From positions 1 through 64,000 of the forward strand of contig DASCPX010000037.1 in NCBI GenBank assembly GCA_036012755.1: a stretch of DNA of 64,000 nucleotides, in the 5' to 3' direction. The notes under the pieces were generated by a model. It did no database searches and was not told the DNA's origin. It saw only the letters and a list, made by a program, of their open reading frames with translations. Source of the stretch: Myxococcota bacterium (GTDB lineage: Bacteria > Myxococcota_A > UBA796 > CAJQPC01). Positions 1-64,000 of this stretch are shown piece after piece; position 1 is the stretch's first letter; every line of letters begins with the position of its first letter. Made by a program: the position numbers and the translations under genes.

Positions 1-5
1 GGCTG

Positions 6-33
6 AAGGCGTCGGGTGACCCCGGCGCCTTTT
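6..33 (+). terminator. Intrinsic terminator-like hairpin, possibly bidirectional
   Basis: AAGGCGTCGGG-TGAC-CCCGGCGCCTT stem running into a T tract; lies just past the scoB stop on the other strand. Confidence 0.6.
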
Positions 34-47
34 CTACTCTGGACCTC

Positions 48-698
48 TCAGAACGCTCCGAGCTCGTCGGCGATGGCGAAGTCGGCCTCGGTGACGGCCC
101 GGATGCTCGCGACGGTCTCTTCGGGGGCGAGCTCGATGAGGGTGAGCCTGCCCTCGCGCAGCTCGAACACGCAGCGGTCCGTGATGACCATGTCGACCAC
201 GCCGACGCCGGTGAGCGGGAGGTTGCAGTCCTTGAGCACCTTGCTGTCACCGCGCTTGTTCGTATGGGTCATGGTGACGACCACGCGGCGGGCGCCGGCC
301 ACGAGGTCCATCGCGCCCCCCATGCCCTTGACCATCTTGCCCGGGATCATCCAGTTGGCGAGGTCGCCCCGCTCGCTGACCTGCATTGCGCCCAGGATGG
401 TGATGTCGACGTGACCGCCGCGCACCATGGCGAAGGAGTCCGCGGAGCTGAAGAAGCTGGACCCCGGGAGGAAGGTGACGGTCTGCTTGCCTGCGTTGAT
501 GAGGTCTGCGTCCACGTCCGCATCGAGCGGGAACGGCCCCATCCCGAGCAGGCCGTTCTCCGAGTGCAGAACGATCTCCATGTCCTCTGGCAGGTGGTTG
601 CTGACCAGGGTGGGGATGCCGATGCCCAGGTTGACGTAGTAGCCGTCGCGCAGCTCGCGGGCGGCGCGCTTGACGATGCCGGTGCGGTCGGTCGCCAT
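48..698 (-). CDS. scoB: 3-oxoacid CoA-transferase subunit B
   Basis: YVNLGIGIPT, SENG active-site motif, GMGGAMDLV. Confidence 0.93.
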   Translation of the reverse strand: MATDRTGIVKRAARELRDGYYVNLGIGIPTLVSNHLPEDMEIVLHSENGLLGMGPFPLDADVDADLINAGKQTVTFLPGSSFFSSADSFAMVRGGHVDITILGAMQVSERGDLANWMIPGKMVKGMGGAMDLVAGARRVVVTMTHTNKRGDSKVLKDCNLPLTGVGVVDMVITDRCVFELREGRLTLIELAPEETVASIRAVTEADFAIADELGAF

Positions 699-699
699 C

Positions 700-1395
700 T
701 CAGGCCTCCCTGATGGTGCGCTTCTCGATGCGCTTCTCGTAGTGCTCTCCGAGCACGACGCGCTGCACGAAGATGCCGCTGACGTGGATGGTGTCGGGGT
801 CCAGCTCGCCGGGCTCGACGATCTCCTCGACCTCTGCGATGGTCACAGAGGCGGCCATCGCCATCATGGGGTTGAAGTTCCGCGCAGTCCGGCGGAACAC
901 GAGGTTCCCGTGGCGGTCGGCCTTCCATGCCTTCACGAGGGCGAAGTCGGCCGACAGCGCCTTCTCCAGGACGTACATGCGCCCGTCGAAGTCACGGGTC
1001 TCCTTGCCGTCGGCGACCACCGTGCCGTAGCCCGTCGGCGTGTAGAAGGCCGGGATGCCGGCGCCGGCGGCCCTGATGCGCTCGGCGAGGGTCCCCTGGG
1101 GGGTCAGCTCGACCTCCAGGTCCCCGTCGAGGAACTGCCGCTCGAAGGTCTTGTTCTCCCCGACGTAGCTCGAGATCATCTTCTTGATCTGCCGCGTCTG
1201 CAGGAGCAGGCCCAGACCGAAGTCGTCGACTCCCGCGTTGTTCGAGATCGCCGTCAGGTCCTTGACGCCGCGGTCTCTCAGCGCGGCGATCAGGTGCTCG
1301 GGGATGCCACAGAGGCCGAAGCCACCGGCCATCAGCACCGCACCATCGGTGATGTCGGCGACCGCCTCGGCGGCTGACGCACGGACCTTGTCCAA
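700..1395 (-). CDS. scoA: 3-oxoacid CoA-transferase subunit A
   Basis: [34 protein letters not shown] start with GGAGGT RBS; adjacent to subunit B. Confidence 0.93.
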
Positions 1396-1469
1396 GGCTC
1401 ACCTCCAGGGAGGCAGGCTAACCCGTCTGGCTGCGAGCGAGGCTGGCCTGGGGGGCGCCTCTCCAGTGA

Positions 1470-2288
1470 CTACTGCGGGCCCTTCGAGGTTCCGCGGACG
1501 CTGACGAGGTTGCCGTTGGGGCCAGGGATGCCGCCGCGGATGTAGACCAGGTTCTTCTCTGCGTCGATCTTGACGACCTGGAGGTTCTGGACCGTGGCGC
1601 GCGCGTTGCCGAGCTGACCGGGCATCTTCATGCCCTTCTGGACATGGCCCGGGGTCAGGCGCGTACCGATCGAGCCGCCGTGACGGAAGAACTCGTGCAC
1701 GCCGTGGCTGCGCAGGAAGCCACGGAAGTGGAACTTCTTCATGACTCCGGAGAAGCCCTTGCCCTTGGAGGTGCCGGTGACGTCGACCTTCTGCCCGACC
1801 TTCAGCACGTCGGAGATCGTGAGGGACTGACCCAGGCTGTAGCCGCTGACATCATCGAGGCGGAACTCGCGCAGCAGCCGCGTCGGGCTGACCCCGGCCT
1901 TGGCGAAGTGGCCATGGAGCGGCTGGTCGACGCCCAGGCGATGGGCGGCGGCGCTCTTCTCGAGGCGGATGATCCTGCGCTCCCACTGGGCCTTGTCTTC
2001 CTGGAGGCGCGCGGTGGTGTCCTCGTCCGCTTCCTTCAGGTCTTCCTCGATCGTCTCCAGTTCCTCGCGCAGGGCTGCGATCTCTCGCTCCTGGCGGGAG
2101 GCGTCCTTGGTCGGACGTGCGGCGAAGCCGAGCTGGATGGCGTTGTAGCCGTCGGTCTCGACGGTCTTGATCTGGACGACGGCGCAGGGGCCGGCCTCGA
2201 CGACCGTGCAGGGGACGACGTTGTCGTTCGAGTCGAAGTACTGGGTCATGCCGATCTTGCGACCGAGCAGGCCGGGGTTCTTGTTCAT
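1470..2288 (-). CDS. rplC: 50S ribosomal protein L3 (uL3) with large insertion
   Basis: GRKIGMTQ, DGYNAIQLG, GHFAKAG, DVTGTSKGKGFSG, KMPGQLG motifs. Confidence 0.95.
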   Translation of the reverse strand: MNKNPGLLGRKIGMTQYFDSNDNVVPCTVVEAGPCAVVQIKTVETDGYNAIQLGFAARPTKDASRQEREIAALREELETIEEDLKEADEDTTARLQEDKAQWERRIIRLEKSAAAHRLGVDQPLHGHFAKAGVSPTRLLREFRLDDVSGYSLGQSLTISDVLKVGQKVDVTGTSKGKGFSGVMKKFHFRGFLRSHGVHEFFRHGGSIGTRLTPGHVQKGMKMPGQLGNARATVQNLQVVKIDAEKNLVYIRGGIPGPNGNLVSVRGTSKGPQ

Positions 2289-2345
2289 GTCTTCCTCGCA
2301 TTGGACGACGGCTTCGTTACCGCCTTCGTACGGCCGGGCGAGGTA

Positions 2346-3467
2346 TCACGACCCCAGGGCGTTGCCCAACAAGCTGATCTCGTAGGTCGGCTCGTACAGC
2401 GCGTTCGACTTGATGGTCACGGTGCCCGAGTCGAGCACGCAGGTGGCGTTGGCCGTGAAGGTGATGTCGATGGTCTCGTAGCTCCACGGGGTGACGGTCT
2501 TGCTCCCGCTGAAGCCTCCCACCGAGTAGCTGCAGTCGGTCTGCATCGCTTCGTTGTCCACGCTGACGCTGTCGATCACGAGGTCCTCGTCGCCTTCGTT
2601 CCAGATCTCCACGGAGCGGGTGTCCGAGTTGCCCCAGGGCGTGATGATCACGATGAAGTCGCTGATGCTGTAGGCGTCGGTCGAGCCGGTGTCGACCGAG
2701 ATCATCGGTCCGCAGATGTCGCAGCCGTGGAAGCCCGACCCGACCACGGACAGCGCCAGCGCTGGGTCGTTCGCCGCGTCCGAGGTGATGGTCAGCGTCT
2801 CGTTGTAGGTCGTCTCGTCCGTCGGGGTGAACAGGACGGTGACGTCCTTTGTGTCGGCGACGTCGAGCACGTAGGGGAGGGTGAACTCCCTGCCCCAGTC
2901 GACGATGGTGTCGTCGCTGGAGACGAAGTCGGTGACGAGCAGGGCCTCGTCCCCCGTGTTCGTCAGGGTCAGCGCGGTGGTGTCACCCTTGTTGATGTCC
3001 ACCGCGCCGAAGTCGTGGCTCACCCAGCTCACGTCGAGGTAGCTGCCGCCCTCGATGGGGCCGGTGTCCTGAGAGGCGGCGGTGCCCACCACGTCCACGT
3101 AGACGAGCTCTGCGTCAGGGCTGTCGGTCTCCAGGGCGAGGGCGTCGCTGTAGTCGATCGCAGAGGTCGGCTCGAAGGTGAGCGTGAGGACGAGGTCCTC
3201 TCCCGCGCCGATGGTGCCGGTGACGGTGTCGATCGAGAACGCGGCGTTGCCCAGGCTCGCGCCGATGAGCTCGATGGTCGCGTCGCCGCTGTTGGTCAGC
3301 ACGAGCGTCTCGTCGCCCCAGCTGCCGGCGTCGACGTAGCCGAAGTCGATCTCCGAGGCTGACAGCGTCAGGTCCCCATACTCGACGGGCTGCTCTTGAT
3401 CGCCCGGCTGATCACCTGGCGGCGGGAGGTTGTCGAGCCCACAGGCTGACAGGACGAGAATCAACAT
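2346..3467 (-). CDS. Lipoprotein with three Ig-like (choice-of-anchor D / ASH-type) domains
   Basis: Lipobox LSAC; repeats of DFG..V....LTLTNxGDxxLxI...V.FxPT; acidic and Thr-rich. Confidence 0.75.
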   Translation of the reverse strand: MLILVLSACGLDNLPPPGDQPGDQEQPVEYGDLTLSASEIDFGYVDAGSWGDETLVLTNSGDATIELIGASLGNAAFSIDTVTGTIGAGEDLVLTLTFEPTSAIDYSDALALETDSPDAELVYVDVVGTAASQDTGPIEGGSYLDVSWVSHDFGAVDINKGDTTALTLTNTGDEALLVTDFVSSDDTIVDWGREFTLPYVLDVADTKDVTVLFTPTDETTYNETLTITSDAANDPALALSVVGSGFHGCDICGPMISVDTGSTDAYSISDFIVIITPWGNSDTRSVEIWNEGDEDLVIDSVSVDNEAMQTDCSYSVGGFSGSKTVTPWSYETIDITFTANATCVLDSGTVTIKSNALYEPTYEISLLGNALGS

Positions 3468-3546
3468 GAAGTTCCCCGGACGATTGGGACGTTCGATGCC
3501 GACTGAACCTTAGCGAACCAAGCCGCATGTCGCCAACGCCGATGCC

Positions 3547-3561
3547 GCAGGAACCGTGCCA
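3547..3561 (-). promoter_or_regulatory. sigma54-type -24/-12 promoter for the Ig-like lipoprotein gene
   Basis: TGGCACG-GTTC-CTGC on minus strand, ~80 nt upstream of the ATG at 3467. Confidence 0.6.
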
Positions 3562-3603
3562 GCGGGTGCGGAGTCGATCAGCGAAGCGCGTCGCTGCTGC
3601 AGC

Positions 3604-4335
3604 TCAGAAGGTGTACTTCAGGTACGCGGTGGCGTTGAAACCGAGATCGAAGCCGACGGCGTAGAAGACGTCCCCGTCGCCGCCCAGGCTGAAGTGGGAC
3701 AGCTTGCTGTAGTACTCGAGCGTCAGGCCTCCGAAGCCCACGGGCTTGAAGGAGTCGTGGTAGCCGGGGTCGACGCCGCCCCACTCGCCCTGTACCACCT
3801 CTGTCTGGTACCGCGCTTCGTCCATCAACAGCGGGCTGTAGAGGCCGCCGCCGCCGAGGCGCAGCCCCAGGCCGATGCGGCGGGTGGGGTACTTGGAAAA
3901 CTCGTAGTTCAGCAGGAAGCTGTAGGTCCGAAGGTCGCCCTGCACGAAGGGCGAGGGGTTGTCGGGCACTCCGTCGCCGTTGCGGTCGTTGCCCGCGCAG
4001 CCCTCGTCGGCCTGGAAGTCGTAGCCGCAGCCGTTGTGGATGCCCTGAAGGACGGCGAGCTCCCAGGCCATCGAGGTCTTCTCGCGGTCCACGAAGTCCT
4101 GGCCCAGGGCGAGGCCCACCGCGGTGCCGCCCTTCACGAAACCGCGGAACTGGCCGATGTACCCGGCGCCTCCGACGTTCGCCTTGGCGTAGACGCCCTT
4201 GTTGATCTCCTTCACGTCCGGCTTCTTCGTCGAGCGGCGGCCGCGCGTGTCCTCGACCTCGTCGGCTTCGTCCAGGTCGTCGTAGTCCTGGGCGAAGGAA
4301 GGACCGGTCGACAACAGCGACAAGAGGAGCAGCAT
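3604..4335 (-). CDS. gltH: Gliding motility outer-membrane beta-barrel protein GltH/CglE
   Basis: Signal peptide, alternating beta-strand pattern, terminal YxF; directly after gltG as in M. xanthus; start at ATG 4335 (GAGGT RBS). Confidence 0.7.
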   Translation of the reverse strand: MLLLLSLLSTGPSFAQDYDDLDEADEVEDTRGRRSTKKPDVKEINKGVYAKANVGGAGYIGQFRGFVKGGTAVGLALGQDFVDREKTSMAWELAVLQGIHNGCGYDFQADEGCAGNDRNGDGVPDNPSPFVQGDLRTYSFLLNYEFSKYPTRRIGLGLRLGGGGLYSPLLMDEARYQTEVVQGEWGGVDPGYHDSFKPVGFGGLTLEYYSKLSHFSLGGDGDVFYAVGFDLGFNATAYLKYTF

Positions 4336-4383
4336 GGGGACCTCGGGGAGACGGGGGGTTTCTAACACGACGTGAAGAGGGGC

Positions 4384-4402
4384 CGAGACACTGGGTGTCT
4401 CG
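4384..4402. repeat. Inverted repeat upstream of gltH
   Basis: CGAGACAC-TGG-GTGTCTCG. Confidence 0.6.
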
Positions 4403-4446
4403 ACCCCTGTCAACCCTTCGTCAGGCCCGGAGGGGGCCCTTGGGCA

Positions 4447-6423
4447 TCAGCTCGGGCTGAAGATGAAGGGGTAGCTGACGATGACGATGCCGCCGCCCTT
4501 GGGCTCGGGGAACTTGAAGCGCATGAAGCGACCGTTGATGCAGCTCTCGACCGCCGGGCTGCCCATCGTGGTGGCCTTCGTAGAGGCCGATGAGACGGTG
4601 CCGTCCTTGGCGATGACGAACTTCACGACGATCTTTCCGCCGAGGTTCGGGTTCTTGGTGAGTTCGCGCTGGTAGCAGTAGCGGATCTGGTTCATGTTCC
4701 GCTTGATGACGGCGTCGATGAGGCTCTTGTCCAGGGCACCGAGGATGATGGGGTCACCACCGATGCGGCCGATGCCGCCCTCGCCCTTGGCACCGAAGTT
4801 GCCTCCGCCGCTGCCGTATCCGGAGGCGCCTGAGCCGCGTCCCTTCGTGCCGAGTCCACCGAGACCTTCAGCCGTCCCACCGCCGCCGAGGCCGGAGCCG
4901 CGGGAGCCGAGGCCGCCGGAGCCGATCTGCACGCCCTTGGCGCCGATGAGGCCACCGATCCCGCCCGTGATGTCGGAGTTGAGCCCGGAGGATCCGAACA
5001 CACCGTCGAGCTCCGCACCGTCGCGCATTGCTCCGAGAACGCCTGCGTTCTCAGCGATCTCCTTGTCGATCTGACGCTTGTTCATTTCGACCTTGTTGCC
5101 CTTGGCCTTGTCCATCTTGGCGTCTTTCTTGCCGACCTTGCCCTCTTCGCGCTTTGCCTTGGCGCCTTCACCCGCGTCCGGGTTGCCGGTGGGCTTGTTC
5201 TTCTCCTTGTGCTTCTCGATCTCCGGCTGCTGGAGCAGGAGCTCGACGAAGCGATCCGGGATCTCGTTCAGCTCGTGGGCGGGCCGCGGCGGCATCGTGT
5301 AGACCCAGATGCCGGCGAGGATGCCGAGGAAGATCATGAAGGAGAGGACCCCCAAGAATGGGTAGTCCAGGTTCTCCGTGATCGCGGCGATTACGCGCCT
5401 GCCCGGGCTGACGAGCTGGGCGAAGAAGATGACGTGGCCGAGGTCCACCACCACGCGGGTGTTGGCGTCGATGTCGATCTTGTAGAGACCGTTGCCGGCG
5501 GCGCTGGCCTTTCCAGACTCGATCATCTCCTGGATCGTGTGGCGCTCTTCGCCGATGTCGACGAAGCCGCCCCAGCTGTCCTGGATGTTCATCACCCAGG
5601 TGCCGCCCTCCCAGGTGAAGAGTCCGAAGTCCTCGTGGGGGATGTTGTCGGTGGGAACGTAGAAGTCGTTCTTCCACTCCGGCTCGGCCTCCGACAGCAT
5701 GGGACCGAAGCACGGGGCGATCTTCGCGAAGGCGGGCGGGACCCAGGCGATCGGGACGCCCATGTAGCGCCAGCGGTGGCCTGTGCTGGTGCCCACGGTC
5801 ACGGGCTTGCCGCCCTTGCCGTAGTGCTTGATGTCCATGACCACGTCGCCCCAGATCTCCGCGACCTCGAGGACGGGCTGCTTGGTCCGGTCGACCCCCA
5901 GGTCGGACTGGGCGGTCCCCGAGCGCATGATGAAGGCCATCACGTCTTCTGTGGGCTCGGCGCTCTCGGGCGCGTCCTCGTCACCGGCGTCCGCCTCGGC
6001 CTCGTCCTTCGACTTCAGCGCGAAGAAGGACGCACCGGTGGCGTCGGTGACCTCTGTGGAGGCCTCTTCGCCCTCCGGCGGGCGGACCATCTGGGTGGCC
6101 TCCTCGTCGGAGAAGTCGTTGGCCGCGAAGCCGACGGAGATGCGGATGTCGCCGATCTCGATCGTGTCGCCATCGGACAGGGTCGCGTTGACGACCTGTT
6201 CGCCGTTGACCTTGGTTCCCTCGCCGACGAGGTCGAGGAGCTGGACGGTGCCGTCCTCGTTCAGGTTGACGACGGCCTGCAGGTCCTGGAGGGCCTCGTC
6301 CTCGACGCGAAGCATCGCGGCGGGGCCCTTGCCGATGGTGATGCTCTCGGCGGAGAGATCCTCGCGGAAGAGGAAGACGTTGCCGCGGTAGACCTCGAAG
6401 GTCAGGACAGGGGTGTCCGACAT
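4447..6423 (-). CDS. gltG: Gliding motility protein GltG (FHA, TM helix, Gly-rich linker, TonB-C/AgmX-PglI domain)
   Basis: N-terminal FHA-like domain, TM helix, AKREEGKVGK, Gly-rich linker, IRYCYQRELTKNPNLGGK...VSYPFIF. Confidence 0.9.
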   Translation of the reverse strand: MSDTPVLTFEVYRGNVFLFREDLSAESITIGKGPAAMLRVEDEALQDLQAVVNLNEDGTVQLLDLVGEGTKVNGEQVVNATLSDGDTIEIGDIRISVGFAANDFSDEEATQMVRPPEGEEASTEVTDATGASFFALKSKDEAEADAGDEDAPESAEPTEDVMAFIMRSGTAQSDLGVDRTKQPVLEVAEIWGDVVMDIKHYGKGGKPVTVGTSTGHRWRYMGVPIAWVPPAFAKIAPCFGPMLSEAEPEWKNDFYVPTDNIPHEDFGLFTWEGGTWVMNIQDSWGGFVDIGEERHTIQEMIESGKASAAGNGLYKIDIDANTRVVVDLGHVIFFAQLVSPGRRVIAAITENLDYPFLGVLSFMIFLGILAGIWVYTMPPRPAHELNEIPDRFVELLLQQPEIEKHKEKNKPTGNPDAGEGAKAKREEGKVGKKDAKMDKAKGNKVEMNKRQIDKEIAENAGVLGAMRDGAELDGVFGSSGLNSDITGGIGGLIGAKGVQIGSGGLGSRGSGLGGGGTAEGLGGLGTKGRGSGASGYGSGGGNFGAKGEGGIGRIGGDPIILGALDKSLIDAVIKRNMNQIRYCYQRELTKNPNLGGKIVVKFVIAKDGTVSSASTKATTMGSPAVESCINGRFMRFKFPEPKGGGIVIVSYPFIFSPS

Positions 6424-6489
6424 GGATTCCCTCGGTCGCGCCCGGTCGGACGCGTGCGGTGGGTGAGAAAAAGGGAGAGAGAGTTCGGG

Positions 6490-6753
6490 CTACTTGACCA
6501 GGTTCACCGACTCGTCCATCTCCTCGTTGAAATCGGTCCGGAGCTTGATGAGCGGGTTGAAGTTCGCCCGCTTCCGGTCGAGGAGGAGTGCACCCTGCGG
6601 CTTCACGAGCTCACCTGCGACCTCGACGCCCTCGAAGTCGATCTCGGTCCGCTTCTTGTAGACGATCCTGGCTTCTTCGTCCTGCGCCATCGCGGGCGCA
6701 GCAAAAGCGGTGAACGCGACGGACAGCGCCAACGTGTAGCGGATGAGCTTCAT
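6490..6753 (-). CDS. gltF: Gliding motility protein GltF/CglF
   Basis: Signal peptide plus VYKKRTEIDFE...GELVKPQG...FNPLIKLRTDF; lies between gltE and gltG. Confidence 0.88.
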   Translation of the reverse strand: MKLIRYTLALSVAFTAFAAPAMAQDEEARIVYKKRTEIDFEGVEVAGELVKPQGALLLDRKRANFNPLIKLRTDFNEEMDESVNLVK

Positions 6754-7021
6754 GGAGTCCTCGGTGTGCGGTCTGGCTGGTCACTATGGCGATGGTGTTT
6801 CGCGCGAGAGGAGCTTTACACCCCTTTGGCCGAAGATTGTGCGCCAGATCGAGCTCGGCCGTTGTCAGCGTACGGTCAATCCGCCCTGGAGGCGGGTTTT
6901 CGGCCGATCAGGGCGGGTGATGCAGACGCATGCAAGCCTCCGGGAGCTGCCGGTGTCGACATGCTCCGGAGGCCTGGGTTCCCGCTCAGATGTCAAGACC
7001 GCGTCGTCGCGATCGCCCGGT

Positions 7022-8632
7022 CTACTCGGGAGCGGGCTCTTCCGCGGGCGCCTCGGCAGGGGCGTCGTCTGCCGGTGCCTCTTCGCCGCCAGCCTCTGGA
7101 GCCTCGTCACCGCCTTCCTCGGGAGCGGGGGCGTCGCCCTCTGGAGCCGTCCCGTCCGGTTCGACGGCGCCGCCCTCTGGGGTGGGCTCGGGAGCGGGCG
7201 CTTCCGCGCACATCGGGATGAAGTCGTCGAGCATGGGCTCGTAGGACTCCAGGAAGGTGATCATGTCACCGGCCAATTGGAAGTCCTCTGCGTCGACCAC
7301 CATCTGGCCCTGCTCTGCGATCATCGCGAAGTCCTCGAGCATGCCCATCTCGGCCACCGCCGGGCAGTTCGCCTGGTCGAGCTTCTTGTTGAACGAGGCC
7401 ACGCGCCCCTTGAGCTCCTCGAGCTGGGCCTTCTGGCGCTTCTCACGCTCCTCGGCTTCGATACGCTTGCGCTCGGCCTCGGCGACGCGTTCCTGCTCCA
7501 GCCGCTCCGACTCGGCGATGCGATCGATGCGAGCGAAGACGTCGTGGTTGGGGCCGATGCTGCCCTGGTTCAGATCGACATAGGCCTGCAGCACCTTCTT
7601 GGCCTTCTTGAAGTCCTTCGTGTACTTCTCGTGGAGCGTCGAGGCGTTGAAGTAGGCGACCTCGTTGCTCGGGTCCATCTCCAGGATGCGGTCGTAGGTC
7701 GCGCTCGCCTGGTCGAACTGCTTCAGGCCGCGCTGGGCCACGGCGAGACCGAGCAGGCCATCGACGTTCTCCGGCGCCGCCGTCTGGACCTGGGAGAAGC
7801 AGTCATGGGCTTGCTGGTAGTCGCCGCTGTCGAGCGCCACGTAGCCGAGGTTCAGGTTGGCCTCGACGTTGTCCGGATCGATCTTGATCGCGGTCTTGAA
7901 GGCGTCGATCGCCGCCGGCAGGTCCTCCTGCTGGAGGTAGGTGACGCCCATGTTGTTGTAGATGCCGGGGTCGCCGTCCTGCAGCGTCTTGGCTTTCTCC
8001 GCGCAGAGCTGGCTCATGCCGTACTCGCCCTTGGCGAAGTAGGTCCGCGACAGGTTCCGGTACGCGGCGACGTTGTCCGGCTTCTTCTGCAGGATCTTCT
8101 GGGCCTCTGTGATCGCCTCGTCGTAGCTGCCAGACAGCGTCAGCGTGTTGACCAGGCTGTTGTGCATGTCCAGGTCGTCTGGCTTGGCGGAGAGGTAGCT
8201 GCGGTAGATCTCGATGGCCTCGGCGTGCCGCTCCGCCGATGCGAGGGCGTTGGCGAGGTTCGTCAGGGCCGCGGTGTAGCCGCTGTCGGCCTCCAGGGCC
8301 TTGCGGTAGTGGCGCTCGGCCCGGTCGGGCTGACCGAGGCGCTCCGACGCCCAGCCGGCGTTGAACTCCGCTCGGGCTCCGCCGCCGAGGGCGATCGCCT
8401 TGTCGAAGTCGTCGTACGCCGCCTGGTAGTCGACGATGCCGGTCTTGGAGTCCGGCGTCTTCATCGTGGTGACGCCGCGGTCGAAGAAGTAGGCCGGGTC
8501 AGTGATGGTGGACTCGTCCACTTCCGGGGTCTTGTCAGGACCGCAAGCGGTCGTGGCGAATCCCACGGACAGCGCGAGACCCAACAAGAGGAAGGAGCGC
8601 AGTCCGGTACGCGCGGATGGCAGATTGGTCAT
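7022..8632 (-). CDS. gltE: TPR lipoprotein GltE/AglT
   Basis: Lipobox TTAC, multiple TPRs, coiled coil, Pro/Ala/Glu tail; synteny. Confidence 0.8.
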   Translation of the reverse strand: MTNLPSARTGLRSFLLLGLALSVGFATTACGPDKTPEVDESTITDPAYFFDRGVTTMKTPDSKTGIVDYQAAYDDFDKAIALGGGARAEFNAGWASERLGQPDRAERHYRKALEADSGYTAALTNLANALASAERHAEAIEIYRSYLSAKPDDLDMHNSLVNTLTLSGSYDEAITEAQKILQKKPDNVAAYRNLSRTYFAKGEYGMSQLCAEKAKTLQDGDPGIYNNMGVTYLQQEDLPAAIDAFKTAIKIDPDNVEANLNLGYVALDSGDYQQAHDCFSQVQTAAPENVDGLLGLAVAQRGLKQFDQASATYDRILEMDPSNEVAYFNASTLHEKYTKDFKKAKKVLQAYVDLNQGSIGPNHDVFARIDRIAESERLEQERVAEAERKRIEAEEREKRQKAQLEELKGRVASFNKKLDQANCPAVAEMGMLEDFAMIAEQGQMVVDAEDFQLAGDMITFLESYEPMLDDFIPMCAEAPAPEPTPEGGAVEPDGTAPEGDAPAPEEGGDEAPEAGGEEAPADDAPAEAPAEEPAPE

Positions 8633-8650
8633 GATTCCGTTCCTTGGCGC

Positions 8651-11600
8651 CTAGAGGTTCTCTTCGAAGCTGGCGGTGGTCGTCGATGCCGAGGTGTATG
8701 TGGGCTCCAGCACCGTCTCCTCGAGACCCGGGAAGTCGTCGGGACGGAGCTCGCCGAGGCGTCGCGTGGCGAAGGCCAGCTGGTCGTTGTAGAGGTTGAG
8801 GTCGTAGGACTTGTCCAGCGCGGCCTGGTAGGCGGCGACGGCCTTTTCTGTCTGTGGGAAGACCTTGTCCTCGAGGTTCATCCTGTAGAACTCGATCTGG
8901 TCCTCTGTCAGGTAGGACGGGATGTGTGAGTTCTCCAGGCTCTCGCCCATGTTCTCGTAGGCTCGCCCGAGCTGCACCAGCGATGCCAGGCCCCACTCGC
9001 CGGCTCCGGTGTTGATGATCTCGGAGTAGGTGGCCTCGACCTCCTGGAGGGACTTGGCCTTGGCGACCAGGTTGTCGCCGAGGACCTTGTCCTCCTTCTT
9101 GCGGCTGACCTTGCCCGTCGGGCCGTCGATGCCCCGGGTCACGTAGGCGTCGTAGGTGTCCTGGGCCTGCTTGAACATGATCTCGGCGGCGAACTCGACG
9201 CCGAGGGTCATCTCTGCGCCCTCTTCCTTGGCCGTGACGAACCACTCGACGGTCTCGACGTAGTGCTTCTCGGCCTTCGAGCGCTGCCCGATCTCCTCCA
9301 GGCACAGGCCGTAGTGGAGCCGCGCGAACATGAGCTGGTCGGCGGTCACACCCTCCGGGTCCTTCTTGTTGAAGAAGGTCAGGTACACCTTCGCTGCCTG
9401 GTCGTACTTCTTGTTCTCCTCGTAGATCTTCGCGACCTCGAGGGTGATGTCCTGGATGTTGTCCTTGTCCGGGTAGGCGGCCATGTAGAGCTTGTAGTTC
9501 TTGATGGCGGCTTCCCAATCACCCATCGCCTTGCGGAACAGGGCGGCGGAGAAGATCGAGTCCGCAGCGTTGACGTGCTCCTTGTCGAGGCTGAAGAGCT
9601 TCTCGTACCAGCCGGCGGCCTCCTGGAAGTTGGCCATCGACTCGTAGTCGTAGGCCAGCGAGGCGACCTGGTCGTTGAAGAACTTGGACTTGGGGAAGTT
9701 CTCGATGAGCACGATGCGGTTCTGCATCGCCTTGCCGCGCTGGTCGGTGTTGTGGAAGTAGACCGTCGCGTTGTTCAGCGCGAGGTCCGCGACATCCGAG
9801 GAGGGGAACTCCGCGTAGAACGCGACGTACTGGTCAGCGGCCCAGCCCTCGTCCTTCTTCTCTGCGAAGGTGACCTCGATGAGCTTGAAGGAGGCCCGCT
9901 CGTAGATGCTGTAGACCTCCTTCTTGAAGGCCTTGTTGCCCAGGCTGTCCTGGTCGTAGAAGGCCTTGGAGACCTCCTTGAGGTTCTGCCAGTCCTCGAC
10001 GAGGGTGAAGGAGTCGAGGATCAGGTTCGCCGCCAGCATCGCCTCCTTCGAGCCCGGGTCCATGCCGATGACGACGCGGAAGCGGTCCGAGGCCTCCTTG
10101 AACTGGTTCTTGTTGTAGAGGAGGTAGGCCGACTTGTAGATGATGTTCTTGGTCTTCTTGCTGTCCGGGAAGAGCTTGGAGTACTGGTCGAGCGCGTCGA
10201 GCTCCTTGCGTTCCCACTCGGACATCTGGATGGGGTCGGTCTTGTTGCCCTTGCCCGCCGTCAGGATCTTGCCTTCCTTCTTCTCCCTCTTGACCATCTC
10301 CTCGGCGGCGAAGATCGCCGACTCGGCGCAGAACTCCGAGTGCTTGCCCTTGAGATCGAGGCTCACGACCTTCATGTACTGGACGTAGGCCTCGTCGTAC
10401 CTCTTGATCTTGTAGAGCAGCTCTCCGAAGGCGTAGCGCATCTCGTAGCTGTGCTTGGAGTCCGGGAACTCCTGGAGGTAGACGCTGTAGGCCTTGTACG
10501 CGAGCGCGTAGGTCTCCTTGGCTGACTTGCCGGTGCCGAGCTTCTTGGCCTCTGTGTGGTAGTTGATGGCCACCGTCCGGAGGTTGCGCTCGATGTAGTT
10601 CTGGGCGTCCTGGACCGCGTCCTGGTCGGAGGCGTTGGTCCGGGCCCAGGCGCTGTTCTTTCCGTAGGTCTTCAGCAGGCGGTCGATCTCGGTGAGGGTC
10701 TCCTTCTTGCGGCCGATCTTCGTGTAGGCCTGGATGATCTCGTTCTGGTACTCGGGGGCGTCCGGGCTGTTGGGGTCCTCTGCGATGAGGCGCCGGTAGG
10801 TCTGGATGCACTGCTCGAACTTGCCCTGCTCGAAGTAGGTCGAGGCGAGTCGCTTGAGCATGGCCCGGATGAGGTCCTTCTTGCCTAGCTTGTTGAAGTA
10901 GGCGTAGGCCTCGTCCATCTCGCCGGCGTCGGCGAAGAAGCGGACGAGGTCCTTGAGCGCCTCGTCCTGGAGCTGGATGTGGCCCTTCTTGCTCGCTCCC
11001 TGCTGCTGGGCGGCCATGGAGTAGGCGACGACCGACTTCATCGTGTCGATGGCCTTTCCGTATTCCCCGACGTTGTAGTAGCACCAAGCCAGCTTGTAGA
11101 GCGCGAAGCTGTACTTGGGGCTGTCGCGGTAGGCGGAGGCCTTCTGGTAGGCCAACAGGGCCTTGTAGGCGTTGTTGTTGTCGAAGTAGTACTCGCCGAT
11201 CTGGACGTAGGCGTCCGCGACGTAGCCGCTCTCCGGGTAGGTCTTCACCAGGCGGGTGAACTCCTTGAGGGCATCCTTGCGCTGGCCCGTGTCCTGCAAC
11301 GCGGAGGCCAGGTAGAAGGTGGCTTCGTCGGCCCGAGCGAAGGTCGGGTAGTTCTGGAGGATCTGGCGGTAGAGCTTGATGCTCTTGTCCTGCCACTTCT
11401 TCGACTCGACGTTGTCCGGCGACATCGTCTTGCTGTCGCACTTCGGGTCGTTGAAGCAGGCGTCGAACTTCTTCTCGTAGGCCTGCATCTCCGAGAGGTA
11501 GTGGTCGCGGCCTTCCTGGAAGTAGAGGTCCGCGAGGCGGAGCATCATCTCGGCCTTCTGCTCCCCTTGCATGGTGCCGCGGGACAGCAGCTCCTTGGCG

Positions 11601-11806
11601 AAGTCCATCTCCTCGTGGCGCTTCTGGCGCGCCATCTGGCGGTACTCCTCCGAGAGGTTGGCGAGATCGTCGACGTCGTCGGCCTTGAGGACCCGTCGCT
11701 CTTCCTTCTGCTCCCGGTCCTGGGCGTAGGCGTCGCCAGAGAACAGAGCGCCCGCCGAAAAAGCGAGGGCGAGGGGAACGGCCAGGATGCGGAGGCTGCT
11801 GGTCAT
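8651..11806 (-). CDS. gltD: Large TPR protein GltD/AgmU
   Basis: Signal peptide, ~1050 aa of TPRs (YKLAWCYYN, EALKDLVRFF, AANLILDS); synteny. Confidence 0.88.
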   Translation of the reverse strand: MTSSLRILAVPLALAFSAGALFSGDAYAQDREQKEERRVLKADDVDDLANLSEEYRQMARQKRHEEMDFAKELLSRGTMQGEQKAEMMLRLADLYFQEGRDHYLSEMQAYEKKFDACFNDPKCDSKTMSPDNVESKKWQDKSIKLYRQILQNYPTFARADEATFYLASALQDTGQRKDALKEFTRLVKTYPESGYVADAYVQIGEYYFDNNNAYKALLAYQKASAYRDSPKYSFALYKLAWCYYNVGEYGKAIDTMKSVVAYSMAAQQQGASKKGHIQLQDEALKDLVRFFADAGEMDEAYAYFNKLGKKDLIRAMLKRLASTYFEQGKFEQCIQTYRRLIAEDPNSPDAPEYQNEIIQAYTKIGRKKETLTEIDRLLKTYGKNSAWARTNASDQDAVQDAQNYIERNLRTVAINYHTEAKKLGTGKSAKETYALAYKAYSVYLQEFPDSKHSYEMRYAFGELLYKIKRYDEAYVQYMKVVSLDLKGKHSEFCAESAIFAAEEMVKREKKEGKILTAGKGNKTDPIQMSEWERKELDALDQYSKLFPDSKKTKNIIYKSAYLLYNKNQFKEASDRFRVVIGMDPGSKEAMLAANLILDSFTLVEDWQNLKEVSKAFYDQDSLGNKAFKKEVYSIYERASFKLIEVTFAEKKDEGWAADQYVAFYAEFPSSDVADLALNNATVYFHNTDQRGKAMQNRIVLIENFPKSKFFNDQVASLAYDYESMANFQEAAGWYEKLFSLDKEHVNAADSIFSAALFRKAMGDWEAAIKNYKLYMAAYPDKDNIQDITLEVAKIYEENKKYDQAAKVYLTFFNKKDPEGVTADQLMFARLHYGLCLEEIGQRSKAEKHYVETVEWFVTAKEEGAEMTLGVEFAAEIMFKQAQDTYDAYVTRGIDGPTGKVSRKKEDKVLGDNLVAKAKSLQEVEATYSEIINTGAGEWGLASLVQLGRAYENMGESLENSHIPSYLTEDQIEFYRMNLEDKVFPQTEKAVAAYQAALDKSYDLNLYNDQLAFATRRLGELRPDDFPGLEETVLEPTYTSASTTTASFEENL

Positions 11807-11890
11807 CGTTGTCCTTCCGTCAGCAAAGGCCGCACGCGTGTGCGTGGGGCCTTCGTGAAGTGGTCCCGGTTGGTGCTGCCCGGGAGGTTC

Positions 11891-11955
11891 GTCCCCCTCA
11901 GGGGGGGCCGAGGGGGGTGAAGCCGTCCCCCCTCAGGGGGGACCGAGGGGGGTGA
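11891..11955. repeat. Two tandem ~30-bp GC-rich palindromic units between gltC and gltD
   Basis: GTCCCCCTCAGGGGGGGCCGAGGGGGGTGA then GTCCCCCCTCAGGGGGGACCGAGGGGGGTGA, separated by AGCC. Confidence 0.8.
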
Positions 11956-11968
11956 GAAAAAGAGCGTG

Positions 11969-13843
11969 TCAGTTGCAGGAGCCCTGCTCGGTATAGATGT
12001 AGTAACCGAGTTCGTCTTCCCAGAATTCCCCGTTGAAGGGCCAGTAGATGAAGTCCACCGATGTCGCGAAGTCGATCAGGGACTCGCTCTGGGTGTCGAC
12101 GAGATCCAGGTTGGTCATCTTGTAGTCGTAGTCCACCCGCTGCGCCGAGATGACCTCGAAGCGGATGATCTCGGACTGGGTGAGCAGGTCACCGAGGTAG
12201 TTCGCCATGCGCGCCATCTCGGAGAGCAGGACCAGTCCGGCCCGCTTCTTGTAGCGGCGGCGGTCGTTCTCCAGGATGCGCTTGAGGTGGGTGCCGACCG
12301 TGTCCCTCCAGAGCGACTTCTGAGCCTCGATGTTGCGCTCTTCCTCGTCCATCATGTGGAGGTGCCGGACGAGGGAGTAGAGGTCCTGGTTCTGCAGGAA
12401 CTTCTTGAACATCGACTTCGGGAGCACGGTCTCGCGACGCACGCCTTCGAAGTAGGCCTCGTAGGCCTGGTCGGCGAGCTGCTTGCCCTCGCTGGTGGAG
12501 TACTGCTTGACGAAGTCCTTCAGCTCCTGGTGCATCGGGCGGACCGCCGCCTCGAAGGCCAGCAACTCGCGCTCCACCTGGCCGTATTCGCAGAGGTTGA
12601 AGAAGGTCAGGGCCCGGAGGATGGTGGCCTCTGGGATGAACTCGTCCTCGTTGAAGAAGGGCGAGCGCACGGTCAGGACCTGGCCGAGGGTCCGGTTCAG
12701 CTGGTTCTGCATGAAGGAGGACCAGGCCGACTCGAAGAGCGCCTCGGCCCAGTAGTCGGAGTCCCGAGGGATGAGCTCGTAGTACTTGCTGGCCTCGTCG
12801 AAGCGCTGGATGGAGTAGTAGATGCGCGCGACGTTCAGGAGTGACAGGTCGGCGAGGTGCCCGACCTCCTCCAGCTCCCGGGTGCTGTAGATGTCGACGC
12901 TGTCGGAGTCCCGGTAGACGTCGCGGAAGGACTTCACGGCGCTCTTGAGCCGCCCCTGGCGGTTGTAGATGACACCCTCGAAGTACTTGGACTTCAGGTA
13001 GACATCCGACTTCGTGGAGATCTGGCCGAAGTAGCGGCGTGCCTCCGAGAGCTCGTCCTTGTCATAGAGGCGCACGCCCATCAGGTAGTAGAGGTAGTTC
13101 TTGGCCTGGCGGGGGTACTGCTCGGGCGGGATCTTCGGGACCACCCGCATCAGCTCGCTGTCGTCTCCGGTGTAGCGGGCGATCTGGACGACCTTCGGCA
13201 GGGCGTGCTTGAAGTAGGGGTTCGCCGGCCCCTTCTTCACGACCTGCATGAAGTAGTACTGCGAGGAGTGGTACATGTTCAGGTCGAACAAGGCGCGCGC
13301 GAGGTAGTAGTGCATGCGCGCTTCCTGGTCGGGGCAGGTGCCCTCCTCGAGCAGGTCGAAGAGCATCTTGCTGGCGCCCAGGGGCTTGTTGGCCTTGAAG
13401 GCCTGCACCGCGTCGTCGACCATGCGACCGCACTGGGTCGTGTCTCGGGACTCGCCCTCCTCCGGGAGCTCGTCGTAGCCACCGCGACGCTTCTTGGAGC
13501 TGCGTTCGTCGATGCGCTCCGTGTCGTCGTAGGTGTCCTTCGGGCGCTGCTTCTGGACCTCGAGATCCTCTCGGGTGTCGGTCGACTCGGGCTTCGCCGC
13601 GGCCGCGGACATCTTCTTCGCTGTCTTTACGACGTCCTCTGGCGCGCCCTCGTTGATCAGGCAGCGGATCTCCTCGTTGGTGAACTGCTCGCCCGAGTCG
13701 TCCATCGTCTGGACGACGATGGACGTGGGTACGTTGACGTTCACCATGTTCATGATCTCGTCGCAGCCAAGCGCCCAGGCGTCGCTGCTGGAGAACAAGG
13801 CGGCTCCGAGAGCCAGGGCACCGAAGAGTCTGCTGGTCTTCAT
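11969..13843 (-). CDS. gltC: Gliding motility TPR protein GltC
   Basis: Signal peptide, TPRs, C-terminal YWPFNGEFWEDELGYY signature. Confidence 0.9.
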   Translation of the reverse strand: MKTSRLFGALALGAALFSSSDAWALGCDEIMNMVNVNVPTSIVVQTMDDSGEQFTNEEIRCLINEGAPEDVVKTAKKMSAAAAKPESTDTREDLEVQKQRPKDTYDDTERIDERSSKKRRGGYDELPEEGESRDTTQCGRMVDDAVQAFKANKPLGASKMLFDLLEEGTCPDQEARMHYYLARALFDLNMYHSSQYYFMQVVKKGPANPYFKHALPKVVQIARYTGDDSELMRVVPKIPPEQYPRQAKNYLYYLMGVRLYDKDELSEARRYFGQISTKSDVYLKSKYFEGVIYNRQGRLKSAVKSFRDVYRDSDSVDIYSTRELEEVGHLADLSLLNVARIYYSIQRFDEASKYYELIPRDSDYWAEALFESAWSSFMQNQLNRTLGQVLTVRSPFFNEDEFIPEATILRALTFFNLCEYGQVERELLAFEAAVRPMHQELKDFVKQYSTSEGKQLADQAYEAYFEGVRRETVLPKSMFKKFLQNQDLYSLVRHLHMMDEEERNIEAQKSLWRDTVGTHLKRILENDRRRYKKRAGLVLLSEMARMANYLGDLLTQSEIIRFEVISAQRVDYDYKMTNLDLVDTQSESLIDFATSVDFIYWPFNGEFWEDELGYYIYTEQGSCN

Positions 13844-13849
13844 GGTCGC

Positions 13850-14746
13850 CTACTGCATTCCGGGGAAGAAGAAGCTCACGCCGCCGGAGAGGATGAAGTT
13901 GTTCTTCATCTCCAGCGTCGTCGAGTTGACCGTCTCGATGTAGACGAGCGAGCGCCCATCGACCCGAACGGCCACGAACTCGTTGAACACCACCCGGGCA
14001 CCACCACCGAAGTTGGTGGTCGGGTGGATCTGCACCTCGGTCTCGAGGGCGATCGGGTCGTCCTCTGCCTGGAGTGCGTTCAAGTCGTCGTTCGTGCGGG
14101 TGATGCCCATGCCGAAGGCGCCATAGACATCGAAGTTGATGATGTTGTTCCCGCGAAGGGCGACCTTGCCGTAGATAGGCGAGAACTGGAAGGTCATGTT
14201 CGAGATCAGCATGAGCTTGCTGATGTCGGGGGAGACGTGGTTCTCGTCGACGAGCTGCTTGGTCAGCGGCTTCCAGTCAGCCTCTCCGAGGTCCGGGCTG
14301 TAGGCGATCTCGGCCTCGATCGCGAAGATCTCGGTGACGTGGTAGCCGAGGCGGCCGCCCGCGATGTAGCGGTTGAGGAAGGGATCGTTGGTCACGAAGG
14401 CGACCATCGGCATGCCTTCGAAGCGGCCCAGCTTCAGGAAGTTCTTGCGCTGGAGGGTCTTGATGACCCGGCGCTGCTGCCTGTACCGCTCCTCGAGGAT
14501 CTGCTCGTCCTTGACGCCGACGCGGTCGTCGATGTCGCCGGAGCGCAGATCTTCCTGCTCGGATTTGACGCTCTCCTCTTCGTCGCCGCCGAGGATGTCG
14601 TCGAGATCGTCGTCGTCGTCCTCGACAAGGCCGTCGAGGAGCGCGCTGTCGTCGAAGTCGTCCTGGGCGAGGGCGTCGCCGCCGAAGGCGCCACCCGAAA
14701 AGAGGGCAGCCACGGTCGCGATGATGCGCATGCTCGGTCTCCGCAT
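13850..14746 (-). CDS. gltA: Gliding outer-membrane beta-barrel protein GltA
   Basis: LQRKNFLKLGRFE, NDPF, SPIYGK motifs; A/B label assigned from the gltB-gltA-gltC order. Confidence 0.75.
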   Translation of the reverse strand: MRRPSMRIIATVAALFSGGAFGGDALAQDDFDDSALLDGLVEDDDDDLDDILGGDEEESVKSEQEDLRSGDIDDRVGVKDEQILEERYRQQRRVIKTLQRKNFLKLGRFEGMPMVAFVTNDPFLNRYIAGGRLGYHVTEIFAIEAEIAYSPDLGEADWKPLTKQLVDENHVSPDISKLMLISNMTFQFSPIYGKVALRGNNIINFDVYGAFGMGITRTNDDLNALQAEDDPIALETEVQIHPTTNFGGGARVVFNEFVAVRVDGRSLVYIETVNSTTLEMKNNFILSGGVSFFFPGMQ

Positions 14747-15586
14747 CTAGAAGTCCGACATCCGCGCGGGCATCTTCGGGAAGTACATGGAGATTCCAGC
14801 GGTTGCGATGAAGATGTTGTAAAGGCGGCCGTCGCTCTCTGGCAGGTCCGGGTCGTACTGGGGCTTGAGGTCCCAGTAGATGTAGGAGCGCGCGTCGAGC
14901 TTGATGGCCAGCGTCTGCGTGAGGAAGAAGTCGGCGCCCAGGGCCAGGTTGACCGGGACCCGAGGCTTGAGCTGCTGTCTCTCGAGCGTGACGGGGGGGT
15001 CCACGTTGCTGGCCGCCTTCTCGTTGTCGTAGACGGCGTAGTACTTCTGGATGCCGAGGTAGCCGATGCCGAAGCTGCCGTAGATGTCGAAGTTCAGCAC
15101 CGTCTCGCCGACCAGGTTGATCTTGCCGTAGACCGGGATCCAGTTGGCCGAGAAGGTGGCCCCGAAGACCATCTTGTCCAGCGGCTGCTGAAACTCGACG
15201 TTCGCCTCGCCGTTGTGGGCGATCGTGACCAGCGTGTTCGTCAGGCCCTTGAGATCGTTGCTGCCGAGATCAGGGGCGTAGAAGAACTGCCCGCCGACCG
15301 CGAGGGTCTCGCTCAGGTGGTAGGCCATCAGGATGCCGCCGAGGCGTCGCTTGACCATCGGGTTGTTCGGGACCGCTCCGATGACGGGCGCGATCTCGAA
15401 GCGGCTGGACTTCAAGAAGAAGCGGTTCTGGACGACGTCCTTGGTGTGGACCTCGCCCTGAACCTCCTTCAGGGCGTCCTCGGCGGGATTTGCGTGAGCG
15501 GCCTCGGAGGCAAAGATGCCTGCGACGAGGGCCGTCCCGAGGACCCCGGCTCCAACGCTGCGAGCCAGGGTGCGCATGTGATTCAT
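14747..15586 (-). CDS. gltB: Gliding outer-membrane beta-barrel protein GltB
   Basis: VVQNRFFLKSSRFEIAP, WIPVYGKINL; paralog of neighbour; start 15586 with GGAGA RBS. Confidence 0.75.
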   Translation of the reverse strand: MNHMRTLARSVGAGVLGTALVAGIFASEAAHANPAEDALKEVQGEVHTKDVVQNRFFLKSSRFEIAPVIGAVPNNPMVKRRLGGILMAYHLSETLAVGGQFFYAPDLGSNDLKGLTNTLVTIAHNGEANVEFQQPLDKMVFGATFSANWIPVYGKINLVGETVLNFDIYGSFGIGYLGIQKYYAVYDNEKAASNVDPPVTLERQQLKPRVPVNLALGADFFLTQTLAIKLDARSYIYWDLKPQYDPDLPESDGRLYNIFIATAGISMYFPKMPARMSDF

Positions 15587-15790
15587 CAGGGACTTCTCCA
15601 GCGTTTCGAGCATGCACTTCGGGCAAGGGGGCACCCGAGAGCCGAGGGAAGATAGCACGCACTTCCTACTCGGGCTCAGACCGCCTGTCATGCACTTGTC
15701 AAGCGCTTTTGCGGGCCTCTCGGCGCACTGCGACATGGGGTTCTCGGGCGGCACCGCCCCCCTCTGTGTCGCGGCCCCCGGAACCCTTCG

Positions 15791-16618
15791 CTATCGGAAG
15801 CTGAGATTCAGCTCCAACCAGCCCATTCCCCCCCGACGATCGCGAACGACGATCCAAAGGGTACCGGTCTCGGAGGCCGGATCTTCGGGCGCGGTGTACT
15901 CGAAGTTCAGGTGCGGGTGGAGCTTCCAGAACTGGTCGAAGGTGCCCACTGTGGCGTAGAGGCTGATGTAGGGCTCCTCGACGCGCTCCTCGTCCTCGCC
16001 GTCGGAGTTCCGGAAGGTGTAGGCCTGGACCGCGTCGTCCGCGAGCACGGCCTCGAGCTCGTAGGTCTGCCCCGGGCTCAGCACCAGGGTGTCGTTCTTC
16101 TCCAGCACGATCCCGGCCTCGCCCAGGACGTGCTCGATGGCCGGGTTGTCGTTCGGCGTGGGGGCCAGGCTGACCGGGACCCGCTTGTAGCCGGACTCCC
16201 CCAGGGTCGCGAGCTCCGCGCCCTCGACCTCGCCCGCGGCGATGGCCTCGAGGTCGACCCCGTTGGGCACCGCCTGGATCTGCACGAGGTAGTTCATGCC
16301 CTCGAGCCTCTCCTCTTCGGAGAGGCCATCGAGGAGATCGGCCGGCACGTCGAAGGTCGGGATCCCGCCCCCGGGGGCGACGACTCCGATCAGCTGGGGC
16401 TCGTCACAGCCGAAGTCGCTGCTGTCCTCGAGCAGGCAGCCGAACCAGATCAGCGACTGGATGCCGACGTCGGGATCCACCGCCAGGGCGCGCAGCCGGA
16501 CGGTGTCTCCGGGCTGGGCTTCCGCGGGGGTCGCCCGGACCGCGAGGATCCGGGTCCGGTCGACGGTCGAGGGCTGTGAGAGGTCGTTGAGCACACAGGC
16601 GAGCATCAGAGGCAGCAT
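15791..16618 (-). CDS. Lipoprotein associated with the TonB-dependent receptor
   Basis: MLPLMLAC start overlapping the receptor stop (TGATG); RILAVRATPAE N-terminus and WIVVRDRRGG C-terminus. Confidence 0.75.
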   Translation of the reverse strand: MLPLMLACVLNDLSQPSTVDRTRILAVRATPAEAQPGDTVRLRALAVDPDVGIQSLIWFGCLLEDSSDFGCDEPQLIGVVAPGGGIPTFDVPADLLDGLSEEERLEGMNYLVQIQAVPNGVDLEAIAAGEVEGAELATLGESGYKRVPVSLAPTPNDNPAIEHVLGEAGIVLEKNDTLVLSPGQTYELEAVLADDAVQAYTFRNSDGEDEERVEEPYISLYATVGTFDQFWKLHPHLNFEYTAPEDPASETGTLWIVVRDRRGGMGWLELNLSFR

Positions 16619-19242
16619 CAGAGGTAGCCCTCGATCTCGATGCCCGGTGAGGGGATGAAGGGGAGGCTGCCCACGTAGACCGACTCGGTGTAGTCGTAGT
16701 TGAAGAGGAGGAACTCGGGGTTGTCGCCCTTGTAGACGTTCAGCAGGTCCAGGTAGAGGTTCATCCTCCAGGTCTTGAACGTCAGGCCCTTCTGGATGCG
16801 GGCGTCGACGGCATAGTAGGGCGGCATCCGCGCCGAGTTCCGCGGTCCTGTCGAGTAGGGCACCCAGTAGTCCAGATCGCCGTCCCAGATGGCCCCGTCG
16901 TAGGGGGTGTAGGGCCGGCCGGTGGTGTACTGGAACTTGGCGGACAGCTCCACCTCCCAGGGCAGCTCGTAGGCCCCCAGCGCGGTGAAGATGTGCGTCT
17001 GGTCGAAGTCGAAGAGGTAGGTGTCCTCGTCCTCGTAGTCCTTTCGCTCGCTGACGCTGTAGGTGTAGCTGAGCCAGCCGAAGAAGTTGCCCACGGGGTC
17101 CTTCCGGATCATCATCTCTCCGCCGCGGATCGAGCCGGTGCCGAGGTTGGCGTAGGCGTTGTCGTTTACGCCCTCCCACTCCGGGTTGAAGACGATGAGG
17201 CTCCAGAGGTCCTTGTAGAAGACCTCGCCGTCGACGTGGAGCCCGGGCACCACCTCGACCTCGAAGCCCGCGGTCGTGGCCCAGCTCTTCTCTACGTGCA
17301 TCTCGTAGTCGCCCTCCGACTGGTAGCTCTCGGTGGCTTGGGGCGGCTGGGTGTAGATGCCGGTGGAGGCCTTGATGTAGGCCCGATCGAGCAGGCGGAT
17401 CCTGGTCGCGATGCGTGGATCCCAGCCGGTCGTCGTGTACTGGCCGGGCACGTTCACGTAGGAGAAGCGGATGCCGGGCTGGACGTAGAGCCGGTCGAGG
17501 TCCTTCAGCGGCCTGAGGTGCAGCTTGAGGAAGGGGTCCGGCCCCCAGACCGTGCCGCTGTCGCTGATCCCCCAGTCCTCGCGCTCGGCGAGGGGGTCGT
17601 ACTCCCCGAAGCTGTCGGGTTCGATGGGGAGCTCGATCCGGAAGGTGTAGCCGCCGCCGATGTAGTCGACGCCTGGCACGACCTCGACGTGCTCGTTCAC
17701 GGTCCAGGGCATCGTGGCCCGGAGCTCCCAGAGGTAGAGGTCCTGCTCCATCCGGAAGGTCTGGCCCACTCCGAACTCGCTGTAGTCCCAGCCGATCGCC
17801 GGCGAGACCTGGAGGTGCAGCTGGTCGTTGATCCGGTGGTCCACCGTGCCGATGACGCGGTGGGTGAAGTAGTGGATCGAGAGGTCCCCCTGGGCGTCCT
17901 GGTCGGGGCCCTGGGCGTAGTCGTCTGGCGTCGAAAGCAGGAGCTTGTCGTCGAGCCCCATCCAGAACAGCGTGACCTTGGTGTTCTGCAGGCCGGTGTA
18001 GGTGTAGCGGAGCTGGTAGTCCATCCAGCGGGGGCTCGTGACGAAGCGCGTGCCGGCCCGCTCCTGGATCGGCCGGATGATGTAGTCGATGTAGCTGCGT
18101 CGGGCGGAGACGCCGATGTGGTGGTCCTTGGTCGGCCCCAGTCTCGCCTCGAAGAGCCCGCCGGAGTCGAGCAGATCTGTGGACCAGGTGATGTGGGGCT
18201 GCTCGGGGGCCTCCTTCTTGGTCGTGACGTCGATGACTCCGCCCAGTGTCCGTCCGTACTGCACGCCGTAGCTGCCGGGGAGGTAGTCGACCGACTCGAC
18301 CAGGTCGGGGTTGAGCACCGAGGCGAAACCGCCGAGGTGGTAGATGATCGGAATGCGGACGCCGTCGACGTAGACGCCGGTGTCCTCCGGGTTCGCCCCA
18401 CGGATGATCAACAGGCCCGTGGAGAAGGGACTGCGAGCAGCGCCGGGCAGGTTCTGGATGATCCGGATGGGATCACCGAAGGTGCCCGGGATGCGACGGG
18501 CTTCGCTCATGGAGATGGTCCGCCGCGTGACCTCGTCCTTGTTCTTCCGGTAGACGCCGACGGCGGCGTCGGCGGCGTAGGACTCGTTCTTGACCCAGAT
18601 CTCGGCGCTCGAGGCGTAGCCTTCGACGACCTCGACCGTGACCTCCTTGCTGGCCCAGCCCGGCCGGCTGACCAGGACGGTCTGGGCTCCCAGCGGCACA
18701 CCCCGGAACTCGAAGCAGCCGTCCTCGTCGGTCTCCGTGGCCATGAACGTCCCGGCGATGGCCACGCTCATCTCTGGCAGCGGCCGGCGCGTGGCCATCT
18801 CGAGGACGCAGCCCTCTACGTTGACCGGGAGCTCCGCTGGCTCCTCCTCGACGGGCTCTTCCGGCACCGCGCCCTCGACCTCGCTCGCGTCCAGGACGAA
18901 GCCGTAGTCGAACTCCAGCGCGACGGCTGTGGGACCGTTGGTGTCCTCGGCTGGTATGAACGTCATCTGCTCGACGGCCTTCACGGCGGCCTCGTCGAAG
19001 CCGTGCCCGGCAGGGCGAAGGACCTCGACGTAGGTGACGACCCCGGTCTCGTCGATCTCGATCAGCAGGCCGACGACGCCCTCGAGCCCGGCCTCCTCGG
19101 CCTCGGCCGGGTAGGGGGCCTGGATGTAGATGTTGATCTCGGGGCCCTTGACGATCGGGGGGAGTTCTTCGGCCAGGGGATCCTCGGCGGGCTCCACGGG
19201 AGGCTCCTGGGCCAGCGCCAGGGTCATCGACAGCCAGAGCAT
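16618..19242 (-). CDS. TonB-dependent receptor with N-terminal TonB-C domain and carboxypeptidase-regulatory-like domain
   Basis: YPAEA...GHGFDEAA (TonB-C); plug IPGTFGDPIRIIQNLPG, YVDGVRIP; barrel FDFDQTH, LDLLNVY. Confidence 0.88.
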   Translation of the reverse strand: MLWLSMTLALAQEPPVEPAEDPLAEELPPIVKGPEINIYIQAPYPAEAEEAGLEGVVGLLIEIDETGVVTYVEVLRPAGHGFDEAAVKAVEQMTFIPAEDTNGPTAVALEFDYGFVLDASEVEGAVPEEPVEEEPAELPVNVEGCVLEMATRRPLPEMSVAIAGTFMATETDEDGCFEFRGVPLGAQTVLVSRPGWASKEVTVEVVEGYASSAEIWVKNESYAADAAVGVYRKNKDEVTRRTISMSEARRIPGTFGDPIRIIQNLPGAARSPFSTGLLIIRGANPEDTGVYVDGVRIPIIYHLGGFASVLNPDLVESVDYLPGSYGVQYGRTLGGVIDVTTKKEAPEQPHITWSTDLLDSGGLFEARLGPTKDHHIGVSARRSYIDYIIRPIQERAGTRFVTSPRWMDYQLRYTYTGLQNTKVTLFWMGLDDKLLLSTPDDYAQGPDQDAQGDLSIHYFTHRVIGTVDHRINDQLHLQVSPAIGWDYSEFGVGQTFRMEQDLYLWELRATMPWTVNEHVEVVPGVDYIGGGYTFRIELPIEPDSFGEYDPLAEREDWGISDSGTVWGPDPFLKLHLRPLKDLDRLYVQPGIRFSYVNVPGQYTTTGWDPRIATRIRLLDRAYIKASTGIYTQPPQATESYQSEGDYEMHVEKSWATTAGFEVEVVPGLHVDGEVFYKDLWSLIVFNPEWEGVNDNAYANLGTGSIRGGEMMIRKDPVGNFFGWLSYTYSVSERKDYEDEDTYLFDFDQTHIFTALGAYELPWEVELSAKFQYTTGRPYTPYDGAIWDGDLDYWVPYSTGPRNSARMPPYYAVDARIQKGLTFKTWRMNLYLDLLNVYKGDNPEFLLFNYDYTESVYVGSLPFIPSPGIEIEGYL

Positions 19243-19973
19243 CAGTCCAGGGCCTTGATGGTGCACTTCATGGGGATGTTGGTGACCGCGATCGGCTCGC
19301 CGTCACGGAGGCCGGGCTTCCACCTCGTGCTGCGCCACTTCGCGATGCACTCCTCGTCGATGCCGAATCCGACGGTCCCCTTCATCCGGACCGCGGTCAC
19401 GCGCCCCTCCTCGTCGATGTCCACGTAGATGGTCCAGGTGCCCTCCAGCTCCGCGTCGATGGCGTCCTGGGGCACATCGAGCCTCGGGAGCGCGCGCACC
19501 TTGGGTTTCGTCGTGACGGAGGCGTAGGCAGCCTTCGCCCAGGTCGGGTCCTCATCCAGGCCCATCGTCTCGTCGGTGGCCTCTGTCGCCAGCGTCGTGC
19601 CCGCTCGCGCCGAGAGGCCCGTGCCGCTGCCCTTGGCGAAGCTGTTCGTGGACAGGCCCTGAACGACTCGGCGAGGCCGGATCTCCTCCGGCGGGGGGGG
19701 CGGCGGCGGCTCGACGGTCTCGGTGAAGTCGACCGGCTCTGGCTCTGGCTCTGGCTCGGGCTCTGGCTCCGGCTCGGGCTCTGGCTCGGGCTCGGCTTCG
19801 GGCTCTGGCTCCTGCTCGATGACCATCATCTCGACCCAGTCCTCGGCCGTGTCTCTCGAGACGTCGATGGACATCACCCCGTAGGCGGCGCCGGCGTGGA
19901 ACAAGATGGCCATGGCAGCTGCCGGGACGGCGCCACTCCACCAGCTCGACCCGCGCTCGTAGGGGGAGCGCAC
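19242..19973 (-). CDS. tonB: Energy transducer TonB
   Basis: N-terminal TM helix with His, (EP)n linker, C-terminal TonB domain (WKPGLRDGEPIAV). Confidence 0.85.
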   Translation of the reverse strand: MRSPYERGSSWWSGAVPAAAMAILFHAGAAYGVMSIDVSRDTAEDWVEMMVIEQEPEPEAEPEPEPEPEPEPEPEPEPEPVDFTETVEPPPPPPPEEIRPRRVVQGLSTNSFAKGSGTGLSARAGTTLATEATDETMGLDEDPTWAKAAYASVTTKPKVRALPRLDVPQDAIDAELEGTWTIYVDIDEEGRVTAVRMKGTVGFGIDEECIAKWRSTRWKPGLRDGEPIAVTNIPMKCTIKALD

Positions 19974-20411
19974 TCAGTTCGTCATTGTTCGGCCGGCTTC
20001 CGCCGTCGCCGGGTCGATGTTGATGGCGAACTTGGCGACGCCCTCCTGCTTCACCACGTCGAGCAGCCACACCACCCGCCCGTGGGGCACGTCGGTGTCT
20101 GCGGCGATGAGGCAGGTGATCTCTTCGTCCTGGGCTTGGGCCTGGCGGATCGTGGCCCGCAGCGTGCCCTCGTCGATGGGCTCGCCGTCGAGGTGGAGCA
20201 GGCCGTCGCTGGTGAGCTGGAGGCCGAGGCTCGTGAGCTCGCTGGCGTCACCGGTGGCGGCCTCGGGCAGGGTCACCTTGATGCTGGGAGCGACGATGTA
20301 GGTCGCCGTCACCATGAAGATGATGAGGACGACGAGGATGATGTCGACCAGGGGCGTGATGTTGATGTCGACGATCGGGTCGTTGTCAGCGCCGCCGAGC
20401 TTCGCAGCCAC
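19974..20411 (-). CDS. exbD: Biopolymer transporter ExbD/TolR
   Basis: INITPLVDIILVVLIIFMVT, IAAD motif. Confidence 0.92.
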   Translation of the reverse strand: MAAKLGGADNDPIVDINITPLVDIILVVLIIFMVTATYIVAPSIKVTLPEAATGDASELTSLGLQLTSDGLLHLDGEPIDEGTLRATIRQAQAQDEEITCLIAADTDVPHGRVVWLLDVVKQEGVAKFAINIDPATAEAGRTMTN

Positions 20412-21086
20412 TCATGCCCCCTTCTGCGCGAGCGCCACGGCCTCTGAGGGCTCGGCGTCGTTCGGAGTCGCCTTGAGTCGGGCGAGGACGAGGTGCGAGA
20501 GGCTCTCCACCCTGCTCATCAGCTCCTTGATCCGGCGCTGGAAGAAGTTGTAGAGCACGACCGCCGGGATCGCGACCATGAGACCGATGGCGGTGGCGAC
20601 GAGCGCTTCGGAGATCCCGGCCATCACGGCCCCGGCGCCCTCCGGATCGAGCTGGGCCAGCTCGTTGAAGGCCGAGATGATGCCGAGCACCGTGCCGAAC
20701 AGGCCGATGAAGGGGGCGTTGCTGCCGGTGGTCCCGAGGATGATGAGCCAGCGATCCAGCCGCATCTTCTCGAAGACCATCGTGCCGGCGATGGCCTCCT
20801 CTGCGGCGTCCGGCCCGTGCTTGGATGCCTCGATACCGGCGGCGAGGACCCGGGCTTCGGCCCCGTTCATGCCGTCGAGCTCGCGGCGGAAGTCCCCCGC
20901 GTCTCCCGCGGCCAGGTATTTCGTGATGGCTTCCTGGAGCTTCCCGCTGGGGGTCGTGTTCAGGACCAGGTAGATCCCGCGCTCGACGGCGACGGCCACG
21001 CAGAGCACGGAGAGGCCTACCAGGAGCCACAGCACCCAGCCTGCGCCGAGGAGGGCAAACGCCAGCATTCTTTCTTCGAGCGACAC
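20412..21086 (-). CDS. exbB: MotA/TolQ/ExbB proton channel
   Basis: APFIGLFGTVLGII, GISEALVATAIGL. Confidence 0.92.
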   Translation of the reverse strand: MSLEERMLAFALLGAGWVLWLLVGLSVLCVAVAVERGIYLVLNTTPSGKLQEAITKYLAAGDAGDFRRELDGMNGAEARVLAAGIEASKHGPDAAEEAIAGTMVFEKMRLDRWLIILGTTGSNAPFIGLFGTVLGIISAFNELAQLDPEGAGAVMAGISEALVATAIGLMVAIPAVVLYNFFQRRIKELMSRVESLSHLVLARLKATPNDAEPSEAVALAQKGA

Positions 21087-21226
21087 TCGGCGACTCCTCA
21101 GCTACTGCCCTTGCGGCGAATGTTACGGCACCAGGCGCGGGTGCGTGCCGCCGACCTTTGGACACTCTCGTCACGCCTCGCCGAAAGGGAAGTCCGCCCA
21201 TCGAGCCCCCTTCCCCGGGTCAGGGC

Positions 21227-22192
21227 TCATTCACGAGGTCCAACGTATGGACCCACGACTCCGCTTCGCCAGGTTCCGATGCCGAACCAGGCCACGTTGC
21301 GGTACCCACGGGCACCGCCGATCGCCCAGTCGGTGCTGAGGGGCAGCTGCCTGCCGCCGAACCAGGGCAGGGCGAAGAGCTTCACCTCGAAGCCGGCCGG
21401 GGCTTCGTAGCCGGAGGCCAGGCCTTCGACCGAGAGCCCGGACTCCACCGCGCCGACGACGACGAGGTCGAGCGCCATGCGCGCGGGCAGGCCGAAGGCC
21501 GGGTCCTGGCCGATCCAGCCTCCTCCGATAGCGAGCTCCGGAGGCATCACGGCGAGGGATGGCGCGCCGTCGACCTCTTCGGACAGGGCGGCGTTCATGC
21601 GGCTGCGCCAGGCCACCGCCAGGCTCCAGCCGGCGGCGCACATCACGACGCCGGTCTCGAATCCGCGGCCCGAGTAGCGGGCGTCGAGCTCGGGCGTCCG
21701 AAGGTCGACGGCGGCTGTGCGGTAGCCGACACCGAAGACGACGTTGCCGTCGCTCCAGGACCAGGCGCCGACGGCGTGCCCTTCCTGGGCGCGGACGAGG
21801 CGCTGTTCGCGCGCGTAGCGGGTGGTGGAGTAGACGAGTCCGCCGGCGCCGTTGTTGACGACGAAGGTCCCGCCGAGGCTCAGGACCCCACCGGTCCAGG
21901 TCTCCTCGGGCAGCCCGAGGTCGCCTGCGCCGATGCCGGTCAGCTGGGAGAAGGTCGACAGGGTCATCGTCATCGTCCCGGTCACTCGAGCTCGGCTCTC
22001 GACCGGCCGCATCGCGGGGGCCGAGGGGTGGGCGAACACGCCCTTCGCACCCGTCGCCCAGGCCAGTCCAGCGCTGCCCATGCCGATGCTCTCGGCGGAC
22101 ACCAGCGGCACGCTCCTGGAGAGATCCAGCGCGGGGCTCTCTTGTGCCAGAGCCAGCGGTATCAGCGCGAGCACAGCGGCTTGACACCCCAT
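21227..22192 (-). CDS. Hypothetical secreted protein, possibly a FadL/PorV-like beta-barrel
   Basis: Hydrophobic leader ending ALA-Q; SIGMGSAGLAWA...HPSA resembles the FadL/PorV N-terminus; start may be GTG 22174. Confidence 0.5.
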   Translation of the reverse strand: MGCQAAVLALIPLALAQESPALDLSRSVPLVSAESIGMGSAGLAWATGAKGVFAHPSAPAMRPVESRARVTGTMTMTLSTFSQLTGIGAGDLGLPEETWTGGVLSLGGTFVVNNGAGGLVYSTTRYAREQRLVRAQEGHAVGAWSWSDGNVVFGVGYRTAAVDLRTPELDARYSGRGFETGVVMCAAGWSLAVAWRSRMNAALSEEVDGAPSLAVMPPELAIGGGWIGQDPAFGLPARMALDLVVVGAVESGLSVEGLASGYEAPAGFEVKLFALPWFGGRQLPLSTDWAIGGARGYRNVAWFGIGTWRSGVVGPYVGPRE

Positions 22193-22209
22193 CGGGTCCT
22201 GCTTACCTC
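22181..22209 (+). promoter_or_regulatory. sigma70-type promoter for tRNA-Cys
   Basis: Perfect TTGACA, 16-17 nt spacer, weak -10 (TTACCT or TACCTC), ~12 nt before the tRNA. Confidence 0.5.
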
Positions 22210-22220
22210 AGCGGCCGTCT

Positions 22221-22292
22221 GGCGACGTAGCCAAGTGGTAAGGCAAAGGTTTGCAAAACCTTGTATCACCGGTTCGACTCCGGTCGTCGCCT
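22221..22292 (+). tRNA. tRNA-Cys(GCA)
   Basis: Acceptor GGCGACG/CGTCGCC, anticodon arm AAGGT-TTGCAAA-ACCTT, GGTTCGACTCC T-arm; CCA not encoded. Confidence 0.95.
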
Positions 22293-22321
22293 CCTCACGC
22301 TTCGCTCTTCTCGTGCGCCCC

Positions 22322-23026
22322 ATGCTGACGGTCGTGGTCCTAGCCAGGAACGAAGCGGACCGCATCACGGCTGCCGTGAGCAGCGGCCTCGAGGTCGGGC
22401 CAGTGCTGGTGCTGGACTCCGGCTCCACTGACGACACCGTCGCCCTCGCCAGGGCAGCGGGGGCCGAGGTCGTCCAGACCGACTGGCCGGGCTTCGTCGA
22501 GCAACGCAACCGGGCGCTCCAGCGCGTCGAGACCGAGTGGGTGCTCTTCCTCGACGCCGACGAGCGCCTCGAGGGCTTCGCCGCGCCCTCCGGAGAGCAT
22601 GACGGCTACCGCCTCCGGCGAGCCAACTCCTGGCTCGGTCAGGCCGTCGGGTACGGGACCTTCGGGAGCGACCGACCGCTGCGCCTGGTCCGTCGAGCGC
22701 GAGCCCGCTGCGAGGGCCGGGGGGTCCACGAGGTCCTCGTCGTCGAGGGCTCCGTCGGCACCGCCGCTGGGGTGATCCGCCACGAGCCCTACCGCGATCT
22801 CGGAGAGCACCTCGCCACCATCGACCGGTACTCCCGGCTCTTCGCGGAGTCCTCCGAGCGACGGGCTGGCTGGTGGGACGTCGTGCTCCGCCCCCCTCTA
22901 CATTTCGTGAAGGCCTATCTACTGAAGCTCGGCTTTCTCGATGGGGTGGTCGGTCTGCAGCTCGCGTGGCTCGGGTCGATGCACGTGGCGCTCAAGTGGG
23001 GGCGGTTGTACGCCAGAAGGCAATGA
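22322..23026 (+). CDS. Glycosyltransferase family 2 (WaaE/KdtX-like)
   Basis: LDSGSTDDT, LFLDADE, VHE, GFLDG. Confidence 0.88.
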   Translation: MLTVVVLARNEADRITAAVSSGLEVGPVLVLDSGSTDDTVALARAAGAEVVQTDWPGFVEQRNRALQRVETEWVLFLDADERLEGFAAPSGEHDGYRLRRANSWLGQAVGYGTFGSDRPLRLVRRARARCEGRGVHEVLVVEGSVGTAAGVIRHEPYRDLGEHLATIDRYSRLFAESSERRAGWWDVVLRPPLHFVKAYLLKLGFLDGVVGLQLAWLGSMHVALKWGRLYARRQ

Positions 23027-24027
23027 ACGTCGCCCTCGTCCATCGCCGCTTCACGACACAGGGCGGCACCGAGCGCTTCCTGGTCGGGTTGGCACGGTAC
23101 CTGCTCGATGAGGGCCACATGGTCCACGTCTACTGCAACCGCGTCGACACCCCAGAGCCCCGGATCCACTTCCACCACCTGCCCATGCTGCGGCCGGCGA
23201 AGGTGCTCAGTCTCTGGCGCAGCGCCGGCGGCGTCGCCCTCGCGGACCACGACGTCGTGCTCGGGCTCGGGCGACACACCCCTCACGACGTCTACCGAGC
23301 CGGCGGAGGTGCGCACGCGGCCTACCTCGAGGCCTGCCGTCCCAACTGGCGATGGAACCCGGCGGCTCGCCTGGAGGTCAGACTCGACAGGGCCGCGGTG
23401 CGCTCCGCGAAGGCCGTCATCACCCCCTCGCGGCGCGCTGGAGAGGACCTCGTCGAGCACTATGGACTGCCTCCGGATCGCCTGCGCGTGATCCACAACG
23501 GCGTCGACACCGAGCGCTTCCAGCCCCGGGCCTGGCGGCGGGAGGGCAGGCCGCGCCTGGTCTTCCTCGGCACCGGCTTCGCTCGCAAGGGGCTCGCCGA
23601 GGCCGTCGAGGTGGCCACGCGCCTCGGGGCCACCCTGGACGTCATCGGCACCGACGTCCGGCTGGAGTCCTGGCGCCGGAACCGTCCAGGGGTGCACTTC
23701 CACGGCGCCGTCGAGGCCGTCGAGGAGCTCCTGCCCCAGTTCGACGCGATGCTCCTGCCCACCCGCTACGAGCCTTACGGGAACGCCTGCCTGGAGGCGA
23801 TGGCCTGCGGTGTGCCCCCCGTGACCACCTCGGTGAACGGGGCCTCTGAGGTGTTCCCCGACGGGCGGCTCGTCGCCGACGACATCGAGGGCCTCGCGGA
23901 GTCGGTGCGCCATGTCCTGGACTCTGGACAGACCTTGCGCGACCGCTGCCGGGACCGGGCGCTGGACCTCCCGCGTGACCGGGCCTACAAGGCGGTGATG
24001 AACGTGCTGATGGATGCTCGGCGATGA
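23023..24027 (+). CDS. Glycosyltransferase family 4 (WaaG-like)
   Basis: GGTERF, IHNGVD, RKGL, YEPYGNACLEAMACG. Confidence 0.88.
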   Translation: MNVALVHRRFTTQGGTERFLVGLARYLLDEGHMVHVYCNRVDTPEPRIHFHHLPMLRPAKVLSLWRSAGGVALADHDVVLGLGRHTPHDVYRAGGGAHAAYLEACRPNWRWNPAARLEVRLDRAAVRSAKAVITPSRRAGEDLVEHYGLPPDRLRVIHNGVDTERFQPRAWRREGRPRLVFLGTGFARKGLAEAVEVATRLGATLDVIGTDVRLESWRRNRPGVHFHGAVEAVEELLPQFDAMLLPTRYEPYGNACLEAMACGVPPVTTSVNGASEVFPDGRLVADDIEGLAESVRHVLDSGQTLRDRCRDRALDLPRDRAYKAVMNVLMDARR

Positions 24028-27000
24028 GGCGGATCCTGTCTCGTGTCCTGGCCGCGGGTGTGGTCCTCGCGCTGTTGTCCTCGGTCGCTGCGGTCTTCGG
24101 CTACGACCGCTACGTCGTCGAAGACCCCGGCGAGCACCTGGAGGAGGCCTACATCCGGGCCCTGATCACCCAGGAGTCCCCTGTCTACTACCGGGACGGG
24201 CGCACCCGCCTGGGGGTCTTCTTCGCCGAGGAGCACCGTCACTACGTCGAGTACGAGGACATCCCGAAGGACTGGACCAACGCCATCGTCTCGGCCGAGG
24301 ACCAGCGCTACTGGACGCACCCGGGTGTCGACAGCGTCGGGCTCGCGCGCGCCATGATCCAGAACGTCAAGGCGGGACGGGTGGTCTCCGGCGGCTCCAC
24401 GCTGACGATGCAGACCTCTGAGAACCTCTTCCACCCGGGCACCTACGATCTCAACGGCAAGCTCTTCGAGGTGCTCGACACCCTCCGGCTGGAGGCCCAC
24501 TACTCCAAGGAGGACATCCTCGAGTTCTACGCGAACCAGTTCCATGTCTATGGAAACGGGCGGGGGCTGGGCATCGCCGCGCGCTACTTCTTCGACAAGG
24601 ACGTCTCCGAGCTGAGCCTGCACGAGTGCGCTTTTTTGGCCGGCCTCGTCAAGATCCCCGGGCGCTACAACCCCTTCATCGGGAAGACCGACGAGGACCG
24701 CCAGACGGCCAGGGACCGCGCCCAGGAGCGGACAAACTACGTGCTCGGGCGCATGGTCATCGACGGCCACGTCGACGCGAAGGTGGCCGAGGAGCTCTAC
24801 GACGAGCCGCTGCCCTTCAAGCGCGGCACCTTCCGCTACGACTCCTCGATCCTCATGGACGAGGTGGAGCGGCAGCTCGAGCAGGAGCCCTTCCCCTCGT
24901 TGCTGGCCAGCGCCGGCATCGACAACCCGGCGACCTCGGGCATCCAGGTGGTGACCACCCTCGACGTGGCGGCCCAGCGCGGGGCCACCTACGGCCTCTG
25001 GCATCACCTCTCGGAGGCCGGCCCGGCGATGGAGGACCTCGAGCCCACTGCCTTCATCCACGGCGCGGAGCACGCCCCGAAGCCAGATCCCAACGACGTG
25101 CCAGGGGCCCGCGAGTTCCGCTACGCCGTGGTCGGCGCTCACGGTGACGAGGGCTACGAGCTGGACCTCGGAGGGCATCCCGGGCGGCTGGACGATGTCG
25201 GCTTCGAGCGCGCGGTCAAGCTCCTCGCCGTCGCCCAGCAGTCGAACCGCTACCCCATCGTCAACGACGTCACCCGGGCGAAGGTCTCGGACGTGCTGAC
25301 ACAGGGGGCGGTGGTCTGGGTCAGCGTGCGCGAGGCGAAGGACGGCGTCTGGCTCTGCGATCTCGAGGTCCGACCAGAGCTCCAGGGCGCGGTCGTGGTG
25401 CTCGAGGACGGGCGCATTCGGGCGATGGTCGGCGGCAACGACAACCGCAACTTCAACCGGGCCTCGACGGCGCGGCGGCAGCTCGGATCGACCTGGAAGA
25501 TCCTGATCTACGACGCCGCCTTCCAGCTGGGCTGGGCGCCGACGGACGCGCTGGACAACCGGCGGGCGGTCTTCCCCTTCACCAGCACCTGGTACTACCC
25601 GCGGCCGGACCACAAGAGCGAGGACTTCGTCTCCATCGGCTGGGCTGGCGTGCGCAGCGAGAACCTCGCCACCATCTGGCTGCTCTACCACCTCACCGAC
25701 CGGCTCAACCCCGAGCAGGTCCGGCGGCTCGCCGAGCTCACGGGGCTGTCCCAGGCCGAGGGCGAGTCCCGTACGCAGTACATCGAGCGCATCAGGGACG
25801 ACAACGGCGTGATCGCCACCCGGGACCGCATCGACGACGCGCTCTTCGGCGCAGTGAAGGAAGAGGTCATCGCGGATCTGGCCTTCACCGGCCATCCCGA
25901 GGACGCCGTCGAGCTGCGCTCGCTCCACTACGGCCGCGGCTTCGTGGCCGAGCGCGCCAAGCAGGCAGAGGCCGTGCGGCTCCGGGCCCTGGACCACAAC
26001 TTCCTGCGGCTCGAGGCGATGGCAGAGGTCTGCCGCGAGCAGCACGAGATCCTCCGCTCTGCGAAGGGGCCGATCGATCCCTCGCTGGTGCCCGATCTGA
26101 CGGTTCGGCCGACCGCTCGCGGCTTCCGCGTGAACTGCTTCACCTCCCCGGAGGGCTGGGCTCCGGCTGGCGAGGACCTCGTGCATCGCCTCGGAGCTCC
26201 GGGGTTGCCCCCGGTCATGGCGGACCCGCTGATCGACGGGTTGCTGCACGCCTCGACGCTGGAGGCGACTCGCGACGCCATGGCGCGAAAGGGGGAGCAG
26301 CTCGAGATCTACGAGCCCTACGACCCCGAGTTGCTCTACCTCCACCCGGACTTTCGCCTGATCCTGGGCCTGCGCTACGTCGCGGGACTCGCGCGCGAGA
26401 TGGGCGTGCAGGAGGAGATCCCGCCCGTGTTGTCGATGCCGCTGGGTGCGATCGACGTCTCGCTCGTCGAGGCCGCCGGTGTGTACCAGGGCTTCCTGGC
26501 CGGAGAGGCATGGCGCTTCCCTGGCAAGGGCTTCGAGCCTGGCACGGTCCCCGGCACCCGCTCGACCTTCAAGGTGCCCGAGCAGGAGGTCCCCGCCTTG
26601 CTGATCGCGGAGATCCGTGACCGGGAGGGCAACGTGATCTACCGGGCCGATCCCAAGGCGGAGAGAGTCGCCGACGACATGGCCGGAGTCCTCACCGTCG
26701 ACATCCTCCGCAATGTCGTGCAGTACGGCACGGGGCGGCGGGCCCTGTCCGTCGCCTCCGGCTTCCCCCTTGGAGGCAAGACGGGCACGACCAACGACTA
26801 CAAGAACGCCGCCTTCGTCGGGCACGCGCCGAAGGCGAACCGGGACGACGAGATCCACCACGACCGCGCCTACACCGTGGCCGCCTACGTGGGCTACGAC
26901 GACAACCGCAAGATGGTTCGGGGCAACATCAAGCTGCAGGGCGCCAGCGGAGCGCTGCCAGCCTGGATGGGCACCGTGCAAGCGCTCTACGATGCCGGTC

Positions 27001-27299
27001 TCATGGGAAACCCCGGCGAGCTCGTCGAGCCCGACCACACCTACAGGGCACCGGTCGTCGACCTCTCGGGGCTGCCCGGGAGCGCAGGCGAGGAGCGCAG
27101 CCTGCTCGTCTACGGGAGCGACGGGCCACAGCGGCGCTTCGCCCCCTTCGCAGAGCGGGCCGAGACCGTCGATGCAGAGGAGGAGGCCCCACCGGTGGAC
27201 CTCGACATGCCGGATCCCTCCCGAAACGAAGACCCCTGGGATACGGGTAGTGCTGAAGTCCCCAGGTCGATCTGGGACCGGATCGAGCAGGAGGAGTGA
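24024..27299 (+). CDS. Class A penicillin-binding protein (transglycosylase/transpeptidase)
   Basis: TM anchor; EDQRYWTHPGVD and GGSTLTMQ; STWK, SEN and KTGT motifs. Confidence 0.9.
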   Translation: MRRILSRVLAAGVVLALLSSVAAVFGYDRYVVEDPGEHLEEAYIRALITQESPVYYRDGRTRLGVFFAEEHRHYVEYEDIPKDWTNAIVSAEDQRYWTHPGVDSVGLARAMIQNVKAGRVVSGGSTLTMQTSENLFHPGTYDLNGKLFEVLDTLRLEAHYSKEDILEFYANQFHVYGNGRGLGIAARYFFDKDVSELSLHECAFLAGLVKIPGRYNPFIGKTDEDRQTARDRAQERTNYVLGRMVIDGHVDAKVAEELYDEPLPFKRGTFRYDSSILMDEVERQLEQEPFPSLLASAGIDNPATSGIQVVTTLDVAAQRGATYGLWHHLSEAGPAMEDLEPTAFIHGAEHAPKPDPNDVPGAREFRYAVVGAHGDEGYELDLGGHPGRLDDVGFERAVKLLAVAQQSNRYPIVNDVTRAKVSDVLTQGAVVWVSVREAKDGVWLCDLEVRPELQGAVVVLEDGRIRAMVGGNDNRNFNRASTARRQLGSTWKILIYDAAFQLGWAPTDALDNRRAVFPFTSTWYYPRPDHKSEDFVSIGWAGVRSENLATIWLLYHLTDRLNPEQVRRLAELTGLSQAEGESRTQYIERIRDDNGVIATRDRIDDALFGAVKEEVIADLAFTGHPEDAVELRSLHYGRGFVAERAKQAEAVRLRALDHNFLRLEAMAEVCREQHEILRSAKGPIDPSLVPDLTVRPTARGFRVNCFTSPEGWAPAGEDLVHRLGAPGLPPVMADPLIDGLLHASTLEATRDAMARKGEQLEIYEPYDPELLYLHPDFRLILGLRYVAGLAREMGVQEEIPPVLSMPLGAIDVSLVEAAGVYQGFLAGEAWRFPGKGFEPGTVPGTRSTFKVPEQEVPALLIAEIRDREGNVIYRADPKAERVADDMAGVLTVDILRNVVQYGTGRRALSVASGFPLGGKTGTTNDYKNAAFVGHAPKANRDDEIHHDRAYTVAAYVGYDDNRKMVRGNIKLQGASGALPAWMGTVQALYDAGLMGNPGELVEPDHTYRAPVVDLSGLPGSAGEERSLLVYGSDGPQRRFAPFAERAETVDAEEEAPPVDLDMPDPSRNEDPWDTGSAEVPRSIWDRIEQEE

Positions 27300-27988
27300 T
27301 GTTCCTGGTCGCGCTCGCCATCGGCTGCGTCGAGGTCAAGCCCTACGGCCCGGGCCCAGAGCCCATGGGCAAGCCCCCTGTCGCCGACAGCGGCGACACT
27401 GGAGACACCGGACCGGAGGTCGACTGGGCCGAGCTCGAGGAGCAGCTCGCCGAGCTGATGGAGGCCGAGACCGAGGCCGACACCTTGGAGAGGCTCAGCG
27501 CAGCCCACTCCCTCGCGGGTGACATGAAGCGGGGTGGCCCCCACCCGGCCACAGCCGTCGAGAGCTACCTCACGAGGCTGATAGAGGTCGAGTCCCGCGC
27601 CACCACGACGGAGCTCCCGGAGGGCATCGGCTTCACCATCGGCGAGGGCATCGTGGTCGAGGAGATCGTCGAGCCCCTGGACATCGAGAGCGCCCGCGCT
27701 TCCCTCGCCGCCGGGGACTACGCCGACGCCGTCGCCTCTCTGCGCTCCCACCGCGGCGAGGCCGAGGTGGACAGGCTCTGGCAGGAGGCCGTCGACGGCT
27801 TCGTCCACGTGGAGCGCGAGCGCGCCGGTGCGCTCTTCGTCAGCGCTCGCGACATGCCCGAAGGCGAGATCCGCGACTCGGCGGTGGAAGAGGTCGTGAG
27901 CATCCTCGAGGGACTGCTCAGGGACTACCCGGAGTCCTCTTACGTCGACGCGATCGAGCGCAACCTGGAGATGGCTCGCTCCGAGTGA
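27299..27988 (+). CDS. Hypothetical lipoprotein with helical/TPR-like C-terminus
   Basis: MFLVALAIGC lipobox; start overlaps the PBP stop; ends ...YPESSY... Confidence 0.7.
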   Translation: MFLVALAIGCVEVKPYGPGPEPMGKPPVADSGDTGDTGPEVDWAELEEQLAELMEAETEADTLERLSAAHSLAGDMKRGGPHPATAVESYLTRLIEVESRATTTELPEGIGFTIGEGIVVEEIVEPLDIESARASLAAGDYADAVASLRSHRGEAEVDRLWQEAVDGFVHVERERAGALFVSARDMPEGEIRDSAVEEVVSILEGLLRDYPESSYVDAIERNLEMARSE

Positions 27989-29624
27989 GTCGACTGCGCA
28001 GGAGCAGCAAGCTCAACCAGAGCCCGCCGAGCGGTGCGGTCCCACAGCCTCCGGGTTCCTCTGGTGGCCTCTCCGGAGGCAGCGGCTTGGCCTGCACGAC
28101 GAAGCTGGCCTCCTCCGAGCTCGCTCCCGGGCCCCAGAGATCGACGGGCGTCACCGACCACGTGACGGTCTGCCCGAGTTCGACCATCCCGGTGAGATCG
28201 AGGCGGGTGCCGTCGACGACGGAGGTGGTGACGATGTCCTCGACGGACCAGGTCAGCTCGTACTCGAGCCAGTCACCGTCCGCGTCCAGGGCCGGCTCCC
28301 ACTCCAACAGCACCCGGTCGACCCATGGGTCCTCTGGACCGAGCAGGCTCGGGGCCAGGGGCGGGTCGTTGGCCACCGCGAAGACCGCCGCGCCTGCGTC
28401 CACCCGCCCGCAGCCGTAGTAGGGGCTCCAGCCGCTGGCGTCGTAGGCGCCGGAGTCGATGTCGATTCGTGTGGCGGTGTCGCAGATGACCTCGCGGGCA
28501 TCGGCGGCGCTCAGGCGCTCGTTGGCGTCGAACATCAAGGCGAAGACCCCGCTGACCACCGGCGCGGAGCCCGAGGTCCCGGAGAACCAGCCGTAGTAGT
28601 AGGAGTCGTCCTCCCAGGCGCCGTACCCGCCCTCGTCGAGGTCGGTCGTGAGCAGGGAGCCGCTGGGGCCGGTGATGTCGATCACGTCCCCGTAGTTGCT
28701 GTAGCCCTCGCGCTCGTCGTGGCCGTCGCTCGCTGCGACGCCGAAGGTCAGGCGCTGCTGCAGCCAGCCATCCCCCGAGGCGTCGCAGCCGTCGTTTCCG
28801 GCGCTGGCGACGACGACGGTACCGAGCCCGTCGCGGCCGTTTTCCTCTGCGTAGCGGTTCATCTGGCGGAAGGTCTCGTAGGTATCGAAGGAACCGCAGG
28901 TGTGGAAGCCCCAGCTGTTGTTGATGACGACCGCGCCCGCGTCCACCGCTTCTGTGAAGGCGTCGTAGACATCCTCCAGAGAGCTGCCACCACCGATGAG
29001 GCGGATCGCGTAGATCCTGGCGTCGTACGCGACCCCCGTGACCCCCTGGCCGTTGTCCCCTAGCGCCGCGCTGAGCCCCGCGACGTTCGTGCCGTGCGCC
29101 GGGCTGTCGGTGCTGGTGTCGGGGCTCGGGTCGCTGTCGTCTCCGATGTAGTCCCAGCCTGGGATCACATCGAGGTCCGGATGATCCGGCAGCACGCCGG
29201 AGTCCAACACCGCGATGAGCTGGCCCTCTCCGGTCGACAGATCCCAGGCCACGTCCGCGCGGATGTCGGCGCCCTCGGTCATTCCCCGCTGGCCCGTGTT
29301 CACGAGGTGCCACTGGTCCCCGAAGTAGGGATCGTTCGGCAGGGCGTGCGGCGCGATCGGGAGGACGAAGTCGGGATGTGCCCACTGCACGGCTTCCTCG
29401 GCCCATAGGGAGTTCGACAGGGCCACCGGGTCGTCCTCGGCGACCACCACCAACAGGCCGCCGGGCCTCTCGGAGACCGAGGCGACTCCTGGATGTTCGG
29501 CGATGACCGCGGCATCTCCAGCGGCGAGGACCAGCCCCGTGAGGGGGAACTGCACCGCGACGAACTCCGGGCCCGGTCCAGGGTGGAACTCGGCGGCCTG
29601 AGCCAGGGTTAGCAGGGCGAGCAC
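27918..29624 (-). CDS. S8 subtilisin/kexin-like serine protease with MYXO-CTERM-like tail
   Basis: Catalytic triad VLDSG / HGT / GTSGSAP, NNSWG, AGN; tail GGCG + hydrophobic stretch + Arg. Confidence 0.88.
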   Translation of the reverse strand: MLALLTLAQAAEFHPGPGPEFVAVQFPLTGLVLAAGDAAVIAEHPGVASVSERPGGLLVVVAEDDPVALSNSLWAEEAVQWAHPDFVLPIAPHALPNDPYFGDQWHLVNTGQRGMTEGADIRADVAWDLSTGEGQLIAVLDSGVLPDHPDLDVIPGWDYIGDDSDPSPDTSTDSPAHGTNVAGLSAALGDNGQGVTGVAYDARIYAIRLIGGGSSLEDVYDAFTEAVDAGAVVINNSWGFHTCGSFDTYETFRQMNRYAEENGRDGLGTVVVASAGNDGCDASGDGWLQQRLTFGVAASDGHDEREGYSNYGDVIDITGPSGSLLTTDLDEGGYGAWEDDSYYYGWFSGTSGSAPVVSGVFALMFDANERLSAADAREVICDTATRIDIDSGAYDASGWSPYYGCGRVDAGAAVFAVANDPPLAPSLLGPEDPWVDRVLLEWEPALDADGDWLEYELTWSVEDIVTTSVVDGTRLDLTGMVELGQTVTWSVTPVDLWGPGASSEEASFVVQAKPLPPERPPEEPGGCGTAPLGGLWLSLLLLRSRLTRSEPSPGCARSRRRKRTPGSP

Positions 29625-29645
29625 CGGGGCAGTATGGTCGAGCCG

Positions 29646-31004
29646 ATGTGGCTTGTGTGGATGGCATGTCAGGACCCTGCGCCGGTCCTCGAGGACACCT
29701 GGTTCGAGCCGGGCTGCGGCAACGGGATCCTGGAAGACGGCGAGGCCTGCGACGACGGCGAGGACAACTCGGACACCGAGCCCGATGCATGTCGGAGCAC
29801 CTGCGTGCTGCCGGAGTGCGGCGACGCGGTCGCTGACTCCGCTGAGGCTTGCGACGACGGGAACCCCATCGGCGGCGACGGGTGCACGCCCCTGTGCACT
29901 GCGGAGGGCTCGCTGGAGTCGGAGCCGAACGACTCCCTCGAGGAGGCCAATCCATGGTCCCAGACCATCTACGGCTCCCTCGGCGAGGACGACGTCGACT
30001 GCTTCTCCTTCCTCGTCCGTGACTGCCAGTCCATCTCGGCTCGGCTCCAGTCACCCTGTCCGGTGCCGGCGACCCTTGGCCTCTACGACCTCGACGGCAG
30101 CAACGTCGGGGTGGGCACTCCCGACGACGAGGGCTGTGCTGTCCTCGACCCTGCGGATGTGCTGGGGGCCCGCTTCGCCGACGAGGGTGACTGGGGGCTC
30201 TGCCTCGAGGGGCTGCAGGGCAGGGAGGTGCCCTTCTACGCCCTCGATGTCTCGTTCTCGGACCGCGAAGATGTGGACTACCCGATCTCCGAAGAGGACG
30301 ACCCCGACGGCGACGGGCTGCCCAGCCGCTGCGACGACGACAGGGACGGGGACGGCGTGCTCGATACGTCGGACAACTGCCCGGACACCCCCAACGGCCC
30401 GGACATGGGACCGCTCTCGCCGAGCGACGATGGCTTCCTGCGCACCTGGCTCGCTGCCGGACCCTTCACCGGCCACACCTCGCCCGATGAGTGCCTGCCC
30501 TCGGAGGAGGCCCTCGTGGGGGAGCCCGATGTCACCCCCGAGCTGGGCACCGCCGCCGGGGAGCTCGTCTGGACCGCGCTGTACTCCAGCGACGACCGCC
30601 TGGGCTTCCTCACCGACTACGGCTCGGTCAGCGCCCCGCGCGAGGTCTACATCGCGGTCTACCTCCGAGTCGAGACGGAGCGCACCCTGACCCTGGCACA
30701 CGGTCCGGACGATGGCGCCACGGTGTGGCTAGACGGAGAGGTGGTCCAGGAGATCACTGGCTGCCAGGGCACCACCGCCGATCAGTTCCGCGCCGAGCTC
30801 ACCCTCCCGGCCGGGTGGTCCCAGCTGTTGATCAAGGTCCACGACCAGGGCGGCGGCTGGGGCGACTACGTGCGCTTCCTCGGTGAAGGCGGCGAGCCGG
30901 TCACGGACCTGGAGCTCTCGCTGTCTCCATACGCGAGCTGGGACAACGACCAGGTGGACTCGGATGGAGATGGTCTCGGCGACGTCTGCGATCCGGAGCC
31001 CTGA
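29646..31004 (+). CDS. Lipoprotein with myxobacterial Cys-rich repeats, TSP3-like Ca-binding repeats and a PA14-like domain
   Basis: CGNGILEDGEACDDG twice; DxDGDG...DNCP; PDDGATVWLDG. Confidence 0.75.
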   Translation: MWLVWMACQDPAPVLEDTWFEPGCGNGILEDGEACDDGEDNSDTEPDACRSTCVLPECGDAVADSAEACDDGNPIGGDGCTPLCTAEGSLESEPNDSLEEANPWSQTIYGSLGEDDVDCFSFLVRDCQSISARLQSPCPVPATLGLYDLDGSNVGVGTPDDEGCAVLDPADVLGARFADEGDWGLCLEGLQGREVPFYALDVSFSDREDVDYPISEEDDPDGDGLPSRCDDDRDGDGVLDTSDNCPDTPNGPDMGPLSPSDDGFLRTWLAAGPFTGHTSPDECLPSEEALVGEPDVTPELGTAAGELVWTALYSSDDRLGFLTDYGSVSAPREVYIAVYLRVETERTLTLAHGPDDGATVWLDGEVVQEITGCQGTTADQFRAELTLPAGWSQLLIKVHDQGGGWGDYVRFLGEGGEPVTDLELSLSPYASWDNDQVDSDGDGLGDVCDPEP

Positions 31005-31031
31005 GATGCTTCGTTGCGATAGCGTGCGCCC

Positions 31032-32134
<1,103 letters not shown>

Positions 32135-32138
<4 letters not shown>

Positions 32139-33910
32139 TCTGGCTCGTCTGCACCGCCCTCGCCGACGAGGACGCCTTCCGCTTCGCCGTGGTCGGGGAC
32201 ACCCAGACCGATGGGTACGAGACGAGCATCAACTCGACGGTGTTCCCCGCCATCATCGAGGCCGCGAACCAGCAGAACGCCGAGTACCTGCTCGTCGCCG
32301 GGGACCTCGTCGGAGGCTCCGGGACGGTCGGGGGCACCGTCACCCAGTGGGAGGACTTCAGCGCCGCCACCGCTGACTTCGACGGCACGCTGCTGGTCAC
32401 GGTGGGCAACCACGATGTCTACGGGGCCGGCGGGACCTTCGCCGCCTTCCGGGACCACTTCGGCATGCCGACGGACTCCCCCGAGGGCGAGGAGGGCGTC
32501 AGCTACGTCTTCGACCACGGCGACACCAGGTTCGTGGCGGTCAGCAGCGACCAGGAAGACGGCGGCTACCGGATCTCCAGCGCGGCCCTGGCCTGGCTGG
32601 ACGAGGTGCTCGCCGACTCTGGGGACTTCGAGCACGTCTACGTCATGACCCACCACCCGGTGACCTTCTCCACCGACAACAGCCTGGGGGGCACCTACGG
32701 TGACTTCTGGCAGCTGCTCGTGGCCAACGGGGTCGAGGCGCTGTTCACCGGGCACTGGCACCGCATCCAGGCCAGCCAGCCCGGCAACGGCGGCCCGACC
32801 TGGGAGACCATCCTCGGCACCGGCGGCGGCTGGACGGGCTTCTCGCCGATCCGCGACTACCAGCAGCAGCATGGCTTCGTGCTGGTCGAGGTCGACGGCG
32901 CCTGGGCCCAGGCCACCTTCTACGGCGACGGTGACGGTGATGGTGAGTACGACGAGGCCCTCGACACCTGGCTGCTGGACCCTGGCGGCGAGGCCGAGCG
33001 GGGGCTCAGAGCGCGCTATCGCTTCGACGAGGGCGTCGTGGCCGACTCCGCTCCGAGGCCGCTGGGCAAGGGCATCGGCGGCGAGGTGCTCGGCGACGCC
33101 AGGATCAACGAGGGCGGCCCCTTCCACGGCTACCTGGCCCTCGACGGCGACGGCGACTCGGTCGAGGCGGGGGCCATCGGCGACTACGTGCTCGCCATCA
33201 AGGGTGAGCTCACCCTGTCGATGTGGGTCCGCATCGACTCGGCCCAGCCGGGGCGCTGGGGCAACGCGCTGTTGTGCTACGCCACCAACGACTACGCAGG
33301 CGAAGACGAGCAGTCCAACTACAGCTGGTGGTTGTCCGTCGCGGACGAGGACGGCTCCCTGCTCGCCTTCTGGGAGCACGGCGACGGAGAGAACGTCTAC
33401 GCGTCCTCCAGCGAGGGCAGCGATCTGATCGACGGGGACTGGCACCACGTGGCCTTTGTCCGCTCGGAGACAGATGCGCGCTTCTTCGTCGACGGCCGGG
33501 AGGTCGGCGAGACGCAGGCGGTCGAGACCCTCCCCACCGGCGGCGGACGCGGCATGCTCTACATGGGCTCCGACACCCGCGCCAACCTCGGAAACGAGAG
33601 CGATCTGCACGGCGCTCTCGATGAGATCTGTGTCTACGACCTCGCGCTGGCGGACTACCAGGTCGTCGCGCTGGCCGACCACACCGAGTGTGACGAGCTG
33701 CCAGAGGACCCGGGTCCCGTGGACACTGGCCCGCACGACTCCGATCCGACCGACACGGGCGAGACCGAGTCTCCAGAGGGACGCGACCCGGTCATCGAAG
33801 CCGAGCGGCGCTGTGGCTGCGCCGGCGGGCCGGTTGCTCCCCTCGGTCTGGGGCTGGTCCTGCTGCTGGCTAGTCGACGAACCAGGTCACGAGCTCCGGG
33901 AAGCAGATGA
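32135..33910 (+). CDS. Metallophosphoesterase plus LamG domain, MYXO-CTERM-like tail
   Basis: GDTQ, GDLV, GNHD, HHP, GHWH motifs; DGDWHHVAFV LamG; CGC + hydrophobic + RR tail. Confidence 0.85.
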
Positions 33911-35186
33911 CCAGGGCGAGCCCTACGAGCTGGATGACGATGAAGGGCACGACGCCCTTGTAGATGGCGGTCGTCGGCATCTCCGGGGGGGCTACCCCGC
34001 GCAGGTAGAACAGCGAGAAGCCGAAGGGCGGGGTGAGGAAGCTGGTCTGGAGGTTCATCGCGATGATGACCCCGAACCAGATCATGTCGATGCCGAGGAT
34101 GCGCGCTGCCGGGACCAACAGCGGCAGGATGATGAAGGCGATCTCGAAGAAGTCGATGAAGAAGCCGAGGATGAAGATCGAGATCATCGCCACGACCAGC
34201 AGGCCCCACTTGCCGCCGGGGAGGTTGGTCAGCAGGTCCTCGATCCAGACGTCGCCGTAGAGCCCGCGGAAGACAAGCGCGAAGGCGGTGGAGCCGATGA
34301 GCAGGAAGAGCACCATGGCCGTGAGCCGGGTCGTCTCCTGCATGGCGCCGGAGACTGCCTTCCAGCTCAGGCGCCGGTTCATCGCAGCCAGGCCCATGGC
34401 CCCGACGGCGCCCAGGGCGCCGGCCTCTGTTGGGGTCGCGACTCCGATGAAGATGCTGCCCAGGACCAGCAGGATGAGCACCAGCGGCGGGATCATGACG
34501 AGGAACACCCGACGGACCAGCCCCTCGGTGGGTCGAGCCTCGGGGGGCAGCGCCGGAGCCGCCTTTGGCCGGAAGACGGCAACGCCCACGATGTAGAGCG
34601 CGAAGAGGCCCGCGAGCATCACACCAGGAGCCGCCGCTCCGACGAACAGATCCCCCACCGAGACGCTGAGCTGGTCGGCGAGCACGATGAGCACGACGCT
34701 CGGAGGGATGATCTGCCCCAGGGTGCCGCTGGCTGTGATGACCCCCGCCGAGAGCTCCTGCGAGTAGCCGAAGCGCAGCATCACAGGCAGGGAGATGAGC
34801 CCCATCGCGACCACGCTGGCGCCGACCACGCCGGTGGCCGCCGCGAGCAGGGCGCCGACGAAGACGACCGCCAGCGCCAGCCCGCCCCGCAGGCTGCCGA
34901 AGAGCGCGCCGATGGTGGTGAGGAGGTCCTCGGCCAGCTTCGACTTCTCGAGCATCGTGCCCATGAAGATGAAGAAGGGCACCGCGAGCAGCACGTAGTT
35001 GCTCATGATGCCGAAGACCCGCTCCGGGAAGGCGTTCATGAGCGCCCAGTCGAAGAAGCCCGTGGCCACGCCGATGAAGGCGAAGATCAGGGCGGTGCCC
35101 CCCAGGGCGAAGGCCACCGGGTAGCCCGAGAAGATCAGACCGAAGGCGACCACGAACATCGCCGGCCCGAGCCAGTCGAGGCTCAC
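33870..35186 (-). CDS. dctM: TRAP transporter large permease
   Basis: Polytopic; GTLGQIIPPS, ATPTEAG, SFLTPPFG. Confidence 0.93.
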   Translation of the reverse strand: MSLDWLGPAMFVVAFGLIFSGYPVAFALGGTALIFAFIGVATGFFDWALMNAFPERVFGIMSNYVLLAVPFFIFMGTMLEKSKLAEDLLTTIGALFGSLRGGLALAVVFVGALLAAATGVVGASVVAMGLISLPVMLRFGYSQELSAGVITASGTLGQIIPPSVVLIVLADQLSVSVGDLFVGAAAPGVMLAGLFALYIVGVAVFRPKAAPALPPEARPTEGLVRRVFLVMIPPLVLILLVLGSIFIGVATPTEAGALGAVGAMGLAAMNRRLSWKAVSGAMQETTRLTAMVLFLLIGSTAFALVFRGLYGDVWIEDLLTNLPGGKWGLLVVAMISIFILGFFIDFFEIAFIILPLLVPAARILGIDMIWFGVIIAMNLQTSFLTPPFGFSLFYLRGVAPPEMPTTAIYKGVVPFIVIQLVGLALVICFPELVTWFVD

Positions 35187-35734
35187 GGGTCTTCCTTCTG
35201 CACGAGGTCCCCGGCGTCATCGCCACGGAGGACGCGGATGCGCTTGATGACCTCGCTGATCCCCTGGAAGAACAGCAGGACGAAGCTCACCAGGATCATC
35301 GACTTGATGGGCCAGCGCGGGAGCCCGCCCGGATCGGGAGACTGCTCCCAGACCGCCCAGGAGTTCGCGACCGAGGACCAGCTCACCAACAGCGCGAAGA
35401 CACAGAAGGGCAGGAGGAACAACAGGCCGCCCAGCAGATCGATGATCGCCTTGTTCTTCTTCGAGAGCCGCCCGTAGAAGACGTCCACCCGCACGTGCTC
35501 GTCGCGCCGCAAGGTGTAGCCGGCGCCGAGCAGGAACAGCAGCGAGAAGAGGTACCACTGGCCTTCGAGGAAGGCGTTCGAGGACAGCTGGGTCTCGGTG
35601 AAGCGCCCGAGGTAGCGGGCGACCGAGTTGAAGGCGCCGATAGCGACCATCGCGAGCACGAAGAAGCCGACCAGCTTGCCGATCTTCTCGTTCAGCGCGT
35701 CGATGCCGCGGGAGATGGCGGTGAGCGCCTTCAT
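35183..35734 (-). CDS. dctQ: TRAP transporter small permease
   Basis: 4 TM helices, HVRVD motif; overlaps the dctM start. Confidence 0.92.
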   Translation of the reverse strand: MKALTAISRGIDALNEKIGKLVGFFVLAMVAIGAFNSVARYLGRFTETQLSSNAFLEGQWYLFSLLFLLGAGYTLRRDEHVRVDVFYGRLSKKNKAIIDLLGGLLFLLPFCVFALLVSWSSVANSWAVWEQSPDPGGLPRWPIKSMILVSFVLLFFQGISEVIKRIRVLRGDDAGDLVQKEDP

Positions 35735-35780
35735 CAGGGGCCGCGAACCTAACAGGTGGGGAGGGGTCTACACTTTGGCG

Positions 35781-36038
35781 GTGTTGATCCTGCTGATCGT
35801 CAGCGACGTGGTCCTGGCCAGCCTCGTCTTCGTCAGCCTGGCCAAGCCGGACCTCGCGATCTCCTTCGCGATCCGCCGGATGGGCATGAACGACCCCTGG
35901 TTCCAGGAGCACGTCGGCGAACAGGAGCTCGACCGCCTGCGCAAGGTCGCGAGGCTCTTTGGGCTCGCGGGTCTGTTGGCCGTCTTCGGCTGGAGCTTCC
36001 TCGTCGGGGCGCTGATGGCGGTTGACGCCCTAGGCTGA
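35781..36038 (+). CDS. Small two-TM hypothetical membrane protein
   Basis: Two hydrophobic helices; GTG preceded by TACACT at 6 nt; fills the gap before the tRNA. Confidence 0.55.
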   Translation: MLILLIVSDVVLASLVFVSLAKPDLAISFAIRRMGMNDPWFQEHVGEQELDRLRKVARLFGLAGLLAVFGWSFLVGALMAVDALG

Positions 36039-36050
36039 TGCGAGTAGTAC
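36022..36050 (+). promoter_or_regulatory. sigma70-type promoter for tRNA-Met
   Basis: TTGACG-N17-TAGTAC, 11 nt upstream of the tRNA. Confidence 0.55.
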
Positions 36051-36061
36051 CCGCACGCTCT

Positions 36062-36135
36062 GGCTTTGTAGCTCAGTTGGTTAGAGCATACGGTTCATAC
36101 CCGTAGTGTCACTGGTTCGACTCCAGTCAAAGCCA
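36062..36135 (+). tRNA. tRNA with CAT anticodon, probably elongator tRNA-Met
   Basis: GGCTTTG/CAAAGCC acceptor (paired 1:72, so not initiator); TACGG-TTCATAC-CCGTA arm; CCA not encoded; Ile2 not fully excluded. Confidence 0.9.
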
Positions 36136-36142
36136 CCTCTCG

Positions 36143-36170
36143 GAAACCCCGGTTCGCCGGGGTTTCTCTC
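36143..36170 (+). terminator. Intrinsic terminator after tRNA-Met
   Basis: GAAACCCCGG-TTCG-CCGGGGTTTC followed by pyrimidines. Confidence 0.8.
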
Positions 36171-36215
36171 TGACTCCCCCTTGCCACGGGTGGACGGCTG
36201 ACGGTCATCCTCGAG

Positions 36216-37910
36216 ATGCTCGAGCGCTACGGCGAGCTGCTGGTCGACGCCGCGCCTCGGATCGCCGGGCTCTTCGTCGTGGGGGCCCTGCTGGCGGTCG
36301 TCGGACGGCGTCGTGTCATCGCTCCGCTGATGGTGCTCCTCGGGGTGGTGGCCGGGGTGGTCCTGGCCATCGAGCGAGCGTCGGTCTGCGACGACGCTTT
36401 CGTGTCCTTCCGCTATGCGCGCAACCTGCTGGAGGGCCACGGGCTGGTCTGGAACATCGGCGAGCGTGTGGAGGGCTACACGAACTTCCTCTGGGTGATG
36501 CTCACGGCGGCGGTCTCGGGTGTCATCGGCCTGGAGCTCCCGCTCGTGGCTGTCGCGCTCTGCCTGATCTCCTTCGTCGCCGTGATCCTGCTGGTCTGGC
36601 GGCATTCCCGCTCCGGCGTGGCTGCGCTGCTCTTCGCCCTGTCCGCCACGGCGCTGGACTACGCGACGACCGGCATGGAGACCATGTTCGGCGCGGCGCT
36701 CGTGCTCGGCGGAGCGCTCCTGCTCTGCGACAAGGAGCGCTCCGTGGCCTGGGGTGGGGCCCTGTTCGCCCTCGCCGTGCTGACCCGTCCCGACCATCTC
36801 CTGTTCTGGGGGGCCGGGGGCCTGGTCGTGCTGCTCGGTGGCCAGCGTCGACCCCGCGATCTCGCCGTCTACGCCGCGACCCTCGTCCCGGTCCTGGTCC
36901 ACGCCGCCTGGCGCTTTGGCTACTACGGCGAGCTGCTCCCGAACACCTTCCACGCCAAGTCGGCGAGCACCGCGTACTTCAGCCAGGGTGGCATCTACAC
37001 CCTCGCCTTCCTGCTCGGCGCGCACCTGTGGGTGATCATCCCGCTGGCGCTCTCCGGCCTGCGACGCAGCGCGCGGCCATTCGCCGTCTTCGCGGGCGCA
37101 TCTCTGCCCATCTGGCATGCCTACGTCGTGTGGGTCGGCGGCGACTTCATGTTCGGGCGCTTCTTGCTGGTCCTGTTGCCGATCTGGCTCGTGCTCGCGG
37201 CGAAGGGCGCGAAGGGGCCGCTCTCCAACGGGCTGCTGCTGGCGACCCTCGGGGGCGTCTCGATCATCGGACCGGAGGTCCACCGCTGGCACATCACGGA
37301 CGAGACTCGGGTCTACCCCGTGACCCAGTGGCACCCGCAGCTGGTGATCGACCACCACAACTGGCGCACGGGGGTCCGCCTCGGGGAGCTCTTCGACGAG
37401 GACTACCGCCCCGTGGTCGCCACCAGCGGCATCGGCATGGTGGGCTACTACTCCAGGCTGGAGGTCATCGATCTCCTCGGCCTCACCGACGCCCGCATCG
37501 CTCGAAGACCCGTGGAGGAGAGGGGCATGGTCGGCCACGAGAAGAGGCCCCGCGCCGGCTACGTGTTGCGCAAGCGCGGCGCTGTCATCGGTCGCTGGCA
37601 GGGGCTGTTTCCCCAGCCGAGGTGGAGGCCTGTCACTCGCCTGGACATGGGCCTGGAGCTGGATGAGCAGTGGCGGGCGTTCTGCTACGAGCCAGAGCTC
37701 GTCGCGTACGTGGAGGCCCACCCGGAGATGTCGCTGCGCGACTTCACCGAGATCATCGACCGCTGGCTGACCCGGGGCCCCTGGCGACCGGCGCCGATCA
37801 CCGCCTCCTCCGACGTCGCCTTCTTCGACGCCTACTACTTCGCCTGCAACGACGATCCAGAGCGAAAGGAGGCTGTCGAGCGTCGCCTGCGAGAGCGGAC
37901 CGGACAATGA
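36216..37910 (+). CDS. Polytopic membrane protein, GT-C-fold glycosyltransferase-like
   Basis: DDAFVSFRYARNL...GLVWN.GERVEGYTN, GMET, TRPD, LPNTFHAK, IDLLGLTD. Confidence 0.7.
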   Translation: MLERYGELLVDAAPRIAGLFVVGALLAVVGRRRVIAPLMVLLGVVAGVVLAIERASVCDDAFVSFRYARNLLEGHGLVWNIGERVEGYTNFLWVMLTAAVSGVIGLELPLVAVALCLISFVAVILLVWRHSRSGVAALLFALSATALDYATTGMETMFGAALVLGGALLLCDKERSVAWGGALFALAVLTRPDHLLFWGAGGLVVLLGGQRRPRDLAVYAATLVPVLVHAAWRFGYYGELLPNTFHAKSASTAYFSQGGIYTLAFLLGAHLWVIIPLALSGLRRSARPFAVFAGASLPIWHAYVVWVGGDFMFGRFLLVLLPIWLVLAAKGAKGPLSNGLLLATLGGVSIIGPEVHRWHITDETRVYPVTQWHPQLVIDHHNWRTGVRLGELFDEDYRPVVATSGIGMVGYYSRLEVIDLLGLTDARIARRPVEERGMVGHEKRPRAGYVLRKRGAVIGRWQGLFPQPRWRPVTRLDMGLELDEQWRAFCYEPELVAYVEAHPEMSLRDFTEIIDRWLTRGPWRPAPITASSDVAFFDAYYFACNDDPERKEAVERRLRERTGQ

Positions 37911-37968
37911 ACGAAAAGGCGTGACCCGCTGCAAGGAACGGACACATGGCTGCGTTGTCATATCGACC

Positions 37969-39077
37969 ATGCGCCGTTGTCTGCTGATCGCCGGGCTTCT
38001 CTTCGGCTGCGCCGCTGCCCTCGCGGCGATCCCCGAGCCGGATCTCCACCCGCGGGCCGAGCGCATCCTGCTCGAACAGGTGCAGGGCTGGGAGGACGCC
38101 GAGGGGGTGCCCGAGTCATTCGTGGCGATGCGCGGGATCAACGCCGAGTGGGACTTCATGGGCCGGACCTTCCTGGTCCTGTCGCTGACGAACCTCGCGC
38201 TGGAGCATCCAGAGGACAGCGAGCGGCTCCTCGGCATGGTCGACGCCCTCATCGAGGACACCGTCGCCGCCGAGGCGCTGAGAGGGCAGGAGCACTTCTT
38301 GATGCCCTATGGTCGCAACGGCGGCTGGCTCGGGAGCGGGCGGAGCCTCTTCGTGGATGGCGAGATCGCCCTGATGATGGCTGCTCGTCGGGTCGTCGAT
38401 CCCGATCGCTGGGGACCCGAGCTCCGTCCGCGGATCGACCTCATCGCGGGGGACCTCGAGGACGCCGCGCTGGCCGAGTCCTACCCGGACGAGGGCTGGC
38501 TGTTCTGCCACTCGATGGCGCTGGCCGCGCTGCGTCTCCACGACCACGTCGAGGGCACCGACCACAGCGAGCTCGCCAGCGCCTGGGTGGAGCGCGCGGA
38601 GGCGGAGCTGGTCGATCCCGACACGGGTCTCTTGATCTCCAGCTTCACCACCGATGGCCGCTGGCTCGACGGTCCAGAGGGCAGCAGCATCTTCCTTGCC
38701 GCGACGAACCTCGCCCTGGTCGATCCGGAGCTCGCCGAGGCCCAGTACGAGCTGGCCGCGGCCGAGCTCGGTGGCAACCTGGTGGGCTTCGGCTACGCCC
38801 GGGAGTGGCCCCGCAGCTGGAGCGGTCCGCTCGACGTGGACTCCGGGCCGCTGGTCCCCGTGATCGAAGCCAGCCCCAGCGCCAGCGGCTTCTTCCTCCT
38901 CGCTTCGCGGGCCTTCGACGACGGAGGCAACCACCGGCGCCTCGTGCGCTCGCTGGACGCGGCCGATGCGGTCATCGCCCTCGACGCAGAGATGGCCGCC
39001 ATGGCCGACAACCCGGTCGGCGACGCGGTCCTGCTCTACGCCTTCACCTTCGGGCCTCTCTGGGAGGAGGTCGGTCC

Positions 39078-39087
<10 letters not shown>
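37969..39087 (+). CDS. Linalool dehydratase/isomerase-like secreted (alpha/alpha)6-barrel protein
   Basis: ESYPDEGWLFCHSMALAAL, EGSS, REWP, DVDSGP motifs recalled for LinD-like homologs. Confidence 0.55.
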
Positions 39088-41549
<2,462 letters not shown>

Positions 41550-41590
41550 GAGACCTCCGAGGCAGAGAGTGTCCCATTAGGCTTGGGTCT

Positions 41591-42058
41591 GTGATCTGGC
41601 TTCTTCTCGCCTGCGAGTACACCCCCGAAGAACTCTGCGCGGGCAAGGGCCCGGAGTCCCTCGATCTCGGCGGTGGAGAGAGCGACTCCTTCGAGCCCTA
41701 TGTCGAGGGCGACGAGGCCGAGATCATGGTCCCACCCCAGGGGGGCTACGGCCTGACCTTCCGGGCCCGCACGCTGGGGCTCGTCACGAACAACGTCGTC
41801 GATCTCGACATGGAGACGGAGCACGACGGCGAGGTGATCGGGCAGTTCGCCGCCGAGGGCTGGTACGTCTACTGCCAGGAGGAGGGTCACGGCCTGTTGT
41901 GGGGGACGGCGACCCCGATCGACGAGGCCCTCTTCCCGAGCGGGGACGACCTAGCGGTGCTCGACGGCGAGACCGCCGTGATGCGCGTGACGGCGACGGA
42001 CGTCGATGGTGACACGGCGACCGGCGAGGCCACGGTCACGATGTGGCTCAGGGACTGA
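41591..42058 (+). CDS. Hypothetical lipoprotein
   Basis: MIWLLLAC; PPQGGYG motif; acidic and beta-rich. Confidence 0.7.
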   Translation: MIWLLLACEYTPEELCAGKGPESLDLGGGESDSFEPYVEGDEAEIMVPPQGGYGLTFRARTLGLVTNNVVDLDMETEHDGEVIGQFAAEGWYVYCQEEGHGLLWGTATPIDEALFPSGDDLAVLDGETAVMRVTATDVDGDTATGEATVTMWLRD

Positions 42059-42566
42059 AGCGGTCGTAGTCGGCTCGGGTGTTCATGTTGGCGAGCACGG
42101 CCCCCGTCGTGGCCTCGACGAAGGTGGCCTCCGACAGCAGCGCCGCCAGACCTCCGCGAGGGCAGGACCCGACGAGGTCCTCTGCCGAGACCAGCACTGG
42201 ATGACCGGGATCTCCCTGCCACGCGAGCACCGCCGGAGGAGTCCGGGCTGCGAGACGGGCGATGTCCTCTGCCGCGATGACCGGCGTGTCGACCGGAGTC
42301 ACGAGGACCGGGCCCCGCCGGCCTTTCGCTCCTCGGACGAGTGACTCCCATGCTCCGGTGGTCGCCCAGTCGGGGTTGTTCACGAGGGTGATGCTCGGAG
42401 GCACTGTGGAGATCAGTGGGTGTGCTCCGTCGACGACCACGACCTCGCCGAAGGGCAAGAGGCGCTCGCACCAGGCTCGGACCAGGGGGCGGCCGGCCCA
42501 GTCCAGGAGCGCCTTCGGGCGACCCATGCGCGTCGATCCGCCGGCGGCGAGGATGATGGAGAACAC
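42048..42566 (-). CDS. MobA/MocA-like nucleotidyltransferase
   Basis: ILAAGGSTRMGRPKALL, PVDTP, GHPV, NMNT. Confidence 0.85.
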   Translation of the reverse strand: MFSIILAAGGSTRMGRPKALLDWAGRPLVRAWCERLLPFGEVVVVDGAHPLISTVPPSITLVNNPDWATTGAWESLVRGAKGRRGPVLVTPVDTPVIAAEDIARLAARTPPAVLAWQGDPGHPVLVSAEDLVGSCPRGGLAALLSEATFVEATTGAVLANMNTRADYDRFSP

Positions 42567-42594
42567 GCACCGAGTCTACGGTTAGGGGGGGGCC

Positions 42595-43395
42595 ATGCTC
42601 TTCGCTCCACTGTTGGCCGCGGTCTCGCCTGCCTGCGCACCCAAGCAGCTGGGCCGGGCCTCCGGGCCCGAACGACACTACGAGATCGAGGTCTTCGCCG
42701 AGTTCGACACCACGGGCGAGGGCATCGATCTGAGTGGCTACGAGCACCAGCAGGTGCATCTCAGGGGGCACCTCCTGCTGGTCACCACCCGGGCCTTTCG
42801 AGACGGCTCCGAGGGAGACATGCTCCGCTTCGAGAGCCTCGAACATGCGCCCAGCGCCGAAGGACCGTGGGTGCGCTCGGAGCTCTCCGGCATGTCTGTA
42901 GAGCTCAGGGTCTTCGACACGGGCGAGATCCTCGCGGTCCGGGACGCGGAGCACCTCGCGGGGGCCCCCCGCCACGGCGAGGTCTTCGACGTCCTCCTCC
43001 CCGCGCTGTCCCCGGTCGTCCCGGCGGTGAGACCCGGGGACGAGTCCTGGAGGAGGACCTCCTGGCCCTTCGAGGTGGGCTACCAGCGCGGCTGGCGGAA
43101 CAACCTCACGGCGCTCTGGAAGAACGAGGGCATCGAGGACGTCGAGCTCGGACGGAGCGCCCACCTGAGCTACGCCGGCCAGCTCGAGGGCGAGGGCTCC
43201 GACGCTCGCATGGAGGCCGAGGTGACCATCGGCGGCGAGGTCGCCGGAGAGGTCTGGATGAGGACCTCGGATGCCCGATTGGTGAGGCACGAGCTCGACT
43301 GGACGCGCACCGTCCACGCTAGCTACTCCAGCGGTGTCGAGCTGGAGCAGGCCCAGCACTTCGTCGTCTCCGCCAGGCTCGTGGAGGTCCCATGA
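42595..43395 (+). CDS. Hypothetical lipoprotein (beta-rich)
   Basis: Hydrophobic leader ending SPA-C; coding-like codon pattern; coupled to the next gene. Confidence 0.65.
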   Translation: MLFAPLLAAVSPACAPKQLGRASGPERHYEIEVFAEFDTTGEGIDLSGYEHQQVHLRGHLLLVTTRAFRDGSEGDMLRFESLEHAPSAEGPWVRSELSGMSVELRVFDTGEILAVRDAEHLAGAPRHGEVFDVLLPALSPVVPAVRPGDESWRRTSWPFEVGYQRGWRNNLTALWKNEGIEDVELGRSAHLSYAGQLEGEGSDARMEAEVTIGGEVAGEVWMRTSDARLVRHELDWTRTVHASYSSGVELEQAQHFVVSARLVEVP

Positions 43396-43865
43396 TGTGG
43401 CTGAGCGTCGCCTTCGCGGCTCCACCTGCCGACGACGACGCCCCGACCGGCCGGTACCTGAGTCCGGTCGAGATCCATGGTCTGGTGATCGAGCAGCTCG
43501 AGGTCCTTGGCAGCTGCTACGAGCACTCGGCCGAGGCCCGCGCCCGGACGGAGCTCGGCGATGTCTACCTCACATGGGTCATTCGTCCTGACGGCAGCGT
43601 GACCGACGCGCGCATCCACGAGTCCAGCAGCGGGCTCCCGGAGCTCGACGCCTGCCTCCTCGAGGCGGCCGGACGGCTCCACTTTCGCGCTCACGACGAG
43701 CCGGGGATCGACGTCGGCTACCCGATGGTCTGGCTGGACGCGACGCTCCAGCCTTTTCCGATGGTCTACGTGAAGGAGCGTCCCCTGGATCTGCTCTTCT
43801 TCTACCTGCCCGAGGAGCCGGTGTACGTAGACATCCTGAAGCCCAGGCCGGACCCGGAACGGTGA
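43392..43865 (+). CDS. Secreted stand-alone AgmX/PglI-type (TonB-C-like) domain protein
   Basis: CYE...GDVYLTWVIRPDGSVTDA...LDACL...F...VGYP, same pattern as the GltG C-terminus. Confidence 0.7.
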   Translation: MMWLSVAFAAPPADDDAPTGRYLSPVEIHGLVIEQLEVLGSCYEHSAEARARTELGDVYLTWVIRPDGSVTDARIHESSSGLPELDACLLEAAGRLHFRAHDEPGIDVGYPMVWLDATLQPFPMVYVKERPLDLLFFYLPEEPVYVDILKPRPDPER

Positions 43866-43893
43866 TAGGGTCACAGGCTCCCGGAGACCGATC

Positions 43894-46800
43894 GTGGACG
43901 TCCTCGACTGGCTGAACAACGTCCTCTCCGAGGCCCGCTGGCTGCGGACCCCGGAGGAGGCGCTGGCGCTGCTCCCGGACATCGGCGTCGACGCCCCCGC
44001 CCAGGTCTCCCTGCTCGAGGGACGGGACCAGTACCGCGGCTTCCCGGTCGCGTTCGCGGATCGCATCCGCGAGCCGTTGGCCAGCTTCCTCGTCAAGCGC
44101 ATCTCGGAGCAGGTCGAGGACCGGGGCGGGGAGCAGCTCAATGACCTCTGTCCGGAGAGACTCGGCCGTGACAGCCTGGTGCTCGCGCTCGCCGAGCTGC
44201 TTGTCGAGGCCGGGGAGCTCGGCCAGCGCTCGACCTCCCTGGTCATGCTCGAGCTGGCCCGTCAGTGCGGTGCCCTGTGCACGGGGGACCTCTCCGGCAT
44301 CGAGAGGCGCATGCCCGCCGTGCAGGCGCAGCTCGCCCGGTGCTTGCCGCGGTTGTCCCGCATGGAGCCGGATCGCCGGGGAGCTGCCCTCGCTTGCGTG
44401 GCGTGGTCCCTGTCGGCGCGGCTGTCCTTCGCCTGGGCCATGGCCGGCAAGCTCAACCCCGTCGTGCGCCCCACTCGCCTCCACCAGGCCCTGGTCGCCA
44501 ACAAGGTGGCGCTCGTCATCGCTCACGGGCGACTGGAGCTGCCTCGCGACGCATCGTTGTTGGCAGCCGTCGCCGGCATCAAGACGGGACGTGAGCAGCT
44601 CGAGGCCGTGCACACCGGCGTCGCGGCGGCCTGTCGGCACGCCTTCTCGACGGACACCGCCTCCGCAAAGGCCCTGCGGGACCTGGCCGGCACCCGCAGC
44701 GATCCTGCGAGCCTGGCGCTGGACCCCGCCATCGCCAGCTGGGTCCTGAACGACCTCGAGGAGATCGCGCCTGGCCGGGTGTTGACCGGGGCCGGAGTCA
44801 GCCGCAGCCAGCTTCGCATCCTCACGGACCGAAGGGCCATTCCGGCGCTCGCCGCAGGCTATGCGCGAATGTGTCGGGTCGCTCGGGCCTGGGATCTGCT
44901 GTCATGCGCCGCCAACCGCTGCGTGCCCATCGAAGTGGGCGAGAAGAAGGTCCGATGCGCGATGGGTGACCTCCACGGCAGGCCATATCGCCTGCTGGCG
45001 CCGAGGGGGGAGCGGTTCCAGGCCGAGACCTACGTAGTCGGCGTCAACAGGGACCTGCTCTTCGAGGCGGCGGCGAACAAGGCCGCCGACCGCGGTGTGG
45101 CCGTCTACGCGGCGCTGTCCGCGATCTGGCGCTCGCTCGAAGAGGCTGCGCTCCATGGTGATGGGGCCATTTCGCCAGCGGACGGTCCTTGGTACGCGGC
45201 CTTCCCCACGGGAAAGGCCGCCGAGGAATTCGAGAGGCAGGTCGAACGCCGCTTCCGTTCTCCCTTGCAGCTGGACCTGGCGCCCCTCGGGCCGGTGGTC
45301 TCTCTCGACTCGACGGTCGGCATCCGGATCGAGGGCGGTGTCTGCGTCGGCGGGTGGGACGGCGAGACCCTGCGGCTCCGGGGTGCGGCGGTCGACAAGG
45401 CCCTCGGCGCCGAGACCGGAGGCAGGGCCGACCTCGGCGCGCTCGGCGACGCCCTCTCTCGCCAGGCTGCCGCTGCGGCTTCCCCACCGCCTCCCCCGGA
45501 GGAGCCACGCCCGGCGATCTCCACCTTGGACCCGCCGACCCAGGACCCCTTCACCAGCCTGGTTCCTCCGGTCGAGGAGAGCCGCCCCTCCGACATCGGC
45601 TTTTCCTCCGGCTCGGCCCCTGTGTCTCGCCCCCTCGCGGAGGAGACCTCGATCGACATGTTCTCTACCTCGATCGACTCCCTGGACTCGGACCTGTCCT
45701 TTGGCGGGGACGACCCCTTCAGCTCCTCGGCCCCCGGCGAGCCCCAGCCGTCCTACTCCGGGGCAGACGACCCCTTCGCTACGATGCAGCCGGATCTGGG
45801 CCAGTTCTCCTCGAAGACCTCTCTACCGCCGAGCCCGGAGGCGGACGAAGACGCCTTCGCCGGGATCGAGCGCGAGGAGGTCCGGGGAGCCCTCGGCGGG
45901 CCCTCCGATGACCCGCTGATCTCCAACCCGCCCATCGGCGAGGACAGCCTCGGCCTCGCGGAGGAAGCGACGAGGGACGGCCCCTTCTCCGAGACCGTCG
46001 ACTCGATCGACGAGAGCTCCCGGGACATGGACATGGAGATCGTCGACGACGATGACTCCGAGGTCGTCGCCGATCCCGACTCCGCGGGGATCTTCTTCCT
46101 GCCGCCGCCGACGAAGGAGCAGCTCGAGAATCTCGGCGCTCGCCTCGACACGCCCCCCAAGCTTGCGGACTTGCGCGGTCTGGAGCCATTGCCGGAGCCT
46201 CCGGCAGACGAAGGCGCTCGCACGCTGGTGCCCGAGCGCAGCCTCGACAGCCTGGACGCGAGCCTGGACAGACCAGCGACGCTGGTGCCCGAGGTGAGCG
46301 TCGACGCGGCCGCCGGCACGCTCGTGCCGGATGACCTCGCCCCCTATGACTTCGAAGACGAGGAGCGGGAAGAGGCCCGCGTGAGCCTCAATCCGACCAT
46401 CGCCGAGGCGGACAACCTCCTCAACATCGAGTCGGCCGATTCGGAGTTCGGCTTCACGCGCAAGGGAGCCGGGGACCTGGACGAGGCCCTCGAGCAGCTG
46501 GTCGACAGCCAGGAGGTCGTCCTGGACCAGCCCTCCGAGGACAGGGACCTGGGGCTGACCGAGACCGGCTTCATGGTCTCTGGTCCAGCCGCGGTCGACC
46601 CACACCAGGGAGAGGACCCCTTTGGCTTCGCGGAGGCGGACGATTCTGCGGCCGATGCGGACCCCTTCGCCGTGGCCGACGCGCGTGACTCGCTGCCGGT
46701 CGACATCGGCGGCGTCGGGGTGAGCTCGGACGACGTCCGGCACCTCTTCGAGGGCTACGTGTGGCTCGAGCACGAGGGCACGCTGGTCTTCGGTCGCCGC

Positions 46801-47004
46801 TACGGCGACGATCGTCTCGTCGATGTCCACCGCTACGAACTGGGGGGGGCGCTCGCCGACGCGTACCGCAGCTTCGTGCACGACAAGGCAGAAGAGCGCT
46901 TCATCCCACAGACCGCCTCGCTGTTGGTGCTCACAGACGGTACGCCCCTGAACGATGTCGACATCGGGCACCTGAAGGAAGCTCTGGCCGCCGGAGGTTC
47001 CTAG
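43894..47004 (+). CDS. Large hypothetical cytoplasmic protein with a long acidic low-complexity region
   Basis: 1036-aa ORF with GGAGA RBS; folded N-half, D/E/P/S-rich C-half, small C-terminal domain. Confidence 0.75.
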   Translation: MDVLDWLNNVLSEARWLRTPEEALALLPDIGVDAPAQVSLLEGRDQYRGFPVAFADRIREPLASFLVKRISEQVEDRGGEQLNDLCPERLGRDSLVLALAELLVEAGELGQRSTSLVMLELARQCGALCTGDLSGIERRMPAVQAQLARCLPRLSRMEPDRRGAALACVAWSLSARLSFAWAMAGKLNPVVRPTRLHQALVANKVALVIAHGRLELPRDASLLAAVAGIKTGREQLEAVHTGVAAACRHAFSTDTASAKALRDLAGTRSDPASLALDPAIASWVLNDLEEIAPGRVLTGAGVSRSQLRILTDRRAIPALAAGYARMCRVARAWDLLSCAANRCVPIEVGEKKVRCAMGDLHGRPYRLLAPRGERFQAETYVVGVNRDLLFEAAANKAADRGVAVYAALSAIWRSLEEAALHGDGAISPADGPWYAAFPTGKAAEEFERQVERRFRSPLQLDLAPLGPVVSLDSTVGIRIEGGVCVGGWDGETLRLRGAAVDKALGAETGGRADLGALGDALSRQAAAAASPPPPPEEPRPAISTLDPPTQDPFTSLVPPVEESRPSDIGFSSGSAPVSRPLAEETSIDMFSTSIDSLDSDLSFGGDDPFSSSAPGEPQPSYSGADDPFATMQPDLGQFSSKTSLPPSPEADEDAFAGIEREEVRGALGGPSDDPLISNPPIGEDSLGLAEEATRDGPFSETVDSIDESSRDMDMEIVDDDDSEVVADPDSAGIFFLPPPTKEQLENLGARLDTPPKLADLRGLEPLPEPPADEGARTLVPERSLDSLDASLDRPATLVPEVSVDAAAGTLVPDDLAPYDFEDEEREEARVSLNPTIAEADNLLNIESADSEFGFTRKGAGDLDEALEQLVDSQEVVLDQPSEDRDLGLTETGFMVSGPAAVDPHQGEDPFGFAEADDSAADADPFAVADARDSLPVDIGGVGVSSDDVRHLFEGYVWLEHEGTLVFGRRYGDDRLVDVHRYELGGALADAYRSFVHDKAEERFIPQTASLLVLTDGTPLNDVDIGHLKEALAAGGS

Positions 47005-47048
47005 GGCTAAGGGGCGGGTCTCGCGGCGGATGCCGAAAGGAGGCCACT

Positions 47049-47567
47049 ATGAGGCTCTATCGCACCAAGATCCCGGCGATTGCCAACTCGGTCATCGAGT
47101 CGCTCGACGCCAATGGCAGCATCGAGGTCTTGTCCGAGAACAAGGGCGAGGCGGAGAAGGACCTGATCTCCATCATGGAGGAGTACCTTCGTCGCGACTA
47201 CCAGCTGCGGGACAACGTGAAGGAGTCGATGGCCGCGGGCGGGATCTCCTACGACCAGTACGGCAAGTTCCGGTCGCGGCTCGCGGAAGAGTGGAACCAC
47301 CCGACCGGAGAAGCGGTCGCAAAGTACCTGGCCCGCCAGTTCATCGAGAACTTCATGATCAGCAACTTCGTCGAAGAGGTCTACGCAGAGGACGGCATCC
47401 TCTGGCGCCGCACCCTCGATCTGATCCGCGCCCACGATGTCGACGAGAACGCGCTGCGCGAAGAGGCCAAGGCCGCAATCAAGAACATCTCCGAGGGCAC
47501 GGTCGACTACGAGATCGCGCTCCAGCGCTCCATCCGTGACGTGAAGAAGCGGAGGGGGCTCATCTGA
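47049..47567 (+). CDS. DUF507-like protein
   Basis: AGGAGG RBS; MRLY... start, EEVYAED, EGTVDYEI...KKRRGL end. Confidence 0.75.
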   Translation: MRLYRTKIPAIANSVIESLDANGSIEVLSENKGEAEKDLISIMEEYLRRDYQLRDNVKESMAAGGISYDQYGKFRSRLAEEWNHPTGEAVAKYLARQFIENFMISNFVEEVYAEDGILWRRTLDLIRAHDVDENALREEAKAAIKNISEGTVDYEIALQRSIRDVKKRRGLI

Positions 47568-48217
47568 GCTGGTTGTTGTTGCTGGCGTGTCCGGGCGAGC
47601 CGGACGCGGAGTCCGTTACTCAGCCGCCCACGAGACAAGAGGCCCTCGCGGCGCTCGAAGTCCAGCCCGCCCCTGCGCCGATCGAGGCCCCGGAGGCTCC
47701 TGAGGAGCTGGTTCCGGTCGAGATCACCTGGGACGGCATCGGCCCGCTGCACAAGGGCTACTTTCAGGACCGCGAGGCGATGACGCAGCTGTCGGGGGAC
47801 CTCGCGCCCTGGCTCTCCGAGACCGTGCAGCTCCACATCCGGTACGACTCGGAGGAGTTCATCGGCGACATCGTCATCCGCATCCCGCCGGGAGAGCTCA
47901 GGACCCTGCCCGCCGTGGAGGGGGGGCGCGTCGAGCTGGCGACGCTGGCGCCGCTGACCACGGCGCTGGGCACCTATCGGGACGCTCTCGCCGCGCGCTT
48001 CGACCTGCGCATCGCCAGCTTCCGCATCGGGCTCGAGACCTACCGGGGGCCGACGCACTGTCGCTTCGGCGCAGCGGGAACCCACCCTCCAGACGGTACG
48101 GTCGTCTCCCCCTGTGTGCTGATCAACGGGATCGAGCACTGCGGTCTCCCCGAAGCTGGCGGCGTGCGGTTCGATACGACGCCCGCCGACCAGCTCGAGG
48201 TGTGCCTGGGGGAGTGA
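47564..48217 (+). CDS. Hypothetical lipoprotein
   Basis: WLLLLAC lipobox; start CTG 47564 or TTG 47573. Confidence 0.65.
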   Translation: MSWLLLLACPGEPDAESVTQPPTRQEALAALEVQPAPAPIEAPEAPEELVPVEITWDGIGPLHKGYFQDREAMTQLSGDLAPWLSETVQLHIRYDSEEFIGDIVIRIPPGELRTLPAVEGGRVELATLAPLTTALGTYRDALAARFDLRIASFRIGLETYRGPTHCRFGAAGTHPPDGTVVSPCVLINGIEHCGLPEAGGVRFDTTPADQLEVCLGE

Positions 48218-48231
48218 CCCCCCCCGGGGGG

Positions 48232-48957
48232 CTAGTCAGGCTCGATGATGGACTGGAGCTTGCTGTAGAGGCGAGCTTTCATCCGGGTGTGGAGCTGACT
48301 CACGCGGCTCTCGGTCACTCCCAGGATCTGGCCGATCTCCCTGAAGGTCAGGTCCTGGAAGTAGTAGAGCTCGACCAGGTAGCGCTCGCGCTCCGGGAGA
48401 CCAGTCACGGCCTCTCGGACCATCGACGCCACGTGGCTCCTGGTGGCTTCGTCCGCCGGGCAGGCGGCGTCGCCAACGAGGCTGTCGCCGATCGTGTCTT
48501 CGCTGTGCGGGTTTTCCTCCTCCATCGAGACCAGAGCCCGGAGGGTGGAGTCCTTGATCATGTCGCGCAGGCGCTCGACGGTGATCTCCATCCCGGCAGC
48601 CCACTCAACGTGGGTGGGCTCCCTGCCCAGCTTGAGACGCAGCGCTTCGCGAGCGACCTTGAGGGCGTGGTGGCGGGTCCGGACCGAGCGTGGCACCCAG
48701 TCCTCCTTGCGGAGTTCGTCCAGGATGGCTCCTTGGACGCGTATGCGGGCGTAGGCGGAGAATGAAATCCTCCGGTCCTCTTCGAAGCGATCGACCGCGT
48801 CGATCAGCCCGATGGTGCCGATGGTGACGAGGTCATCAGCCTCGACGCAGCTTGGAAAGCGGCTCACCATGCGGTACGCCACTTGGCGGACCATCGGGTA
48901 ATGCGCGAGGATCAGTTCCTCGCGGCGGTCGTCTGTTCTCCTGGCAAAAGCTGTCAT
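48232..48957 (-). CDS. fliA: FliA/WhiG family (sigma28-type) RNA polymerase sigma factor
   Basis: GLIDAVDRF, RIRVQGAILDELRKEDWVPRS, EIGQILGVTESRVSQLH. Confidence 0.92.
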   Translation of the reverse strand: MTAFARRTDDRREELILAHYPMVRQVAYRMVSRFPSCVEADDLVTIGTIGLIDAVDRFEEDRRISFSAYARIRVQGAILDELRKEDWVPRSVRTRHHALKVAREALRLKLGREPTHVEWAAGMEITVERLRDMIKDSTLRALVSMEEENPHSEDTIGDSLVGDAACPADEATRSHVASMVREAVTGLPERERYLVELYYFQDLTFREIGQILGVTESRVSQLHTRMKARLYSKLQSIIEPD

Positions 48958-48996
48958 TTGTTCCTCCTCGTCGACTCATCGTCGTCGGAAAGGAAC

Positions 48997-49011
48997 GCAA
49001 GGCCCGTGCCA
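48997..49011 (-). promoter_or_regulatory. sigma54 -24/-12 promoter of the fliA-like gene
   Basis: TGGCACG-GGCC-TTGC, a full consensus match, 40 nt upstream of an ATG with GAGGAGG RBS. Confidence 0.8.
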
Positions 49012-49075
49012 GGGGGGTTATGTCAGCAAGTTCAAGTAGTTAGCCGGAATTTGAGCTCCGAAGGTGAGTCAAAAC

Positions 49076-50203
49076 TCATCCCCCGATCGGTTGGGGGGTG
49101 TCGGCGTATCCGGTTTGCGCCACGACCTTCTCCATGCCCATGGGCGTCTCGCCGTTTCCGGCCATTCGGAGGCGCTCGTGGAGCTGCGTGATGGCGACGT
49201 TCCGGTTCATCTCCTTGCCCTCGAGGCCCCAGAGGACGAAGGAGGCGTAGAGCAGCTCCGGCTGGTAGGGGTACCACTGGAACTTGCTCCCGTAGAAGGA
49301 CGTGAAGCGCCAGCGCTCGGACTGATCCCGGTCCCAGACCTCGATGACCGGCGGGCTGACTTCGGTCATGACCCACTCGGGTTGCTTGGCCAGCCACTCC
49401 TCCATGCGACGCAGCTCGCGCTCCCTGGCGTCCTCTGAGAGCTCGTTCCAGCTGCGCTGATCGAAGGGCGAGATGGGCTCGCCCAGCTTCTCCAGCGCCA
49501 CGTAGCGCCCAGCCGGGTGGATCGAGCCGCGCGTAGCGTCAGGGAAGGTCTCGAGCAGGCCCCCATCGGCCGTGAAGGTCCGCACCGTGTCGCCCTCGCC
49601 GACGGCGAGCTGCTGCATCGCGGGCTCGTAGGTGAAGGTGTCCGCCGAGGTCACGAACGGGAAGATCGGAGCGACGGTCATCTCGGTGAAGTTCGCGACG
49701 AAGATCCGGCGCGCGCCCTCGGACTCCGCTGTGAAGTAGACGCTGTCGGCCGATCCCGTCGGCATCAGGTCCCGAGGGTCCTCCACATCCAGCTCGAGCT
49801 CGATGACGGACGCCTGCATGCGGTCGAAGCGGAGCATGCGCTGCTTCGTCCCACCCTTCGGCGGTGCGATGGGGAAGACGAGGTATTCCCTGGCCATCCA
49901 GGCGGCGTCGCCCACCGGGACCTCTGTGGGCACCGTGCCGATGGTCTTGTCGACGCCGTTGAGGATGTGGGCGCTCATCGGTAGCTGGAAGTAGAGCTGC
50001 ACGCCGTCGGGGGCCCAGCGGTAGTGGACGAAGTTGTTCGATCCGCAGGGCTCGAAGGCGGTCTGGATGTTGTGCTTGCCGGCCAGGAAACGCAGCTCGG
50101 TGTCGCGGCAGTCTTCGTAGGCGTTGTAGACGTTTTCGCTGAACGTGCTGGTCTGGTAGAGGTCGTCGCGGTCACAGCCAGCGAGCGTCAAGAGCAGGAA
50201 CAT
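49076..50203 (-). CDS. Hypothetical lipoprotein, probable TolB-like beta-propeller
   Basis: MFLLLTLAGC; WAPDGVQLYF and IHPAGRYVAL blade-like motifs. Confidence 0.65.
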   Translation of the reverse strand: MFLLLTLAGCDRDDLYQTSTFSENVYNAYEDCRDTELRFLAGKHNIQTAFEPCGSNNFVHYRWAPDGVQLYFQLPMSAHILNGVDKTIGTVPTEVPVGDAAWMAREYLVFPIAPPKGGTKQRMLRFDRMQASVIELELDVEDPRDLMPTGSADSVYFTAESEGARRIFVANFTEMTVAPIFPFVTSADTFTYEPAMQQLAVGEGDTVRTFTADGGLLETFPDATRGSIHPAGRYVALEKLGEPISPFDQRSWNELSEDARERELRRMEEWLAKQPEWVMTEVSPPVIEVWDRDQSERWRFTSFYGSKFQWYPYQPELLYASFVLWGLEGKEMNRNVAITQLHERLRMAGNGETPMGMEKVVAQTGYADTPQPIGG

Positions 50204-51963
50204 GTCGTTCGTCTCCGTGCGAGCAAGGCACCTATCGCGATCGCGAGGAGGGATGAGTGCGTGGCCGGGACCGAGCAGCCCGTGCGGGGCTCCGCTTCGA
50301 CGGCGGCGGCACGATCGCCGGTGTCGACCGCCTCCCGGTGCGTGTCGAAGACGAGCTCGCCGAAGACGTCTGCGATTCCGACCTCCACGCCCTTGGACAC
50401 GACGAGGATGTCCACGGTTCCGTCAGCGGGAAGTGAAGACAGCCCGAGCCTGAGCTCCGTCGCGGTCTCGTCGAGCACGTCGATCTCCGCCAGGGCGCGG
50501 TCATCGCCGTAGAGCGCGAAGGCGCGGGTACCGGCCGCGAAGGCGCCGCCGAGGACCAGGTCGTCGGCGAGCTCGGCGTCGTCGATGCGCACGGGCAGGC
50601 GGGCGTCCGTGACGAGCACCCCCCGCTTCTTGACTCCCGTGTCGGCGAGGACGTCCCATGCGCCCACGGCGAGCTCGGAGGGGTCGATCCTCCAGGATCC
50701 ATCTCGCTGATCGAGCAGGACGTCATCATGCCCGGGGCGGGTCAGGACCACCTCGGTCGCGTCCAGCGCCAGGCTCGAGTCCTCCTCCAGGACGCTGACG
50801 AGGAGGGTGTCGATCGACAGTCGCGCGGTGGCTGCGAGCCAGCCGTCGTCGGAGGTGCCGGGCTCGTAGCCGACGGCCTCGACCGTGAAGGGGCCGGCGT
50901 ATCGATGCGCCCAGGTGCCGTCGATCGGGCTCGACCAGAAGGGGCTGGTGCCCTCCGCGCTCAGGCGGGCGGAGACCGGGCGTCCGGTCTCGGCGTCGAG
51001 GACGATCCCCTCGCTGCCGAGCTCTGCTGTGACGAAGGCCTCGACCGCGGCCAGGTGGGCCTCGACGACTGACGTGGGGTCGGCCGGTGATTTTTCCACG
51101 CTCAGCTCGACGGTGTACTCCCACGCTCCGTGGCGGGCCAGGGACCAGTCGTTGCTGTCGCCGTAGGTGACGTACCAGTCGGCGCCGTTGACCAGGCTGA
51201 AGTCCTCGACCACGCAGGCGGCGGCGTAGACGGCGCCGAGGAGGATCAGCTCATCCTCTTCGGGGGCCGGGTCCCTCGTGTGGTTCCAGGGGTAGCCGAT
51301 GTTCAGGGCGCCGGAGTGGAGGCTCAAGCCCATCACCGGCGGGTGGAAGCTCGCCAGCGTGCGGATCGACAGGGTCTCGGGCTCCGAGAAGGGCTCCGGT
51401 CCGGAGAACACGCTGTCGGCCCAGGCCTGGTCGTAGTTCCGGTTGAGGTCGACCTCGTTGGCGTTCTGACGCGAGCCAGCGGCGTAGCCGTCCGGGTTGA
51501 CGATCGGTACGATCCAGAGCGACCGGCCTGGCACCTCCAAGCTCCGCGCGAGCTCCATGGCCAGCGCAACACCGGCGGTCTCGTCGCCGTGGTGGCCGCC
51601 CAGGATGCGGACACGTGGACCCGCACCCCGCTGCAGCGCGAGGATGTCCCGACCCTCCACCGACTCGCCGATGGCGACGGCCCCGAGGGCTCTGAGCTCC
51701 GCCTCGAGCGAATCCAGTGTCGGCTCGCCGTCCCGCGCCGTCCTGCGGTGGTCCTCGCGGCGACTCCGTGTCTCGAACTCGGCCTCGAGCGCATCCAGCG
51801 CTTCAGCGCGGCCCTGGACGAGGATCCAGTCGCCGTCGATGCCCTCCGCGAAGGCGGCGCCTCGGTCGTCGAGGTCGTCGGGGCTCGCGTACCGGACCTC
51901 CAGCTCACCGATCGGTTCGCCGATGGGCTCGGCGACGGCCTTCGCGAGCAGCAGGCACCACAC
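50188..51963 (-). CDS. M14 zinc carboxypeptidase with MYXO-CTERM-like tail
   Basis: HGDE, NPDG, VDLNRNY, EPET, SLH, TVEL; tail GC + hydrophobic + RRR; GTG start 51963. Confidence 0.85.
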   Translation of the reverse strand: MWCLLLAKAVAEPIGEPIGELEVRYASPDDLDDRGAAFAEGIDGDWILVQGRAEALDALEAEFETRSRREDHRRTARDGEPTLDSLEAELRALGAVAIGESVEGRDILALQRGAGPRVRILGGHHGDETAGVALAMELARSLEVPGRSLWIVPIVNPDGYAAGSRQNANEVDLNRNYDQAWADSVFSGPEPFSEPETLSIRTLASFHPPVMGLSLHSGALNIGYPWNHTRDPAPEEDELILLGAVYAAACVVEDFSLVNGADWYVTYGDSNDWSLARHGAWEYTVELSVEKSPADPTSVVEAHLAAVEAFVTAELGSEGIVLDAETGRPVSARLSAEGTSPFWSSPIDGTWAHRYAGPFTVEAVGYEPGTSDDGWLAATARLSIDTLLVSVLEEDSSLALDATEVVLTRPGHDDVLLDQRDGSWRIDPSELAVGAWDVLADTGVKKRGVLVTDARLPVRIDDAELADDLVLGGAFAAGTRAFALYGDDRALAEIDVLDETATELRLGLSSLPADGTVDILVVSKGVEVGIADVFGELVFDTHREAVDTGDRAAAVEAEPRTGCSVPATHSSLLAIAIGALLARRRTTCSCS

Positions 51964-51995
51964 GGTCCCAAGCCTACCCGCTACCATCGGCCGCG

Positions 51996-53138
51996 ATGCG
52001 ACAGCTGACCTTGCACCAGCCGATCGGCTCCGGAGCCTTCGGGACGGTCTACGCCGCCGAGCTCAGCGGCGAGCGCGGCATGCGCCGCAAGGTCGCGGTC
52101 AAGGTCATCAGCGGAGACCACGGCGAACAACGGGACGACTTCGTGAAGCGCGTCCGCGACGAGGCTCGCCTGCTCGGGCTCCTCCAGGACGAGTCCATCC
52201 TCGCCGTGCTCGACCTGCTGCAGCTGGAGGGGCGTGACTGCGTGGTGATGGAGTGGGTGGATGGTGTCGACCTCTCGAGGATCATCGCCGCTGGTTGGCG
52301 GATGCCGCCGCGGGCCCTGGCGAGCTTCGGCGCGACCGTCGCCGGCGCGCTTGGCAAGGCCCACACGGCTCGGCACCCGGACACGGGCTGCTCGCTCGGT
52401 GTGATCCACCGGGACGTCAAGCCGGCGAACATCATGCTGACGGGGAGGGGACACATCAAGCTCCTCGACTTCGGCGTCGCCCGGGCGGCCTTCGACGCGC
52501 GCGAGGCGAGGACGGGGCGCATGGTCCTCGGCACCTTGCTGTACATGGCGCCCGAGTACATCCTGCGCGGGGAGCTCAGCACGGCCGTGGACATCTACGG
52601 TCTCGGGTTGACGCTGGGGGAGGCGGCGATCGGCCGCGAGTTCGGCAAGCCGAGCCTCGAGCGAGCCAAGATGGAGGGTCGCCTGCGCGCCTGGCTCGCG
52701 GAGCTGCCAGGAGACTACGGCCCGATGCGGGTCGCTTTGGAGCAGATGCTCGCCTGGGAGCCGGGGCAGCGGCCGGACGGGGCCCACTGCGAGCAGATGC
52801 TCCTGGAGCTCGCCGACGCCTCGGCCGGCACGGGGCTCCAGCGCTGGTGCAGCAAGGTGGTTCCCACGGTCGACTCCGGCGAGCCAGAGGACGGCGAGGG
52901 TCTCGCCGGCCGCCGTTTCGACCTGGACTCGGGGTCGCACACGGCGCCAGAGGCCGAGATGACCGTCGGCCTGCCTCCTCCAGCGCCGGCCCCGACAGCG
53001 GAGCCAACCGGCTTCGAGCGCCAGGGCAGCAAGCCAGACAGTACCCTGGCGATGGTGATGAAGGGGCTCGCGCTGGGTGGCTGCCTGGGCTTGGTTGGGC
53101 TGTCCGTTCTCGTGGCGATTCTCTGGTATTTCCGATAG
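51996..53138 (+). CDS. Ser/Thr protein kinase with C-terminal membrane anchor
   Basis: GSGAFG, VAVK, HRDVKPAN, DFG, YMAPE; terminal TM helix. Confidence 0.9.
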   Translation: MRQLTLHQPIGSGAFGTVYAAELSGERGMRRKVAVKVISGDHGEQRDDFVKRVRDEARLLGLLQDESILAVLDLLQLEGRDCVVMEWVDGVDLSRIIAAGWRMPPRALASFGATVAGALGKAHTARHPDTGCSLGVIHRDVKPANIMLTGRGHIKLLDFGVARAAFDAREARTGRMVLGTLLYMAPEYILRGELSTAVDIYGLGLTLGEAAIGREFGKPSLERAKMEGRLRAWLAELPGDYGPMRVALEQMLAWEPGQRPDGAHCEQMLLELADASAGTGLQRWCSKVVPTVDSGEPEDGEGLAGRRFDLDSGSHTAPEAEMTVGLPPPAPAPTAEPTGFERQGSKPDSTLAMVMKGLALGGCLGLVGLSVLVAILWYFR

Positions 53139-53178
53139 ACTGGACTGAGATCTCTCGTCCTTTCAATCGGGTTGAGTC

Positions 53179-54444
53179 TTGACGGACCCACAGCACGTCC
53201 AGCGGAGAGTGGTGGTCCGCGCGCGCATGCTCGCGACCAGCTTCGTCGTCACCCTGGGTCTCGGCGGCGCCATCTTGTGGGCCGATTCCGGGCCCGAGAC
53301 GCCGGCGGTCGTCCCAGAGGTCGTGGTCACGGAGCCGGAGCCCCCTCGCTTCTCCGAAGTCAGCCACGCCATCCGGCGCGGGGACACGCTCGGCGCCATC
53401 GTCGCCGAGCACGGCGTGAGTGACGTCGACGCGGTCGTGGTCGCCGCTTCGAGCTTCACCGACCTGACGAACATCCGGGCCGGGCGCGACCTCGTCTTCG
53501 TCTACGAGCGGGACACGCCGGCTGCCATCGCGCTGCGCTACGCACTGGACGAGGACAACACTCTGGTGGTCCATCTCGGCGAGGTGCTGGAGGCCGAGCT
53601 CATGACCGTCGAGTACGACGAGGAGCTCGGCGTCCGCACCCTTGAGGTCGAGGGCAGCCTCTGGGCGGCGGCGACGGAGGCTGGCCTTCGACCCGCGGAC
53701 ATCGTGCGGCTCGCCGAGGTCTTCCAGTGGGAGGTCGACTTCAACACCGAGCTCCGCGCTGGCGCTCGCTTCACCCTGGTCGGCGAGGAGCTCCACCGCG
53801 ACGGCGAGTTCGCCAAGCTCGGCGATCTGAACGCTGTTCGCCTTGACAACGACGGCAAGGTCTACACGGCCTTCTTCTACGAGAAGAAAGACGGCGAGAC
53901 CGGGTGGTTCCAGGCTGACGGCACAGCTAGCAAGCGACCTTTTTTGCGCTCACCGCTGGAGTTCTCCCGGGTGACGTCGAGCTTCGACCTGAAGCGCTTC
54001 CACCCGGTGCTCAAGAAGGGACGGCCCCACTACGGGACCGACTTCGGCGCGGCCAGCGGCACGCCGGTTCGGGCCACCGGCAAGGGCACCGTCGTGTACG
54101 CCGGGAGCAACGGTGGCCACGGCAAGTACGTGAAGCTCGACCACGCCGGGCCGTACACGACCAGCTACAGCCACCTCTCGAAGATCGCGGTCGCCAACAA
54201 CAGCCGAGTCGAGCAGGGACAGGTCATCGGCTACGTCGGCTCGACGGGTCTGTCGACGGGACCCCACCTGCACTACGAGTTCCGCCTCGACGGCAAGCCC
54301 GTGGACGCGATGAAGGTCGACCTCCCGAGCGTCGAGCCCCTGCCCGAGTCCGAGCGGCCTCGCTTCGACATCGTGGTCGAGCACTGGACCCCCTTCCTCG
54401 ACGGCGGCCGCGACACGGGCGTAGCCCTCGCCGAGGGAGACTGA
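53179..54444 (+). CDS. M23 peptidoglycan endopeptidase (MepM/Csd3-like)
   Basis: HYGTD and HLH zinc motifs, N-terminal TM helix, LysM-like segment; real start may be GTG 53212 or a little later. Confidence 0.88.
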   Translation: MTDPQHVQRRVVVRARMLATSFVVTLGLGGAILWADSGPETPAVVPEVVVTEPEPPRFSEVSHAIRRGDTLGAIVAEHGVSDVDAVVVAASSFTDLTNIRAGRDLVFVYERDTPAAIALRYALDEDNTLVVHLGEVLEAELMTVEYDEELGVRTLEVEGSLWAAATEAGLRPADIVRLAEVFQWEVDFNTELRAGARFTLVGEELHRDGEFAKLGDLNAVRLDNDGKVYTAFFYEKKDGETGWFQADGTASKRPFLRSPLEFSRVTSSFDLKRFHPVLKKGRPHYGTDFGAASGTPVRATGKGTVVYAGSNGGHGKYVKLDHAGPYTTSYSHLSKIAVANNSRVEQGQVIGYVGSTGLSTGPHLHYEFRLDGKPVDAMKVDLPSVEPLPESERPRFDIVVEHWTPFLDGGRDTGVALAEGD

Positions 54445-54445
54445 T

Positions 54446-54994
54446 TCACTCGTCGATGGGCGTCATCCAGACCTCAGACGCGAGGAGCCCCAAGGACGCC
54501 AGGGCGAGGTCGTAGCGGTCGTCGATCTCCTCGTCGAAGACGATGGCCGCCTTCGGGTCTGTGTAGAGCCAGCTGCCGATCTCGATCTCGTGGTCGAGCT
54601 GGCCGGGGGCCCAGCCCGCGTAGCCGAGGCAGAGGCGGTACTCGCCGCCGCTCCGGAGCAGGTGCTCGAGGCGCTCCTGGCTCGTCGTCACCGCGATCTT
54701 GTTCTCGACGTTCCAGCCCTCCTCTTCCGGGATCTCGCCCTTGAAGAGCAGGAAGCCAGCGCCCGGCTCGACCGGGCCGCCCCAGAGGACACGGTCGGGG
54801 AGCTCGGGCATGGCGATGTCGCCCTCTTCGATGGAGAGCTGCCGGCCGACCTCTCCGATGGCGATGGCCATCGAGCGGTTGATCACCACTCCCATGGCGC
54901 CGTCATCTGCGTAGTGCCAGAGCAGGACCACCGTGCCCGCGAAGTTGGGATCCCGCATCTGCGGGCTCGCGATCAGGAGGCCGGGTCGGTTCAA
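54446..54994 (-). CDS. YqgE/AlgH family protein (DUF179)
   Basis: LLIASP..DPNF, GGPV, LGYAGWAPGQLDHE. Confidence 0.9.
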   Translation of the reverse strand: MNRPGLLIASPQMRDPNFAGTVVLLWHYADDGAMGVVINRSMAIAIGEVGRQLSIEEGDIAMPELPDRVLWGGPVEPGAGFLLFKGEIPEEEGWNVENKIAVTTSQERLEHLLRSGGEYRLCLGYAGWAPGQLDHEIEIGSWLYTDPKAAIVFDEEIDDRYDLALASLGLLASEVWMTPIDE

Positions 54995-54995
54995 G

Positions 54996-56255
<1,260 letters not shown>

Positions 56256-56289
56256 CCAGTCCTCGTCGATCCCGTGTGGATCTCGATCG

Positions 56290-56319
56290 ATCTTATCCAC
56301 CGTCCGGAGACACCGTCAA
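56290..56319 (-). promoter_or_regulatory. sigma70-type promoter for clpX
   Basis: TTGACG-N18-TAAGAT on minus strand. Confidence 0.55.
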
Positions 56320-56403
56320 TCATCGGTCCCGCTGATTCGAACCTGAAGGAAACGAAGGGTCGATCCACGCCGGGAGAAGTCCCTCCCGCTATGATGCGCC
56401 AGC

Positions 56404-57474
56404 ATGGCGGGCGACTTCTATCAGGTGCTCGGCGTTCCCACGGACGCGACGATGCAGGAGATCAAGAAGGCCTACCGGCGTCTCGCCCGTGAGCTTCATC
56501 CCGATGTCGTCGGCACGGACACGGAAAAGGTCGAGCGTTTTCAGCAGGTCGCGGAGGCCTACGAGATCCTCTCCGACCCGACAGCGAGGGGTCGCTACGA
56601 CCGTAGCTTCATGCGCAGGACGCCCGGCCGCATGGCTGGAGGCTTCCACTACTGGTCCGGAGATCCCAAGCCAGATCCGAACTCGACTGGATTGGGAAGC
56701 GATCCGGCCAACGATCTCGGCCTCGACGACATCTTCGGCGAGGCCGACTTCGGCTTCGGGGGACGGCGACCGCGCTCGTCGAAGACGACTCTCAGCAAGG
56801 ATCGAGCGCCGGAGCCGCGGGGCACTGGGCGACCCTCTCCTCCTCCTCCCCCTCCACCGCGCGCCTCGGCCAAGGCCGGGACCGACGTCTCCATGGCTGT
56901 CGACGTACCTCGGGAGATCGCGGCCAAGGGCGGCACGGTGACCCTCACCTACACCCGACTCGTGCTCACAGAGGACCGTCGTGGAGTCGTCGAGTACGAC
57001 GAGATCCATGACCTGAAGGTCCCGCCAGGGATCGGGCATGGTCAGACCCTGCGCGTTCCGAAGTACGGCCACGCCGGGGAAGGAGGCGGCGCCTACGGCG
57101 ATCTCGTCTGCGACATCAGGCTGGTGGGCCCGGAGCCGGCGGACAGCCGGCAGTCGCCTCCGTCGGCCGGCACGACCACCTCCTCGTCGGCGGATCCGAA
57201 CGTACGCATCCTGCCCATCAGCGTGCACGAGGCCCTGCTCGGCGGGCGCGTGCCCGTCCAGACCTACCGCGGGGAGGTGCTGCTGACGCTCCCGCCCTGT
57301 ACCTCTGGCGGAGTCCGCTTCCGCCTGCGCGGCAAGGGCGAACCGACCGGCTCCGGGGCCCCGACTGACCTCGTGGTCCAGCTGAAGATCGTGACGCCGC
57401 CGCTGTTGGACGACGACGCCAAGGCCGCAGCCGAAGCCCTGGCCGGCCTCGTTCCCTACGATCCCCGCGAGTGA
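56404..57474 (+). CDS. J-domain protein with DnaJ C-terminal domains, no zinc finger (CbpA/class B-like)
   Basis: DFYQVLGV, HPD, AYEILSD; LRVPKYG...YGDL and FRLRGKG. Confidence 0.88.
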   Translation: MAGDFYQVLGVPTDATMQEIKKAYRRLARELHPDVVGTDTEKVERFQQVAEAYEILSDPTARGRYDRSFMRRTPGRMAGGFHYWSGDPKPDPNSTGLGSDPANDLGLDDIFGEADFGFGGRRPRSSKTTLSKDRAPEPRGTGRPSPPPPPPPRASAKAGTDVSMAVDVPREIAAKGGTVTLTYTRLVLTEDRRGVVEYDEIHDLKVPPGIGHGQTLRVPKYGHAGEGGGAYGDLVCDIRLVGPEPADSRQSPPSAGTTTSSSADPNVRILPISVHEALLGGRVPVQTYRGEVLLTLPPCTSGGVRFRLRGKGEPTGSGAPTDLVVQLKIVTPPLLDDDAKAAAEALAGLVPYDPRE

Positions 57475-57484
57475 TCCGCCGGGC

Positions 57485-59773
57485 TCATTGATCGACCTGG
57501 GCCAGCGCCAGGGCCTCGTCGACCGTCTGGACGAAGTGGAGCTCCAGCGCGCTTCGCAGGGTGCTCGGCAGTCCCTCGACGTCCCTCTGGTTTCCAGCGG
57601 GGAGGACGACCGCCGCGAGCCCGGCGCGGCGGGCTGCCAGGAGCTTCTCCTTGACGCCGCCGACCGGGAGGACCTGGCCCCGCAGTGTGATCTCTCCGGT
57701 GAAGGCGAGGCCCTCACGGGCTGGCTTGCCGCTCAGGAGCGAAGCCAGGGCGACCAGGGTCGTGAGACCCGCCGAGGGGCCGTCCTTTCGGACTCCCGCG
57801 ACGGGCAGGTGGACGTGGAAGTCGCTGTCCACGAAGACCGATGAGTGCGCATGGCGGCTCCGGAGGAGTGAGAGCGCTGCGCTGACCGACTCGCGCAGGG
57901 ACTCCCCGAGGCTTCCCGTGAGCTCGATCCGGCCCTGTCCGTCGTCGAAGCGGAGCGCCTCGACGAGGAGCACCTCGCCGCCATCGGCCGTCCAGGCGAG
58001 ACCGAGGGCGGCGCCTGGTCGGCCGGCGTGTTGGACCAGCTGGGGCCGCGGCGGAGGCGGGCCGAGCAGCTTCTCCAGGTGCTTCTCGCGGATCACGAGG
58101 GTGCGCGTCCTGCCCTCGACCCACTGCAGCGCCATCGCCCGGAACACGCGCTGCAGGGCGCGCTCGAGGCCGCGGACACCGGGCTCCAGGGTCCAGCGGC
58201 GGACGAGCGCGCTCAGCGCCTCCGTGGACAACCGGATGTGGGACTCGTCGAGCCCGTGGGTGGCGTGGAGGTCGGGGAGCAGGTGACGCCTGGCGATCTG
58301 GATCTTCTCCTCCTCGACGTAGCCGGGCAGCGAGACGACCTCGAGGCGATTCAGGAGCGCCGAGGGGATGTCGTCCGCGACGTTCGCCGTCGCGATGAAC
58401 AGCACCTGGGAGAGATCGAAGGGCGCATCGAGGTAGTGGTCCGTGAAGTCGTGGTTCTGGCCCGGGTCGAGGACCTCGAGGAGCGCAGAGGCCGGATCGC
58501 CTGTCCCGGCACCCAGCTTGTCGAGCTCGTCGAGCAGCAGGACGGGGTTTCTCGTCCGCGCTCGCCGGACCGCCTGCAGGATCCGTCCGGGCATCGCACC
58601 GGTGTAGGTGCGCCGGTGACCCCGAATCTCGGACTCGTCCTTGACGCCGCCCAGCGACACGGCCTGGAAGGAGCGCCCGAGCGCCTGGGCCACCGTACGG
58701 GCGAGAGAGGTCTTTCCGGTCCCCGGCGGGCCCGCGAAGCAGAGGATCAGGCCGCGCGCGTGGGGGTTGAGCTTGCGCACGGCGAGGTACTCCAGCATGC
58801 GCTGCTTGGCCTCCGCCAGGCCGAAGTGGTCGCGGTCGAAGATCTCCCTGGCGCGCTCGAGGGACTCGTCGTCCACTGTCGTCACGTTCCAGGGCATCTC
58901 CCCCAGGAGCTCCAGCCAGCTGCGCACCACCGAGGTCTCTGCGGCGTCGGCGCCCATGCGGCGGATGCGGTCCAGCTCCCGGAGGGCCTCTGCGAGCACC
59001 GTCTGGGGCATGCCCGTCGACACCAGTCGCTGCTCCAGGCGGGAGAGCTCGTCGCTGGCCTGCTCGCCGAGCTCTTCGCGGCAGATGCGGATCTGCTCTC
59101 TGAGGAAGTACTCGCGCTGGGAGCGATCGATGGCCTCGCGCACCTGTCCGTGGATGCGGTTCGACAGGCTCACGAGCTCCGCGGCCTTGGCCGCTTCCAT
59201 GACGAGGAGCTCGAGGCGGCTCGCGACGCTCGGCTCTGCGAGCAGCGCCTGCTGGAGCTCCACCGGGAGCTGAAGCATGCCAGCGGCGTAGTCCGCGAGG
59301 CGCGCGGGACCTTCTGAAGAGTGAGGTGGCGCCTGGCCGAGCTCGGGAGGACGACGCAGGTCGCGCGCGAGCAGCTCGGTGAGGTACTCCCGGAGCTTGT
59401 CGTGCCGCACCTCGAGCGTCGCCGGGTCGTCGTCGAGCTCGTCGAAGGCGGTGACCGTGGCGGTCCAGTGCTGCTCGCCTGGCGTGAGTCCGCCGAGGTG
59501 GCAGCGCGCGTGGGCCTCGACGAGCGCGCGCGCTGAGCCGTCCCCCATCGCGAGGGTCCTCAGGACCCGTCCCCTGCAGGCCACCGGGTGGAGATCCTCC
59601 AGCGAGCAGGGCTCGACGACTCCGGGGCGGACAGTCGCCAGGACGAGGTCCACGCCTCGCTCGAGGTGCTCGGCCACGGCGTTGAGGGCTCGGGGTCCGT
59701 CCAAGGCGACCGGTGTCAGCGCGCCAGGGAAGGGGACCAGCCCACGCAGGGCCACCAGGGGCAGGTCGGGCAT
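57485..59773 (-). CDS. lon: Lon protease (endopeptidase La)
   Basis: LON N-domain, DHFGL, GPPGTGKTS, GHRRTY, DGPSAG, GGVKEK. Confidence 0.93.
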   Translation of the reverse strand: MPDLPLVALRGLVPFPGALTPVALDGPRALNAVAEHLERGVDLVLATVRPGVVEPCSLEDLHPVACRGRVLRTLAMGDGSARALVEAHARCHLGGLTPGEQHWTATVTAFDELDDDPATLEVRHDKLREYLTELLARDLRRPPELGQAPPHSSEGPARLADYAAGMLQLPVELQQALLAEPSVASRLELLVMEAAKAAELVSLSNRIHGQVREAIDRSQREYFLREQIRICREELGEQASDELSRLEQRLVSTGMPQTVLAEALRELDRIRRMGADAAETSVVRSWLELLGEMPWNVTTVDDESLERAREIFDRDHFGLAEAKQRMLEYLAVRKLNPHARGLILCFAGPPGTGKTSLARTVAQALGRSFQAVSLGGVKDESEIRGHRRTYTGAMPGRILQAVRRARTRNPVLLLDELDKLGAGTGDPASALLEVLDPGQNHDFTDHYLDAPFDLSQVLFIATANVADDIPSALLNRLEVVSLPGYVEEEKIQIARRHLLPDLHATHGLDESHIRLSTEALSALVRRWTLEPGVRGLERALQRVFRAMALQWVEGRTRTLVIREKHLEKLLGPPPPRPQLVQHAGRPGAALGLAWTADGGEVLLVEALRFDDGQGRIELTGSLGESLRESVSAALSLLRSRHAHSSVFVDSDFHVHLPVAGVRKDGPSAGLTTLVALASLLSGKPAREGLAFTGEITLRGQVLPVGGVKEKLLAARRAGLAAVVLPAGNQRDVEGLPSTLRSALELHFVQTVDEALALAQVDQ

Positions 59774-59802
59774 TCCGGGCGGGAGTGTACTCTGCGTGCC
59801 GC

Positions 59803-62800
59803 ATGGACCTCCCCGCGCCATTTGGCAAGTACCAACTCCTCGAGCGCATCGCGACGGGGGGAATGGCGGAGGTGTTCCTGGCCCGGAGCTTCGGGGTGGA
59901 GGGCTTCGAGAAGCGCCTGGTCATCAAGCGCATCCTCCCCCAGCTGGCGCACTCGCAGCACTTCGTCCAGATGTTCATCCGCGAGGCGAAGATCTCGGCG
60001 CTCTTGAGCCACCCGAACATCGTGTCGGTCTACGAGCTGGGAAAGGTCGGCCAGGATCACTACATCGCCATGGAGCTGATCCACGGGCGGGACCTGACGC
60101 GCTCCGTCCGTCGTCGTCGGGCGATGGGCCTCGCCTTGCCACTGCCCGTCGCCGTCTACGTCACTGCGGGCCTGGCCAGGGGCCTGGCATACGCCCACTC
60201 CCGCGTCGACGCCGAGGGAAACCCCGCGCCCATCGTTCATCGGGACGTGTCGCCCCACAACGTGCTGCTCAGTTTCCAGGGTGAGGTGAAGCTGGCCGAC
60301 TTCGGCATCGCTCGCATGTTGAACGAGCTCGAGCGGGAGCCCACGGGTCAACCCGGGGGCGGCAAGTTCGCCTACATGAGCCCCGAGCAGGCGCGGGGTG
60401 AGCGCATCGACCAGCGAAGCGACATCTTCAGCTGCGGCATCGTGCTCTACGAGCTGCTCGTCAACCACCGGCTCTTCCAGGACCCCGATCCGCAGGAGAA
60501 GCTGCGGCAGGTTCGCGAGGCCATCGTCCCCGACCCGCGCGAGGAGGTCCCGGCCATCCCCGACCGGCTCTGGGACATCCTCCAGGTGGCGCTCTCCCGC
60601 GACCCGGGCGACCGGTACGCCGACGCCGGGCTGCTCGAAGAGGACCTCCGCGCTTTCCTCTTCGAGGCTGGGCATCGGATCGACGACGCCAGCCTGGGCT
60701 CCTTCCTGCGGGAGCTCTTCGAGGACGAGCTCGGGCCGGACCCTTCGGCTGCGCTGCTCCAGAACCTCGCTCACGAGCTCACCCGGCTCGAGGAGTCGAT
60801 GGACCAGACGCGGAGCGACGCGACCTCGACCGCGTCGTCGGCGCCATCGGAGCCTGGCGCCAGGCGGCCAATCGGCGAGAAGAAGAGCGTCGCCGTGCTC
60901 GTGGCAGAGGTCGTCGGTCTCACCGATGCCAGCGAGGTCATCGAGCCAGAGGAGGTCCTGCGTCAGCAGGAGACCGTCAACCGGGCCCTCGCGCGGGTCG
61001 CCGGGCGCTTTCACGGCTGGCTCGACGCGCCCAGCCACGACACGATCACCATGCTCTTCGGCATCCCACGGGCCTTCGAGGACGACCTCGACCGCGCCCT
61101 GGCTTGCTCGCTGGAGCTCTTGCGCGCGGTGCGAAAGCTGCGGAAGAAGGGTCAGCCCGTGGAGCTCGCCGTAGGCCTCCATCGGGGCGAGGTCGCCCTG
61201 AGCGGCACGCCGGACGACATGTCCTACGTTCCTCGCGGAAACGTCGTCAAGCTCGCACGCCGCCTCGCTGCCCTGGCGGATCCTGGCGAGATCAGGGTCT
61301 CCGATCTCGTGGCTTCCCTGGGCGGCGACCGCTGGCGCTTCAACCTCGGGCCTCGCATCCGCATGAAGGGGCGCAGAAAGGACCTCTCCACCTTCGTGCT
61401 CGCGGGGCGTCGGCGCAAGGTCCGCGGCGGACCCGGTGGACGGTGGATCCGGCGGGCCGGAGAGCTGGAGGTGCTCGCCAGCGCCATCACCGGACTCGCA
61501 GAGGGTCGGGGTGGCGTCCTCGCCATCTCCGGCGAGGCTGGGAGCGGAAAGACACGGCTCGTACGAGAGCTGCGCGAGCAGGCGGCTCGGGGGCGGGTCC
61601 CCTGCTACGTCGCTCGCTGCTACCCCTACGGGAACGAGCACCCCCTGGCTGCCCTCCGCGACGTCGTCGCCGCGGTGCTCGGGATCGAGGACGACGACCC
61701 CCCAGAGGTCATCCGCCAGCGCCTCGCCCGGCTGTCGGAGCTCAGCGTGGACGAGCCCGACATTGCCACCATCGGCGACTTCTTCGCCCTGGGGTCCCAG
61801 CGGCGCGCCCAGCCGACCAAAGAGGACATCTACGGCGCTGGTTCGGCCTTCGTGAAGGGGCTCGCCCGCAGTCGGCCCACGCTGACGGTGGTGGAGGACC
61901 TCCAGTACATGCCGGTCTTCGAGCGACAGCTCCTGGGCCATCTCGTCCGCGCCTCCGCCGGCTCGCGCCTGCTGTGGATCCTGACCTGGCGTGGCCGCAA
62001 GCCGCCGTCCGAGCTGCCGCGACCCTCAGAGGAGATCCGCCTCGGCCCGCTGGACGACGAAGCCCGCAGCCAACTCGCCGCCGACATCCTGGCGGTCCGC
62101 GCGATCGGTCCCGACCTGGTGGACTTCGTGGACCGCCACGCGACCAAGAACCCGCTGTATGTCGTGGAGGTCGTCAAGTCGCTCCAGCAGAAGGGTGGCA
62201 TCAAGATCGAGGGTCGCAAGGCGCGCCTGAGCGACCCCACCGGCGGAGAGGTCCTCTTGCCGCCTACCCTGGAGGGGCTGGTGAGCTCCCGGGTCGACGA
62301 TCTCGACCCCGCAGCGAAGGGCGCCCTGCAGATCGCTGCGACCATCGGGCTGTCGTTCTCGCCTACGCTGGTGGCGGAGGCCGCGGGGCTCGAGGACGCC
62401 GCGCCGTTGTTCCGGGATCTCGTGGACGCTGGCCTCATCGTGCCAGAGGGCGGCGAGGAACGCCGCCACACCTTCGCCTCCCACCTCGTCTGGCAGGTCG
62501 TCCGGCGCTCGATCCTGGGCGTCCAGCTGCGAGATCATCACCGCCTCGTCGCGGAGGGCATGGAGCGCCTCTTCGCCGATCACCTCGAGCCGCACTACGA
62601 CGCCCTCGCCAGCCACTGTGCCGCCGCCGGACGCCTGGTGGACGCGGCCCGCTTCGTGAACCTGGCGGGAGACAAGCACCGGACGGGAGCCTTCCTGGAG
62701 CGTGCGCTGGCCTGCTACGAGCGAGGTGTCGCCTGGCTGGAGATGGCCGAGGGCAAAGACGGCGGCGGCTCGCTCAGGGGCGAGGCGGTGCTGCGCCTCA

Positions 62801-63765
62801 AGGCCGGCGAGATCGGCCACCTCATCGGTGACCACGATACCTCCGAGCGCCACCTCCAGATCGCACTGGAGCTGGCCGCCGAGGGTGGCAGCGGAGACCT
62901 CGAGGTCGCCTGCTACCTCGCCCTCGGTCGTGTCTTCACGGCGACCGGTCGGACCATCCTTGCCTCCGCGAGCCTGGAGCAGGGCCTCAGCGAGACGAGG
63001 ATGCGCAACGACCCGCGGCTCTGCGCCGAGTTCCTCAGCGCTCTGGCCCACCTCGCCAGCGAGGGCGGTGACTACGCCACCGCCGAGGCCTACCTCGCAG
63101 AGGCCATGGAGCTCGCCGGCGACGACCCCGTCACCGCGGCGCTCGCTCAGCTCGGCATGGCCAATCGCTACCTGCGCGACGACAGGCCGCAGCAGGCCTG
63201 GCGCTACCTGCAGGACGCGCGGGTCCTCGCAGAGGTCTCCGGCGACCGGATCCTGATGGGCCGTATCTACAACAACCTGGGCACCGCGCGGCATGGGCTC
63301 GGTGACTACGCCAAGGCGCTCGAGTACTTCCGAAAGGCCCTCGATACCCGGCGCGGGAGCGGCTACCGCCACGGGCTGGTCATCAACCTCCACAACATCG
63401 GGGACGCCCACATGCGCCTCGGTCGCCTGGGTCGAGCTCACGCCGCCTTCCTCGAGTCCCGTGACATCGCGCGGCAGGTCGGCTTGGAGCGCCAGGTCGC
63501 CCTCAACGACGTCTTCATCGGCTACCTCGCGGCCCTGCGCGAGGACACGGGGTCGGGCCTCGCCCAGCTCCGCAAGGCCACCGCCGCCGCCGAGCGCCTC
63601 GAGGACCCCGAGACGGTGCTTCGAGGCCACTGGCTGGAGGGCAAGGTGCTGCGGGAGGCCGGCCGGGACCAGGCGGCCCGCGCCGTGCTGAAGAAGGCCC
63701 TCGAGGCGGCGCGGGAGATGGGCTCGGCCTGGATCGCTCGCGACATCGAGGCCGAGCTCTTGTGA
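59803..63765 (+). CDS. Ser/Thr kinase - class III cyclase-like - AAA ATPase - TPR multidomain protein
   Basis: GGMAEVF, HRDVSPHN, DFG, YMSPEQ; GLHRG and MKG cyclase motifs; GEAGSGKTRL; TPRs. Confidence 0.9.
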   Translation: MDLPAPFGKYQLLERIATGGMAEVFLARSFGVEGFEKRLVIKRILPQLAHSQHFVQMFIREAKISALLSHPNIVSVYELGKVGQDHYIAMELIHGRDLTRSVRRRRAMGLALPLPVAVYVTAGLARGLAYAHSRVDAEGNPAPIVHRDVSPHNVLLSFQGEVKLADFGIARMLNELEREPTGQPGGGKFAYMSPEQARGERIDQRSDIFSCGIVLYELLVNHRLFQDPDPQEKLRQVREAIVPDPREEVPAIPDRLWDILQVALSRDPGDRYADAGLLEEDLRAFLFEAGHRIDDASLGSFLRELFEDELGPDPSAALLQNLAHELTRLEESMDQTRSDATSTASSAPSEPGARRPIGEKKSVAVLVAEVVGLTDASEVIEPEEVLRQQETVNRALARVAGRFHGWLDAPSHDTITMLFGIPRAFEDDLDRALACSLELLRAVRKLRKKGQPVELAVGLHRGEVALSGTPDDMSYVPRGNVVKLARRLAALADPGEIRVSDLVASLGGDRWRFNLGPRIRMKGRRKDLSTFVLAGRRRKVRGGPGGRWIRRAGELEVLASAITGLAEGRGGVLAISGEAGSGKTRLVRELREQAARGRVPCYVARCYPYGNEHPLAALRDVVAAVLGIEDDDPPEVIRQRLARLSELSVDEPDIATIGDFFALGSQRRAQPTKEDIYGAGSAFVKGLARSRPTLTVVEDLQYMPVFERQLLGHLVRASAGSRLLWILTWRGRKPPSELPRPSEEIRLGPLDDEARSQLAADILAVRAIGPDLVDFVDRHATKNPLYVVEVVKSLQQKGGIKIEGRKARLSDPTGGEVLLPPTLEGLVSSRVDDLDPAAKGALQIAATIGLSFSPTLVAEAAGLEDAAPLFRDLVDAGLIVPEGGEERRHTFASHLVWQVVRRSILGVQLRDHHRLVAEGMERLFADHLEPHYDALASHCAAAGRLVDAARFVNLAGDKHRTGAFLERALACYERGVAWLEMAEGKDGGGSLRGEAVLRLKAGEIGHLIGDHDTSERHLQIALELAAEGGSGDLEVACYLALGRVFTATGRTILASASLEQGLSETRMRNDPRLCAEFLSALAHLASEGGDYATAEAYLAEAMELAGDDPVTAALAQLGMANRYLRDDRPQQAWRYLQDARVLAEVSGDRILMGRIYNNLGTARHGLGDYAKALEYFRKALDTRRGSGYRHGLVINLHNIGDAHMRLGRLGRAHAAFLESRDIARQVGLERQVALNDVFIGYLAALREDTGSGLAQLRKATAAAERLEDPETVLRGHWLEGKVLREAGRDQAARAVLKKALEAAREMGSAWIARDIEAELL

Positions 63766-63775
63766 GGGTGGCTCC

Positions 63776-64000
63776 GTGAAGGTCTTCCGTCTCGCTACAG
63801 GGCGCCCGGTGCCGCCGCTGTCCGACCCGCCGCTGGAGGTCCAGATCCTGGGTCGATCGCTCGAGGTCTACCAGCGGGAGGAGATCGAGGAGGCTGGATG
63901 CGTGCTGGTCGATACGGTCCCGCGCGATGAGCCCTACCTGCTCATCAGCGACCGGACGTGGTTCACCCGCGCCACGCTCGAGTTCATCAAGGAAGCCCCG
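63776..64000 (+). CDS. Partial hypothetical protein running off the window end
   Basis: GTG after GAGGG; open frame MKVFRLATGRPVPPLSDPP... to the end. Confidence 0.55.
   Translation, partial: MKVFRLATGRPVPPLSDPPLEVQILGRSLEVYQREEIEEAGCVLVDTVPRDEPYLLISDRTWFTRATLEFIKEAP

What the first reader, a model, noticed from the sequence alone, without database searches (positions are those of the whole stretch)
2346..51963. Recurrent ultra-short signal peptides without a basic n-region: possible lineage-specific export code
Seen: about 15 exported proteins start directly with a short hydrophobic run, mostly 7-11 aa, before a lipobox Cys or an AxA site. Lipoprotein-type: MLILVLSA-C (3467), MLPLMLA-C (16618), MFLVALAIG-C (27299), MWLVWMA-C (29646), MIWLLLA-C (41591), MSWLLLLA-C (47564), MFLLLTLAG-C (50203). 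SPase I-type: MLWLSMTLALA-Q (19242), MLALLTLAQA (29624), MIWLVCTALA-D (32135), MFLALSIALA-A (41549), MMWLSVAFA (43392), MWCLLLAKAVA (51963), and the longer MLLLLSLLSTGPSFA (4335). Trp at position 2-3 is frequent. Starts are supported by stop/start overlaps (16618, 19242, 27299, 32135, 43392), an RBS (41549, 50203) or an adjacent -10 box. GltA-F keep conventional long signals with basic residues. Established: canonical Sec/Lpp signals are ~16-30 aa with a basic n-region, and 7-8 residues are too few to span a bilayer as a helix. Inference: this lineage may use an adapted SecA/SRP/Lgt/LspA/LepB or a separate targeting route.
Basis: partly seen in the sequence, partly recalled or inferred. Interest (0 to 1): 0.82.

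Follow-up and report, generated by a model that had tools for sequence, protein, structure and literature searches.

The report
Seven-residue export signals, no positive charge
In this uncultured myxobacterium-like genome, hundreds of proteins bound for the cell envelope, including the core outer-membrane assembly protein BamA, start with an export tag of only about 6 to 13 uncharged residues instead of the textbook longer, positively charged one, and its order carries changes in the export channel that may explain why such short tags work.

Summary
Real and genome-wide. All 14 listed N-termini are in the window. Of 5926 called genes, 921 have a start, 5-11 uncharged residues (mode 7) and a lipobox Cys; 213 more have SPase I-type signals (mode 11). 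The starts hold: 467 of 921 have no upstream in-frame start, others are stop-coupled or leaderless. BamA, SurA and a TonB-dependent receptor carry such signals; mature parts show paired cysteines. Orthologues run from 20-residue basic to 7-residue signals, so these are eroded Sec signals, not a new code. The trait is confined to one order and became extreme at least twice (AU p=0.001). SRP, Lgt, LspA and LepB are present and not expanded. The order shares SecY pore-ring I187A/S (27 of 27) and SecA L372Y/F (28 of 28), next to prl sites: suggestive only, since I187S/A also occurs in alphaproteobacteria without the trait. Best reading: ordinary Sec export through a relaxed gate (0.55). Not found in four literature searches. 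This scan noted the trait before, on other pieces of this genome, in another Myxococcota genome and in SRP-less lineages.

The parts
2346..3467 (-). Lipoprotein with Ig-like domains; 8-residue signal MLILVLSA-C
   Evidence: in-frame stop 15 codons upstream, no other start; orthologues 7-16 aa
3604..4335 (-). Exported protein beside the gliding-type cluster; 15-residue basic-free SPase I-type signal
   Evidence: SD-like GAGGT upstream; farther in-frame GTG/TTG exist
4447..15613 (-). Gliding-motility-type cluster (TPR, FHA, OMP barrel; Glt names recalled); its exported members keep long basic signals: internal control
15791..16618 (-). Lipoprotein of a Myxococcota family; 7-residue signal MLPLMLA-C; start overlaps upstream TGA
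   Evidence: (orthologues 7-20 aa, Cys kept)
16618..19242 (-). TonB-dependent receptor (TonB_C, plug); 11-residue signal; start overlaps upstream TGA
21227..22174 (-).
27299..27988 (+). Lipoprotein, 9-residue signal; start overlaps upstream TGA
27918..29624 (-). Subtilase (S8) with 10-residue signal; no upstream in-frame start
29633..29638 (+). TANNNT box 13 bases before the start at 29646 (leaderless-type spacing)
   Evidence: spacing peak
29646..31004 (+). Lipoprotein (DUF4215, TSP3 repeats), 7-residue signal
32135..33910 (+). Metallophosphoesterase plus LamG, 10-residue signal; ATGA overlap with upstream stop
39078..41549 (-). MopE-repeat protein, 10-residue signal; in-frame stop 10 codons upstream, no other start, SD GGAGG
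41578..41583 (+). TAGGCT box 13 bases before the GTG at 41591
41591..42058 (+). Lipoprotein, 7-residue signal; no upstream ATG/GTG/TTG before the stop
42595..43395 (+).
43392..43865 (+). TonB_C-domain protein, 9-residue signal; ATGA overlap
47564..48217 (+). Lipoprotein, 8-residue signal from CTG overlapping the upstream TGA (or 5 residues from TTG at 47573)
49076..50203 (-). Lipoprotein, 9-residue signal; no upstream in-frame start, SD GGAG
50188..51963 (-). M14 carboxypeptidase, 11-residue signal with one Lys; alternative ATG at 51987 would give an Arg-bearing 19-residue signal; TAGGCT at 51976-51971 favours the short start

Best explanation
These are ordinary Sec signal peptides worn down to a minimum. 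The basic n-region and part of the h-region were lost by moving the start codon into the h-region. What remains is Met plus 4-5 strongly hydrophobic residues and the cleavage motif (lipobox for Lgt/LspA, about 7 residues; A-x-A for LepB, about 11). Export goes through the single SecA-SecYEG machine. The order's translocase is inferred to be easier to trigger, like E. coli prl mutants: a smaller pore-ring residue in SecY (I187A/S) and a bulkier residue in the SecA stem (L372Y, next to the Prl site A373). With a lower bar, selection keeps only a minimum summed hydrophobicity; several sub-lineages drifted to that floor, while strongly expressed proteins more often kept full signals. Shown: short starts, homology to normal signals, distribution, machinery present, the substitutions. 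Inferred: export and lipidation (strongly), that the substitutions cause the tolerance (weakly), how the 7-mer sits in the membrane (not spanning it as a helix, but lying in the lateral gate or outer half of the bilayer).
For: Starts: 467 of 921 have no in-frame ATG/GTG/TTG upstream of the short start, 145 none within 35 residues of the Cys; coding score is -0.36 upstream and +0.34 downstream (n=555); among 590 uncoupled genes SD motifs peak at -11 to -8 and TANNNT at -13/-12 (113, control 0). Export: BamA (13 aa), SurA (13 aa), a CpoB-like lipoprotein (8 aa), a BamD-like protein and TonB-dependent receptors carry basic-free signals; Cys count after Cys+1 is even in 71% of 785 short lipoproteins, 67% of 99 conventional ones and 47% of 4004 other proteins, as expected for disulfide-bonded mature parts with an unpaired, modified first Cys; 15% of 213 short SPase I-type proteins end in F/W against 5%. 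Homology: orthologue series for 16618 (7-20 aa), 3467, 19242 and BamA; 41 of 114 conventional signals hold an internal start that would give a short signal. Selection on hydrophobicity: summed octanol-scale value about -5 for lengths 6-9, Trp in 33% of 6-mers against 9-17% of longer ones (scale values recalled). Expression proxy: conventional signals are 23% of lipoproteins in the top codon-bias tenth, 8% in the lowest quarter, p=0.0009. Machinery: single SecA, SecY, SecD/F, YidC, Ffh, FtsY, Lnt, SecG (91), LolA (93); two LspA and one LepB keep their catalytic residues. SecY 187 is A/S in 27 of 27 order sequences, I in 15 of 15 other class members, I or M in 16 of 16 other phylum members; SecA 372 is Y/F in 28 of 28, L/V in 18 of 18 and L/M in 13 of 14. 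I187 is a member of the isoleucine ring, and prlA alleles map to neighbouring ring residues (PMC2171872 passages); larger residues at A373 give Prl phenotypes (bioRxiv 2021.08.31.458331 passages). Even order genomes with pattern count 0 hold some basic-free signals (G143, G055). The extreme lineages are not one clade (AU p=0.0014).
Against: I187 is not invariant elsewhere: in 79 outgroup SecY it is I 54, T 19, S 2, V 2, A 1, Q 1, and the four genomes with S, A or Q tested have 0 pattern hits, so the change is not sufficient. Order-specific columns are no more frequent in SecY (6 of 214) or SecA (5 of 365) than in Ffh (11 of 226; smaller outgroup, other cut-off); the chance that one of six ring positions is among 6 of 214 is about 16% (my arithmetic), and the sites were picked after looking. 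No paper read names I187 or L372 substitutions as prl alleles. The substitutions are shared by order members with few short signals, so they do not explain the gradient, and no convincing SecY/SecA/Ffh change tracks the extreme clades. 309 of 921 genes have another start within 35 residues of the Cys. All evidence for export and lipidation is from sequence; my gene caller is home-made and missed at least two real genes (27299; second lgt on C59).
Confidence: 0.55

Rival explanations
1. Co-translational route with a formylated N-terminus: SRP binds the short, very hydrophobic N-terminus, blocks deformylation, and the neutral fMet signal sinks into the bilayer without a cytoplasmic anchor, so that the Cys or A-x-A reaches Lgt, LspA and LepB. 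SecY/SecA changes are incidental. Partly compatible with the best explanation.
For: Ffh M domain in 31 of 32 genomes, 4.5S RNA in G000; finger loop 2 residues longer than in the rest of the class; signals are Leu-rich and charge-free; SRP binding prevents deformylation in E. coli (PMC5454389 abstract); the LspA dyad lies within the membrane (PMC9360617 passage).
Against: The longer finger loop only matches E. coli length. 4-5 hydrophobic residues are shorter than typical SRP substrates (recalled). Earlier scan notes report equally short signals in lineages said to lack SRP (unchecked by me).
Confidence: 0.2
2. No adaptation: standard Sec, Lgt, LspA and LepB already accept such signals if they are hydrophobic enough and the mature part is acidic; the trait is drift under coupled and leaderless translation in a lineage with an acidic envelope proteome.
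For: Machinery is otherwise ordinary; early mature parts are acidic, about -3 per 20 residues; repeated origin; easy mutational path through internal ATG/GTG/TTG.
Against: The pattern is at 0-2 per genome in 28 genomes of other orders of the class and 0-4 in 163 genomes of other classes, although some are as large as G000; mature charge is the same behind short and long signals (p=0.48), so it does not compensate case by case.
Confidence: 0.15
3. A dedicated, unrecognised targeting factor or a specialised Lgt/LspA/LepB paralogue handles the short signals.
For: G000 has 5 Lgt, 2 LspA and 3 S26-family genes; some Lgt paralogues are divergent.
Against: Lgt copies are 2-6 in 28 order genomes and 2-7 in 14 others; S26 matches 1-6 and 1-4; no second SecA or SecY in G000; continuous series between long and short signals. 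I did not screen for order-specific genes of unknown function, nor build trees of the Lgt paralogues.
Confidence: 0.06
4. Artefact or no export: true starts lie upstream (non-standard codons, fusion with the upstream gene), or the hydrophobic N-termini are not export signals.
For: 309 of 921 have another start nearby; a few individual cases are ambiguous (51963, 47564); no expression or proteomic data.
Against: 467 of 921 have no upstream start; 151 of 880 have leaderless-type -10 boxes; upstream coding score is negative; BamA and TonB-dependent receptors must cross the inner membrane; even-Cys signal; Cys and A-x-A sites align with those of conventional orthologues.
Confidence: 0.04

Closest known systems
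Sec/SPase II lipoprotein signal peptides (Lpp type)
   Same: Hydrophobic run ending in [A/G/S]-Cys, Leu at -3 in 566 of 921, Cys at the same place as in conventional orthologues; Lgt, LspA, Lnt, LolA present.
   Different: No basic n-region; 6-9 residues before the Cys; -2 is mostly Leu (551 of 921), where the review gives Ala/Ser (PMC9360617).
Sec/SPase I signal peptides (n-h-c)
   Same: h-region plus A-x-A, on BamA, SurA, TonB-dependent receptors; LepB with catalytic Ser/Lys.
   Different: Mode 11 residues, no n-region, c-region reduced to the A-x-A.
E. coli prlA/prlD signal-suppressor translocases
   Same: Changes in the SecY isoleucine ring and SecA stem; export of precursors with defective signals.
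   Different: Natural, fixed in a whole order; I187 and L372 are ring member and neighbour, not the reported alleles; the classic prl positions checked in SecY (64-69, 191, 274, 278, 407, 408) are as in the rest of the class; function untested.
Short basic-free signals noted by this scan in WOR-3 and hot-spring lineages (AI notes, unchecked)
   Same: About 7-10 uncharged residues on exported proteins.
   Different: Those lineages are said to lack SRP; this one keeps Ffh, FtsY and 4.5S RNA, and the trait here is strongest on lipoproteins.

Membership tests
Canonical Sec/SPase II lipoprotein signal | Positively charged n-region | tested here: not met
   5 of 195 coupled short signals hold Lys/Arg; definition from PMC9360617
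Canonical Sec/SPase II lipoprotein signal | Hydrophobic h-region long enough for a membrane helix | tested here: not met
   3.7-5.0 large hydrophobic residues in 6-11-residue signals; the usual minimum of about 7 is recalled
Canonical Sec/SPase II lipoprotein signal | Lipobox Leu-Ala/Ser-Gly/Ala-Cys | tested here: inconclusive
   -3 mostly Leu, -1 A/G/S explains the whole Cys excess at positions 7-9, but -2 is mostly Leu
Canonical Sec/SPase II lipoprotein signal | Cys homologous to the lipidated Cys of conventional orthologues | tested here: met
   orthologue series of 16618 and 3467; even-Cys test
Canonical Sec/SPase II lipoprotein signal | Lgt, LspA, Lnt encoded with catalytic residues | tested here: met
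   (4 of 5 Lgt aligned; the second C59 copy looks divergent)
Canonical Sec/SPase II lipoprotein signal | Diacylglyceryl transfer and cleavage shown | not testable with these tools
   needs labelling or mass spectrometry
Canonical Sec/SPase I signal | Positively charged n-region | tested here: not met
   46 basic-free against 11 with Lys/Arg among coupled genes
Canonical Sec/SPase I signal | Small residues at -3 and -1 before an extracytoplasmic mature protein | tested here: met
   213 cases against about 21 expected (A-x-A was part of the rule); BamA and SurA align to E. coli right after the site
Tat signal | Twin-arginine motif | tested here: not met
   no Arg in the short signals; the DctP protein at 31032 keeps an RR-bearing long signal
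prl-type translocase | Substitution at a pore-ring, plug or SecA stem/gate position | tested here: inconclusive
   I187A/S is in the ring, L372Y is next to A373; neither is a reported allele in the papers read; I187S/A also without the trait
prl-type translocase | Exports precursors with defective signals | not testable with these tools
   needs in vivo or in vitro assay
SRP-less short-signal lineages (scan notes) | Loss of Ffh and SRP RNA | tested here: not met
   Ffh M domain in 31 of 32 genomes, RF00169 in G000

The most novel reading that the evidence does not exclude
A whole bacterial order runs a naturally prl-like Sec translocase (SecY pore ring I187A/S with SecA stem L372Y) that accepts signal peptides of 6-7 residues with no n-region. 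The signal never spans the membrane: it keeps its formyl group, lies in the lateral gate or outer leaflet, and is lipidated and cut there. This would reset the lower limit for a bacterial signal peptide, show that the loop model with a cytoplasmic positive anchor is dispensable, and give a natural signal-tolerant translocon that can be moved into E. coli.
Probability: 0.3. Interest if true: 0.9.

Novelty: new variant of a known kind. Interest (0 to 1): 0.76.

Why it matters
The tripartite signal with a basic n-region is a textbook rule and underlies prediction tools. Here about one gene in seven of a 6.7 Mb genome is a lipoprotein with a 5-11-residue uncharged signal, and core envelope proteins such as BamA follow suit, so the envelope proteome of this order is probably under-predicted (inference; no predictor was run). 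The order gives a natural gradient, from 20-residue to 7-residue signals on the same protein, with at least two independent slides to the minimum. That makes two old questions testable with natural sequences: what the minimum signal for SecYEG, Lgt and LspA is, and what the n-region is for. Two single substitutions (SecY I187A/S, SecA L372Y) can be tried in E. coli at once.

Tried and rejected
Upstream true starts: rejected for most. Fusion or frameshift from the upstream gene supplying an n-region: rejected, since 590 of 921 are not near an upstream stop and 151 of 880 look leaderless. Lgt expansion as cause: no difference inside and outside the order. LepB/S26 expansion: none. SRP loss: not here. 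Charge compensation by a more acidic mature start: no difference. Loss of acidic residues in the SecA signal groove (positions recalled): the E. coli 289-294 stretch is missing in outgroups too, so uninformative. Convergent SecY/SecA/Ffh changes in the extreme clades: only weak candidates (e.g. SecY 123, 240, 376), several being the outgroup state. I187 change as sufficient: rejected. SecB not found in G000 (96% complete), not compared with relatives. RNA evidence: no RNA holder listed. (SecY motif in 110 order genomes) matched 75, but the pattern misses Ser coded AGY and N-to-Q variants and has at least two off-target rows, so it is not a count of the substitution. The paper on the SecA signal groove (PMC2170882) is not held; two searches for L372/I304 found nothing. 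Literature on the trait: searches found no description (listings only; the library lacks most subscription papers). No structure or complex prediction was run.

Full report
Observation. Upstream DNA shows stop/start overlaps at 16618, 19242, 27299, 32135, 43392 and 47564 (CTG), SD motifs at 4335, 41549 and 50203, and TANNNT boxes 13 bases before 29646, 41591 and 51963. 51963 is the one case where an upstream ATG would restore a basic n-region. Two more cases lie in the window (22174, 42595). Pfam gives envelope-type domains for 9 of the 16 short-signal proteins scanned at a clear score (TonB receptor plug, TonB_C, Ig-like, subtilase, M14, LamG, MopE, DUF4215), a faint hit for one and nothing for the rest.

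Genome-wide census. No gene caller was installed, so I built a dicodon model (5926 genes, 93% coding; it missed 27299 and one lgt). To fix starts independently of the signal I first used 1343 genes whose start overlaps the stop of a called upstream gene: the lipobox Cys follows after 6, 7, 8 residues in 57, 60, 43 genes, 195 in all at 5-11 (5 with Lys/Arg), about 30 at 12-40; 63041 internal start codons give a flat background. The full census finds 921 genes with a start, 5-11 charge-free residues and [A/G/S]-Cys: lengths 5:8, 6:154, 7:284, 8:199, 9:142, 10:77, 11:57. Removing 41 that can also be read as conventional leaves 880 short against 114 conventional. A few dozen false positives are likely (inference from the null rate). 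SPase I-type short signals number 213, mode 11, against about 21 expected.

The starts are real. 467 of 921 have no in-frame ATG/GTG/TTG between the upstream stop and the short start, 145 have none within 35 residues of the Cys, 309 have one. Coding score per codon is -0.36 upstream (13% positive) and +0.34 after the Cys (95% positive), n=555. Among 590 genes away from an upstream stop, SD motifs peak at -11 to -8 and TANNNT at -13/-12 (113; shifted control 0), as in the reference set of 1830 genes. The -10 spacing implies leaderless messages with no upstream codons (inference).

The proteins are exported. BLAST with E. coli proteins fetched shows basic-free signals on BamA (13 residues), SurA (13), a BamD-like protein (14) and a CpoB-like lipoprotein (8), while TolB and one Pal keep conventional ones. 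After Cys+1 the number of cysteines is even in 71% of 785 short lipoproteins, 67% of 99 conventional lipoproteins, 56% of 142 short SPase I-type proteins and 47% of 4004 others: mature parts look disulfide-bonded and the first Cys unpaired. This is indirect; lipidation was not shown.

They are eroded ordinary signals. In 27 loci around the gliding-type cluster of relatives (part of the output was cut), the orthologue of 16618 has 7 residues in G000, G097 and G134, 8-10 in G085, G071, G069, G133, G056, G117, G094, and 12-20, mostly with Lys/Arg, in G143, G050, G022, G111, G004, G018, G084, G101, G038. BamA signals are basic-free and 13-19 residues in ten order genomes, bear Lys/Arg in seven, and in the five class outgroups where the start could be read; several rows were cut by contig ends or not readable. 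Summed hydrophobicity is about constant for lengths 6-9, and Trp is enriched in the shortest (scale recalled; my filter demanded at least 3 large hydrophobic residues). Conventional signals are commoner among genes with ribosomal-like codon use. Early mature charge is the same behind short and long signals.

Distribution. The pattern ATG-(NTN)5-GCN-TGY, 41 of whose 42 hits in G000 lie at gene starts, counts 0-103 in 122 other genomes of the order (42-90 in genera g1 and g6, 1-103 in all 26 of family f6), 0-2 in 28 genomes of other orders of the class, and 0-4 in 163 genomes of other classes. It sees one length class only. Genomes scoring 0 still hold some basic-free signals (G143, G055), the two class outgroups sampled do not (16-50 kb each). 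On a SecY+SecA+Ffh tree of 32 genomes the high-count lineages need at least 3 changes and are rejected as one clade (p-AU 0.0014 without G091; quick LG+G4 tree, groups set by the count). The lineage is Myxococcota-like; the tools gave no order name.

Machinery. G000 has one SecA, SecY, SecD, SecF, YajC, YidC, Ffh, FtsY and Lnt, two deformylases, SecG, SRP RNA, two LolA, 2 LspA, 5 Lgt, 3 S26 genes; SecB was not found. Lgt and S26 copy numbers overlap inside and outside the order. SecY position 187 (E. coli numbering) is Ala or Ser in 27 of 27 order sequences, Ile in 15 of 15 other class members; F192 is mostly Thr; SecA 372 is Tyr/Phe in 28 of 28 against Leu/Val in 18 of 18, and 304 is mostly Met. 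I187 is the fourth member of the isoleucine ring, and prlA alleles lie at G69, I191, I278, S282, I408 (PMC2171872, passages). A373V/I/F in the SecA stem give Prl phenotypes; L372 is not mentioned in the main text (bioRxiv 2021.08.31.458331, passages; its supplements were not seen and may bear on this). That I304 and L372 line the signal groove is recalled only. Against: position 187 varies among 79 outgroup SecY, four such genomes lack the pattern, order-specific columns are not enriched in SecY or SecA over Ffh, and the changes do not track the gradient within the order.

Mechanism. Most likely (0.55): ordinary Sec export, Lgt/LspA and LepB processing, through a translocase with a lowered trigger; signals slide to a hydrophobicity floor by start-codon shifts into the h-region. 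The 4-residue offset between the lipoprotein and SPase I modes fits two different cutting depths (inference). Seven residues reach about 10 angstrom as a helix and about 23 extended (recalled figures), so the signal cannot span the bilayer as a helix; the LspA dyad lies within the membrane (PMC9360617, passage), so it may not have to. A retained formyl group would make the buried N-terminus neutral; SRP can block deformylation (PMC5454389, abstract). Rivals: SRP/formyl route 0.2, no adaptation 0.15, dedicated factor 0.06, artefact 0.04.

Comparison and novelty. By the n-h-c definition (PMC9360617, passages) these are not canonical signals: the n-region test fails. They work like Sec/SPase II and Sec/SPase I signals and descend from them: a new variant of a known kind. 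Four searches (listings only) found no description in the held library; a secretome study of 1000 sludge genomes with Myxococcota did not mention it in the 12 of 35 passages shown (PMC11495043). Also read in passages: PMC8082313 and PMC8612361, on the pore ring in general. Earlier scan notes report the same trait on other pieces of this genome, in another Myxococcota genome and in SRP-less lineages; two look-ups for a SecY/SecA link returned nothing. I formed my reading before seeing them; they prompted the SRP check.

Noticed in passing
G000:C27:86880-87227 (L027) and E. coli yajC (L017:1288-1620): YajC starts with about 10 uncharged residues ending in A-x-A before its membrane helix, in G000 and also in E. 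coli (the E. coli one holds an Asp). It may be a widespread mini-signal on an N-out membrane protein and a handy E. coli test case.
   Followed up: no
G000 genome-wide; window 29633, 41578, 51971: Leaderless-type TANNNT boxes at -13/-12 are common: 208 of 1830 reference genes and 113 of 590 short-signal genes; 64 of 151 leaderless-like short-signal genes start with GTG.
   Followed up: partly
window 1470-2288: A ribosomal protein L3-like gene (name recalled from its N-terminus) stands here, apart from the ribosomal cluster on contig C80, right after the gliding-type cluster.
   Followed up: no
window 16618-19242: The TonB-dependent receptor carries its own N-terminal TonB_C domain and follows TonB/ExbD/ExbB-like genes; the lipoprotein at 15791-16618 is coupled to it in most order genomes examined.
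   Followed up: partly
G000:C59:99967-102600 (L035): Tandem lspA-lspA-lgt-lgt; the second lgt looks divergent in its C-terminal motif.
   Followed up: partly
G000:C228:11573-12124 (L010) and C27:109488-110057 (L009): Two small S26-family genes: the C228 one lacks the catalytic Ser and has Arg for Lys; the C27 one keeps both and follows lepA.
   Followed up: partly
window 47564: Probable CTG start in a CTGA overlap with the upstream stop, with a good SD.
   Followed up: partly
SecY of family f6 (L131, L136, L137, L141-L143, L145, L146): F286, a position that cross-links weakly to translocating chains, is Ala or Ile in this family, and T404-S405 often reads T-G.
   Followed up: no
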